From NCBI RefSeq assembly GCF_001194135.2, contig NC_068987.1, positions 48,162,978 to 48,226,624 of the forward strand: a stretch of 63,647 nt of DNA, given 5' to 3'. Made by a program: the position numbers and the translations under genes. The notes under the pieces are model-generated. The model did not search any database and was not told the DNA's origin. It saw only the letters and a list, made by a program, of their open reading frames with translations. Shown in pieces: positions 1 to 63,647 of this stretch (its first letter is position 1; every line of letters begins with the position of its first letter). Source of the stretch: Octopus bimaculoides. Lineage: Eukaryota.

Positions 1-223
1 AAAAAAAAAAAAAAAAAAAAAGCATTTTATGGTGATATTTAAAATAAATTCGAAAAAAAAAAGAATATGTAATTAGTAATCTAAACTTGCAAGTACTCGA
101 AAAATCGTTAGCAAGAAGAAAATGCTTTGCTAGTTTCAAAATTAAAAAAAAAAAATTCTCCCACGCGGTACGTTAAATTAACTTAAATGAAACGATGTTA
201 AAAACGAAAAAAAAAGACCTTAC

Positions 224-301
224 CAGAAATTCAATCCTGCCTTTCGGTTCATTTTTAATGCTAATATCAAAATAGCATTTAGTTGTACCCTTATCAGTCA
301 T
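224..301 (-). CDS. Cyclophilin-type PPIase, first coding exon (rest of gene runs off the window start); possibly Cyp40/PPID-like
   Basis: ATG at 301-299 gives MTDKGTTKCYFDISIKNEPKGRIEFL, then a GTAAG donor at 223. Matches the cyclophilin N-terminal pattern (C/V)(Y/F)FDI.I...P.GRI. CpG-containing, TATA- and HSE-bearing DNA lies upstream. The paralog cannot be fixed from 26 aa. Confidence 0.75.
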
Positions 302-403
302 TTTGGTAAAGAGCGAGCGACAGAAATGACGGAAAATGATTGAACTTTGAGAAGCGAACACTGCAAAGGTTCAACGGTAATTGGTTGCAACAGTGACGAC
401 GCT

Positions 404-414
404 CTATTTATATA
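404..414 (-). promoter_or_regulatory. TATA box of the cyclophilin gene
   Basis: Minus strand reads TATATAAATAG about 105 bp upstream of the ATG and directly downstream of an HSE. Confidence 0.7.
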
Positions 415-419
415 GAGCC

Positions 420-444
420 GTTCGGGAAGTTTCTATTATGTTCT
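420..444. promoter_or_regulatory. Heat-shock element (proximal)
   Basis: gTTCg gGAAg tTTCt attat gTTCt: three perfect alternating nGAAn pentamers plus a fifth-position TTC, 6 bp from the TATA box. Confidence 0.75.
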
Positions 445-839
445 ATCGGCTTAAATTTCGTCTCTTTCCTGCATATTATTCATTTCAAATTAGTTCCGAT
501 TCTGAAGACCTTGTAAAATACATTTCTTTTATTAATTAAATATGATTTTATAATCGGTAATTTTATTTCAAAATAGGAACTATTTTGTTTAGCGTAGCTT
601 TTAGTTAATTCGGTCAGTTGGCGTGCTGGATGTCCTCAGCAGACAAAATGTTGACCCTGTATCTCTTATAATGGTTGCTGTGTAACAAATCATTAATTTC
701 TTTTACGAAAAAAAAAAATTCACAAGTTAGCAATATAAGAGTTATGTTATATATATACACACCTACATATGTTTGATTATTAATTCCAGAGCACTATATA
801 AAAAATCAAAGTATATAATTATTTCATCGCATATTATGC

Positions 840-864
840 ATTCGAGAAATTTCCTCGTGCTTCT
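840..864. promoter_or_regulatory. Heat-shock element (distal)
   Basis: aTTCg aGAAa tTTCc tcgtg cTTCt: same TTC-GAA-TTC-gap-TTC layout as the proximal element. Confidence 0.6.
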
Positions 865-2157
865 TTATTAGAAGAAACCACTTCAGCCTTTATATAATTC
901 GTTTTACGTTCTAAAAATATTTCCATATCGAAGCTATTAACGATTAACAGTGGTAATCATACAATCAGAAATGAAAACCTAGTTGCCGCTTAAATAGCTC
1001 GTCGCCGGTGTCTTTACTGTTCCACGTGTTATTGGTTCCCTATCACTATGAATTTAAAATTAGTAGAACAGAGGTCGCAGGGAAAGTTATGAGATTGATG
1101 CGTTTTTGCAAAGGAGCTTTAGCAATGAATGGAGTGAAAAAGAAATAACTACTAAGAAGAATTATAAACCATCATTGAAATGTCTACGACAAAGAATCGA
1201 CTTGACAGCATTTATTTCCCTCTACTTCAATTTGAAGTATTTAATAAATTATGCAAAATATGAATTGTTTTAAGTTAAAGTTGTAGGTTTCATTAAATCA
1301 TTGAAAAGAAAAGGTATTTCATTCATTGTGGTCACACTGCCTTTGTGGAGAGATTGTTGGTGAGGAAAGTGAATTCATGGAACTAACAATGAAAGAAAAC
1401 TGAGGGGCATTTTAAACCATCGTATGACAGGGATGGTAATTAAAACCTCGACGGAAGAAATTATGTGGTCGCTGCACGAGAAAGTGGAATGTGCTTCAAT
1501 CACACGATTATCTTAAGGAAAAACACGAACAATTTAGTTTTTATATAAATTTTCTAGGAAAAGAAAGGCGGGTGATTATGACTGGAATTTCTGTTCCATG
1601 GTCTGCTAGTTAAATGCGGATATAGACTAAAACAACAATAGAATCTATTTCAGTACTGTCAGAATTATTACTACTAGAATGTGCAGGAAATCATCACACT
1701 GGCGACATGATTGTCTATCGCTGAATAAAAGTGCAGAAGGAAGGGAAGGTCAATTTCACTTATTTCCAATTCTTTATTATAGAAAATAGGCTTATTTCTC
1801 AGATTCAGAAAATACCTAGGGCTGAAGGGAACGTAAATGGTCTATGTTAGCAAAAAGGGGTTACTGTTTGTAAAATATGATCGTCGCTCGTGGTAGAAGG
1901 GAATTTTGATGTTGCACTCGGTCTCTTTATTCTTCCATATGATTTGAAAATATTTTTCATTCCGTATACATGGGTGTGTTCGTTTATAATATATCTATTC
2001 ACTGTATATGTATAAATGCGTAATGTACAAATATATATCATGCATATCGCCCAAAGATATATCTATATCTATATACAAATATATGTATATATGTCTATAT
2101 ATATATATATATATATATATAATAATATTGGGGATAAAATCCAAAATTACAGGTAAA

Positions 2158-2257
2158 NNNNNNNNNNNNNNNNNNNNNNNNNNNNNNNNNNNNNNNNNNN
2201 NNNNNNNNNNNNNNNNNNNNNNNNNNNNNNNNNNNNNNNNNNNNNNNNNNNNNNNNN
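2158..2257. other. Assembly gap (100 N); other gaps at 26911-27112, 30194-30203, 33992-34240, 35181-35280 (100 N) and 35732-35765
   Basis: Runs of N in the sequence. Confidence 1.
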
Positions 2258-2771
2258 ATATATATATATGTATATATACATATATATATATGTATATATA
2301 TACATATGTATATATAGCTGGACTGGCTCTTGTGCTGGTGGCACATAAAATACACCATTTTGTGCGTGGCCGTTGCCAGTACCACCTGACTGACCTTCGT
2401 GCCGGTGGCACGTTAAGGCACCCACTACACTCTCGGAGTGGTTGGCGTTAGGAAGGGCATCCAGCTGTAGAAACTCTGCCAAATCAGATTGGAGCCTGGT
2501 GTAGCCATCTGGTTCACCAGCCCTCAATCAAATCGTCCAACCCATGCTAGCATGGAAAGCGGACGTTAAAAGATGATGATGATGACATATGTATATATAC
2601 ATATGTATATATATATATATACATATGTATATATATACATATGGTATATATATATATATATGTATATGTATATATGTATGCATATATATATGTATATGTA
2701 TATACGTATATTATATGTATATTATGTATGCGTATATATGTATATACGTATATTATATGTATATATATATA

Positions 2772-3127
2772 TGGCCGTTATATTGACGACTGTATCAGTG
2801 TCACCTCACTCTCCCGTGAACATCTAGACTCGTTCCTCTCTTTTGTCAAATCCTTCCATCCTGCCCTCCACTTCTCCCGCACTATCTCTGACACCTTTGT
2901 CTCCTTTCTTGACATTTCGGTCACATTCATAACTCGACTCTTACCACCTCCATCCACTACAAACACACAGACTCACACTCTTATCTCAACTTCTCCTCCT
3001 CCCACCCTAAAAACACCAAGCTCTCTGTCCCCTATTCCCAATTCCTCTGTCTACACAGGCTCTGTAGTGACAACCATGACTTTGAGACTCAGTCTCAACT
3101 CATGGCTTGCCACTTCATCCTACGGGG
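2772..3127 (+). mobile_element. Penelope-like element RT fragment (frameshifted)
   Basis: [10 protein letters not shown]...FHPALHFS...VSFLDI. Next frame gives [11 protein letters not shown] and PYSQFLRLHRLCS, typical of PLE RT/thumb. Confidence 0.8.
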
Positions 3128-4504
3128 ATAGAATTTATTTATATATAATTAAGGTTGAAGTGTTTTTGATCGTATAAGTCTTTTCAATCAGGATTGAATC
3201 TGGAAAAACAACAAAATAATCAGGCTCTTATATGATATTAGAAACAGCTGGATAACAATGATGATACAACATGGTTTCATTGCTGCTCCTCAACGTCTAA
3301 ACACTACATAAGAGTGTGTAGTACACTAATGGTTACAAACAAATAGAAATATAGTATGCCCGTGTTGTGAAATCTGTGGACTACCTCCAAACATTCAGTC
3401 ATCTATCTCCAAACCACAGATCTGTTTAAGCAAAATCTGTTCATTACTAGGCACTGATATAAATCAATTAGGTGAAATATCAGGTGGCACCTCTTAATAT
3501 GAAAAGTACCAATTGCACAGAACCTTTGTAAATATTCATTACAGTCATACTTAGAGATATTGCGCTGTGTTGCTTTATATTTGCCACTGCATGTAGTTTG
3601 TTTCTGACCTATTTTCACTTCTTGTAATCATTTTTATTCTGACCAGTAATTTGGTTAGTGTCATCTGCTAAGTCTTCAACAAGGAACTCAGATTACATTT
3701 GTAATATAAATATGTATAACAGTAATACAAATGATAAAAATGAAGCTTCATCATTCAAAGAGAAACTAATATTTCTGATATTTTTAAAGATGGAGAGAAG
3801 TTGAGATGTGTTTGCTCTCCAATTCTCCTTTTGTTAAAATTCCTTCTCTTAGATTTGAACTTTCTCCCAATGGCACTCCTTTCCTAACTAAAATTCCCTC
3901 CTTGAGAACCAAGTGTTTCCTGTTTGAGGATCACTACTCTGTACTCTAAGTTCAAATCCTATCACAGTTAACTCTTCCATTTACCTACTCAGATTGAGCA
4001 TTATAAAATGTTTACTTATAATATATATTTTGAAGATCAATTAATTTGACTAGATCCACTCTCTCTTATAAAAATTGGCCTTGTAAGGGGACTGCAAAGA
4101 ATACCCAGTTTACCATTCTTGATAAACATTTCAACAGCAAATGCATGACCCAAATCATGATGGTAACTGAAAAAATAAAAAATAAAAACAGAAGCTACAT
4201 GAAGAAACTGTTGCCCCCTACCTAACTTCATTAGTTCTACACCAATGGTCATGTATAAAACATGAAAGGTTTTTCTGCTGCACTTGATACTTGGTCAAAT
4301 GAAATATTCAAATATTCTCACAACAGATTAACAGCTTCTATAGCAAGGATAACACGTTGGCATGTTTAACAATAGTTATGTTTGGTGTATCCAATTATGG
4401 TAACAATTACTATTCATTCAAGTACTAATAATTGTTTTTAACTGTAACAAATTAATTGTTTCTCACTTTTTTCTTTTCTTTTTTCCTTCTGTTTCTGTTT
4501 TTAG

Positions 4505-4608
4505 CTGTCATTCCTGGGGGGAATTTAGCCGAGATGTGCATGCAGATCAAGCGAGCCATTGATGCCGAACAGAAGAAAGGAATCTATGTTGCTACCAGTG
4601 CTTGTTAA
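4505..4608 (+). CDS. DLG5: DLG5-like terminal coding exon, on the opposite strand from the rest of the gene in this assembly
   Basis: Long polypyrimidine tract plus AG at 4503-4504, then (A)VIPGGNLAEMCMQIKRAIDAEQKKGIYVATSAC-stop. Resembles the recalled DLG5 C-terminus GVIQGGALSSICTQILAMVNQEQNKVLWIPACPL. G + CT restores an Ala codon with exon 36672-36781. Confidence 0.88.
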
Positions 4609-5511
4609 AAAGTTCAACTTCATAAAATTAAATTCCTATTTTTAATTGCTGACCATTCATCTTGCCCCTTATATACTTTTGGATTTACAGGGGATCAAAC
4701 TTCAATATATTATACAACCATCTTCAGCCTTCATTTCAACAAACATTTATCTTAAAACAATTAAAGAAATATCAATGTATTAGGCCTGTGCACATTTTCC
4801 CTCGTCTCCTTCCCATGAATTTGTAATCAGAACATTGTTCACTAATAGATTGTGTATATGTATGTCCCCTTTCAACATTGAAATTTTCGATGCCTTTCAT
4901 TACATTACCAATCTGTCTAAAAGTGAACAAAAGAGAGAATCTGTTTCCATTTTATTCTCCAGTTGCCTTATCAATCAGAATATACAACACACTATGAAAA
5001 GAAACTGTGCAAGAAGGCTTATAGAACTGCTTCTCCCATTTTAAAAATTTTCTTTTCTTTTCTTTTTGGAAGATCAAGGAGTCTGTTTAGAATTTCAAAT
5101 CTGTTAGTATTATTTGCAAGAAGTTTGTAAATAATACATTTTAAAGTTTTTTTTTTGTTTTTTTTTCTTCCACCAAATTTATGATTTTTTTTTTTTTTAC
5201 ACTTTATGATTTCAACCAAAATTTCAACTGTGATAACTTATAAGATTCTTGCACTTAAAATGTGACAACTTTGAAGTATTTCTGGTTGTAATTTAAAATT
5301 CTATTTGTAATCAAAGTTCAGAGGCTGAAATTCTATTCTTTTATCAATATAAATTGTTAAATTTTGATGTCATTTGAAATATTTGCATCTTTATTTTTTT
5401 TTTTAGGAAAAAAGGCAAAAATTTTGTACTCATATTGCTTTTATTGAATAGAATTCCAGCTTCCAATTAAAATGTGGTACGGGTTCTTTATGGTAATTAA
5501 GTATGTGTGTC

Positions 5512-5554
<43 letters not shown>

Positions 5555-7985
5555 GTATGGAGAAATGTATATATAAAAATAGAAAGTGCATTTGCAAGTT
5601 TGAGAAAAACATGCTTAATACAAAACTTTAAGCCAAGACTTCACAGTGAGTTACTTTGTGTTGGTATTCTGTTAAACTTTGACTAGTAGCAACATGAAAC
5701 TTAAAGTAACTTACTATGGAATCTTTGGTTACCAAGATATTTGAAAAGCCCCAGTTGTCCTTGCTGAAATGATTATGCAAATTCAGAATCATGGGAGCAA
5801 ATATTTTACATGTTTATTGCCCTTCTTAATGCCATCCAATCAACAAAGAAATGAAATTTACATATTTTTAGTTATGTTGGCTTAAATAAGAAACATGTCT
5901 TACCTTGTGTTCAATGTTAATGAAGTTTGTACTCACAAAGAATGTTGCCCAAAACTTGAAGCACACAGCTTTTTGAAAAAGGAAAATGAACAACAGAAAG
6001 AATTTTTTTTTTTCATGTGATTGCACCATTTGTTTCACTTTATTTGGTTAGTTTACCAAAATAAAACTTGTCTTTTTTTTTCTTTTTTTTTTTTTCAAGT
6101 AATTGTCAGTTTATTTGCTTTGTGGCCAAAAATACATCAGTAAAATTATTTGACTTTCTCAACTATCAATAGCTAAGCAATATTCCTAGCTTGTTTTCAC
6201 CCTGATTCAGATATAATCTGTAGACCAAGATTGGCATTCTTGATGTTTCATCGTTTAACATTTGCTTTAAAAAAAAAATGAAAAAAAAGGCATGCTTACT
6301 TCTTGTATTTGTTACTTTACAGTTTTTTATGTGTTGATGTTATTTCAAGTTTGCAACTTTCATCTTTGAGTTGATTCTATAAAACTCTGTGTTTTGATTG
6401 TTTTACTTAAAATTGATTGGTGAAATACTTTCATCTGAGAAAATTTTCTATCTGCTCTAACTGATTTCATTAACTAGAATGGTGTTTTGAGGAAATGCTG
6501 GCACATAATTCTTTGAAGTCCAGAAAACTTGCCACATGTTGATGATTAGCAGATGTGAACTGAATGTATTGTAATTAACATCTGGAGAAGAAAGATTTTA
6601 GTCTATCACTAACCAATTGGGTTGAGTTTTGAATGAGGGTGGAATGGTTAATGAAATGCTTTTTAAATATCAAAGTAAAAAATTATTATAAATAAATTAT
6701 ATTTTTGAATAGATATTAAGTGTTATTTGAGAATTTTTTTAAGGTTAAAATTTAGTAGAATTTATTTTACATAAGCATGATATTAGGACATGTTGCCTTT
6801 CTGTCAGAATTTTTCCTTGTGAAGAAAATTTCTGAGTAGTTAATATTCTTTGATTTCACAAGTTTTATTCTTAGTCTGAAAAGCTACTTGAAGTTAACAA
6901 ATCTGTTCAGTTGTTTTTAATGGTCATCTTTATAATACAGTCCCCTGTATTATTGATTTGGATCTTGTCAGTGATTAGTAATGCAAGTTATAAAGAGCAC
7001 TTCAATTGCAGGCCCTTTCCATAATTTTGTAAAAGTCTTTACTTTAAAGAACTATGTTGTGCTGAAAAGTTCCAATAATGAACATTACTTTCCCAAGATA
7101 AAATTCAATATTAGGAGCATTGCAGGCAGTAATACAGTAGAGATTTTACAGTCAGTAGAAGTAGAACTGTGACTAGGATAATGGACTAACAAAATTGCAG
7201 GAGCCTTTTACAAAGTCCTGAACAAGTGGGAAAAATTATCTCAATTTCTAAACATCCATTTTTTGTTAATTCAAATGTTAAATTTACTGTTAAATGAAAA
7301 TATCAAAAAATTTCTTATGCTTAATTTCTTATCTATCAATCAAGCATAAAAAATGAGTATATAGATTTTTTTTTATATATAATTAGAATTGAAGAACTAC
7401 TTAATATTTTTTTTTTTTTTAGATTTAACTTGTTTATCAACATGTGTGCTCATACACACACAACTGGTACTAGTTTTTTTTTTCTTTTGTCTTTAATTGG
7501 ATTGGTCTGGTGGAAGCTGTTGTACCCTTGACATTTGCAGACCCTTTTTATCTTAGCATAATTTATACAAATAGAAATTGTTGTACAGTAATGGCTGATT
7601 TCATAAGACAAGCTGTTAATCCTAGCTAGAAGTATGTCAGATACTTTGTTCCTCCTAATCACACTCATTGAATTGTGAAATATCAAATGTAACCAAGTAA
7701 AATTATCTTATGAGCTGAGAAACATATGCACAGTTTGTTAGTGAATTGCATTAAAAGACTTCTTCATTTTGCTAACTCAACCCACTTTTATAGAACTCTT
7801 CACTTTACTGAATCCACAAGATTAAAGTGTCAAGCTCACTTTCCCTATGGACACTTCATGTATATTTAATGTATAAAGGCATGTTCAATCACTTTGTGGT
7901 TGATCATGGACTTAGACTTATAATGTGGGCAGTCCTCTGTTGATAAAACTTTTTCCAAAATTTGCTTGTTTTATCAAAACTTTCT

Positions 7986-8202
7986 TTAACTCTTTGGCAT
8001 TTAAACCAGCCATATCTGGCCCAGCTATTCCGTTTTATATTCAAACCGACTAGATCTGGCCTCTCACACCTACCCTACATTCTAAAAATAAGCTGTCATA
8101 TCATCAAAATCTTGAAGCTACAGATAATGTATGATTAATTCAAAACAAATATATAAAGAAGCATTACATTTGACAGAATAATCTGAGTGCTAATGGGTTA
8201 AT
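7986..8202. mobile_element. piggyBac-type MITE; second copy at 29139-29362 in opposite orientation
   Basis: TTAA at both ends, CCC/CTC..GGG termini with short TIRs, no ORF. Confidence 0.65.
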
Positions 8203-8239
8203 ACTTTTTTTTTCTGAAAGAGAAGACCATGCCCAAGTC

Positions 8240-8500
8240 TTTGCAAAGCCTCAAAGATTAATAAGATTGATGCTGTTGATCTTCGACTAAACCCTTAGAA
8301 GTTAACATGTGCAGGGAGAGAAATCCAGAGAGTGACACTCTGGGAAAGAAAGGACTGGATATAGTGGTTAGTGAGGAACCTAGTGGGTGGATATTATATG
8401 GGTGAAGAGGTACAGAGAGATAAAGGGTTTGGGTGTGCCTGAGTAGAGGTGTCATAAGACCAGCCATCTCCATGGGGTAGTGGTCCCTGTGGTACTAGTT
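8240..8500 (-). mobile_element. CR1/L2-type LINE 3' fragment
   Basis: TNHYIQSFFPRVS resembles the SFFPRT...WN.LP C-terminal motif. Confidence 0.55.
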
Positions 8501-8729
8501 GAAAAGGCAGTGGAAAATGATCTGTACATCCATGGGCCAGAGATTGGGAGTATTTGTAAGTAATTTTAAAGCATTAACATTTTTGTATTTTTATATTCAG
8601 AGATACACATATATTGCTTGTGTGTGTATGTATACATCTAAGAGCAACCATATAAGGTCGTACTTATATTTTACATATATATTTTATATATATATGCATA
8701 TTTTTATATATATGTATATTTAATATATA

Positions 8730-8784
<55 letters not shown>

Positions 8785-10842
8785 CCTGAGATTTAGGGGA
8801 GAATACAAATAGAATACTAATAGAAATTGAACTTCAGCAACACAAATAAACCTGCTCCAAATGACAGCGAAAGCATATGATTCAGAGACCTGATTCACTC
8901 AGATCATATCTTCCTATTGCTTTTCACATTACTGTGATAAATGTGATAAAGATACTGCATAGTTAAGACTTAAATACTGACTTGGAAATCTGAAAAGTTA
9001 GCAGCCTTTTAATCATTGGGCTGAAGTATTAATTTTAATGATTTAAATGTTTCTCTTATTTTCCTTACTCTTACAATTTGAAACACTATTTGAGTTTCAG
9101 GAAGGTCATAAGGCAAACAGCACTGTTTGTTTCAATACATGATTTCACATCAAGAATCTTGCAAACCAAATGCTAAAACCATTTGAGTCAATTCCTTAAA
9201 AAGTTAAAGAATACTGCTGATAAAAAAAAAAGCAGTTGCAAACAAAAATATTTGGTTCACACAAGTTGAGCTGTTTTGTTGCAACAAATTACCATTGATT
9301 CCTTGAGATTTAGCCCATCTGTCACATTTTCATCCAACCCTTATTTGAAATTCCACTGCTGAAGTATTATTACATTTTTTGCCCTTCAATTTACTCAAAT
9401 ATGTATAACTTTTGAAATATATTTAAGTGGCATAACCAGCCTTACATGTATATTATTACTATGGCACACTGTTGCTGTTTACTTTGAAAGATATGATCAA
9501 GTGGTTTCTCATTGTCCTCTCCAAGTAGTCATGAGAATTGTGGTGGACATTACTCATAGAATGGAAGTGAAATAGCTTCTCTTGACCAGGTTCTAGGTTT
9601 CGTCTGCTGGAGGCATATCTTCAGCACTACAGTACTTACTTTAACTTTTTACCCTTTATAATATAATAGTATTTCTTTTCTGAAGGTATAGGACCTGAAA
9701 TTGATTTTAAAGATATGGAATTAAATGTTTTTGATGCCTTTTCCAAAGAAAGTAATACTGTAAATGAAGTGAAACCATTCTCACAGAAAATTGGATTCAG
9801 AACATGGTTTCAAGAACTTTACTTACAAGTAGTGATTATTATGAAGATGATTGATTTATTAGTAAAGATTCCATTCTTGAAAATTGCTGAAATCTTTTAT
9901 TGTGATAGCTTAATCAGTTTTTTTTTAATGATGTGAGAACGAACCAATATTTTGAAGAAGGTTTGAAAGTAAAACAATACAATAGAATCTGAAGTAACCA
10001 ATGGTGGTCTGCATTGACAAATAGTTAAAGCTAAATGGTTACAAAGTGAGAATAAGTTAGTTGGCTTTGGGGAAGGGACCAGGTTTGACATTTCAGGTAG
10101 GACCTTCAAGTTGAAGATTTGGTTGTGTAATTTATAGGATGTGTAAGGTTAAGCAGTCTCTTTTGCAACAACAAACATCTGCTGTACATTGTTGAAAGTT
10201 ACAAAGCAACTATCGAAGAAGTATCCAGCATGTAATAGTGTATGCACATGTAAGAGGGAGTGATTGATTGTTTTACATGATCAGCAAGGGTTATTATTTC
10301 ATTTAGTGTTTTCTTTTTGCTAAACAAAGATTTTCATAAATTTTCTACTGATGAGAATCAGAAAAATACTGTCTTAAACTGCACTGCATATGCTAAAACA
10401 ATATGCATTATCATTCTGCTTAAAATTCCTTGACTCTGTGTGTGTATTACATGGTCCTAGTACAGGCTGAGCTATAAGACATATAGGCCACCACCCAAAC
10501 CTGCAGATGGTTAACTCAGTGCTAGAGCAGATGTATTTTGTTTTGAGTCTGGCAGCACCACAATATGTTTGGTAAAATAACCTACTTACAAAGTAGGAAG
10601 AGCTTTTGTTTATCATCATTGTTTTAACATCCACTTTTCCATACTTGCATGGGTCAGGCAGAATTCTCTGAAGCAGATTTTCTATGGCCAGATGCTTTCT
10701 TGTCATCAGCCTCCAACTGTTTCCAAGCACAGTTATATTTTGCTTTAACCAGGCATCTTTTGAGGTAAGATTGGAAATAAATGACATCACTTCTATGATG
10801 GTGATACGCATTCACATCTATGACATAATGTATGTGTGTGTG

Positions 10843-10887
<45 letters not shown>

Positions 10888-11702
10888 GATTTCATTAATT
10901 TTCTGCCAAATCCACTCACATGACACTGGTCAACTCAAAGCTGTAGGAGAAGACACTTGCCTTACCTAGAATGCCATACAGTGTGAGTGAATCCTGAAGC
11001 TATATGGCTGGGAAGCAAACTTCTTAACCACACACCTATTCCAGCACCTATTTGTGTGTGTTTGAAACAGGTATAGTTGGGTGTTTAAGATCTTCACTTC
11101 ACAATAAAGTGCTTTCAGATTAATCCTACTGCATGACACCTTGGATTGACCAAAGCTATGTGCATAAAATTTGGTAAATGGAAACTGTGCAAAAACCAGT
11201 CCTGCGTGTGTGATCTCTGTGTGTCATTGACCATATTTAGACATCATTGGCATTTGTTTATACTCCATATAGACACTATACTGCTTCTTTGTGGTTTGAC
11301 ATGGAAAAACTAGTGGAATAAATGATCTTACTTGAAAATAAATAAAGGTCGGTGTCAGAAAAGGAATCTGGCCTTACAGCCTTCCAAAATTTTATCTGAT
11401 CGATGCTAACATGGAAAAAATAGACTTACAAAACAATGATTATATACAGCCACACACATGCACTTAAGCATGTTAATTTAACATTATATTACATAATATA
11501 ATCTAACAGTATATTATATAATATAAATTAACATTATATTATATAATATAATTTAACATTATATTATCTTCATGTTAGAAATATTGCTGTCAACAAAACC
11601 TACTTCCAACCTTAAACTAAAGATACAAAGACACCCTACTCATAATTTTTTTGCTCTTATTTTTATTAGATGAAATCGTAAAATTACAGCCGGAAAAGTT
11701 GA

Positions 11703-11864
11703 GTTTTTTTTGTTATCCCTCTTTCTTCAGAGGAGGATGATCTTCATTCAAGTCCATGTTGGGTTGTTGGTGCACTTGAAGGTGGCTAATGAGTCCAATT
11801 TGGGTTCTTTGTGCACTCGAAGGTGACCAATGAGTCCAATCTGGGCTTTGAAGGATCTTCTGAA
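11703..11864 (-). mobile_element. Short 3' end of an RTE/BovB-like LINE with A-tail
   Basis: Minus frame RSFKAQIGLIGHLRVH (RTE C-terminal His motif), short 3' UTR and A8 tail, flanked by ~100-bp direct repeats. Confidence 0.7.
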
Positions 11865-14800
11865 TCCAACCTTAAACTAGAAATACAAAGATACCATACT
11901 CGTAATTTTTTTTTTTAATATTATTATGATTATTATTAGATGAAACCTTTAAAATTACTGCTGGAAAAGTTGATTGGGTATTGGGCTGTTAATTAATCTT
12001 GAATTACAGTTTCAATCCTTCCAGTGGACTTCCACACAGTTCCTAGTTTCACTAACAAGGCTTGGATCAATCTATACAGTGAGACTGAACCTTGTACCTC
12101 TTGATTGCAAAACAAACTTCTTAACCGTTTAGCCATATTTTACTTGTGCCTAGCTTGCAGTAATAAACTCAAAAATAAGTGCTGACCTTGACCTTGATTC
12201 ATGGCTGAAGCTCTTATGTTGTGACTTTGTCAATGTCATTTCTGTCACTTCCATGGCTCAGTGATTAATTCAATAATTTTATTGATATTGAGTGAGAATA
12301 GACTTTGTATGGTAGAAAAGAGAAAATAACCATCTGTACACTTGTGCCTGTGTTGTAATAAGATAGCAGCAAACAAACAAGGGATGACTTAACATTTTAT
12401 TTGAATCTCTTTAACTAATACAAAAAAAAAAAAATTCAATGCCTCATATCACTTTAAGGTCACTGGGACACTGATAATTTCATTTTCATGCTGTAAATCA
12501 AAGAAAGATATTTTTGAGTAGCCTTTTTTTTTTTACCACTTTCTTTGTCTAGGTTCATTTGAGGATTTTAGCTCAACAAAAGCTGGTGAAACATAATTAG
12601 AATATAACAAAATTTTAGAATATACGACTTTTATATTTAAAAATTATGGAATGTATAACTTTTATATATAAAAATTATATAATATGTAACATTCATATAT
12701 GAAAATTATAGAATGTATATAATAAAACATTCATGGACTGGCCTGCTATTTATAAAGTAATAACTTGTATTCCCTGATATCCAGTTAGGTCTAAATGGAC
12801 AATATTATTGAGAATGAAACATCTTTTTCACTGACTGCAATGCATATAGTAGATTAAAAAATATAAATCTTTCAATTGGTAGACTAGTAAATCCCAATGA
12901 ACGTGTGTGTGTATGTATATATATATATGACATGAGATGTTGAAATTCATGCTGTCATTTTAGAATTGTAACAAACATGAAAGAAAATGCATTAAGTATA
13001 ATATTTAAAGAATAAATGTACTGAAGGAACTTTTATTTTTAGTAATTGTACCCTATCAAATAATCTTCATTTACCCCCAGATCCCTCTTCATCCTTTTTA
13101 ACTACTCAAGCTTTTGTTACAGATGCAGGCATGGCTGTGTAGTCAAGAAGTTCACTTCCTAGCCATACGGTTTCTAGTTCAGTCTCACTGTGCAACACTT
13201 TTGGCAAGTGTCTTCTACTATGGCCCTTCTGTGTAGATTTGGAAGAGGGAAACTGAAAGAAGACTACCACATATATGTGTGTGTTTGTGTTTATGATGTA
13301 TGAAAGTTGCAAAATACAGGCAATGTTGTTGATGTCAGTTCTTTTGTCAACAAATTCACTTCCTTTTTGCCTTTGAAACCAGGTCAGATCACTTGTAAAA
13401 CAGGTAAGTAGCAAGCAGAAGGGCATTCAACTGTAAAATGGAGCCTCAATATCATACTCATCTAACCCATGCAAGCATGAAAAAAAAGAAAGGCATAAAA
13501 TGAACAATAGTATTATTTATTTTTTATGAATTTTAGTACTTTCTATTATTTGAATAATACATCCAAATGTTTCTTGCTGTTTGTAGTACATCTTACAGTG
13601 TATATTACCAAAAATATAGGTGTAGGTACAACTTCTCTTTCCTAGAACCTTTCCTTCCAGAACCATTCAGGATTACAGATTTTTACATATCACACTCTAA
13701 ATTAAGTAAATATTAAATTTGCTTAATTAAATTAAATACAAGCACCTGTACATTAGTATAAACGATACTAATTTATACTGTACTAGGCAAGATTCCTGCT
13801 AACTAGTCTGGCAGCTGCAGGAAGTTGAAGTTCCTGCTGATAAATTAGGACTACAAGAGGTTGCAGACCATCAGTGCCTAGAAAGTTGGTGTTGTATATT
13901 TTGTATTATTAAATTGTATATAATAGAGGTAAATATTAACCAATATCATTACTTTCCCTATAATTGATTAATGAGCATTAACTAATGTTCACTACTTTTC
14001 CTATAACTCTTTGTTCCAAGATATTTGAATTGTTTTTTTTTTCTGGTTTTTTTTTTTACCTTTATTTATTCACCACTCACCTCAGTCAGGTCTCAGCTCC
14101 TTTTGTTTCTTTTCATTTTGTATCAATTTTGAGGTATTTCGTTAGGAGCTGGCTACTGAGTACTGAGATTACTTCTCACCTGGGTTTAACATCAATTAAC
14201 TCATTACTTGCATAACTTTTGATATATAGATAATTAGTACAACGAAATTGTACAGTATAATTCACATTGTACAATTTTTTGTAACTGTTCTGTTTTTCAG
14301 TTCTGGGGAGGATACATTGTTGGTTGATGAGTTACATCTGTATACATGATCATATGCATCAGTATAAACTTACCATGTTTGTGTTTTGGTTTCACATTGT
14401 TACAGTTGTCCCCTTGTCAATGTTAGTCTCCACTTAAAATATTTATTCTGGATATTGAAGAACACATTTTTTGCTCTTGATTAGACATTCTTTTTTTATC
14501 AATTTACCTCTGAAAAAGAGGTAAATTTTCAAGTTTTTTATTACTTGCTTCAATATTTTTTTACACATTTCAGAATTTTATTTGTTCAATGTTTTCAGTT
14601 TATATTCTGATTTGCTGATTTCAATTTTTTTTTTTTTTTTTTTAAATTTCATGTTTAGAAACAGCTCTAATTGTCAAGTTTCTCAATTGGAAAACACTAT
14701 TATTTTGATCAAGTGATCAGATATTTGGGTCACAATGTTTAATTGATAGATTTAAGAAAATCAAACGATTCTGTTAAATAAAGTAGAATTATTAGTAATA

Positions 14801-15960
14801 TTAGTAGATTGTTAACTTATCTAGCAAACCTTAGCATTTAAAAATTTTTTCCTGATTATCTTCATACAGGTTTGCATTAGCTAGCAACTCTAGAATGTGT
14901 CTCTGGTACAACCACCCTTTTAGATGTGAGCTATATTTTAATGCAAGTTTAGTAGTTGTTGAGGTTTGAAATATATTGAGATATATTCTGACAAAGAAAT
15001 TTGAACATTTAATATTTAGTCTGTCTGTGTGTAGATTGTAGGGTCTCTTTGAGAAGTTATCTGATGTGCTTTAGCATCATTGTGCATTCATTAAACATTC
15101 AGGTACATTCATATTAAACTTGCTTCTTAGGCCACTATATCTATTCTCACTTTTCCACTTAGTCTCTAGATGCATTCTTTGATATATTCTATGTTAAGCA
15201 TTTGTTTTCTATAATTAAATGTCATTTATATACTTTAAGCGTATTGGCTACTTCAAATGAAAATACAACTGTCTTATCTTCTCAATAAATGTATTTCCTG
15301 GGTTACATGCATAACTATGTGATTAAGAAGTTTGCTTCACAACCACATAGTTCCAGATTCAATTTCACTATGCATCATCTTGGGCAAATGTCTTCTAACA
15401 TAACCTCGGACTGGTCATTGCCTTCTAAATGAAATTTAATTGGTGGAAACCATATGAGAGCCCGTCATTTATATACAAACGGCTATGTGTGTGTATATGT
15501 ATATTTATGACTATGTCTGTTTTTATTGTTAACCAATGTCAAGTTACACCCTTTTATGATTGTTGAAGATCAATAAAATAAGTAATTGGGTTGATATGCT
15601 CAACAAAAATGCCTTGAGGGTTTCTATAAATATTGGATTGCATGGCTGCAGTCCAGTGATTGAAGCCAGCAGCCATAGTAGAATACATTCTTATATTACT
15701 GTCAGTATTAGTTCCATTTATGTTTTCCTTTAAAATATGTTTGTGCAGTATGATTTCTTAATGAAAGAGATTACAGCAGCCAATAATGTTAAATGGGAAA
15801 ACGTTTCAGTAGCCAATCAATCAAGGTCACAGATTCAGAATATTGTGTGTCTTAGATAATGCAGTAGAAGCTGAGCTGCTTTAAAATCCCCCACAGTGTA
15901 AGAATTTTCAGAACCTATGGTAACATGATAAGATATGTGTGTGAGTGTGTATGTAATATA

Positions 15961-16054
<94 letters not shown>

Positions 16055-17789
16055 ATACATGATATAAGCAGCAATGAAAATGTGTATTTCTGGTTTTGTA
16101 AATTGTATTTTAACAAAACTATTTTTTAAAAATATTATTTAACAGTGAAATTTTCTGTCTACATGCTTACTAGACAGGAATAATGCCATAATTTCAAAGT
16201 AACCTGTAAACATAAGCTGGAGCAATTAAAAAACAAAATAACAATAAAGAATTTTCTAATTTTAAAGATTGTGCAAAAAGAGTTTTACATGAATACATGG
16301 AGTATTTTAAAATCTTTTCATATTGAGAACATCCAAACTGTTATACATGCCTAGCACGATTGCTAACTCATGTTTGTAGTCACATATCCATTTTTAGTTA
16401 TTCTTTTGAATAATTGTATTTTTTCTTTCTAAAAATTGCCTATGCTCTATTCCAAAGAGTATGGGAATTGCTGGCTATGCTGAAAAGTAAGACCCATGAA
16501 TGATTTTGTCCAGTGTCTCTGATCAAACATTTCAATTTTACTATTCCAATTCAACAATCATAGCCTTCTCATTGTTTACTGGAGTATAACCTAGTTGTAA
16601 TTGTATTTATGACATCCCAAATGCTGTGACTTGTACTTCTCTCTACATTACAGAAATTCTTTAAATCACAATGACATACAACTTATTCTTCCTTTCCTTA
16701 TATTCTATGCTTGAAATTCAAATAAATAAAAAGATAAAAGACTGCATTTTTCCCATCTGTTAGCAATTCACTTTCATCATTTCATTTAATGTCTATGTTT
16801 GCATGGCCTGACACCCTTCCTCTTGCCAACTCACACGAAAACAAAGTAATAATCTCCTCCTTAGCAAGCACGTGTTCACAGAAGACTAAAAATGAACATC
16901 ATTCTTATGATAGTTATACTCATTTACAGCCATCAAATGATGTCAAGGCAAGGGTACACACACACCCACACACTTCAAGAAGCAGCAGGTTCAAGACAGC
17001 CTCTTCTTCGGTGTGTTGTGACAAACGTGTTTGAGAACAATCTTAGGATAGTAGTTCTTTCTGGCAGAGCTTGGGTAGAAGGCTTGTGTGGATACAACTG
17101 TTAAGTTTTGCTGGTTCCAGTGACCTTATGTTTGGAGGGATTGTTGCCAATTGCATCTCAAGGTAAAAGCAACCTTTATTTGTGCTTTACAACTATAATA
17201 TGGGTTTCTTTCAGTTTCCATCTACCAAATCCACTCACAAGGTTTTGGTCAGCCCAAGACTATAGCCCAAGGTGCTGCACAGGAGACTAAACTTGAGACC
17301 ACACAGTTGGGATGCAAGCTTCTTAACCACACAACTATACCTGTCTATAAACTTTGGCAGCTTGAAAATAGAAAACTAGATCTGGATAAATCTGTCTACA
17401 TTTTATTTCTCTTCTCCAGATATAATATAAGGAAGAAACAGACATTATATGCCTTCATCTTGATTCAGGTACTATCAATAACCTGAAGAGTGATTGATAT
17501 AAAATTTACCAACAACACAGTACCAATAATGGGATATGCATCAACCTGTAAACTGGCACCCTAGTATCACAATCAGTTGTGATATCTAAGTAGCATTTAA
17601 CTTATAAAATTAATCTTTCAACTATTGACATCTATGAGGCAGTTGATAATTATTCTTTTCTATGGTACATAAATTCAGTCATTCAAAGTTGAGTTGGAGC
17701 AGTTTCAAATAATCCGAATTATAAAGAAGCGCATCATATGAATTAAACTAGACAGTTTGAATCATGTGATATGCTTTCTCCATCATATA

Positions 17790-17993
17790 TTAATCCTTTT
17801 GAAACCAGCCCACCTAAGACTGAAACTACTACGATACAAATTCTCTATTTTAAAGTAATCTAAATGAAGACCTTTTTGCAAAATGTTGTTCCAGACATAA
17901 ATAACAATGACAAAGTTACTTCAATAAATTTTTCATTATTTTCAAAATTAATTGAAATGAAGGCAGTATTCAACAGAAATACAAAAGGGTTAA
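17790..17993. mobile_element. Second TTAA MITE family; other copies at about 41181-41397 and 50635-50858, fragments near 39565, 55100 and 57150
   Basis: ttaa-tcctttt...aaaaggg-ttaa termini and shared internal ctgttgaaatacactgcc motif. Confidence 0.6.
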
Positions 17994-18783
17994 AGTTGAA
18001 GCCACTAAAATAATTCTAGAAAGATCTAGGAAACATTAGAAAGGCAGAAAACATTAAAGTATCAGTGATTGAGAGACCTTAAGATATATATATATATATA
18101 TATATATATTTGTCCCTTGATATTTTAAGTTCAAATCTTGTCAAGGTCACTTTTACTTATCATTTATCTGTAGTTTTTGATCAGATAAAGTTAAATCTAG
18201 TTGTAAATAATTAGGCTTGTGGTTAGTGAAAAAACACCATTAATAATAAATAGGACTGGTTCATCAAAGTTGCTTGAAAAATCTTGTTTGCATTTTAAAG
18301 TTATATATAGTTTAATATATTATTGCAAAAAATGTTTTACGGGTAAAACTCTCTACTAACTGAAATATAATTGTGCTTTATTCTAAACCACTCATATCTC
18401 ATGCAAATTTTCAAATGTGGACCAGCCGTTTATTTTTCACTTTAACCATTAATACTTTGCTATATTAGTTACACTTTTCCTACATTTATCTTCAATATCC
18501 TCCTCGAGTTTCAGATTATTTCATAGATTAGTTATTTTTTATAGGTCAACACACCTGTTTAAAAATAGACACATTAAGAAAGCAATATATAATAAAGATT
18601 TTTTTTTTGTAAATTTAAAATATTCCAGACTATCTTTTCTAATGTGGTTTACCAATTTTATTTGATGACATTAAATAAAAGAAGGTTTGTCAAGCTAATG
18701 TGAAATTTAGAATTATTTGTTTTATGTATTTTCACAAAACAAAATTAGTGTTGGAAGAAAAATGATGTCAAGGCAAGGGTACA

Positions 18784-19032
18784 CAAATGATGTCAAGGCA
18801 AGGGTACACACACACCCACACACTTCAAGAAGCAGCAGGTTCAAGACAGCCTCTTCTTCGGTGTGTTGTGACAAACGTGTTTGAGAACAATCTTAGGATA
18901 GTAGTTCTTTCTGGCAGAGCTTGGGTAGAAGGCTTGTGTGGATACAACTGTTAAGTTTTGCTGGTTCCAGTGACCTTATGTTTGGAGGGATTGTTGCCAA
19001 TTGCATCTCAAGGTAAAAGCAACCTTTATTTG
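18784..19032 (+). repeat. Exact 249-bp duplicate of 16934-17182
   Basis: No mismatch seen by eye at offset 1850. Preceded by a 25-bp partial copy at 18760-18784. Confidence 0.95.
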
Positions 19033-21000
19033 ACATCATGTTTGTTTCTATAACTGAGATAAAGGTGTGATAAATCACAACAGTATCATTGTCTGAATCC
19101 TAACATGAAGTTTATTTTACTTAAAATAATGTTTTTGGTTTAGACACAAAGCCAACAAGAGGAATGCGTTAGTCAATAGCATTAACCCCAGTACTTAACT
19201 GGTACTTTATCAATTATGAAAGGATAAAAGGCAAAGTTGACCTCATCAGGAGTTGAACTCAGAACATAAAGTACTGGAAAATTGCTGCTAAGCATTTTTC
19301 CACTGTGCTAACTATTCTGCCAGGTTATGCTCTGGTACACTACAAGTCATTGGAACAAGGTTACAAGAAGAGTCAGGAAGTAGACATATAAGTAAAGAAA
19401 AATGGCAATGAAAGCCGAAAGTGCATGCACAGTACACAATAAAACACGAGACAAGAAAATAAACAGTAAAAGAGCCAATTGAGGTAAAAGTGCACAAGCA
19501 TGTTGGGAGTAGCGTTTTGCAAAGCAAGAAATTTTCGAAGGATGTGATGTCCTGACAGCAAATAACCAACATTGATAATTTATTTCATGCTTTGACAATT
19601 TTGAACATGAAAAATGATTCCAAAAGTCATGGGTGCTCTGCTGTTTTTATTTGCTTTGGTTATTGCCAGATATCTTTCCTGTTGCCAATCCTTACTTGTT
19701 TCCAAGTAAGGTAATATTTCCCCATGTTTTTCATGGAAGTCTGGAAACAAGCAATGCTTGTTTGACAATGATATTCATTTACAACTATCACATGATGTCA
19801 AGACAAGGATGCACACACACAATAGGCTTCTTTCAGTTTCCATCTACCAAATCCATTCACGAGGCTTTGGTCAACTGAGGTTATATAGAAGACACTTGCC
19901 CTAGGTGATATGCAGTGGGACTGAACCTGAAACCACATGGCTGGGAAGCAAGCTTCTTAACCAAACAGCCATGCTGCATTGATCTTGATTAGGAAACAAT
20001 TAATCAAGGTAAATTCAGATTATTTTGTTTACTTATTCTACTTGCTTTGGGGAATAATAGATAAAACATGTCTGGGAAGGTTAGAATAAGGAAGTAATAA
20101 AATGTGATGACACAGGATTGAAGGAAGTGAAACTGGTAGTGAAGCTGCAGGAAGTGCAAGGTCTAGCAAGTTTTGTCATTGTATTTAGAAGGGGAGTTGC
20201 TGGCCTTGTAATATAGAATTAAATAAGGAAGACCTACTAGATGCAAAGTGAAATGGAAAAGGTACTGGGGTTGAAAGTCTATAGTGAGCTTGAAGGGTTT
20301 AAATAGACTTAAGAGTAAGTGAATGTGTTTGCTATTGAAATCAGAAGTTTGGTGGGGTTGGCTTGATTTACTATAGAAGGGTTGGAAAATATAGTCATTT
20401 GGGTTCACAACTGGCTTCCCTTGTGGCATTTCAGTAGGGCTGTACAGTTGCTGGACATAGAGACAATGGCCATAAACTATTTAGTGAGTAGGACTGGGGT
20501 GTCAGTGAACAAAATAAAGCTCGTGGCTATAGTGGTATCAGGTGTAATGAGGTAACAAGCTTTGATTAGTGAGGAACCAACAAGAGCAAAGAGAACAACT
20601 ACAAATATTCAAGGAGCAGTGCTTTAGATACCAAAGACGGCATGTGGTCATGGATTGTAAAAGTTCTGGTCAGAATTGATTTGCTACTGATGTGACCAAG
20701 CTGGTCATATTGCAAGCTATTGTCAGGGAAGAGATGACAAGGGCCTGCTGTGCTGGTAGCTGTCCCATCAACCAAGAGAGGTGCTCTTACATTCATTATT
20801 CACAATGGAAGTTCAAGTGAAAGGAGTGAGACCTCATTGACATAGGCTGCATGAACACTTTAGTGGTTGGTAGATAGCTGGGTTGAGATGGGTAGCACAA
20901 TGGCAGTAACTGGCTGGCAGGTTAGGCATGAGGATACCCAAACTTTAGAGTTGACAGTATGTGGAAATTGATTGAAGGGCAAGATGATCATGATCAATTA

Positions 21001-21340
21001 CAAGGGTGAACTGAAAAGTTCATAAGCTGACTATGAAGTAGTGCAACCCTTCTTATTAATAACTTCATTGTTTCCTTTCAAGTAAACTTACATCTGACTC
21101 TTCAAAAGTAACTAGTAGCAACTTCTGTTGAAAATTGAGAAAAATTTGGCATCATGGTGTTATTAAGTACCTGCAAAAAAAGGGTTTAGTCCCCAAGGAC
21201 ATGGTTGCTACATTATGGGGATGATGCTCCAGCTTTTTCAACAGTTCAAAAGTGTGCAGCTGAATTTAGGAGTGGAAGGGAGAGTCTTGAAGATGATCCA
21301 AAGTCTGGACATCCAACAACTGCCATTTCTAATAAAAACA
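21001..21340 (+). mobile_element. Mariner 5' portion
   Basis: TA then TIR caagggtgaactgaaaagttc. Encodes AEFRSGRESLEDDPKSGHP (HTH region). Confidence 0.85.
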
Positions 21341-22138
21341 TTCAGCCTATGTCCACTCACCCACCCACCTACAATCAATTCCAGTGATTTTCAGTCAACC
21401 ACAAACTTTACAATTAATATAGGATTTCTGCTGCTGTCATGACCATTTCATTCACCATAAGTGACCCCTTTCATTTTATCCAATATTGTCTTGAGGATTG
21501 CGATCATGATATTTGGCACAGAGTTCAGTACAAACCCCATGCTAGTCAGACAGTCTTAACTTTGTATTTCTGTACTTGATACTTCCATAATTTCTCAGCT
21601 ACACACAGCTGTAGGTAAGCCATTGTCTGTTAATAATTGTAGTGCCCACTCTCAATATTTATCTGTGACTTCATTGTCTACATGACATTTCACATGGCTC
21701 ATTCAGTTCCCACCAACAGGATTTTGTCTTTCATTGACTGAATGATGGGGAGAAAGTGGAGAATGGCAACAGTCCACCCTCAACTTCTTCCTTCACATTA
21801 GAATACTTTCTTCAGCCCATCTTTCTACTTCTCTCTCAAAATTGACTCTTGCCCACCTTTAAAAAATACTTATTGAAGCTTACCTTATTTGTTAACACAA
21901 GAAGCTTTCCCTTCCAGAACCATTAGAATGTCTATTGTTTGCTGTCAAACTTGGCAGAGACATTCTTGTTCTCAATCACAGAAAAAATATTTCCTTACTC
22001 AGAGTTCATTTCTACAGTTTCATAGATCCTGCTTTTTGCACATGGTATATCATACCCTTCCATCTTTACTAACCATAACATTTATTAGCTGGTCAATCAC
22101 ATCCATACACATCACTCCATCAACAAATTGACACTGTA

Positions 22139-23100
22139 CAAGAGTTGGTTGAATAGTTCATAGGCTGAGTAAGATACTTTCATGGAATGTAACCATATGA
22201 GGTTTATTTTTCAACATTGTCCCCTTTGCAACCCACACACTTCTTCCATCAGTGTTGTAGAGTTTGGATCCCGTTGACGTAGAAGCTTTCATCCTGTTGG
22301 TCAAGAAAGTCATCAACAACAGATATGATGTCATCATGACTGCAATACTGGTTCACGGCCAAGTGATTTTTCTTATTGGGGAAAAGATGATAGTTTGATG
22401 AAGCCAAATCAGATTAGGGAGGCTGCTCAACCAGTTCAAAGTCACAGTCATGCACAGAAGCCATTGAAACTAAGGACCTGTGTGCTGGAGCATTGCCCTG
22501 CTGAAATAAGACCCCTTTCATCAGTTTTCCTGGGCAATTGGTCTTGATAGCCTTTCATATCTGCCTCAGTAAGTTGGTACAGTACTCTCTGTTGATGGTG
22601 TGGCCCTTTTGAAGATAGCCAATAAACAATGCCTTTTGCACCCCAAAAAGCTGAGGCCATCACCTTCCCTGCTGATGAGGTGACCTTGCCTTCTTTGGAG
22701 CAGGTGAGGAGGGGTGTTTCCACTGCATGGATTATCTCTTTGTTTCTGGCTCAAAGTGATGAAGCTAACACTCATCCTAGCTTTGGAAACATTCAAGGAA
22801 ACCAGGTGGATCTGCTTGAAACAATGTCAGATTTCCCCATGTTGTAATCAGCCTGGTATGCTTTGATCAGGCGTCAGAAGACATGACACCCACCAAGCAG
22901 AAACCTTCATCAGGCCAAATTCATTGAGCAGAATATTCTCAACTCTTTCCCAGGATATGCTTATAACATTGACTATTTGATTTACAGTCACTCTCCATGC
23001 GGTGAACATAATGACTGTTTTCATCAGAGATGGCAGCTGCTGGATGTCCAGACCTTGGATCATCTTCAAGACTCTCCCTTCCACTCCTAAATTCAGCTGT
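22139..23100 (-). mobile_element. Mariner remainder (3' portion with TIR), same element as 21001-21340
   Basis: KVSAWWV and AGKVMASAFWGAKGIV motifs. TIR and TA at 22137-22138. Confidence 0.85.
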
Positions 23101-26100
23101 AGAAAGATAAGACAGGTATGCTGGTATTTTGAAGGAAATGAAATTCCAGATCTGAAATCCAATTTGAGTTAACAGAACAGTTCTCTGTGTGTAGCTGACA
23201 GGCTGCCATATTGTTGAATGACTGAAAACTGCATATAGCTATATGAAGAGGAGACCTAACAGTGAACAGGAGATATATGAAACAAAGACATTGTGGAAAA
23301 TATGAGGAAACTGGTATGTGGCTAAGTTGAAGAAGTGAGTTATATGGTGTGGTACTTGTAGTACAGCAATGGGACTGTAGTTTAGAGAAAAGTGGTGTTG
23401 AGATGAGAATACAGATTCACTTAAGATGAAAGAAAAATTATTGCAATGACATCAGTGTATTGAATACTTTGTCAATGGGTGTAAGTTTGACCCTGAAGTG
23501 ATGGTTGCATGATATTGAAATCTGTACTGATTTGGCTTCAGGGTTTGGATGGGTGATAATTAGTGAAAAGAAAAGTTTGAACAAAAGGAGATGTGGAGAT
23601 ACTTATTAATTGATGTCTGGAACTTCTGAGAAAGTTGACTACCGAATTTAACCTGAAGTAGTGAGAGGAATATAACATGTTTTTATTTGGGCAAGGAAAA
23701 CCTAGTTGGAGGTGCCAGAGGATTTACAGAGGTGAATGGCCATAGTGTGCTATTTGAAGAACCAGGGGCTGAAGAGAATAAATAAAATGCACCATATGGA
23801 GGTGATAGGACTTTATTTTTAAGCCGAAAAGTTAACCCTGATGTCATTAGGAAGAGTTTTTAAGAAGTTTGGTGAATAGTTGTGACAGGTTACTTAATAC
23901 CAAGTATACCTGAGGCAAGAGGGATTTGAGTGGAAGCCAATTGGAAGTGATTGACAGTTGATATGATGCATTATCAGCAAAGGTTGTATCTCTCTATGAT
24001 TGATTGTGGATCTTGGAGATTCGACTATATGGAAGGAGATTAAGATGAAGTCTATGGTTGAGGTTTTAAAGGTTGTGGATGAATATTTTTTCTAGAGAGA
24101 CCCAGTGGATGAAATACTGATAAACAACAGTACCATATCTCATTCTGAATTGCTGAAGTACCGGACAAGGAAAATGTCGAACATTTCTTCAGTTTCATGC
24201 AGACCAAGTGGGAATGGAATCATAGAAAGACACCATCAAATAATCAAGACCATGACTTCTAAACAAAGTACCAGTGGGAACTGGGAAGGAAGAAGGATCT
24301 GCATGTGTCCAGATTGGAAATGAGGTTTGGGTGAAGTGACTTGAAAGGCAGTGTGATAAAGTCTAATTGGTGGAATAACATTTCTGTTGATGAAATGTTG
24401 TGTCACATAATGTTGTCAGTTCATTGGATGATTAAGCCAACTTCATGGTGTAATTAAGGTTGCAGAAAAAGTAATGTCTAGTTCAGTGAACAAGTGATTA
24501 TGAAATACTGGGAAGGTTAGAATAAGGCTAGATTTTTTCAGTTGTAGATAAATGTACCTAGAAATGAAGGTCATTGTTGAGGGGTTTTTTCTGGTTATTT
24601 AAATTTTGTTTTTAGTTTACTGTTGCATGAAGTAATCTTTAGATCAAGTGGGTATGTGATATTATGGACTGAGGTGGATGTGAGCAGACTCAATGCTTGT
24701 GCATAGAGCTGAGAAAATGAAAGTGCAGGAATTTGATGGACAAATAACATCTCTGGTAGCCATTGGAACTCAAATCTTTCAGCTTGCTCCCTGTAACTTC
24801 TTTAAATGCATTTTGATACAACTTGGTATAGGAAGCCATTAACCAAGGTAAGGCCAGGTTATTTTTCCATTCACCAATTCCAACTCAATATTTTAAAGTT
24901 TTTAAGGCAGCGAACTGGCAGAAACACTAGCACTCTGGGTGAAATGCTTAGCGAGATTTCATTTGTCTTTACATTCTGAGTTCAGATTTCGCCAAGGTTG
25001 ACTTTGCCTTTCATCTTTTGGGGGGTCAATAAATTAAGTACCAGTTGCATACTGGGGTCGATCTAATCAACTGTCCCCCTCCCCAAAAATGTTGGGCCTT
25101 GTGCTTAGAGTAGAAAAGAATATTTTAAAGTTTTAAAAGAAATTATAATTTTTTTCCAATTGTTTCAATATTTCACTTAGGCATTGCAAGACTAATAGCC
25201 TTGTATAAACTCGAAAACTAGATTTATTCAGTTATTTATTAATAATTAAGTCTAGCTAGATAGCTCAGCATTTATTTAAATTAATAAGGGATTGGTGTTA
25301 CTAAACTTACAAACATAGAAAAACTCACTGAGTGACTATTTTGTGTTCCTAATATAATTTCTGTTTTTCATTTATGTATCCAAATCACTTCTTACTGAAG
25401 CATTGTACAATACTAATAGTATGTACACCCTTCCTCAAAAGCAGTTAACATAGTAACCAGTAGAAACTTTAGTTACTACAGGATCTTTTATTCATAACCA
25501 GACTTTGTGCTGTATAAACATGCATACAATAGATACTGAGAAGATGTAAACTTAACATTGCTGAATAAAGCTGCACATTGTTTCATAAAATAAATGTCAT
25601 ATGATAAAATAATATGTCATGTTTATACAACACACATTCAACAGAGAGTTTCTAATAGTTTCTGAATGCATGTTTCTGATGAAATATGTGTACTTGGTGT
25701 CTAGAACATTATATTCGTGTCTTTAAATAGATAGCTATATGCATGTAATAGACTATATATAATCCTTGTACTTTAGAGAACTTTAATGTTTTTGTTGTTT
25801 TTTTATATAAAAATCATAAGCATACATATTTTGTTCTTAGAACATTCAGAATACTCAGATTTTTATTTGAAATATATTCATCAGATCAAAGCATGATAAT
25901 ACATTTCAAATATTTCTTATAAGATGAATTTCAGAATCTCGTTCCTTAACATCAAAATTAATTGGTTGAAATTTGCTAAAATTTTTATAATGTTTACCAA
26001 AGATTCTATGGTACAGCAGCAACAGCATTTCTACGCAACTTTTTTATACAGTTAAATGGTAGGCATACTTTTCCATCTTAGCTTAAGTTTTGCTTGTTGG

Positions 26101-26539
26101 ATTTGACAATTAATTTTTTTTCTCTCACTACACACCTTTTATTTTGCAAGAACTTTAGTCTGTCTGTTATAGATATTTTTTAGTTTATTAACCCCTTTCA
26201 GTATCAACCTCTGATCACAATGTTGACTGCATAAATCATTTGTCTTGACTTTACAGGAATTTTTCATTTTCCACATTTCAATAATAGTAATAATCACAAG
26301 GCCTGAAATTTTGGGGGGCAAGAAGTCAACTACATCAACTCCAGTACTCAAATGATACTTGTTTCATTGACCCCCAACAGAATGAAAAGCAAAGTCAACC
26401 TCAGCAGAATTTGAACTCAGAACATAAAGCCAGAAGATATGCCACTTAGCATTTTTCCAATATGCTAATGATTCTGTCAATGTGTTTCCGTAATAATGAT
26501 AATTATAAAAATTCTTTCTAATTTTAGCACAAATGCTAC

Positions 26540-26571
<32 letters not shown>

Positions 26572-26574
26572 ATG

Positions 26575-26910
26575 ATGATCATCATCATCATCATCGTTTA
26601 ACGTCCGCTTTCCATGCTAGCATGGGTTGGACGATTTGACTGAGGACTGGTGAAACCGGATGGCAACACCAGGCTCCAATCTAATTTGGCACAGTTTCTA
26701 CAGCTGGATGCCCTTCCTAACGCCAACCACTCAGAGAGTGTAGTGGGTGCTTTTACGTGTCACCCGCACGAAGGCCAATCAGGTGGTACTGGCAACGGCC
26801 ACGCTCAAAATGGTATCTTTTATGTGCCACCCGCACAAGAGCCAGTCCAGGGGCACTGGCAACGATCTCGCTCGAAAATCCTATGAAGGCCAGTCAGGCG
26901 GCAACGCCCA
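26575..26910 (-). mobile_element. Non-autonomous retroposon family C with (GAT)n tail; also 2316-2584+, 35281-35905+, 45505-45830-, 47790-47918+, 49460-49650+, 51655-51990-
   Basis: Shared end ...ccatgctagcatggaaagcggacgttaaa(cgat)(gat)n and core cagctggatgcccttcctaacgccaaccac. Confidence 0.75.
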
Positions 26911-28262
26911 NNNNNNNNNNNNNNNNNNNNNNNNNNNNNNNNNNNNNNNNNNNNNNNNNNNNNNNNNNNNNNNNNNNNNNNNNNNNNNNNNNNNNNNNNN
27001 NNNNNNNNNNNNNNNNNNNNNNNNNNNNNNNNNNNNNNNNNNNNNNNNNNNNNNNNNNNNNNNNNNNNNNNNNNNNNNNNNNNNNNNNNNNNNNNNNNNN
27101 NNNNNNNNNNNNTAATGATTTCAAATTTTGGAACAATTTTGAGGCACTTTCTTTTAACCTTGAAAGGAAGAAAGGGAAAGTTAAAATCAGTAGGATTTGA
27201 ACTCAGAATGTAAAGAGCCAGAAGAAATGCCATAATGATTCTACCTCACCACTCTAAAGAATGGTAATAATAATAACTAGCAGGACCCATGGAAATTCCA
27301 TGGTATAAGTCAGCAATTTGAAAACATTATGTCATTAAACACAAGCAAGGAATTGCTAAAAATTCTTTTGATGTCCTGCCATTTAATAAGGCAAGATATA
27401 TACCTCCTTGTAATACATTTGACAGATATGATGTGCTTTATAGTTTAAAGAAATAAAAGACAAATTAAAAAGATAAAACTTATATATATTGATTAAATGT
27501 TTATTATTTACAATTTTGTCAAATGTGTGTCCCTATACCTTATTTATTATCAGAGACTAGGACAGCCCTACAGGGAACTGAACTCATTCCAAAATGAAAT
27601 GGTTGGAGTCATTTGGAGCCAGCTTCATGCAAGGTATTAGGAAGCATGTTCCTTCTAGTGCACATGTTGTTGAACGTACATGTTGAACGTACATGTAGGA
27701 CATTATTTTTTGAAAAATAATCCTTTTCATTCTTTCTCTTTTTAGCTAATGTTGTCTATCGTTGTTCATATTTTACGAACAAATGTTTTGATTGAGCAGA
27801 TGATAATTAATTGCATTACAGCAAACACGTTGAAGGTAATTTAAAAAATAAAAATATGTAAAAAAGTACACTGTTCACTGTCCAACCACCAACAAGGCTC
27901 AGTTTGAGTTCTTTACTAATAGACAATATTTTCATTTCACTTCGCTTCAGCGATCTATCTGTTTGTGTATCTATTAATAAATCTTTCTATTTGCATAATT
28001 TTTTAATGTATTAGCAGGCTCACCTACCTACGTACCTGCCTGTCTGTCTAAGTAACTATCATATCTACTTTCCCTTTTGCTGATGAGTGTATCTATTCAC
28101 TTTCATAATACCAATAAGCATTTAAACCTCACAAAAAAAAAAAAAAAATTGAAAAACAAGATTGCCTCAACATGGCCATAGCGTTTGGTCTGAACATGTA
28201 AAAGATAAAAATGTAACTTTCACAGCTATTTGCTAAGTTTATTTCACATTAATTTAACTAGG

Positions 28263-28645
28263 TACAGGCGTGGTTGTGTGGTAAGAAGCTTGCTTCCCAA
28301 CTGCTTTGTTTCAAGTTCAGTCCCACTATGTAACACCTTCAGCAAGTGTCTTCTACTATAGCCTCAGATTGATCAAAGCTTTGTGAGTGGATTTGGTAGA
28401 TGGAAACTGAAAGAAGCCCATGTATATATCTATGTGTGTGTCTTTCTGTCTGTGTTTGTCTCCCATCACTACTTGACAACCAGTGTTGGTGTGTTTGCAT
28501 CCCCATAACTTAGCAGTTCAACAATAGAATAAGTACCAGGCTTTAAAAAAGTGCTGGGTTTGAATCATTTGACTAAAATTCTTCAAGGTTGTACCCCAGC
28601 ATGGCTGCAGTCTAATGACTAAAACAAGTAAAAGATAAAAGATAT
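28263..28645 (+). mobile_element. tRNA-derived SINE family A; also about 10620-11050-, 13100-13290-, 15290-15500+, 16720-17345-, 19600-19975-, 36835-36965+, 60308-60700+, 60970-61330+, 61860-62230+
   Basis: A-box-like (tgtgtggtaag) and B-box-like (gttcagtccc) head plus a shared body repeated at least 10 times. Confidence 0.8.
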
Positions 28646-31019
28646 CTATCAATGTATCTTTTAAAGCATAAATTTATAGATCTTCATGACATTGCTCAGT
28701 TATGTAGTGCTCCAGCATGGCCAGTCAAAATGACTGAAACAAGTAAAAGAATAAAAGAATTTCAGTCTGTCTCTCTTTCTCTTTCTCTTTCTCTCTTTCG
28801 TATTTAATACTGATTCAACTATTCCCTTTTCATTCTTGTTTCTGTCATTCTTTCTTTTCTCCCCATTCTCTCTCTCTGTTTCTTCATTCAAGTTATAATT
28901 TCTTATGATGGTGTAAGCATAATACACAGAAATGACAGGAACAAGCAGAATGATATAATGATTTCAAATTTTAGCACAAGGCCAGCAGTTTTAGGATAAG
29001 TCGATTAGATCCACTCCAGTACTTGACTAGCACTTGTTATTGATCACAAAAGAAAGAGAAGTTGATCTCAGTGACATGAAGAACTGAAAGAAATACAGCT
29101 AGTCTCTAACATGCTAACAATTCTACCAGCTTGATGCTTTAACCCTTTAGCATTCAGATTATTTCTGTCAAATGCTTGTCTATTCACATTGTTTTGAATT
29201 AATCAGCTATTATTTGTAGCTAAGAGATTTTGATGATGTGATTGTTTTATTTGTAGAATGACATTGTAGGGTAAATGTGAAAGATCAAATCCGTCCTATT
29301 TGAACACAAAACAGGGAGAATATTTTGGCCAGATATTGCTGGTTTAAATGCTAAAGGATTAATAATAAATTTTTCTATTTGCACAAAGCCTAAAATTTTG
29401 GGAGAAGGGGCTCTTCAGTTACATTGATCTTAGTCATGTACTTTCATTATTTAGGACTAAGTGGTTAGGGTATTTGGTTCACAATTTTAAGGTTGTGAGT
29501 TCAATTCCTGGTAACACATTGTCTCTTTGAGCAAGACATTTTATTTTTAGGTTGCTCCAGTCCACTCAGTTGGGAAATGTATTGGTAATTCAAAAGGCCA
29601 TCCTTGTCACATTCTGTGTCACACTCAATCTCCCTGAGAACTATGTTAAGTGTACACGTGTCTGTGGAGTGCTCAGCCACTTGCACATTCATTTCCCAAG
29701 CAGGCTGTTCCATTGATCAGATCAACTGAAACATTTATTGTCATAACCGACAATGTGCCATTAGTGCTCAACTAGTACTTATCTTATTGACCTTGAAAGG
29801 ATAAAAGGCAAAGCTGACCTTGGTAACTCTTGAACTCAGAATGTAAAAAGCTGAAAGAAATGCAGCTAAGCATTTTATCCAATGCACTAATAATCATGCT
29901 AGCTTGCCTTCTTAATAACAATAATAGTTCTTTCTACTATAGGCACGAGGCCTGAAATTTTGAGAAAGGGAATAGTCAATTACATTGACCTCAGTTCTTG
30001 ACTGGTACTTACGTTGATGTAATTTGAACTTGGGACATATCGAGAAGAAATGCTACTAAGAATTTTGTATAATGTGCTAACAATTCTGCTAGCTCACCAA
30101 AATAATTTTTTCTAACATAGGCACATGGTCTGGGATTTTGAGAGAAGAGTGAGATGATTACACTGACTCCGGTGCTCAACTGGAACTTATATTNNNNNNN
30201 NNNACACACAAAAAAAAAATGTTGAAAGGCAACCTTGGTGGAACTTGAATTCAGAAATTAAAAGGCTGGTAGAAAGGCAACTAAGCATTTTCTGCAACAT
30301 GCTAATGATTATGCCAATTTGCCACCTTACTACTACTAATAATAATCCTTTCTACTAGAATTTTGCCTGGTGTAGTAACGATTCTGCCAGCTCACTGCCT
30401 TAATAATAATAAGTTCTTTCAAATTTTAGCACAAGGCCAGTAATTTTAGGAATGGGATAAGCTAATTTCATCAGCCTTGGTACTTGACTGGTACTATTTT
30501 AGCAATCCTAAAAGGATAAAATGCAAAGTCAACAGGATTTGAACTCAGAACATAAAGGGCAAGAAGAAATGCAACTAAGTATTTTGTCCGATACATTAAC
30601 GATTCTGCCAACTCACTGCATTAATAATAATAAAAATGATGACGATGATGATGATGAATAAGATATAATATTACTTGTTTCATTCTTTCATGTTATTGTA
30701 TCTTTAACATTTATGAATTTGTGCCATTCACTATAACTTCTGTAACATTTACAAAATAGACATAAAATTAATTCCTCCTTTATCTCTTTGTCTTTCACAT
30801 GTTGTCTCATGTGATTTGTTTAGTGATAAGATTAATTCACTTTTTTATTTTATGTCTGAAGTATTTGCTTTTTGGGTTCTTTCATTTTTTTATTTTACAA
30901 TTCTTATTAAAAGGATATCCTGTTGGGAAAGGAGGGCAGAAACAGAAGAGTGTCAAATTAAATGCCTTGCAGTATATCTGTTTGATAATAGCCAATACAA
31001 ATGTTGGCAAAAGTACACT

Positions 31020-31960
31020 TCCAAAGTTACCCATTGTATGACGGATAATACTCTAGTATAGTTTATATTCTGAATTGAAATCCTGCCAGTGATAACCTAG
31101 CCGCCATGCTTTTATTCAAAAATAATAACTAGGCATATAGTGTAACTAAATCAGTCAACATCACTACTTTCCTGCAAATGAATGACAAAAGTGAATGTAA
31201 AGAATCAGCCTTTGAGCAGTGCAACAGTGCTAATATTAATACTATTATTAAGTATCACTATAGAGTACCATAGAAGGGAGACAAGCACAGGAGTTAAATA
31301 ATGCCACCAGACACCAGTCAGTTTTTCCACCCAAAACTCAAAAAATAAGGAAAGAACAAGCTATAAAGTCTCCAGTAGTTACAATGAAACCAAGAGCATA
31401 AATAGGCACAGTGTAAATACCACCAACAGCAAATATATGGAAAATTCCAATGCTAAGGACATGAATTACAGTAGTAATCGATTTAACAACAACCAGTTAG
31501 GGCCAAATAATAAAAGAGAAAATGACAGAACAAAAACCAAAAATAGGAGGAAAAAAGAGGATAACAAGCATAACGATGCACCAAACAATAAACGTACATG
31601 TAGGGACTAAACACAATGTCCTTTGCAGAACCTATGTATGTGTCGGAATGTGATATGCAAAGTGAACACAAGAAGCCCATACGTCTATATAGGAGCATCA
31701 GCTGATTTCAAAAAATTAATATCAAAATCACATTGCCAGTTTCAATGGGGTTGATAAGAGGTATTCAACATCCTCAGCTGACCTTATGTGGAAATTAAAA
31801 GAGGACGGGATAAAATATACCTTGAATTGGTCAATAATAAAGTATGCACATCTATATGATGCCCTCTCTTGAAAGTGCAGGTTATGTTCAGAGGAACCAC
31901 TATGCATATTGTTGAGTGATGAAGGGGTTATTAACAAATTTTCAGAAAGAATAATAAGAT
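31020..31960 (+). mobile_element. Penelope-like element, degraded GIY-YIG endonuclease end
   Basis: CPLQNLCMCRNVI..VYIGAS..., then MWKLKEDGIKYTLNWSIIKYA...CRLCSEE...VINK, read across frameshifts. Confidence 0.75.
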
Positions 31961-32439
31961 GCAGACACAAGCTGAAATCACATTTTCACAATATAATAGA
32001 GGTAATTAAGTAATTAATTAAGGATTATGTAGAATAATAGTCAGCTAACCAAATCTCTCCTCTAGTGGAAATACACCAGTATAAATGTTATATGTACTGT
32101 GTATTTACTTTCAGAACCTAATGTGTTGTATGAAGTTGATATTGTAGCTAATTGTATGCAAATTTATATGTATTTAAGCATGTCACCATATACTATTTAG
32201 TAAACGATGAACAGGTGATCAGTGGATGCTCCACAAGACAGAATGTACACAAAATTAGACTGAAGTTTGTATATTTTTCACAATAGAGGTTATTAACTGT
32301 TTAGTCAATGAATGCATATATATTGACCATGTACTTATTGTTTGAGCTTAATGTTACTATATTATTGAAACTGTATCTCACTGTATGCAAACTCCCATGT
32401 ATCTGTGCATACAACTACACACAACAACTGATAGGCTAC

Positions 32440-33020
32440 CAGTTGTTTGAATGAATATGTGTGTATGTTGATATGCAATATATAGCCATGGGTGGATGAA
32501 CATATATATTTGTATGTGTAACTAAAATATTCATATAAATGCATACTGATGTGTATAATATGTGTATGAGTGCGTATACTTATGAGTGTATATGTGAGTG
32601 TATGCCTGTGTGTCTATATGTGTGTGTGTGTCTGCATGGATGACTGTGAGTGCCTGCATGTGTGTGTCTGTATGAACATATATATAAACAGAGTTTGTGT
32701 GTATACATGTATATCTGTTGATGTAGGCATGCATATGTGTGTCCATGTATGTGTGTCTATGTGCATACACACACACAAAGACATATATATAGGGGATGCA
32801 TATTTGTTTATGTATGTGAATATATGAAAATGAGTGCAGGCATCTATTTATATGTGAATGATGCTTGTGTGTCTGTGCATGAGTGTCCACATGTGGGTTG
32901 GTGGTTCTGAGCGATGGGGAGTGGATATGGAATCATCTGTCTGCATGGTTGCTTGTGTTTGTAAAGATGGATGCAGGAGTCCTTCAGCCTGTATGTGTGC
33001 ATGCCAACCAATGTGTATGC

Positions 33021-33108
<88 letters not shown>

Positions 33109-33130
33109 ATGCATGTGTATGATTTGGTAT
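32440..33130. repeat. Degenerate TG/CA-rich low-complexity tract ending in a perfect (TG)n of about 80 bp
   Basis: Directly visible. Other (TA)n/(TG)n tracts lie at about 2258-2315, 2585-2771, 5515-5548, 8730-8781, 15945-16051, 60830-60885 and 63490-63647. Confidence 0.9.
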
Positions 33131-34261
33131 CTGTGGATTTATGGGCCGGTTGATGTTTGATCATAAATCAACCCAATTGACTAGATAGTGGTCGCAAGCT
33201 GAGAGCATCTGCTGCCTGGACAGAGTGAGTGTTTGAATGCAGGAATTCGCTGGTCGATGGTGTCTCTGTCTGCTGGAGGTAAGGAAGGGTGAATATGTTT
33301 TTGTATGTGTATGTATGGGCGTGTGTATGTATATTTATATATATTTTTACCTCATAAAATACAATAGTTGCCTAAGGTCAATTTGGATGCCAATTGTGCC
33401 TTTTTTTTTATCTCAAACATAGCTGATTTATTATTTTATGATTTTATTTAATGTATCTCTTTATCAGTGTAAAGCATAGTATTTGATTCACTGGTTTATT
33501 GCATATTTATTTTATATATGATTCTTTGTAAGTAGGTTTATGACCGATATGAGAACTGTTCTTCATTCTAAATCATGCCTTCTTCTGCATGCCAATAGCT
33601 ACAGGTAAATACCAAAATGTATTCTAATCTAAATAAGCAAAACGAAGATTACAGAATGAAGCACCTTTTGACAAGTCACCCAATAAGGCACATCTGCATA
33701 CATCTGCACCAGATGATGAACCACGACTATTTGTACAGAATTTTGACTGATGCTTGATAAGTTGAACTAACTGTCGTGATTAATGAACAACCTTGTAAAT
33801 TCCATTTTATTTCTCTTTCTCTCATATGTTAGAAATTCAACAGACATGAAGAAATTTCTGCAGTAAATCCAGTGGCACATATATCCATACTGTTGAGAAC
33901 ATGAGGTAGCTGAATGTTGAGTGAATGTCTTCAAATAGCATACTAAGAGGTGTATATCCATATATATATAAATGTATATATATATATATATNNNNNNNNN
34001 NNNNNNNNNNNNNNNNNNNNNNNNNNNNNNNNNNNNNNNNNNNNNNNNNNNNNNNNNNNNNNNNNNNNNNNNNNNNNNNNNNNNNNNNNNNNNNNNNNNN
34101 NNNNNNNNNNNNNNNNNNNNNNNNNNNNNNNNNNNNNNNNNNNNNNNNNNNNNNNNNNNNNNNNNNNNNNNNNNNNNNNNNNNNNNNNNNNNNNNNNNNN
34201 NNNNNNNNNNNNNNNNNNNNNNNNNNNNNNNNNNNNNNNNTAAATTTAAATTTTTTAAAAG

Positions 34262-35180
34262 GTTTAATAAAAAATAACAACTAATTAATCAATAATGTAT
34301 TCACCCTTGTTGTTTACAACTTCTTCCCAACGTTCAACAAGACTTTCAATACCTTGTTGGTAGAAATCACCTGATTTCGACTCGAAAAATTGATCCAACC
34401 AAGCTCTCAATTCTGCATCAGTATTGAACGAAACTCCATGCATAGCATTTGAAAAAGATTGAATGCGGTGGAAATCCATTGGTACCAAATCAGGAGAGTA
34501 CGGCAGGTGTGGCAGCACTTCCCAGCCATGCACTTGAATGACTTCTTTGGTCATATTGGCGATATGAGGGCAGGTGTTGTCGTGCAGCAGAAGAACTCCA
34601 TGCTGATGATTAGGTCTTTTCTCTTGAATAGCCATGTTGATTCATTCCATCTGTTGAACATAGAGTTCCACGTTGACCATTTAGTTCCGTTCAAGCTGTT
34701 CGTAATGGATAATCCCTTCCTGGTCCCACCATATGCACAACATCGTTTTACACAGATGAAGATCTTGTTTCATGTGCAGTGTTGCTTGTTTACCAGGGCT
34801 AAGCCATTCCTTACACAGCTTCATATTGATGAACAGGTACCATTTTTCATTGCCAGTAATGGTTCAGTAAAGAAATCGTTGCATGTGTCCATGAGTTGAG
34901 CAGTAACGAGCAAGCAAACCAGTGAAGATTGTGGCTCGTTGATTTTTGTTGTTGTCACTTAAAGCATGCAGAACCCATGCTCCATACTTCTGAACCTTTC
35001 CCATCGAGTGAAGTTGCTTCTCTATAGCAGTGTGGAAGCATTCCATTTTCTCTGCCGGTTTCCTTGTTGTTTGACAAGAATTTTCATGCAAAAGTTGATT
35101 TAATCACTCTTCATCGAACTCAACTGGACAGCCAGAACAAGGTGCGTCTTTGAGGTCAAAGTTTCCATTTTTGAACTTGG
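34262..35180 (-). mobile_element. Mariner (D,D34D) relic truncated at a gap
   Basis: WVLHAL, HDN-x34-D with HLPYSPDL. First catalytic Asp reads Asn (TGNEKW) and the frame is broken. Confidence 0.9.
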
Positions 35181-35902
35181 NNNNNNNNNNNNNNNNNNNN
35201 NNNNNNNNNNNNNNNNNNNNNNNNNNNNNNNNNNNNNNNNNNNNNNNNNNNNNNNNNNNNNNNNNNNNNNNNNNNNNNNNGACCTGTTGAGGCAAGTGAA
35301 TTTGGAATTTGGAATTTGGAATTTGAAATCGAAATCGAACCGAATCCGATGACTGGCACCCATGTCAACCACTCCTTTATTGGACACTAAACTCTGCTTG
35401 CGAAGACCTGTTGGGGCAAGTGAAATCGTAATTGAACCATACTCGATGACTGGTCACCACGCCAGTGGAGCACTAACAGCACTGTCGAGCGTGTTCATTG
35501 CCAGAGCAGCTGTCTGGCTTCCCTGCTAGTGGCCCGTAAATAGCACCATTAGAGCGTAATCGTTACCAGCATTGCCTTCTAGCACTTGTGCTGGTGGCAC
35601 GTTAGAAAATCATTCAAGCGAGGTTGTTGCCAGTGCCACTGGACTGGCTCCCGTGCAGGTGGCATGTAAAAAATCTCCTTTTTGAGCATGGCCGTTGCTA
35701 TTACCGTGTGACTGGCCCTTGTGTCAGTGGCNNNNNNNNNNNNNNNNNNNNNNNNNNNNNNNNNNGGGTATCCAGCTGTAGAAACTCTGCCAGATCAGAT
35801 TGGAGCCTGGTGCAGCCTTCTGGCTTGCCAGTTCTCAGTCAAATCGTCTAACCCATGCTAGCATGGAAAACGGACGTTAAATGATGATGATGATGATGAT
35901 GA

Positions 35903-35943
<41 letters not shown>

Positions 35944-36671
35944 TGACATGCACACAACCATGCTGGCACATGTTTATTTTTAGAAAATATCTTCCCTCTC
36001 ATAATAATCATTTCTACTATAGGTACAAGGCCTGAAATTTTGGGGAAGAGGATAGTCAATCATATCGACCCAGTACACAACTGGTACTTTATTGACTGTG
36101 AAAGGATGAAAGTCAAAGTTGACCCCAGCAGCAGTGATTTCGTCATTGTCTCCCTGCCAATGATAGCAAGAATAATAGTATAACAATCACCACAACAAAA
36201 TAGAGTTTCTTACATGTTGTTTGCTTTATATCAAGTTCTTTATAAAAACAAATTAGTATCAAACTGAAAGATTATTCAATACCTTTTGTAGAATGAATGT
36301 AGAGTCTGATGAAGGAGCAAGCCAATCTTTTCCTTGTAAAAGTTTAATACACACACACACTTAAATATATATATATCATACACAGATACATATGACTATA
36401 TGTATGTGTTTCCATCAATTTGTCCCATAATTAGTGGTTCAACCAATAAGTATGAGACTGCATGAAGTAAGTATAGGGAATAATATAACCAACTAAACTT
36501 TTACGGGCAATATGGCTACAGTCAAATAATTGAAACTATTATAATACTGTTGTAAGATAATATGAGATATACAACTATATCTACAATGTTTGTTTTTTTT
36601 AAACAGATTTTCAAATCATATATGGGAGACAGAAAAGGAATTATTTTAAAGATGTAATGATGAAGTCTTAC

Positions 36672-36781
36672 CTGTTATAAGATGCCGGTAATCATGTTCT
36701 ATTTTTTGGAATTGTTCAAAACGTTCTTTTGAATTTTTGCTACTAATTTTTTCTGTCCAAAACTGGACATCTCGAACTTCT
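36672..36781 (-). CDS. DLG5: DLG5-like penultimate exon, GK domain
   Basis: AG/GT bounded, 110 nt, EVRDVQFWTEKISSKNSKERFEQFQKIEHDYRHLIT. Ends with G (phase 1). Confidence 0.92.
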
Positions 36782-37254
36782 CTGTAAAAGAAACATATAC
36801 ATATACATTACAGACACACACACGAATATAGGTGCAGGCATGTGTGTGTGGTTCAGATTCACTGTGTAGTGTTTTGCGCATGAGTCTTCTATAGCTATAG
36901 ATTGACTAAAGCCTTGTGAGTGGATCTAGTAGATGGAAACTGAAAGAAGCCAGTTGTGTATGTGTATGTATGATGGCATGAACATATGACGTGTATGGAG
37001 GATGGCAGCTGTGCAAAGAAATGCTGTACTTTTAAATAATATGTGTCCAGTAATAAATGGTGAGAAATTTTAAGATGTTACATCGCACAGATGAGATGAC
37101 AAGCTGTTGAGTTAAAACTGGAGATTTCCAGTCCAGAGAAGACCAAACTGATAGCGTAAGGATGACCAAATCAAAAATAGTGATGTAGTCTGAGAAACAT
37201 GTATCACCAAGTCTACTGTTGCTGCTTTCACCTACACTTTGCTACCTTCTTATC

Positions 37255-37505
37255 ATAAGCTTTTTAATTCCTATATTATCAAGGTTAGTTACTTATGTTT
37301 AGTTAATATTGCTTTGAGCAATGCAAGCGGCAAAAGTAGCAAGCATACATCCACAATCTAACATTATCAACTGCCCACTGGGAGGATCATACCACTCAAA
37401 GACTATGGTCTATAGGGTAACCCTCACACCATTAGATAGCATTAAGACTATACAGGCATGACAGCTGATGACTTTAAGGGAAGGTTTAAGCAACATATGC
37501 ACTCC
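37255..37505 (+). mobile_element. Penelope-like GIY-YIG fragment
   Basis: FNSYIIKVSYLCLVNI and CPLGG...MVYRVT...YTGMTADDFKGRFKQHMHS. Confidence 0.7.
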
Positions 37506-38419
37506 TGCTTCATCTAGAGCCTCCAGGACTATGAAAATGACTTGCTCAATGTTCTATGGAGCATCTGTGACAAGAGTTTCCTTACTCATCTGGAGTTTAT
37601 AATTGTTAACTTTATCTCCTTGAGAAACTGCACATACTCCAGCAGCCTGCTGTATCCATCAATAGAAAAACTGACCTAATCTTTTGTTGTCACCAGAGAT
37701 ACATCCTATTAAAACCTTTAAATACCAAAGCTCCTGTAGTGAGACAGAAAAGAGCTATTTTGTCATGGTGGCAAGGCACAGTTGTGCTATGGCCATTTCA
37801 TCCAATGAGAGCTGGTTGTGGAAGGATACACATGACAACTTCCACCCAGCAGTATAAATGCATTTATCAAAGAGTTAAATCAAGTGGCAACATCACTCTT
37901 TCTACTATGTGTATTTTACAGTGTTCACTATCAATGCCATGCAACTTGCTTGACTTATATCTATAACCATTCTGCAGCATATATGCAGAATGCTCTACAT
38001 CTTTTAACATTTACACCCAAAGATAAAAATTCATTCTTATACGCTCATGTTGCTTAGTACTTATCAACAATCTAAAATAAATGACTATGCTTTATTAACA
38101 AAACATGCCTTCTGATATTTATTTCTACACATACTTCAGTCACGTTATATTGTGACACTGTTATCTTCCAACACATTACATTTGAACCCATTACAACTTT
38201 GAATCTGTCACATTGGTGACTTACTACTAGATTGGTGAGCACTTACTAAATTGGTGACCCTTCTCTCTCCACACAACCTGAAACCAGCCAAGAATTTTAA
38301 TGGTGAATATTACCAATCAGCTTGAAAATGGCTATATTATCCTAGTCATATCTAAATGAGATGTACAGCACAAATCATGTTAGTGTGTTCATGAAAACCC
38401 ATGATTTTACTACATAAAC

Positions 38420-39460
38420 AATTGAGTTATAGTATCCAATATTATTTGGCATGGTATCTGACTTCTGTGAATTTTTAGAGATTTTTTCCACATTTTCCTA
38501 CATCAACTTCTTGAAAATTTTTGATCATGATGGAAAATGGATACCAGTTTCATGTAGTGAATCAGAATTTGAAGGATTTTCAACTGTACAGTGAACAGAA
38601 AAACCATGTAGTGTGTGAGTATGAATCTGATATTTCTATTTGTGAAAGTGATTCTAACATTAGCTCAGACAATTACTGTGGAAACTAATCATTACACAAA
38701 ATGTAAATAAAACAATAAAAAAGACTTTGTGGTCTCCCACATCCTTAGATGAAATCTGAGCATGTTTTGCAATCAATATAATTATGGGTATAGGAAAGCT
38801 ATTCAGAATAACAAACTATTGGAGTAGTAATGAACTTCTTGGAGACCAATATGTTTCCAATATCATGACATGGACAAGATTTTTGAAATTATCTCTATGC
38901 CTCCATATAAAGGACACTAGTAGTGCACTAGCATATGAGGAACCAAACTTTCATCCCTTATTTGAAATAAGACCCCTCATTGACTGCGTTCAAAGCACAT
39001 ATAAAACATTGTATAAACCAGAGGATACCTATCCATCAATGAGAGTATGGTGGGATAGAAAGGCAGAGTATGTTTCCAACAGTACATACCTGGAAACCCA
39101 CAAAATGGGGATCAAAGTTTAGAAGATTTATGAAACTAGAACTGAGTACTGCTGTGAGTTCACTATTCATATGAGGAAAAAGGACATTATTTTTTGAGTG
39201 ATTTTTCACTTCAGTCAAACATGCAGTGGAATTAGAAGCTGTGGCAACATATGTGCTACAGTAATTGCAAGTAGGGAAAAGATGCCGTTGGATATAAAAA
39301 AAAGCAAAATTTAAAAAAAACAGGTGAAATAATCCAACAGCAGAAAGGAATTTGCTAGCAACTGCATACAGAGACAAGAGGCAAATTAATTTTCTGTCAA
39401 CCTGTGAATGAAAAGGGCATCCCAGGTTAAAAGGAAGATCCCGGCCTACTTACTACATGA
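38420..39460 (+). mobile_element. piggyBac (PGBD4-like) transposase relic; boundaries approximate
   Basis: IMTWTRF...PLFEIRPLID and SINESMVG*KGRVCFQQYIP/KPTKWGIKV motifs with stops. Confidence 0.8.
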
Positions 39461-39881
39461 TTGTAATTACAAGCCTTACTGCAGACATTTGTATTGTTTC
39501 TTTGAACAGAACATTCTCTAGTCCCAAAATCTGCATTGCTACAAGTGAGGCTACAAGATAATTAACTCTATTTTTACTATATTTCTGTTGAAATACACTG
39601 CCTTTGCTTCAAGTAATATTGACATTAATGACATACTGTAGCATTTTAGTTTCTATTCCTAAGAACTAGTTTCTTGAAAACTACTTCCACCAAGTTCTCC
39701 CAATTCTCCTCTCATCATCCTAACTCTGTCTCTCCTACCATATCTAACCTGACAACAGTGAGCTTCTTTTTCAGACATGTAACTCTTTAGTATTCCTCTT
39801 CTACCTGTGTTGATCTACAGATGTTAAAGGCGAACATCAACCACATCAATCTGTCCCATCTAGAAAAGTTATAGGCATTTA

Positions 39882-41157
39882 CAAGGGGATACTCAAAAGT
39901 AATTGGAAACATTCTCTGTGGGGCAAGCTAGTTGTAGTTCAGACTTCTGCTACTAGAAACCATATGATGCGACCCTCAAGCATCAGTCTACTGACCAGTC
40001 TTATCAAGTATGGTTGTACTGCCACATGGTGCATCACTGTCTTGCAGTGCTTCTTCCCGGTTCATCAATTTTGGCAATAGCTGAAATGAAGGAACAGTGT
40101 GCTTCTGTGAAATTCTGTTTTCTGCTTCAAACAACTTACATGGATGCTGTCATGAGCAAAACACAAGTTTATGAGTGGTTTCCATGCTTTAGGAATGGTC
40201 ACATGTTGCTTTAAGACCAACCTTGTTCAGGGCGACTGTCAACCTCCCAAATGAATGAAAACATCATGAAAATTCATGAACTGATCTTGGAGGACCATTG
40301 CCAAACAACTGACAAACTTGTTGATATGACTGGTGTGTTCTGGAGGTCCTGCTAATGAATTTTGAGCAAGGAAATGCGAATGAAAAGAGTTGCAGCAAAA
40401 TTTGTGCACAGCTTGTTCATGGAAAATCAAGAGCAGTCACGATTGAATGCACATCATGAATTGAAAGAACAGTTGGAAGTTGATCTCGACTTTTTTTAAA
40501 GGTCATCCACTGGTGAGGAAAGCTGGTGTTATGGCTATGGCCTGCAAACAAAGCAGCAATGAAGTCAATGGAAGCATTCAATGTCACCACGCCTCAAAAA
40601 AGCGCATCAAGTGAAGTGCAATGTCAAGACAATGCTGATTTGTTTCATCGATGTGAAATGGATTGTCCACACAGAATTTGTTTCTCCCAGTCAAACTATT
40701 AACCAAACATTTTACTTGGAAGTTCTGAAATGTTTGCGATACGTGGTGAGACAAAAACACCCCAACCTGTGGCAAAGTGGAGAGTGGTGGTTTCATCATG
40801 ACAATGTGTCTGCACACAGCATCTTGAGTGTAAGACAGTTTTTGACCAAAAATGGTATGAGCCCGCTTATCCACACTCCCTATTCACCTAATCTTCCCTC
40901 CTACAACTTTTTTTTTTGTTCCCCTGAATGAAGAAGTCCTGAAAAGTAAACGTTTTGCAGATGTGGAAGAGGTGAAGGAAAAAAAAATCAATGGAGGTGT
41001 TAAAAAAGGTATCACTACGCAAGAGTTCCAGGACTACTTCAAACAGTAGAAAACGCATCTAGAGTGATGCATTGCTTCAAATGGAGAATGCTTTGAAGGT
41101 AATAAACATGTAAAAGTAAGTGAATACAATAATACTGCAAAATTCCGGTTTCTTGAG
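39882..41157 (+). mobile_element. Mariner relic of a second family
   Basis: TA plus terminal caaggggatactcaaaag. SKTQVYEWF, MLICF, FHHDN and PYSPNL motifs, with stops and frameshifts. Confidence 0.85.
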
Positions 41158-41441
41158 AATGACTGATTGAAAGAAAAATTTTAACTCTTGTTACCATATT
41201 TGTACTGAGATACAATGCCTTTGTTTCAATTGGTTTTGAAAATAATGAAGAATTTAGTAAAATAACTCATTATTAAGCTGGTGTTTGGGACATAAATTAA
41301 CATGGAATTTTGAGGAAAGTTTTAGATCACTTTAAACAATAAGAATTAATCATTGAACCAGAGATGATCTCAGGCGAGTTAATAACAAAAGGGTTGAATT
41401 TATATTTTTAAAAATTTACCAAGTGAAGAATACAAACATAC

Positions 41442-41551
41442 CTTATTTGCTTGGGTGTTTTCTGTTTTACTAACAAAACAATTGGGAATATTTGCTGCCG
41501 GTGAAGCCGGTCAATAGCTTCTGGACTTACATTCAGCAAACAATGGCAATT
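41442..41551 (-). CDS. DLG5: DLG5-like exon, GK domain
   Basis: AG/GT bounded, 110 nt, NCHCLLNVSPEAIDRLHRQQIFPIVLLVKQKTPKQI (HCLLD...IERL...IYPIV motif). Confidence 0.95.
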
Positions 41552-41798
41552 CTAGCAAAGGAAAACAATAACATACATCACTGTTGGTAGATGACAACAA
41601 AATGGTAGCCTCATATGGGAAGGAAATTCTTACTGAGAAGTGACACCTAATCCTTTCATGAACAACACTCAAGTAAAGTTTTCAAAGTTACTACAAACAT
41701 TTGGTCTCAAAATTTCTGCCGATTTCTCATGGCAACCTCACATATACACAGGATTGCCAAAATGATATCTAAATGACTAGACATTCTCTTTTGTTACA

Positions 41799-42161
41799 GA
41801 GGGTGAGCACTAAGCAGTGAAAAGTAGAATTGTAATGTTATTATCAGTCTGAATATGCCTGAGGCACATTTGAACCAGTGAACAAGCTACTCACTGCATT
41901 TTGTCACAGAAAATATATCCTGTTTGTTGACAAATGGTGTGTATACACCTATATCATCTTGCAGTACCATCTACCCAGCACCGTGCCGTAGATGGCACTG
42001 CAAGCTGATATAGGTGTATACACCATTTGTCAACAAACGGGATATATTTTCCATGAAAAAACACAGTGAGTAGCTTGTTCACTGGTTCGAACATGCCTCA
42101 AGCATATTCAGGCTGATAATAACATTACAAGTTTACTTATCATTGCTTAGCACTCCCACTC
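41799..42161. repeat. Intronic foldback (~175-bp arms, 13-nt loop); third arm copy at about 42330-42500
   Basis: 41799-41974 is an imperfect reverse complement of 41988-42161. Confidence 0.9.
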
Positions 42162-43260
42162 CATAATTTACTCATAATGAGCCACCGCACAGCACTGCCA
42201 GTTACCTTATGGCAACTGGAAAAGCATAAGAGAATTAGACTCTTTAATCAGCTCACAGCGCCGCCTGCTTGGTGACTGTGACGGAAGAGGAGATAACTAC
42301 TTCAAAATGCTTGCATCTCATGGTCTGGGTAGACAGTGTTGCGAGCTGATATAGGTGTATACACACCGTTTGTCAACAAACAGGCTATAGTTTCTATGAC
42401 AAAATGCAGTGAGAAGCTTGTTCAGTTCAAACGTGACTCAAGCATATTTGGAATGATAAAAGCATATTTGGACTGATAATAACATTACAATTCTCTTTTG
42501 TGTCAGAAAATATTTCAAACACTGATTAGTTCTTCAAAGATAAACTAAGACCCACAAAGAGTATTGCCTACATGTGGTTGGAAAGTGAACTTCTTAACCA
42601 CACAACCATGCCTGCACTGAGGAGATAAAAACAAAGATTTTTAAAATAGGTACAAAATTATATTTGTAGATGCAAGGTTTAATTGATAAAAGAGACCTTT
42701 GTTATCTAACTTCTACTAATTTTATCAGATAACAACAGTTATGGCACAAGGCCAGCAATTTTGAGGGGAGTGGGTTAGCTGATAACAACTCCAGTACTTC
42801 ATTTGTGCTTTATTTTATCAACTCCAAAATGATGAAAGGTGAAGTTGACCTCGGTGGCATTTGAAGTCAGAATGGAAAGAGTCAAAAGAAATTCTGCCAA
42901 CATGTCACCTTATAAAATAATAATAATAATAGTAATAATACTAATAATCCTTTCTACTAAAGGCACAAGGCCTGAAATTTGCAGGGAGGGGACTAGTTGA
43001 TTACGTTGACCCCAGTGTTTCACTGGTACTTAAGTTATTGACCCCAAAAGGATGAAAGGCAAAGGTGACCATGACGGAATTAGAACTCAGAACATAGTGG
43101 AAGATGAAATACCACTAAGCATTCCACCCAGTGTGCTAATGATTCTGCCAGCTTACTGCCTCAATAATGATGATAACAACAACAACAATAATAATAATAA
43201 TAGTTTCAAATTTTACCTCAAGGACAGCCATTTTGGGGAGAGGATGAGTTGATTGCATTG

Positions 43261-43377
43261 TGTTTCACTGGTACTAGTGTTTCACTGGTACTAGTGTTTC
43301 ACTGGTACTAATGTTTCACTGGTACTAGTGTTTCACTGGTACTAGTGTTTCACTGGTACTAGTGTTTCACTGGTACT
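43261..43377. repeat. 17-bp minisatellite x7 inside a SINE B copy
   Basis: (tgtttcactggtactag)n with one unit variant and a truncated last unit. Confidence 0.95.
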
Positions 43378-44625
43378 TAATTTATCGACCCCAAAATGAT
43401 GAAAGGCAAAGTCAACTTTGGTGGAATTTGAACTCAGAATGTAGCAATGGGCAAAATACTGCTAAGCATTTCGTCCAGCGTGCTAACGATGCTGCCAGCT
43501 CGCTGCCTTAATAATACAATTCTGTCAGCTCACTGCCTTAATAATAATAATGATGATAATAAAAATTATTGTTAATGATAATTCTTTCTACTACAGGCAC
43601 AAGGCCTGAAATTTTGGGGGAGGGTGCTACTAAATTACAATGAGTGCAGTGTGCTCAACTGATACTTATTTTATTGCTCCTGAAAGGATGAAAGGCTACC
43701 AAGCATTTTATCTGCTGTGCTAATAATTCTGCTGTCTATCCAACTAATAATAATAATGATGATTTGAAATTTTGGGACAAGGCCGGCAATTTCAGCAGAG
43801 GGAGTAAGTTGATTACATCGAACTCCAGTATTCAACTGGTATTTATTTTATCAACCTCAAAAGGATGAAAGGCGAAGTTGACCTTGGTGGAATTAAATCT
43901 GAAAACATAAAGATGGATGAAATGCCACTAAGCATTTTGCCCAGCATGCTAACAATTCTGCTAACACACCATCTTTGAGGATAAAAGGCAAAGTTGACTT
44001 TGGCACAATTTGAACGGAGAACATAAAGACAGATGAAATGTTGCTAAGTATTTTGTCTGGCGTGCTAACGATTCTGCCAGCTTGCTGCCTTGATGATGAT
44101 GATGATGGTGATCCTTTCTATTAAAGGCACAAGGCTTGAAATTTTAGGGGAGGGGACTAGTCAGTTACATCAACCCAGCACTTGACTGGTACTTATTTCA
44201 TTGACCCCAGCACTTGACTGGATCTTATTCTATCAACCTTGAAAGGATGAAAAGCAAAGTTGACCTTGGTAGAATTTGCACTCAGAACATAGCAACAGAT
44301 GAAATGCCACTAACAATTCTGCCAGCTTGCTATTATTATCATTATTATTATAATTATTGTTATGATGATGATGAACTAAAATAGAACATTAAACTGATTT
44401 ATAAACCAGCTATGAAAGAAAACAGTTAATGAGAGTTGTATTCAAGGACAAAATCTAACAACTGAAGCAAAGTAAAAAACTGTTGAAATATTAAAGCGAC
44501 CAGTTATATGAGACTAATACAATAAGTTGAACATTTAACAATTGCTATACTAGATTACTACTCCATTGTTATATTCACATACAAAGGAGAAGACTTGTCA
44601 ATAGTGTTTTGAGGAATAGACATAC

Positions 44626-44753
44626 CTTATCACAGATTCTTTTAACAGATGATACAGTATAACATTCACAATAGTTTTCTCTTTTGTAACATTCTAAAAT
44701 AAAGCCTTCAGCTTGTCCTTTCTCTATATTCTGGGCATTATTTTCCAATGTAG
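44626..44753 (-). CDS. DLG5: DLG5-like exon, GK domain
   Basis: AG/GT bounded, 128 nt, TTLENNAQNIEKGQAEGFILECYKRENYCECYTVSSVKRICDK. Phase 1 in, phase 0 out. Confidence 0.9.
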
Positions 44754-45849
44754 CTACAATGAAAATAGAAAGTGTTGATGTTAAATGCCAGATAAGAATA
44801 GAAAGAATAAGCGTAATTCTTGAATTTATTGAGAAATATATTGGAATGAGTCATGCAAATGCTTTGTAGTCCTGTCTGATAAAATGGAAAATGCATTACC
44901 CAATAAAATGGTGAGAAAGAAATGCCAAAACAGCCACTCCATATTGTGAGGCTCATTTTTCACATTGCAAGAATTTCTTCATTTATTTTTATTTTATGTA
45001 TAACCTCTAGTCTTCAAGCATAAAATCACCTCATGCTCTACTTACTTCCTCTCATTTAAAAGAGAGGTTAGACTCGTGAGCTGCTTGATGATCTCACTAG
45101 TGCTGATGCCATGACAAAAGCACACAATACATGCTGTAAAGTGTTTGGCATTATGACAGGTGTCCAGCCATAGAAACCATGACAAAATTGACACAAGCAC
45201 AATGTGGTCTTGCAGTTTGCTGGATCCTGGCCAACTGTCCAACCCATGCCAGCATGGAAAGTGGATGTTAAATGATGATGATGTTTAGTCTCATTACATG
45301 GCAGCTTATGCATCTGTTCTCTACTATAAACATGGGCCAACCAAAACATTGTGTGTTAATTTCATATATGGACACTAACAAGCCTCTGGTACATGTGTCC
45401 CTCTTTGTCTTGACAATATTAAGACAAGACTTTGTAATGGTACTTATAAATGAGTAGCACCATTATACAACCAGTGTTGTGCAGTTCTAATCTTCTATGA
45501 AAACATCATCATCATCATTTAACGTCCGTTTTCCATGCTAGTATGAGTTGGATGGTTCGACTGGGGTCTGGGAAGCCAGGAGGCTGCACCAGGCTCCAGC
45601 CTGATCTGGCAGTGTTTCTACAGCTGGATGCCCTTCCTAACGCCAACTACTCCGTGAGTGTAGTGGGTGCTTTTTACCCGCCACCAGCACAGGGGCCAGA
45701 GGAGGCTGGCAAAGACCATGATCAGTTGGTGCTTTTTACATGCCACCAGCACGGAAGCCATTCAGGGTGGCGCTGGCATCGGCCACATTTGGATGGTGCT
45801 TTTTACGTGCCACCAGCACGGGTATCACAACTACAATTTCCATTTGATT

Positions 45850-47780
45850 TTCATTTTGATGTTGATGTACTTGACTCAATAGGTCTCCGCAAGCACAGCA
45901 GGTTGCCCCACAATCCAAGGTACTTTTGAATGGGCTGGGGCTGGTTATGCAAAACTGGTGTAGGATACAGCCATGAACTCACTTTATTTGTCGGGTCTTC
46001 GCAGTCACAGCATATCTCCAGAGATCTTGGTCTTTCGTCATTGCCTCTGTGAGGTCTATCGTTCGAAGGTCATGCTTCACCACCTCATCCCATGTCTTCC
46101 TGGGTCTACCTCTACTCCGGATTCCTTCAACTGTTTGGGAGTGGCACTTCTTCACATAGCTCCCCTCATCCATCTGTAGTACATGATCATACCAGCACAA
46201 ACGTCTCTCTTGCATGCCACATCTGATGCTTCTTACGTCCAACATTTCTCTCAGGGTGCTTACACTCTGTCGTGTGTGCACACTGACATTACACATCCAG
46301 CGGATCATGCTAGCATGTCTTCCGCAGTCACAGCCCATGTTTCACTGCTGTCAAGCATGCCAGTTCACACACATGCATCGTACAATCTACCTTTCACTCT
46401 GAGCAAGAAGCCCTTTGTCACCTGCAGGGATAAAAGCGTTCTACACTTTGCCCAGGCTATTCTTATTCTAGTGGCAACACTCTCAGAGCATCCACCCTCA
46501 CTATTAACTTGGTCACCTAGGTAGCAGAAGCTATCAACTACTTCTAGTTTCTCCCGCTGGAGTGTGATAGAATCTGTTTTCTGAGCATCTGTAGTGTTTA
46601 TTGCCCCTGTGCATCTGCCATACATGAAAGTTATCTTCCCGGTTAATCTTCTTTTGATATTGCTGCACCTTGTATGTGTCCATAGCTTACACTGGGTACA
46701 TCTTGTGGAGTTTCTACAGATCTAGCAGGGCCACCTACCTGAGGGGATGTGTGATGAGTTCGCCTTCCTACTTACTAGAACTTTGGTCTTTGCTACATTG
46801 ACTCTAAGGCCTTTTGATTCTAAACCTTGCTTCCACACCTGAAATTTCTTCTCTAGTTCTGATAGTGATTCAGCTATGAGGGCCAGGTCATCAGCATAGA
46901 GGAGCTCCCAGGGACAACCCATCTTGAATTCCTCTGTTATTGCCTGGAGGACTATGATGAATAAAAGGGGACTGAGGGCTGATCCATGTTGGACCCTTAC
47001 TTCTACACGGAATTCTTCACTATACTCATTGCAAATCCTAACCTTACTAATGACCTCTCAGTATAGGGCTTGTACAGCCCTTATTAACCATTTGTCAATC
47101 TCCAGTTTCCGCATCGCCCACCAGATAAGGGATCGGGCGACCCTGTCAAAGGCTTACTTTAAGTCCACAAAAGCTAAGTATAGGGGTTTATCTTTAGCTA
47201 GGTATTTCTCCAGCAGTTGTCAAACCAGGAATATAATAACATCAGCGGTGCTTCTACCTGGCACAAAACTGAACTGCATCTCATCTAAGCAGACTCTCAC
47301 CCTAATTAGTTGGGCAATGACCCTCTCTATGACCTTCATCACCTTATCCAGCAGTTTGATACCCCTGTAGTTATTTCTATCTAGAGCATCACCTTTACCC
47401 TTGTAGCAATTGACTATGATACTGCTACGCCAGTCATTGGGTATGACTCCATCATGAACAACCTGGTTTACAATGCGGGTGACTAGGCCATAGCTCACAC
47501 CACCAGATGTTTTAAGCATCTCAGCAGTGATTCCTGATGGGCTGGGGGCTTTTCCTGGCTTCATACCTTTAATTGCTTTATCTACCAGGGAGCTGTCTAT
47601 TCGGATAGCTGGTCCGTTTACTGGTTCACCATTTGGCAGGCTCTCCTTCTCCCATTCATTCTCCACGTTCAGCAGTCTTTCATAATGGCTTCTCCAAGAC
47701 TCTTTCTTTTCAGAATCATTAAAAGCAAGCGCACCATTATCCATGCTGACACATTTCTCTCTTGTGACATCTGGTAATTG
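45850..47780 (-). mobile_element. 5'-truncated RTE-clade LINE (RT and C-terminus), degraded
   Basis: YKGKGDALDRNNYRGIKLL, LLYADDL, FCYLG and GRPRKTW motifs across frameshifts. Confidence 0.92.
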
Positions 47781-48361
47781 GAAAAAGATCGTCACTTGAA
47801 AAAGGTGAGGATTGATGGCAGAAGGAGCGTCCAGTTGTAAAAAAATCTGCCTCAACTAATTCTGACTGACCAATGCAAGCATGGAAAAGTGGATGTTAAT
47901 ATGATGATAATGATGATGTACACAAAACCACATAGATTCATAAAAATAAGTATTGACAATGTTGAGTGCAGACGTTTTACCACTACGATTATTCATTATC
48001 AAAAAGTTCATCACATTTTAAGTAATGATTTCAAATTTTGGCATAAGGCCAGTAATTTTGGGTGAGGGGTACATCAACCCCAGTGCTTGACTGGTACTTA
48101 TTTTATCAACCCCAAAAGGATGAAAGGCAAAGTCAACCTCAGTGGAATTTGAATTCAGAACATAAAGACAGATAAAATACTGCTCAGCATTTTTCCCAGC
48201 ATGCTAATGATTCTGCCAGTTCACCTTAATCATGTTTTAAAGAAAAAAACATCTTGTCTATATGTTAAGTTAGGTTTGAAAAGTAAAATAATTCAAAAAT
48301 GAACAACATATTTAAAACAATTGAATATTAGGTTTAAATATTCTTTCAATATTTAACTTAC

Positions 48362-48463
48362 TGATATCACACTTGCAAAACTTATCAGGGGACTCTGCAG
48401 TTAACTTGTTGATCAAAGGTTCAGCTAAAGGAGCAAGCAAAATAACAGGACGAATAGCTGAGC
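48362..48463 (-). CDS. DLG5: DLG5-like exon, guanylate-kinase-like domain
   Basis: AG/GT bounded, 102 nt, GSAIRPVILLAPLAEPLINKLTAESPDKFCKCDI (MAGUK RPV.ILGP motif). Confidence 0.93.
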
Positions 48464-49330
48464 CTAAAAATGAAAGCATTACATTTTAACAAAATAGTAG
48501 TTGAGCCTAAAAATAGAAACATATTTTAGAAAAACAGCATAATTCTCAAACAAAACAAACATCTTAAAGTTTATGTAGACAATGCTGAAACTAACTTTTC
48601 AAATTTGCTCTAAACTAGGGGTTTGTAACTTGCAGCCTTTGAAGCCTGTATGTGCAGCTTTCTGGATTTTGTTGACGACAAAGTATAATATTTATTTTAA
48701 TGTTTTTTTTTAAATTCTTGAAGTCATGAAAAGGTCGGTTTATATTTTTATTTTTCTGTGGTTAAGAAGTTTGATTCTTAACTACATATAAACAAAATTA
48801 CATATTTTCATGTATCTAATAAAAACTTTTTTTTAACAAAACCTTCAAATATAAATAAAGCTACCTATTCCTTATCTTAACATTGTTATTGTTCTCGTTT
48901 TATGAACTTAAAAAGTACACACAGCAAATATAAACTGCATCTCATAGCAAAGGTTACAATGAAGAACTCAATATTTGAGAATGTTAACACTGATTATAAA
49001 TGTAATTAGTAAACTAAAGTGTATATGGGTTACAGGTCAGCATTCTATTAGCTGGATAATTATATACTGCATATTGTATTTACTAGGTAAATGAAATTTG
49101 TTTTGATAACTAATCAATTAGGGACAGTCGCTAAATTTAACCTGTCAATGAATGATTAATGTGTCTTTACTCCCCTTGGTGTTCAAACAACATGAAAGAA
49201 GTTCTTCATATTTCAACAGGTTTTTGAGCATAAGACATATTCAGTTGAGCTGTCACAGCACATCATCCATTCATTCATTCATGCATACATGTTTGTTTGT
49301 ATAGTAGGGCACATGTTTATTAAACTTTTA

Positions 49331-49441
49331 CAAGGAAAAATTTGATAGTGACTTCAAAATTTTGGCTTGTTCACCTTTACCAAGCTGTCTGGTGAAGGTA
49401 AACAAGATGAAACTTTGAAGTTACTGTCAACCTTCTCCTTG
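49331..49441. repeat. ~110-bp palindromic element; related copy at 50853-50957 in opposite orientation
   Basis: 52-bp imperfect arms around the loop AGCTGTC. Confidence 0.8.
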
Positions 49442-50456
49442 AAAATGTGTGTGTGCATATGTGATTTTACTGGTGCTGGTGTCACATAAAAAGCACCCAG
49501 ACCGCTCTGTGAAGTAGCTAACATTAGGAAGGGTAATCAGCTGTAAGAAAAATACCAAAGCACAAAGTCCCCAGGTTTACCAACTCCTGTCAAACTGTCC
49601 GACCCACGCCAGCATGGAAGATGGAAGTTAAACAATGATGATAATGACACACACATGCATGCATGCATACACAAATTTTAAACATTGGTTTTACACTGTC
49701 ATCTTAACACTTGTGCTAACCAGACATTCCACTACAAAGACACCTTAAAAGATGGCTAATTTCATCATATGCCTGCAATTTGGAGCTGGATATTCTAGTG
49801 CTTTTATCCTTACATAATCTCCATTATTACAATTATCTCTTAACACTGGAATAAAAATTTTTGTCTATGACTACACAGCATCACGTCAACTACAAGCATT
49901 CTAGTGATAAACAGAAAATATATCATAAATTATGTTTTCCAGAAAGTTGTGGATATCTGATCTGCCAAATGGATGTTTATTCCTAATTGTTATTTAGAAA
50001 TTATCAATTACTGTTCAGGCCATACAAGATTTCAGATAATGGAATGTTAATTGCAAATTCTACTAAATATAGTGGTTAAGTGGTTAGAAGAAACTAGAAG
50101 AATATCTTTACTCACTTCTTATTTAGCAGAGATAAATAGACTAACATGTCAAATTTAAAATACCAAATAACAGCAGGGAAATAGTAATTTAATAGTGGTT
50201 TACAAGATCAAATACAGTTGTAGTGTTTTGGCATTCAACAGAGCCAGTTATACTGTACACATATTGATTTGATTGAACTTGGAGAGATAAAAGGTGAAGT
50301 TGTCAGCAGTGAAATTTCAGTTGAAAATATTGATGGTGAAACTAAATATAGCAAGGCATTTAGTCAGTTGCTCTACTGATTCCATTACTAAGATGAATAA
50401 CCATTTTAGGTATATATCAACTATTTTTGAACAGGCATAAAAATAAATACACTTAC

Positions 50457-50498
50457 CTTCATTTTTCTCAACTTTAGTAAATCCACAAAAATAACCAT
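50457..50498 (-). CDS. DLG5: DLG5-like 42-nt exon at the start of the GK region
   Basis: ttttctcttttaAG ... GTAAGT. (D)GYFCGFTKVEKNE aligns positionally to recalled SLAYQRVQKVD. Phase 1 in and out. Confidence 0.7.
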
Positions 50499-52002
50499 CT
50501 TAAAAGAGAAAAATATATATGTATGATATCTGTATATATATATAGTTTGATTTTAAGTCAAGCTGTATATAAAAGCAATTTAACATGAAACTGAAGGATT
50601 GCTTGACACTTTTTAGAAGTAGAGTCCAAATTTATTAACCCTTTTGTAACAATAATTCTGTTGAAATACACTGCCTTTGTTTCAATTAATTTTGAAAAGA
50701 ATGAAGAACTTAGTAAAATAACATTGCCAAAATTAAGCTGAAATGTAGAACATAGATTAATAAGAAATTTTGATGGAAGATTTTAATTTAGATCACTTTA
50801 AAACAGGAAGTTTATGACATAGAATCAAGGATGGTCTCAGGTGGTTTGGTATCAAGGAGAAACTTGGCAGTAGCTTTGAAGTTTTGGTTGGCTCACCTTC
50901 ATCAGACAGCCAAAGGAAAGCAAGCAGAAACTTTGAAGGTACTGTCAACTTCTTCCATATAAAAGTTAATATATATAACATATTTCCACCCACCCTTATA
51001 TAATGCAAGTTAGACACCTGTTCCTCTCCCTTGATCATATTTTAGCTTCTCCATATCTGGTATAAAGATACCTCCCTCTCTACTACAACCCCACTCGGTT
51101 GAGGGGACTTCTTTGTAAGTTACTTGGAAACCTTACTAATGCTTGTGCCATGAAAAAAAGCATCCAATACACTTTGTAAAGCAGTCGCCATTAAGAAGGG
51201 CATCCACTCATAGAAACCATGTTTGATAAACCACAAATAAGGTAACACCATAGTTAGTGTTCATGGTCAGTGATTATGAAGAATCAACTGAATCTGTTTC
51301 CTTTAAAATGTCAAAATTATATTACAGATAATTGCTTCTTAGATCAACACCTTTCCATGGAGATCTATTATATCAAATATAAATATACAAAATACAATAA
51401 CAGCATCCATTGACAAGGTTGCAAAAGCAACAAAACTTTTAGAAGAAAAAATATGAATAATAAATGAGTGGAAACTGAACCAGTGGATAGACAATATGAC
51501 TCTCCCCAAACACAACAAAATAATAGCCTTGTTAAATATATTTGTAATTATGCACATTCATACAACGCATAGGAAATGTTATCTATGATACTTAAAATGG
51601 TGGTGACTTAAAATATCCTTTTCCGTCTATGTTTTTTCAAGTTTCCAGCAAATAATAATCATCATCATCATCATTTAACATCCGTGTTCCATGCTATCAT
51701 GGGTACAATGGTACCACAAGAGCTGGCCAGGCAAAGCCTGCACCAGACTTCTGTGATTGTTTTGGTAGGATTTTTACAGCTGGATGCCCTTCCTAACACC
51801 AACCACTCAGCAGAGTGCACTTAGTGCTTTTTATGTAGCACAAGCACAGACAAGGTGAGTAGTGCTTTTTACGTAGCACAAGCACAGATGAGGTCAGTTT
51901 TGGCGAGGTTTTTACAGCTGGATGACCTTCCGAACACCAACCACTTTACAGTATAGACTGGGTGCTTTTAACTGACACCTGCACTGATAGGATTATCAAG
52001 TA

Positions 52003-52233
52003 GGCGGTGAGCTGGCAGAAACATTAGCACGCTGGGTGAAATGCTTAGCGGTATTTCGTCTGCCGTTACGTTCTGAGTTCAAATTTCGCCGGGGTTGACT
52101 TTGCTTTTCATCCTTTCGGGGTCGATAAATTAAGTACCAGCTACGCACTGGGGTTGATCTAATCGACTTAATCCCTTTGTCTGTCCTTGTTTGTCCCCTC
52201 TATGTTTAGCCCCTTGTGGGCAATAAAGAAATA
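52003..52233 (+). mobile_element. tRNA-derived SINE family B, best-preserved copy; more than 15 further copies including arrays at 28960-30640 and 42730-44340
   Basis: Head ggtgagctggcagaaac...gagttcaaattt and shared core cctttcatcctttcggggtcgataaattaagtaccag. Confidence 0.8.
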
Positions 52234-53783
52234 TGATAGGATTATCAAGTATTTGCAAGACAAAAATAATAATAATAATAATAATAATCCTTTCTATTGA
52301 AGGCACAAGGCCTGAATTTGGTGGGGAGGGGACTAGTCGATTACATTGACCTCAGTGTTTCACTGGTACTTAATTTATCAACCCCCAAAAGGATGAAAGG
52401 TAAAGTCAACCATGGCAGAATTTGAACTTAGAATATAAAGATGGATGAAATGCTGCTAAGTATTTTGTCCAGTATGCTAACTGTTTTGCCAGCTCATTGC
52501 CTTGATAATAATCTTATAATAATTCTGCTTGTTTCTCCATTACTTAACCTGTCCATAATGCTTCCATGTGATTAGCTGAAGGGGGAGGGTAGGAAGGGAA
52601 GGGAAGGGGAGGAGGGGAGAGAGAGGTGGTTGTGAGTGAAATGTGTAATTTATCTTTTTGAACCAAGTTTTTTTTCCTCCTTTATTGAGCCCATCTGTAA
52701 TGCTTTCACATGATTAGTTGAACGGAAAGGCAGAGAGCAAAAGAAAAAGGAGAAAAAGAGAATAAGGTAAAGAGAGAGAGAGAGAGAGAAAGAGAGAGTG
52801 CTGTGTATTAAGTCTTTAAAATTGTACATAAAGTATATAAAGTGTATACATAAAGTGCTTTAAGTAATCATTGTATTCCAATTTCCTTCACTTTTCAATG
52901 ATTAGCAGATAAGCAATTATCTTTTGATACAGACACAACACAGGCTACGCTTTCAGGTTTCTGGATAAAGCTTTCAGAAATAACCCAATAAGTTTATCAT
53001 TAATGCCATGAAATATTCACAGGTCTTCCTAGTAGTAATAGTAATAATAATTATAATAACAACAATCCTTTCTACTGTAGGTACAAGGCCTGAAATTTGG
53101 ATGGTAGGGGTCTAGTCAATTTCAGTGACTCCACTGCTCAACTAGTACTTGTTTTATCAACCCAGAGGTGATGAAAAGTAAAGTAAGTACCAGACAAATA
53201 CAAGGGTTTGATATAACTGACTCTACAGCCATACCTCTAAATTTATGGCTTGTACCCATATTAGAAATAACATGTAGATGAAAATAAATTATCTTGAAAT
53301 AAGAATCAATAAATGTGAATTCGGCTCTGAAACATATCTATTGGTGGAATTTGAACTCAAAACACAAAAGCAGAGAAAATACTGTTAAGCATTTGGTCCA
53401 GTATGGTAGCAACTCTGCATGAGCCTTGACAAAATATTTTAAATATTTCTTTAACTGAATGAATCTTCTCCACTGAACAAGCTTCATAATTATTAAATAT
53501 TCAGAGCATGAAATTTTTTCTGTAGAAATCTTCAATATAATCCCAATTTTTGTTTTCTTTTTGTGTTCCTAATTTATGAGCATATTACCATGGTTAGTTC
53601 TGAAATGCTAAAATTGTTGGAGAAATGCTATTTTAACTATATGAAAATGAAGAGAGAAAAAAGAAAAAAAATCAAATTCATAGACAAAAAATAAAAAAAA
53701 AGCATTTTCTTTTTTTAAAAGTTTCAATTGGACTTTGATATAATTTCAGAGAGAGAATAAGGTATTACCAAAATAATAATTAC

Positions 53784-53995
53784 CATCTAAAACAGGAAGG
53801 AGTTCAACATTAAGTGAGATATCAGAAAAAGATGTGAGATCGCGACTGTCACGAGAATTGGTTCTCTGATGCTTCTTCCGCTTGAAAAAACTGCGCCGGA
53901 CAGTTCCTGAGCCTCTCCTGGAACACTTGAGTTCATCTTCAAGGAGATTCAAGCTCTCAGAACTACTTCTCTTGAGATCAAAGTTAGGACCAAGT
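53784..53995 (-). CDS. DLG5: DLG5-like exon, SH3-GK hook/linker
   Basis: AG/GT bounded, 212 nt, contains RRSFFKRKKHQRTNSRDSRDL, matching recalled DLG5 RRSFFRRKHKHKRSGSKDGKDL. Confidence 0.92.
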
Positions 53996-55172
53996 CTGCA
54001 GCATAAATATAGATAGACATGGGCTAATCATAAAGATAAAAATTATTTATTTATAAAGTTTATAAATCATATAATGTAATGTGTTCTATATGGACTGAAG
54101 GATTAAAGAATTATATATACATGTACAGAGAATTTGCTTTTTGAATTAGGTCTCTTAATAGGACAAATAGAGATGTTTCAGAGCAGAATTCATATTTATT
54201 GATTCTTATTTCAAGATATTTTATTTTCATTTACAAGTTATTTCTAACATGGGTACAAGCCATAAATTTGGAATTATGGCTGTAGAGTCAATTATATCAA
54301 ACCCTGTACTTGTCTGGTACTTACTTTATCAAATCTGGAAGGATGGTAAGCTAGGTTGACCCCAACAGGATTTGATTTAAAAGATGTAACTTAGTGCAGA
54401 ATGGTATTTTGTCTGCCACTCTATAGAAGTTGCATAGCTATTAATAATTATGGAAGGACAACACTGTTAATTACTATAGAAAGACATTACTATTACTGAA
54501 TATGGAAAAGACACGAATGTTATTACAGGCCAATTTACCTTTTTCACTTTAGCTAAGACTGTAATACAGTCCACCAATATATAAAAAAAAATGAAACTGA
54601 TATTTAAGTTAAAAAACCACTAGTATCTTCTATAATGAACTCTGTGTGTGTGTGTGCGTAAATATATATATATGTTTATTCTGTCCTGATGAATTAGTCA
54701 TTTATATTCATTATTTTTATGATTTTTATTATGGGATTCAATGGTAAAGCTGACAAAAAGATAAATATATCCTTGTATATTTATGACTTATTTTACAAGT
54801 CATAAATACACATTCATTTTCCATAGAGTTTAATTGATTGTTGAAGTTTATGTGCAATAAATTGGTTCTGCTTCTACAATACTTGAAATATTTAACAATT
54901 TTTCTGTTCAATTCCTAATAATATTGAATTATAAAAATATAATAGAATCTTTTGAATGGGGGTTACGGGAGCTCACAAAAGTAGAATAGAAATTTAAGAA
55001 GTTCATAGACAAAAAAGATTGAGAGCCACTGGTTTAGAATATAAATTGGTATTTTAATGTAAGGTTTTAATTGGGATCAGTTTAAAACAAAAGTTTGTAT
55101 ACTTGAACCAGGGATGGTATCAAGAGGTTTAATGTATTTGTCTGAAACAGTTAATTTATAACAACTACTCAC

Positions 55173-55416
55173 CTAGTGGGAATTTTTCCATATTTTACTT
55201 TCTTGCCTTGATTATTGATTAACCATCCTAACCAATAAGATGTATAATTGCTATCTCGGTCCCCGGATTGGTTGTCATAAAATCCTTCTTTTACAAGTAA
55301 AATATCATTCCTATTGAAAGACAGCTCCCCTTTCTCTTCACCATCATCTGGATGATAGTCAAAGTGGGCACGTATATAAAAAGGAAATCCTGAATTGCAT
55401 CTACCTTGAAAGTACT
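55173..55416 (-). CDS. DLG5: DLG5-like exon, SH3 domain
   Basis: AG/GT bounded, 244 nt, ...FYIRAHFDY...ELSFNRNDILLV...WLGW...GKIPT, showing MAGUK SH3 motifs. Confidence 0.95.
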
Positions 55417-55535
55417 CTGAAAAAGAAAAAGTGGACAAGAAAGTTTAACACCAAACTAATTATAAAAAAGCACAAATATTTAATGATATTGGAACCACGT
55501 CAGTTTGGACAATTTTTATATGATGTGATACTTAC

Positions 55536-55638
55536 TTTCAGGATTATACTGAGAGATAATTTTCACAGAGTTGGTGGCCTTTGATATCTCTCTCATAGCC
55601 TGTTCAATGGTAGCGTGCCGTAAATTGGTTCCATTGAA
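55536..55638 (-). CDS. DLG5: DLG5-like exon, PDZ4 C-terminal half
   Basis: AG/GT bounded, 103 nt, FNGTNLRHATIEQAMREISKATNSVKIISQYNPE. Phase 0 in, phase 1 out. Confidence 0.92.
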
Positions 55639-57473
55639 CTAGAAAACAAAAGCAAGGGTTAGTGGGGACAAAAAATGGATTTTATTTAATACAGGTTTGG
55701 CAACAATAAGCATAATTTGAAAGAATTAAAGAAAACTAAACTACATATTACACCCTGAAGCAATAAAAAGAAAAAATGTTTGTTTAATGTTTTTTTTAAT
55801 ACTGCTGCTGTTATATGTTTTATTCTCCACTTATTTAAAAAAAATAATTGGCTGAGTATGTTTTTGAAGCATTCTCACAAGCAATGAAAATCCTATTAAC
55901 ATGACTGGCAGCATTTATAAAGTAATATCTCCAGGCTAAATATCTGTAGTTGAAAACTTTTGGTTGTTATTCGTTCAGAATTTTGATCTCCAAATCTTGT
56001 ACAAAATTAGCTGGCATTTCCTTTCAGAAAAATTCTGCTCAGATCCTGAAAGAAGTTCTTCTTACAAAATGTTCAAGACTCCCCTCATGTTTACCATTGA
56101 GTTATAATAACCTCTCTCTTTTGCTTGCTCTTACCCACCCATCCACATAGAGTGCTGATAGTCTTATTATAAAACTATTGAAGAAAGCTTCATCTAGAGG
56201 TAACACCACTAGACTATATATGTATAGACATACACTGTAATTGTATGTGCCACATACCTTTTAATACACATATTTATCGCACAAAATTTCCAAACATCCT
56301 CTAATGCAGTGTATGCATGTATAAGTGTAATAAACAAAGAAGGTAAAAACTTCACATTATATCAAAGAATATTAGTGAAGCCAAATGTTAAGAGAAACGG
56401 TTGTAATATTGCAATTTAGACAAGAATTTAATGAAATAAATTATCATAATTAGTCAATCAGAGAAGCGATTAGTCATTGTAAATTTACTCTATATTAAAA
56501 ATGAAAAAATAAAAATGAAAATTAAAGTAGCATACAACACCATTGTTCATCCTCATTCATATTAATCCCATGTCAGCATGGACAAATGGAGGTTAATATG
56601 GCATTTATAAGGAAAGATGATGATGATAATGATGATGACGACGATGACAGCTGTGGTGGTGGTGGTGGTGGTGGTTGCAACAGAAAAGCTTCAGCCTAAT
56701 TCTAAATAGTGCCCAATAAGCACATCATTAGAGCTGCTCATTAATTATATGAAAGGTAAGTGAAGATTAAAAGCACTAAAGAAAAATAACCTTGTGTACA
56801 GTAGGTGGATGTACCTAATGTCTGAGAAATGGCTCATTGTTTCATCTCATTATCAACTTTGGGTTCATTCATTAATTTCATTTTCTAAACACTTAATTGC
56901 AGCTGTTGTCATTGTGAAAATTGAAGAGATGCAGATCTAAAAGAACATATCTGCATGCATTAAATTCTAAGGACAAAGGCACTAGAACTTGAATGAATGA
57001 CCTGACTAAGATACTTAATCCTTCTGATACCAGACCACCTGAAATAGCCCCTGGACATATGATACAAATTTCCTGCTTTAAAATGATATAAATTAAAATC
57101 TTCCATTCAAATTTCATGTTAATTTATGCTCCAGAGACCAGCTTAATAATGGCAAAGTTTTTTAATGAAATTCTTCATTATTTTCAAAATTAAATGAAAC
57201 AGGGCCAGTATTTTTCAATAGAAATATAACGAAAGTGCTAACCAGTGAAGCAAACTACCAGTTCACCTTTATTATTTATATCAAGGTATAAACTGTGAGT
57301 GTTACTATCAGATGTGGTCTACCATGAGTATCTTATAAGTTTAATATGCTATTAATTTTGATGTTAAAAAAGCAACATTTGTGTTTGTATCCGTACTTTA
57401 GTAATGTTAAAATGTCCTCTGTTGTTATGAAGTGGGAGGGGGGGAAAAAAAACAAGGATACTAAACATCATAC

Positions 57474-57663
57474 TTCTAAAATTTGACATCCTTTTGAGAG
57501 GCCCTCCACACCATCCGCTATACTGTTTGAATGGATATCCTTCACAAACACTCCAATGCCGCCCTGTCCACCAACAAAAGACAATCCTAAACTACTGGTG
57601 GACTTAGTTTTCTTCAGTTGGACACAGCACTGATTGGATGGTAGGTGCATAGAGTCAGGTGAG
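57474..57663 (-). CDS. DLG5: DLG5-like exon, PDZ4 N-terminal half
   Basis: AG/GT bounded, 190 nt, SPDSMHLPSNQCCVQLKKTKSTSSLGLSFVGGQGGIGVFVKDIHSNSIADGVEGLSKGCQILE, with a GLGF-like loop (LGLSF). Confidence 0.92.
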
Positions 57664-58372
57664 CTGGAAATGGAAAACAGAAACAGATAGGATCAATAGT
57701 AATGGATCAATATATATGATATATCCCAAGACAGGTAAATTTGATCAGCAATGATAGAAACATAGATATACCATGTTTTTACTTTAAGGTTTTTATGACT
57801 GACTTATAAGAATTTATTATTTTAAATCATAATTTACCAAGGGTTTAAATAAATACTTCCTACATAAGAGATTCCTCTCTCAATATTAAATTTGTCTTAG
57901 CGCTTATATACTTCAAGAAAAAATAATTTCAATGCTTAGAATATTGGATGAGAACAAGACTCTTGTAAGAAAATTTGAACTGAGACTTTTTTGCAACTTT
58001 CAGATCTTCCACTCATTGCAACTAAACGAATAAGAAACAACAGTTGGTGTTGGGTTCTTTAATTTTAAGAATTTTCTATTTAGTTTGATTTTAAAAAATA
58101 ATTAACTAACAACAATTTTGAATAAATAAAGATATCTTAAAGGATGAAGCTAATCCACAACCACTGTGATTTTAGATAAAGTAGTTGAATATGAGGTGTT
58201 AAGTATGAGAAGATAAAGAATTATACTCAGAAAACAGACATTTGAGTCATGAATTCTTTAAAAAAATGTGTATATAACTTCATGCCTTTAAATATAGTAG
58301 TAAATAAAATTAGATGAGTAGAGATTAGTAAGAAGACAAAAATTACAATAAACAAGAGGGATAAAAATCATT

Positions 58373-58683
58373 TACATTATTTACATTTGACAGATATTTG
58401 TCCTCATCTTGTTTGTTGTTAACACAATGTTTCGGCTGATATACCCTCCACCCTTCATCAGGTGTCTTGGAGAAATTTCAAAGCTGGGTTCTCATTCCTA
58501 AGGTATTTTTTGATGTTATAATTGTTATTATTATTATTATTATTCAGGTCACTACCTGGAATCAAACTCAGAATCTTGATGTTAGTGGCCTGCACTCTTA
58601 AAAACTACGCCATATGCCATGGCACAGTGGTTAAGAGTGTGGGCTACTAACCCCAAGATTCCAAGTTTGATTCCAGGCAGTTA

Positions 58684-58737
<54 letters not shown>

Positions 58738-58901
58738 CAATAATAACAACAACAACAACATCGAAAAATACTTCAGGAATGCGAACCCAAGTTTGAAATT
58801 TCTCCAAGACACCTGATGAAGGCTGGAGGGTATATCACCCAAAACATTGTGTTAACAACAAACAAGATGAGGACAAATATTCGGCAAATGTAAATAATGT
58901 A
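58373..58901. repeat. ~530-bp foldback element with tRNA-like centre and hammerhead-like motifs in both arms
   Basis: Arms of roughly 245-280 bp are reverse complements, centred near 58618. The length difference comes from (AAT)n/(AAC)n. Confidence 0.9.
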
Positions 58902-60055
58902 CATAATTCCTCATCTCTTAAATATAGAATTGAATAAAAATAAATTAAAAATTTAATCATTTTTAATTTGTTAATTCAGTAGTCAGATTATGTCTTTGAT
59001 ATAATTTGACTACTGAACTCTTCAGTTATTTAAAAGATACTGTCTTATACCATCATTGGAATGCATACTTTACTCTGATGGCATTTAAGAATGAGGGATC
59101 TTATCAGTTAAAATATAAGTAATAAATAAAACAAAGTTGTTAATGATAATCTAAAAAAACATTATCTATGTTGTTAGTGAAGGCACATCTCAAATATAAT
59201 TTGAATAGTTGTTAGAATTCAATTACAGCAACTTAAATCTGTTATTTTTGAAAAGAGGTGTGATGGAAATATGTTAATTCAATAATCTGTAGACTATTAT
59301 AGTTTAGGACAAAATATTTGAGCATTAACTTAGACTCAAAGTTTTATTACCTATTAAAAAAATCTATTAAAGTAGCTATATCTGATCACATCAGAAGAAC
59401 TGTCCCTTAACATCCAAACTCCAAGTGGGCCCACACATAAGTATCTATCTAAAACACTGGTTTCTACTTATCAATGATAAAGAAGATAGAAATTTAGAAT
59501 AAGAAATCTCCCAGGAACTTGTATAGAATATACAATATGTTATATATATATAATAAGATGCATTTTAATAAACTAATAGTTATTTTATTTTTATTTGATC
59601 AAAAAAGTCTAAATAAATACCTGATAATATATATCTTTTTTTAGATATTTTGCAAAATACAGAATTTAACTTCTCAGAGTCTTTTGATGACTAGAAATGA
59701 TGTTAATAATTTTAATAAATGCAGTTCTTTGCTTAGTGGCATTTTGTCTGCCTCTACATTTTGAGTTTAAAATTGCACTGAGGTTGACTTTGCCTTTCAT
59801 CTTTACGGAACTGATAAAATTAGTACCAGTTGAAAATAAATGCAGTTCCTGATTTCTAGTCAACAATTTTTAAAGACTTAAAGTAAGTTGTACATACATA
59901 CAAAACAAAATACATAAATATCATTGATTTTCATTTTATGTCAAACTTTAAATGAATTGAAAACTAAGATTAATTTACAAAACTGAGAAAAAAAGACAAG
60001 TTTGCATTTTTAACAAGACAATATGAATGTACAAATCTTTGGGATAAATGTTCAC

Positions 60056-60209
60056 CTGAAGGTACTAATTCTGTGGTGAGTGTTTTCTGAAGATGGACTG
60101 GATGGAGTTATAGTTTCATTACTGACTAGATGATTCGGTTTTTTGGATAGTTCAGAGGAATCTGATGGTGAGGAGCACAAATTGCTTTCAGACCGTTCAC
60201 TGTTGAATT
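60056..60209 (-). CDS. DLG5: DLG5-like exon, Ser-rich linker between PDZ3 and PDZ4
   Basis: AG/GT bounded, 154 nt, open frame FNSERSESNLCSSPSDSSELSKKPNHLVSNETITPSSPSSENTHHRISTF. Phase 1 in and phase 2 out, compatible with both neighbours. Confidence 0.8.
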
Positions 60210-60826
60210 CTGTGAACAAGAAAAATATGTTTTTTCCTTCTTAATAATGAAATACCAAACTGAAATAAATTCAAGTAAAATTACAATAAAATGTGTTAGA
60301 TGCAGGTGCAGGCATGGCTGTGTGGTAAAAAGCTTACTTCCCAACCACATGGTTCTGGGTTCAGTCCCACTGCGTGGCACCTTAGGCAAGTGTCTTCTGC
60401 TATAGCCTCAGGCCAACCAAAGACTTGTGAGTGGATTTGCTAGACTGAAACTGAATGAAGCCTGTCGTATGTATTTATATTTGTGTGAGTGTGTTAGTGT
60501 TTATCCCACCACCATTGCTTGACAACTAATGTTGATATGTTTATGTCCCCATAACTTAGTGGTTTGGCAAAAGGGACCCAATAGAATAAATACTAGGCTT
60601 ACAAAGAATAAGTTCTAGGGTCGATTTCTTCAACTAAAACCAGTTCTCCAGTATGACTGCAGTCAAATGACTAAAAAGTGTAAAAGAATAAAAGAATGTG
60701 TTTCTCAAGGCCCATCCCCAACCTTTGGAGGCACGGCAATATTTTGGTAGGGTGTAGGTCACTTCACAATGTGATGTAAGTAACAAATAAATACAACTGC
60801 CAATGAATTTTAATTACAATTTCTTT

Positions 60827-60887
<61 letters not shown>

Positions 60888-61650
60888 TGATTACATTCAT
60901 GAAGGGGTCAACACTTTTTTTTTTGAAAATCAAATTGTGTCATAGGCAAAAGAAGTCTGAAATACTGATGTGGATGTATGATCTTGGGTTCATTCCTACT
61001 GTGCAGTGCCTTGGGTATGTGTCTTCAACTGCAGACCTAGCCAACCAAAGCTTTGTGAGTGGATTTGGTAGATAGAAACTGGAAGAAGCCTTCATATATA
61101 TCATGTGAGTGTTTGTATGTGTATCCATGTCGTGACATTAAATGATGAATGTAAACGAGCACCACTGTTATGTAAGTGTTGTTATTTATTTCCAGTCTTC
61201 TGTGAAAACATGTTTGGTCATGGGGGAATATTATCTTACTTGGAAACAAGTGAGGGTTCATGACATGTAGAAAATCTAATTTAAGAAATTCCTTCTGACC
61301 CATCCAAGTACAAAAGAGGAAACATTAAATGATAATGAAACATTCAATACTTTCAGTTAAATGATCTTATTAAAATACAAATTAGGGTGCAAGCTACCAG
61401 AACCTTCAGCATGCTGGGCAAAATAATTAGCTGCATTTCATCTGTCTTTATGATCTGAATTCAAATTCTGCTTTGCTTTTCATCCTCTCAAGTGTCTGTA
61501 AAATACTAGGGTCAATGTAATCGCCCAACCCCATCACCTGAATTTGCTAGCTTTGTGTCAAAGCTTGAAACTAATATATAGATTCATAAAAAACCAACTA
61601 TCATAGATAAGATGTAAATCATGAAAACAGACATTAGGAAAGTAACTTAC

Positions 61651-61753
61651 TGTGTGGATTGTATTGCACCAACATTGTTAAGGTTTCTCGACACTGACGC
61701 AATACACTGGCTGCTAACTGATAAGTTGCAGTTCGCATGTTGATTCCACAAAC
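61651..61753 (-). CDS. DLG5: DLG5-like MAGUK exon, PDZ3 C-terminal half
   Basis: AG/GT bounded, 103 nt, VCGINMRTATYQLAASVLRQCRETLTMLVQYNPH. Resembles recalled DLG5 PDZ3 (FNGINLRSAT...AQYNPH). Ends in phase 1. Confidence 0.9.
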
Positions 61754-62242
61754 CTACAATAAGAAAACAAGTAGAAATATTCATTTGAATCAATTTTTCT
61801 CCATACAAGTATAAACTATATCGAGCCATAGACAGAGAAGGCTTTGTGTGTGTGTGTGTGTGCGTGTGGCTGTGTGATGAAGAAGATTGCTTCCCAACCA
61901 TATGGTCTTGGGTTCAAGTGTTTTCTACAGTCGTCCCGGGCCAACTAAAATGGATTTGATAGACAGATATGTATATATTTGTATGTGTGTATCTGTCTGT
62001 GAATGTTTGTCTTGATATCCTGTAATGGTTGTAAATGAGCATCATTGCCATACAAGCAATGTTGTTTGTTTTCAGCCTTTCATGAAAAACATGTCTAGCC
62101 ATGAAGAAATATCTTGCTTGGAAACTGGTAAGGACTGGCAACAAGAAGAGCATCAGGTTGTAGAAAATCTGACTCAACAAATTTTGTCTGACCCATGCAA
62201 ACATGGAAAAGTGGATGTCAAATGATAATATATGTATATATA

Positions 62243-63461
62243 TGAAGGTGGGCTGAAAAGTTCATAGGCTGACTATGAAGGAGTGATGCTAGACCTGTGA
62301 AATCTTGCATGCATTAATTTTAACTCCCCTTCTTTCAGGTAAACTAACATCTGACTCTTCAAAGAAGACTTCAAAAGTAATTAGTTGCGACTTCTCTCGA
62401 AAACTGACAAAATTTGGTATCATGGTGTTATCAAGTACCTCCAGGAAAAACAGTTTAGGCCCCAAAGACATTCATGCTGACATGGTTGCTACATTAGGGC
62501 TTGATGTGCCAGTTTATCAACGGTGCAAAATTGGGCAGCTGAATTTAAAGGGGGAAAGGAGAGTCTTGAAGACGGTCCAAAGTCTGGATGTCATACAACT
62601 GCCGATGAAAACATTAATCATGGTGATGGATGTTAGGTGATTGACTATAAATCAAACGGCCAATGCTATTAGCATATTTTGCACATTGAACTTGGCCTGG
62701 TGAAAGTTTCTGCTTGGTGGGGCCATGTCTTCTGGACACCTAATCAAAAGCATATGGTAAGATCTGATACTGTTTCAGGCAGATCCAGCTGTTTTCCTTG
62801 AATATTTCCTAAACCAGAATGAGTGTTGGGTTCGTCACTTTGAGCCAGAGACAAAGAGACAATCTACGAAGTGGAAACATCCCTCTTCACCTGCTCCAAA
62901 GAAAGCCAAGGTTGCTACAGCTGCAGGAAAGGTGATAACCTCAGATATTTTGGGGATGCAAGAGGCACTGTGTTTGTTGACTATCTTCAAAAGGGTCACA
63001 CTATCAATGGAGAATACTATGCCAACTTGTTGATGCAGTTACAAAAGACAATCAAGACCAAACACCCAGCAAAACTGAGGAAAGGAATCTTCTTATATGA
63101 GGACAATGTTCCAGCATACCAGTCCTTGGCTTCAATGATTGCTGTGTGTGATTGTGGCTTTCAACTGATTGATCACCTTCCCTATAATCCTGATTTGGCT
63201 CCATCTAAGTATCATCTATTCCCTAACATGAAAAATCACTAGGCTGGAAACCAGAATCACAGTGATGATGATGTCATATCTGCTGCTGCTGACGTTTTTG
63301 AACAACAGGATGAAAGCTTCTTCACAAATGAGATCCCAGCACTAACACTGATGGAAGAAGCATGTGCACTGCAAAGGGGACTATGCTGAAAAATAAACTG
63401 CATTTGGTCACATTTCATGAGAATATTTTGGTCAGCCTAGGAACCTTACAGCTGCCCCTCA
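62243..63461 (+). mobile_element. Near full-length defective mariner, same family as 21001-23100
   Basis: 31-bp imperfect TIRs (62243-62273 and 63431-63461), TA at left, AGKV, YEDN and PYNPDLAPSKY motifs. Third Asp lost and frame broken. Confidence 0.9.
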
Positions 63462-63574
63462 TGTGTGTGTGTGTGTGTCTCTCCCTCTCTATATATATGT
63501 ATATATACATATACATATGCATATATATATACATACATATCCATACGTATATATATATATATACATACATATCC

Positions 63575-63647
<73 letters not shown>

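What the first reader, a model, noticed from the sequence alone, without database searches (positions are those of the whole stretch)
4505..36781. DLG5 terminal exon is antisense to the other 11 exons
Seen: exons 61753-36672 splice in phase on the minus strand, but the only exon that completes the GK domain and supplies the stop (G+CT=Ala, AVIPGG...SAC*) is on the plus strand at 4505-4608. Gaps lie on both sides. Two are exactly 100 N (2158-2257, 35181-35280), a length often used for unsized joins. Flipping 2258-35180 puts the exon near 32933 on minus, giving a 3.7-kb last intron like the other introns (0.1-4.7 kb). Flipping only 2258-26910 gives about 12 kb, and that contig has oppositely oriented family-C repeats at its two ends. 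Inference: scaffold mis-orientation is most likely. A repeat-mediated inversion allele, or opposite-strand trans-splicing as known for Drosophila mod(mdg4), are the interesting alternatives.
Basis: partly seen in the sequence, partly recalled or inferred. Interest (0 to 1): 0.8.

Follow-up and report, generated by a model that had tools for sequence, protein, structure and literature searches.

The report
Mis-oriented scaffold block splits DLG5
The last exon of a DLG5-like gene does sit on the opposite strand from its other 11 exons, but it lies in a 33-kb block joined to its neighbours only by two unsized 100-N gaps, so this is almost certainly a scaffold placed backwards and not biology.

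Summary
Eleven minus-strand exons (61753-36672) have AG/GT splice sites and chain in phase. They encode part of one PDZ domain, a complete PDZ, an SH3 and most of a guanylate-kinase (GK) domain. The only sequence that completes the GK domain and supplies the stop is exon 4505-4608 on the plus strand. It enters in phase 1 (G|CT = Ala), and the CDS totals 1602 nt (533 aa + TAA).

In the limpet Lottia gigantea the orthologous gene has the same exon boundaries and the same phase-1 last intron, about 1.1 kb long. All its exons lie on one strand.

The discordant exon lies in block 2258-35180. Exactly 100 N bounds this block on each side, the usual length for a join of unknown size. The gaps inside the block have estimated sizes (202, 10 and 249 N). 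Reversing the block gives a 3738-bp last intron, within the range of the other ten (119-4660 bp).

No sequence from the same species could be reached, so the orientation is inferred and not shown directly.

Verdict: scaffold mis-orientation (about 0.85; any assembly error about 0.93). A real inversion allele is about 0.04 and opposite-strand trans-splicing about 0.01. Interest is low.

The parts
36672..61753 (-). Eleven exons of the 3' half of a DLG5-like MAGUK gene (end of one PDZ, linker, a full PDZ, SH3, HOOK, most of GK). Exons: 61753-61651, 60209-60056, 57663-57474, 55638-55536, 55416-55173, 53995-53784, 50498-50457, 48463-48362, 44753-44626, 41551-41442, 36781-36672. The gene continues upstream beyond the right end of the window.
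   Evidence: Splice sites and phases. Homology to Lottia P0001. tblastx collinearity with the Lottia locus. Pfam PDZ, SH3_2 and Guanylate_kin.
4505..4608 (+). Terminal coding exon (104 nt, enters in phase 1, 34 codons plus TAA). It encodes the last helix of the GK domain and the C-terminus, and lies on the strand opposite to the rest of the gene.
   Evidence: Sequence. tblastn E 2.8e-6. Phase and CDS length. The PSD-95 GK alignment runs to model residue 520, inside this exon. The Pfam GK match also runs to residue 520.
2158..2257 (.). Gap of exactly 100 N: the left boundary of the discordant block and probably a join of unknown size.
   Evidence: The 100-N convention for unsized joins is described in PMC9694125 and PMC7055283.
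35181..35280 (.). Gap of exactly 100 N: the right boundary of the discordant block. It lies inside what would be the last intron.
2258..35180 (.). The 32.9-kb block that is most likely reversed. It consists of four contigs joined by gaps with estimated sizes (202, 10 and 249 N). Apart from the terminal exon it holds only transposon fragments and simple repeats.
   Evidence: No other conserved coding sequence was found against the Lottia locus.
2318..2585 (+). SINE-like 'family-C' repeat with a (GAT)n tail, near the left end of the block.
26582..26910 (-). Family-C repeat in the opposite orientation, running into the 202-N gap. It is 93% identical to 2318-2585 over 269 bp.
35560..35900 (+). Another family-C copy. 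It continues collinearly across the 34-N gap (35732-35765), which shows that this sized gap is a sound join.
34241..35180 (-). Decayed mariner transposase fragment that forms the right end of the block. It is cut by both neighbouring gaps, and neither terminal inverted repeat is present in the window.
   Evidence: (PF01359).

Best explanation
This is an assembly artefact. Block 2258-35180 was an earlier small scaffold whose internal gaps were sized from read pairs. A later scaffolding step then placed it between its neighbours in the wrong orientation, marking each join with the conventional 100 N for unknown length.

In the real chromosome the block is reversed. The terminal exon then lies about 3.7 kb downstream of exon 11 on the same (minus) strand, and the gene is spliced in cis like its orthologue.

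Shown: the exon structure, the phases, the gap layout, the effect of flipping the block, and the cis arrangement in Lottia. Inferred: that the 100-N gaps are joins without firm orientation evidence, and that the true orientation is the reverse of the one assembled.
For: 1. The discordant exon is separated from the rest of the gene by a 100-N gap, and its block ends at another 100-N gap. All gaps inside the block have other, estimated sizes.
2. 100 N is the usual way to write an inter-scaffold gap of unknown size.
3. One reversal restores all 12 exons to one strand in the right order. The last intron becomes 3738 bp, against 119-4660 bp for the other ten.
4. The Lottia orthologue has the same exon boundaries. 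Its last intron falls at the same codon position in phase 1 (TCA T|gt...ag|GT GTT), is about 1.1 kb long, and lies on one strand with the rest of the gene.
5. The exon keeps its acceptor, its reading frame, its stop and 62% identity to Lottia. Without it the protein would end ...HLITGKTSSLHL and lack the last GK helix. The exon is therefore still under selection and must be joined to exon 11.
6. Proximity-ligation scaffolders infer orientation from read density only and have a raised rate of orientation errors (PMC4772016). A benchmark reports 4.3% local orientation errors, worse for short pieces, and notes that these harm gene prediction (PMC7672694).
Against: There is no direct evidence of the true orientation. 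No read, transcript or second assembly of this species was reachable.

The one internal test I could devise, a transposon split across a 100-N gap, was uninformative.

I do not know which assembler or scaffolder produced the window. That the 100-N gaps are weakly supported joins therefore rests on convention.
Confidence: 0.85

Rival explanations
1. It is an assembly error, but not the simple flip. Only contig 2258-26910 may be reversed (last intron about 12 kb). Alternatively, a larger unit reaching beyond the left end of the window is reversed, or the block is also misplaced.
For: Flipping 2258-26910 also restores collinearity (12008-bp intron, from the coordinates). Contig ends lie in repeats, where assemblers go wrong. 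The left limit of the mis-oriented unit cannot be fixed from inside the window.
Against: It would need an orientation error at a sized gap (26911-27112), which normally rests on read pairs with known relative strands. The 12-kb intron would be 2.6 times the largest other intron. The whole-block flip needs errors only at the two unsized joins.
Confidence: 0.08
2. A real inversion in the sequenced individual or lineage has turned the terminal exon around. It might have arisen by recombination between inverted repeats. The result would be a truncated allele, comparable in outcome to the intron-22 inversion of the human F8 gene.
For: Inverted SINE copies at 2318-2585 and 26582-26850 (93% over 269 bp) bracket the exon. 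Repeats at inversion breakpoints would also cause assembly gaps.
Against: The SINE family is common, with at least five copies in 64 kb, so an inverted pair is expected by chance. A repeat of 269 bp at 93% identity is a poor recombination substrate.

For the whole block, the repeats at the two ends are not an inverted pair. 2318-2585 (+) and 35560-35900 (+) are direct, and the right end of the block is a mariner fragment.

The exon is intact and conserved, so any inversion would have to be very recent. It would also have to break exactly at scaffolding joins.
Confidence: 0.04
3. The true minus-strand terminal exon is hidden in a gap downstream of exon 11, and the plus-strand exon is an inverted duplicate.
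For: The unsized gap at 35181-35280 lies 1.4 kb downstream of exon 11 and could hide a 104-nt exon.
Against: There is no trace of a second copy. The plus-strand copy has a perfect acceptor, the right phase and a stop. This reading needs both a duplication and a loss of sequence in a gap.
Confidence: 0.02
4. The orientation is real, and the mRNA is completed by trans-splicing of two transcripts made from opposite strands, as in Drosophila mod(mdg4) and lola.
For: Only that the sequence as given has a good donor at 36672 and a good acceptor at 4505 on opposite strands, in matching phase.
Against: The antisense layout depends entirely on two unsized joins. In Lottia the homologous intron is an ordinary cis intron. 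There is a single constitutive terminal exon that completes a folded domain, not a series of alternative 3' cassettes.

From my own knowledge, and not tested here, trans-splicing between exons on opposite strands is documented only for a few insect loci.
Confidence: 0.01

Closest known systems
Orientation errors of short pieces in scaffolds built from proximity-ligation data (Chicago/Hi-C; HiRise, 3D-DNA, SALSA)
   Same: A block of tens of kb is bounded by joins of unknown size and reversed relative to its neighbours, breaking a gene model. The error type and its effect on gene prediction are described in PMC4772016 and PMC7672694.
   Different: I have not shown which scaffolder made this assembly or what evidence lay behind the two joins.
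Drosophila mod(mdg4) / lola trans-splicing of 3' exons encoded on the opposite strand
   Same: As the sequence stands, a donor and an acceptor of one reading frame lie on opposite strands.
   Different: Those loci have many alternative 3' cassettes in finished, contiguous DNA, and the arrangement is conserved among relatives (my own knowledge). Here there is one constitutive exon, gaps at both block boundaries, and a cis arrangement in the nearest available relative.
Inversions by recombination between inverted repeats that detach terminal exons (e.g. human F8 intron-22 inversion)
   Same: An inversion would separate the last exon from the rest of the gene, and inverted SINE copies bracket the exon.
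   Different: From my own knowledge, the F8 repeats are about 9.5 kb and nearly identical. Here the repeats are 269 bp at 93% identity and belong to a common family. No second arrangement has been observed.
DLG5 / MAGUK scaffold proteins
   Same: The domain order is PDZ, SH3, HOOK and GK. The closest solved relatives are PSD-95, DLG1 and ZO-1 SH3-GK modules, and a human DLG5 PDZ domain also matches (1uit, E 1.6e-11). The exon structure is shared with the Lottia orthologue.
   Different: Only the C-terminal 533 residues lie in the window. The N-terminal parts that separate DLG5 from other MAGUKs were not seen.

Membership tests
Scaffold mis-orientation artefact | The discordant segment is bounded on both sides by scaffolding joins (gaps) | tested here: met
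   100-N gaps at 2158-2257 and 35181-35280 bound the block that holds the exon.
Scaffold mis-orientation artefact | The bounding joins are of the unsized kind and differ from the sized gaps inside the segment | tested here: met
   Both bounding gaps are exactly 100 N. The internal gaps are 202, 10 and 249 N. The 100-N convention is described. The actual evidence behind the joins (the AGP file) was not available.
Scaffold mis-orientation artefact | Reversing the segment restores gene collinearity with plausible spacing | tested here: met
   The last intron becomes 3738 bp, against 119-4660 bp for the others.
Scaffold mis-orientation artefact | Independent data (long reads, maps, a second assembly) show the reverse orientation | not testable with these tools
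   No same-species sequence was found in any reachable collection.
mod(mdg4)-type opposite-strand trans-splicing | The antisense arrangement lies in verified contiguous DNA | tested here: not met
   Two unsized gaps separate the exon's block from the rest.
mod(mdg4)-type opposite-strand trans-splicing | There is a series of alternative 3' exons or cassettes | tested here: not met
   There is one terminal exon only, and it completes the GK fold.
mod(mdg4)-type opposite-strand trans-splicing | The arrangement is conserved in relatives | tested here: not met
   The Lottia orthologue has all exons on one strand, with the same phase-1 intron. Only one distant relative was available.
mod(mdg4)-type opposite-strand trans-splicing | Mature mRNA joins the two exons while the DNA is antisense | not testable with these tools
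   No RNA data for this species could be reached.
Repeat-mediated inversion allele | Long, highly similar inverted repeats at both breakpoints | tested here: inconclusive
   Sub-block 2258-26910 has an inverted SINE pair (269 bp, 93%). The ends of the whole block do not form an inverted pair.
Repeat-mediated inversion allele | Both arrangements are observed in the population or individual | not testable with these tools
   No reads were available.
DLG5 (MAGUK) | C-terminal PDZ-SH3-GK module | tested here: met
   Pfam PDZ (3.9e-10), SH3_2 (2.6e-4, just under its cut-off) and Guanylate_kin (1.1e-9).
DLG5 (MAGUK) | N-terminal CARD, coiled-coil and four PDZ domains | not testable with these tools
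   The gene runs off the right end of the window. Only the end of one PDZ and one full PDZ are present.

The most novel reading that the evidence does not exclude
The assembled orientation is correct, and this mollusc-like animal completes a constitutive MAGUK mRNA by trans-splicing a terminal exon transcribed from the opposite strand. That would be the first case of mod(mdg4)-type trans-splicing outside insects, and for an exon that finishes a folded domain.
Probability: 0.01. Interest if true: 0.85.

Novelty: not a real feature. Interest (0 to 1): 0.08.

Why it matters
If the arrangement were real, it would be either a rare opposite-strand trans-splicing system or a natural truncating inversion in a conserved polarity-scaffold gene. 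As an artefact, its value is practical. It flags a mis-oriented 33-kb block that will truncate the annotated gene, which loses its last GK helix and reads through to ...GKTSSLHL*. The block can be corrected by reversing 2258-35180. Conserved genes that break strand exactly at 100-N joins are a cheap check for orientation errors in such assemblies.

Tried and rejected
1. Split-transposon test of orientation. The right end of the block (34241-35180) is a mariner copy cut at 35180. I guessed that the last bases of contig 1-2157 ('TA CAGGTAAA') were its missing terminal repeat, which would have supported the flip. A scan of metagenome contigs found a 95.7%-identical fragment of the same mariner family (L026, JAAUYL010024169.1). 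Its 3' end reads ...CGGCGGGAACTTAGTTGCCAACCCAATA, so the true terminal repeat is TTGGGTTGGCAACTAAGTTCCCGCCG. The guess is refuted, and the true repeat occurs nowhere in the window. The test says nothing either way.

2. Same-species evidence. Two searches of the large protein collection, one with the MAGUK and one with an intronic reverse transcriptase, gave best identities of 48% and 69%. Two exact-product look-ups found nothing. No transcript or second assembly could be reached.

3. Synteny beyond the gene. tblastx of the Lottia locus with 10-kb flanks against the window found only the gene's own exons. There is no neighbouring gene that spans a join.

4. Second copy of the terminal exon, or other inverted pseudo-exons: none found.

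5. Rfam and tRNA scans of the window found nothing.

6. Identifying the species or assembly from literature or accession searches: no result.
Full report
**What is in the sequence**

The window is AT-rich (about 34% G+C) and rich in repeats. It has six runs of N: 2158-2257 (100), 26911-27112 (202), 30194-30203 (10), 33992-34240 (249), 35181-35280 (100) and 35732-35765 (34).

A search of the large protein collection with the candidate exons returned three relatives. The best was a partial Lottia gigantea protein with a guanylate-kinase domain (P0001). tblastn of these proteins against the window places the SH3, HOOK and GK segments in order on the minus strand between 55243 and 36682. The last 29-30 residues fall on the plus strand at 4504-4593 (E 2.8e-6 with P0001, 3.3e-4 with P0003). 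There is no other copy on either strand.

**Gene model**

Reading the splice sites directly and chaining them gives 11 minus-strand exons:
- 61753-61651
- 60209-60056
- 57663-57474
- 55638-55536
- 55416-55173
- 53995-53784
- 50498-50457
- 48463-48362
- 44753-44626
- 41551-41442
- 36781-36672

Each is preceded by a pyrimidine-rich tract and AG and followed by GT, and the phases are consistent throughout. Exon 11 ends with one spare base (G). The plus-strand exon 4505-4608 follows ...ctgtttttag and begins CT, giving GCT = Ala. It continues VIPGGNLAEMCMQIKRAIDAEQKKGIYVATSAC and stops at TAA.

The joined CDS is 1602 nt (533 codons plus stop). Introns are 119-4660 bp. Without the plus-strand exon, the frame reads through the donor into ...HLITGKTSSLHL and stops.

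Pfam finds PDZ, SH3_2 (just under its cut-off) and Guanylate_kin. The GK match runs to residue 520, inside the plus-strand exon. The best solved relatives are the SH3-GK modules of PSD-95, ZO-1 and DLG1. The PSD-95 alignment covers the residues of the plus-strand exon, which form the end of the GK fold.

The name DLG5 fits the domain order and the relatives. A human DLG5 PDZ structure is among the hits. The N-terminal features that define DLG5 would lie beyond the right end of the window and were not seen.

**Comparison with a relative**

The genomic locus of the Lottia protein (L001) shows the same exons in the same order, all on one strand. This includes the 42-nt micro-exon (window 50498-50457).

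The last intron interrupts the homologous codon in the same phase. Lottia has ...TTT TCA T|gtatgt ... tttgtag|GT GTT ATA CAA. The window has ...ATA ACA G|gtaaga ... tttttag|CT GTC ATT CCT. In Lottia this intron is about 1.1 kb.

The intron is therefore old and ordinary, and the plus-strand exon is the true orthologous terminal exon.

**Where the break falls**

The exon lies in block 2258-35180. Both ends of this block are gaps of exactly 100 N, while all gaps inside it have other, estimated sizes.

100 N is the usual way to write a join of unknown length between scaffolds, including when Hi-C joins are prepared for submission to NCBI (PMC9694125, PMC7055283).

A sized gap that I could check, the 34-N gap at 35732-35765, is crossed collinearly by one SINE copy, so joins of that kind look sound.

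Reversing the block moves the exon to 32830-32933 on the minus strand. The last intron becomes 3738 bp (2247 bp of the block, the 100-N gap, and 1391 bp up to exon 11). Reversing only 2258-26910 gives 12008 bp and needs an error at a sized gap.

**Prior rates**

Scaffolders that use proximity ligation must infer orientation from read density. The authors of one such scaffolder, HiRise, report a raised rate of orientation errors (PMC4772016). A benchmark of 3D-DNA found 4.3% local orientation errors, more for short pieces, and noted the harm to gene prediction (PMC7672694).

A 33-kb piece is short by these standards. By contrast, trans-splicing of exons on opposite strands is known to me only from a few insect loci (my own knowledge, not tested here). 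A recent inversion that truncates a conserved gene, with breakpoints exactly at two scaffolding joins, would be an unlikely coincidence.

**The alternatives**

The family has at least five copies in the window. The two copies have different flanks, and the right-hand one simply runs into a gap. Contigs that end in repeats are normal for short-read assemblies.

The ends of the whole block do not form an inverted pair. The left end is a microsatellite plus a SINE on the plus strand. The right end is a mariner fragment, and the nearest SINE outside the block is also on the plus strand.

For trans-splicing there is no positive evidence beyond the layout itself. There is only one terminal exon, not a set of cassettes. 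It completes a folded domain, and the relative splices it in cis.

**What I could not do**

No sequence of this species is present in the collections I could search. Protein searches gave best identities of 48% for the MAGUK and 69% for an intronic reverse transcriptase. Two exact-product look-ups found nothing.

An internal orientation test using the mariner copy cut at 35180 failed. I first thought the end of contig 1-2157 (TA CAGGTAAA) might be its terminal repeat. A 95.7%-identical fragment of the same family found in a public contig (L026) shows that the terminal repeat is TTGGGTTGGCAACTAAGTTCCCGCCG. That sequence is absent from the window.

The true orientation therefore remains an inference.

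**Verdict**

- Block 2258-35180 was inserted backwards: about 0.85.
- Some other assembly error: about 0.08.
- A real inversion allele: about 0.04.
- A hidden second exon: about 0.02.
- Opposite-strand trans-splicing: about 0.01.

Scientific interest is low. The practical value is a specific correction to the assembly and to the gene model.

Noticed in passing
window 16934-17182 and 18784-19032: A 249-bp direct repeat that is 100% identical, with sharply different flanks, 1.85 kb apart. Other repeats in the window are 73-93% identical. This could be a very recent duplication or a local assembly or gap-filling artefact.
   Followed up: partly
L026 (JAAUYL010024169.1) 521-635 versus window 34354-34241: A 1-kb contig in the metagenome collection carries the 3' end of the same mariner family at 95.7% DNA identity, including its terminal inverted repeat. 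Its organism is unknown (an accession search in the paper library found nothing). The contig is either from a close relative of the window's species or a sign of horizontal spread of this mariner.
   Followed up: partly
window 45982-47855 (-): A decayed non-LTR retrotransposon (reverse transcriptase, PF00078) lies in the sense orientation inside the intron between exons 48463-48362 and 44753-44626. Its relatives, at 46-69% identity, are very numerous in marine-invertebrate and environmental assemblies and also carry a PHD finger domain.
   Followed up: partly
window 38784-39122 (+), 40581-40931 (+), 22156-23238 (-), 62293-63440 (+): Further DNA-transposon remnants. One is piggyBac-like (PF13843) and three are mariner-like (PF01359). 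Two lie in introns of the gene. The copies at about 22.1-23.2 kb and 62.3-63.4 kb are 78% identical to each other in inverted orientation.
   Followed up: partly
window 50457-50498 (-): A 42-nt micro-exon (DGYFCGFTKVEKNE) between the HOOK and GK exons is conserved in position and sequence with Lottia (DSIFGYTKIEKQE). Automatic gene prediction could easily miss it.
   Followed up: yes
window 61753 and upstream: The first exon in the window starts in phase 0 behind an AG acceptor, in the middle of a PDZ domain. The gene's 5' half therefore lies beyond the right end of the window. The 1.9 kb to the right holds only repeats and a mariner copy.
   Followed up: no
window 35281-35560: The contig to the right of the second 100-N gap starts inside a repeat unit (GACCTGTTGAGGCAAGTGAA) that recurs at 35404. 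This join also falls in repeated sequence, as do most contig ends here: microsatellites at 2258-2317 and 33960-33991, and a SINE at 26582-26910.
   Followed up: partly
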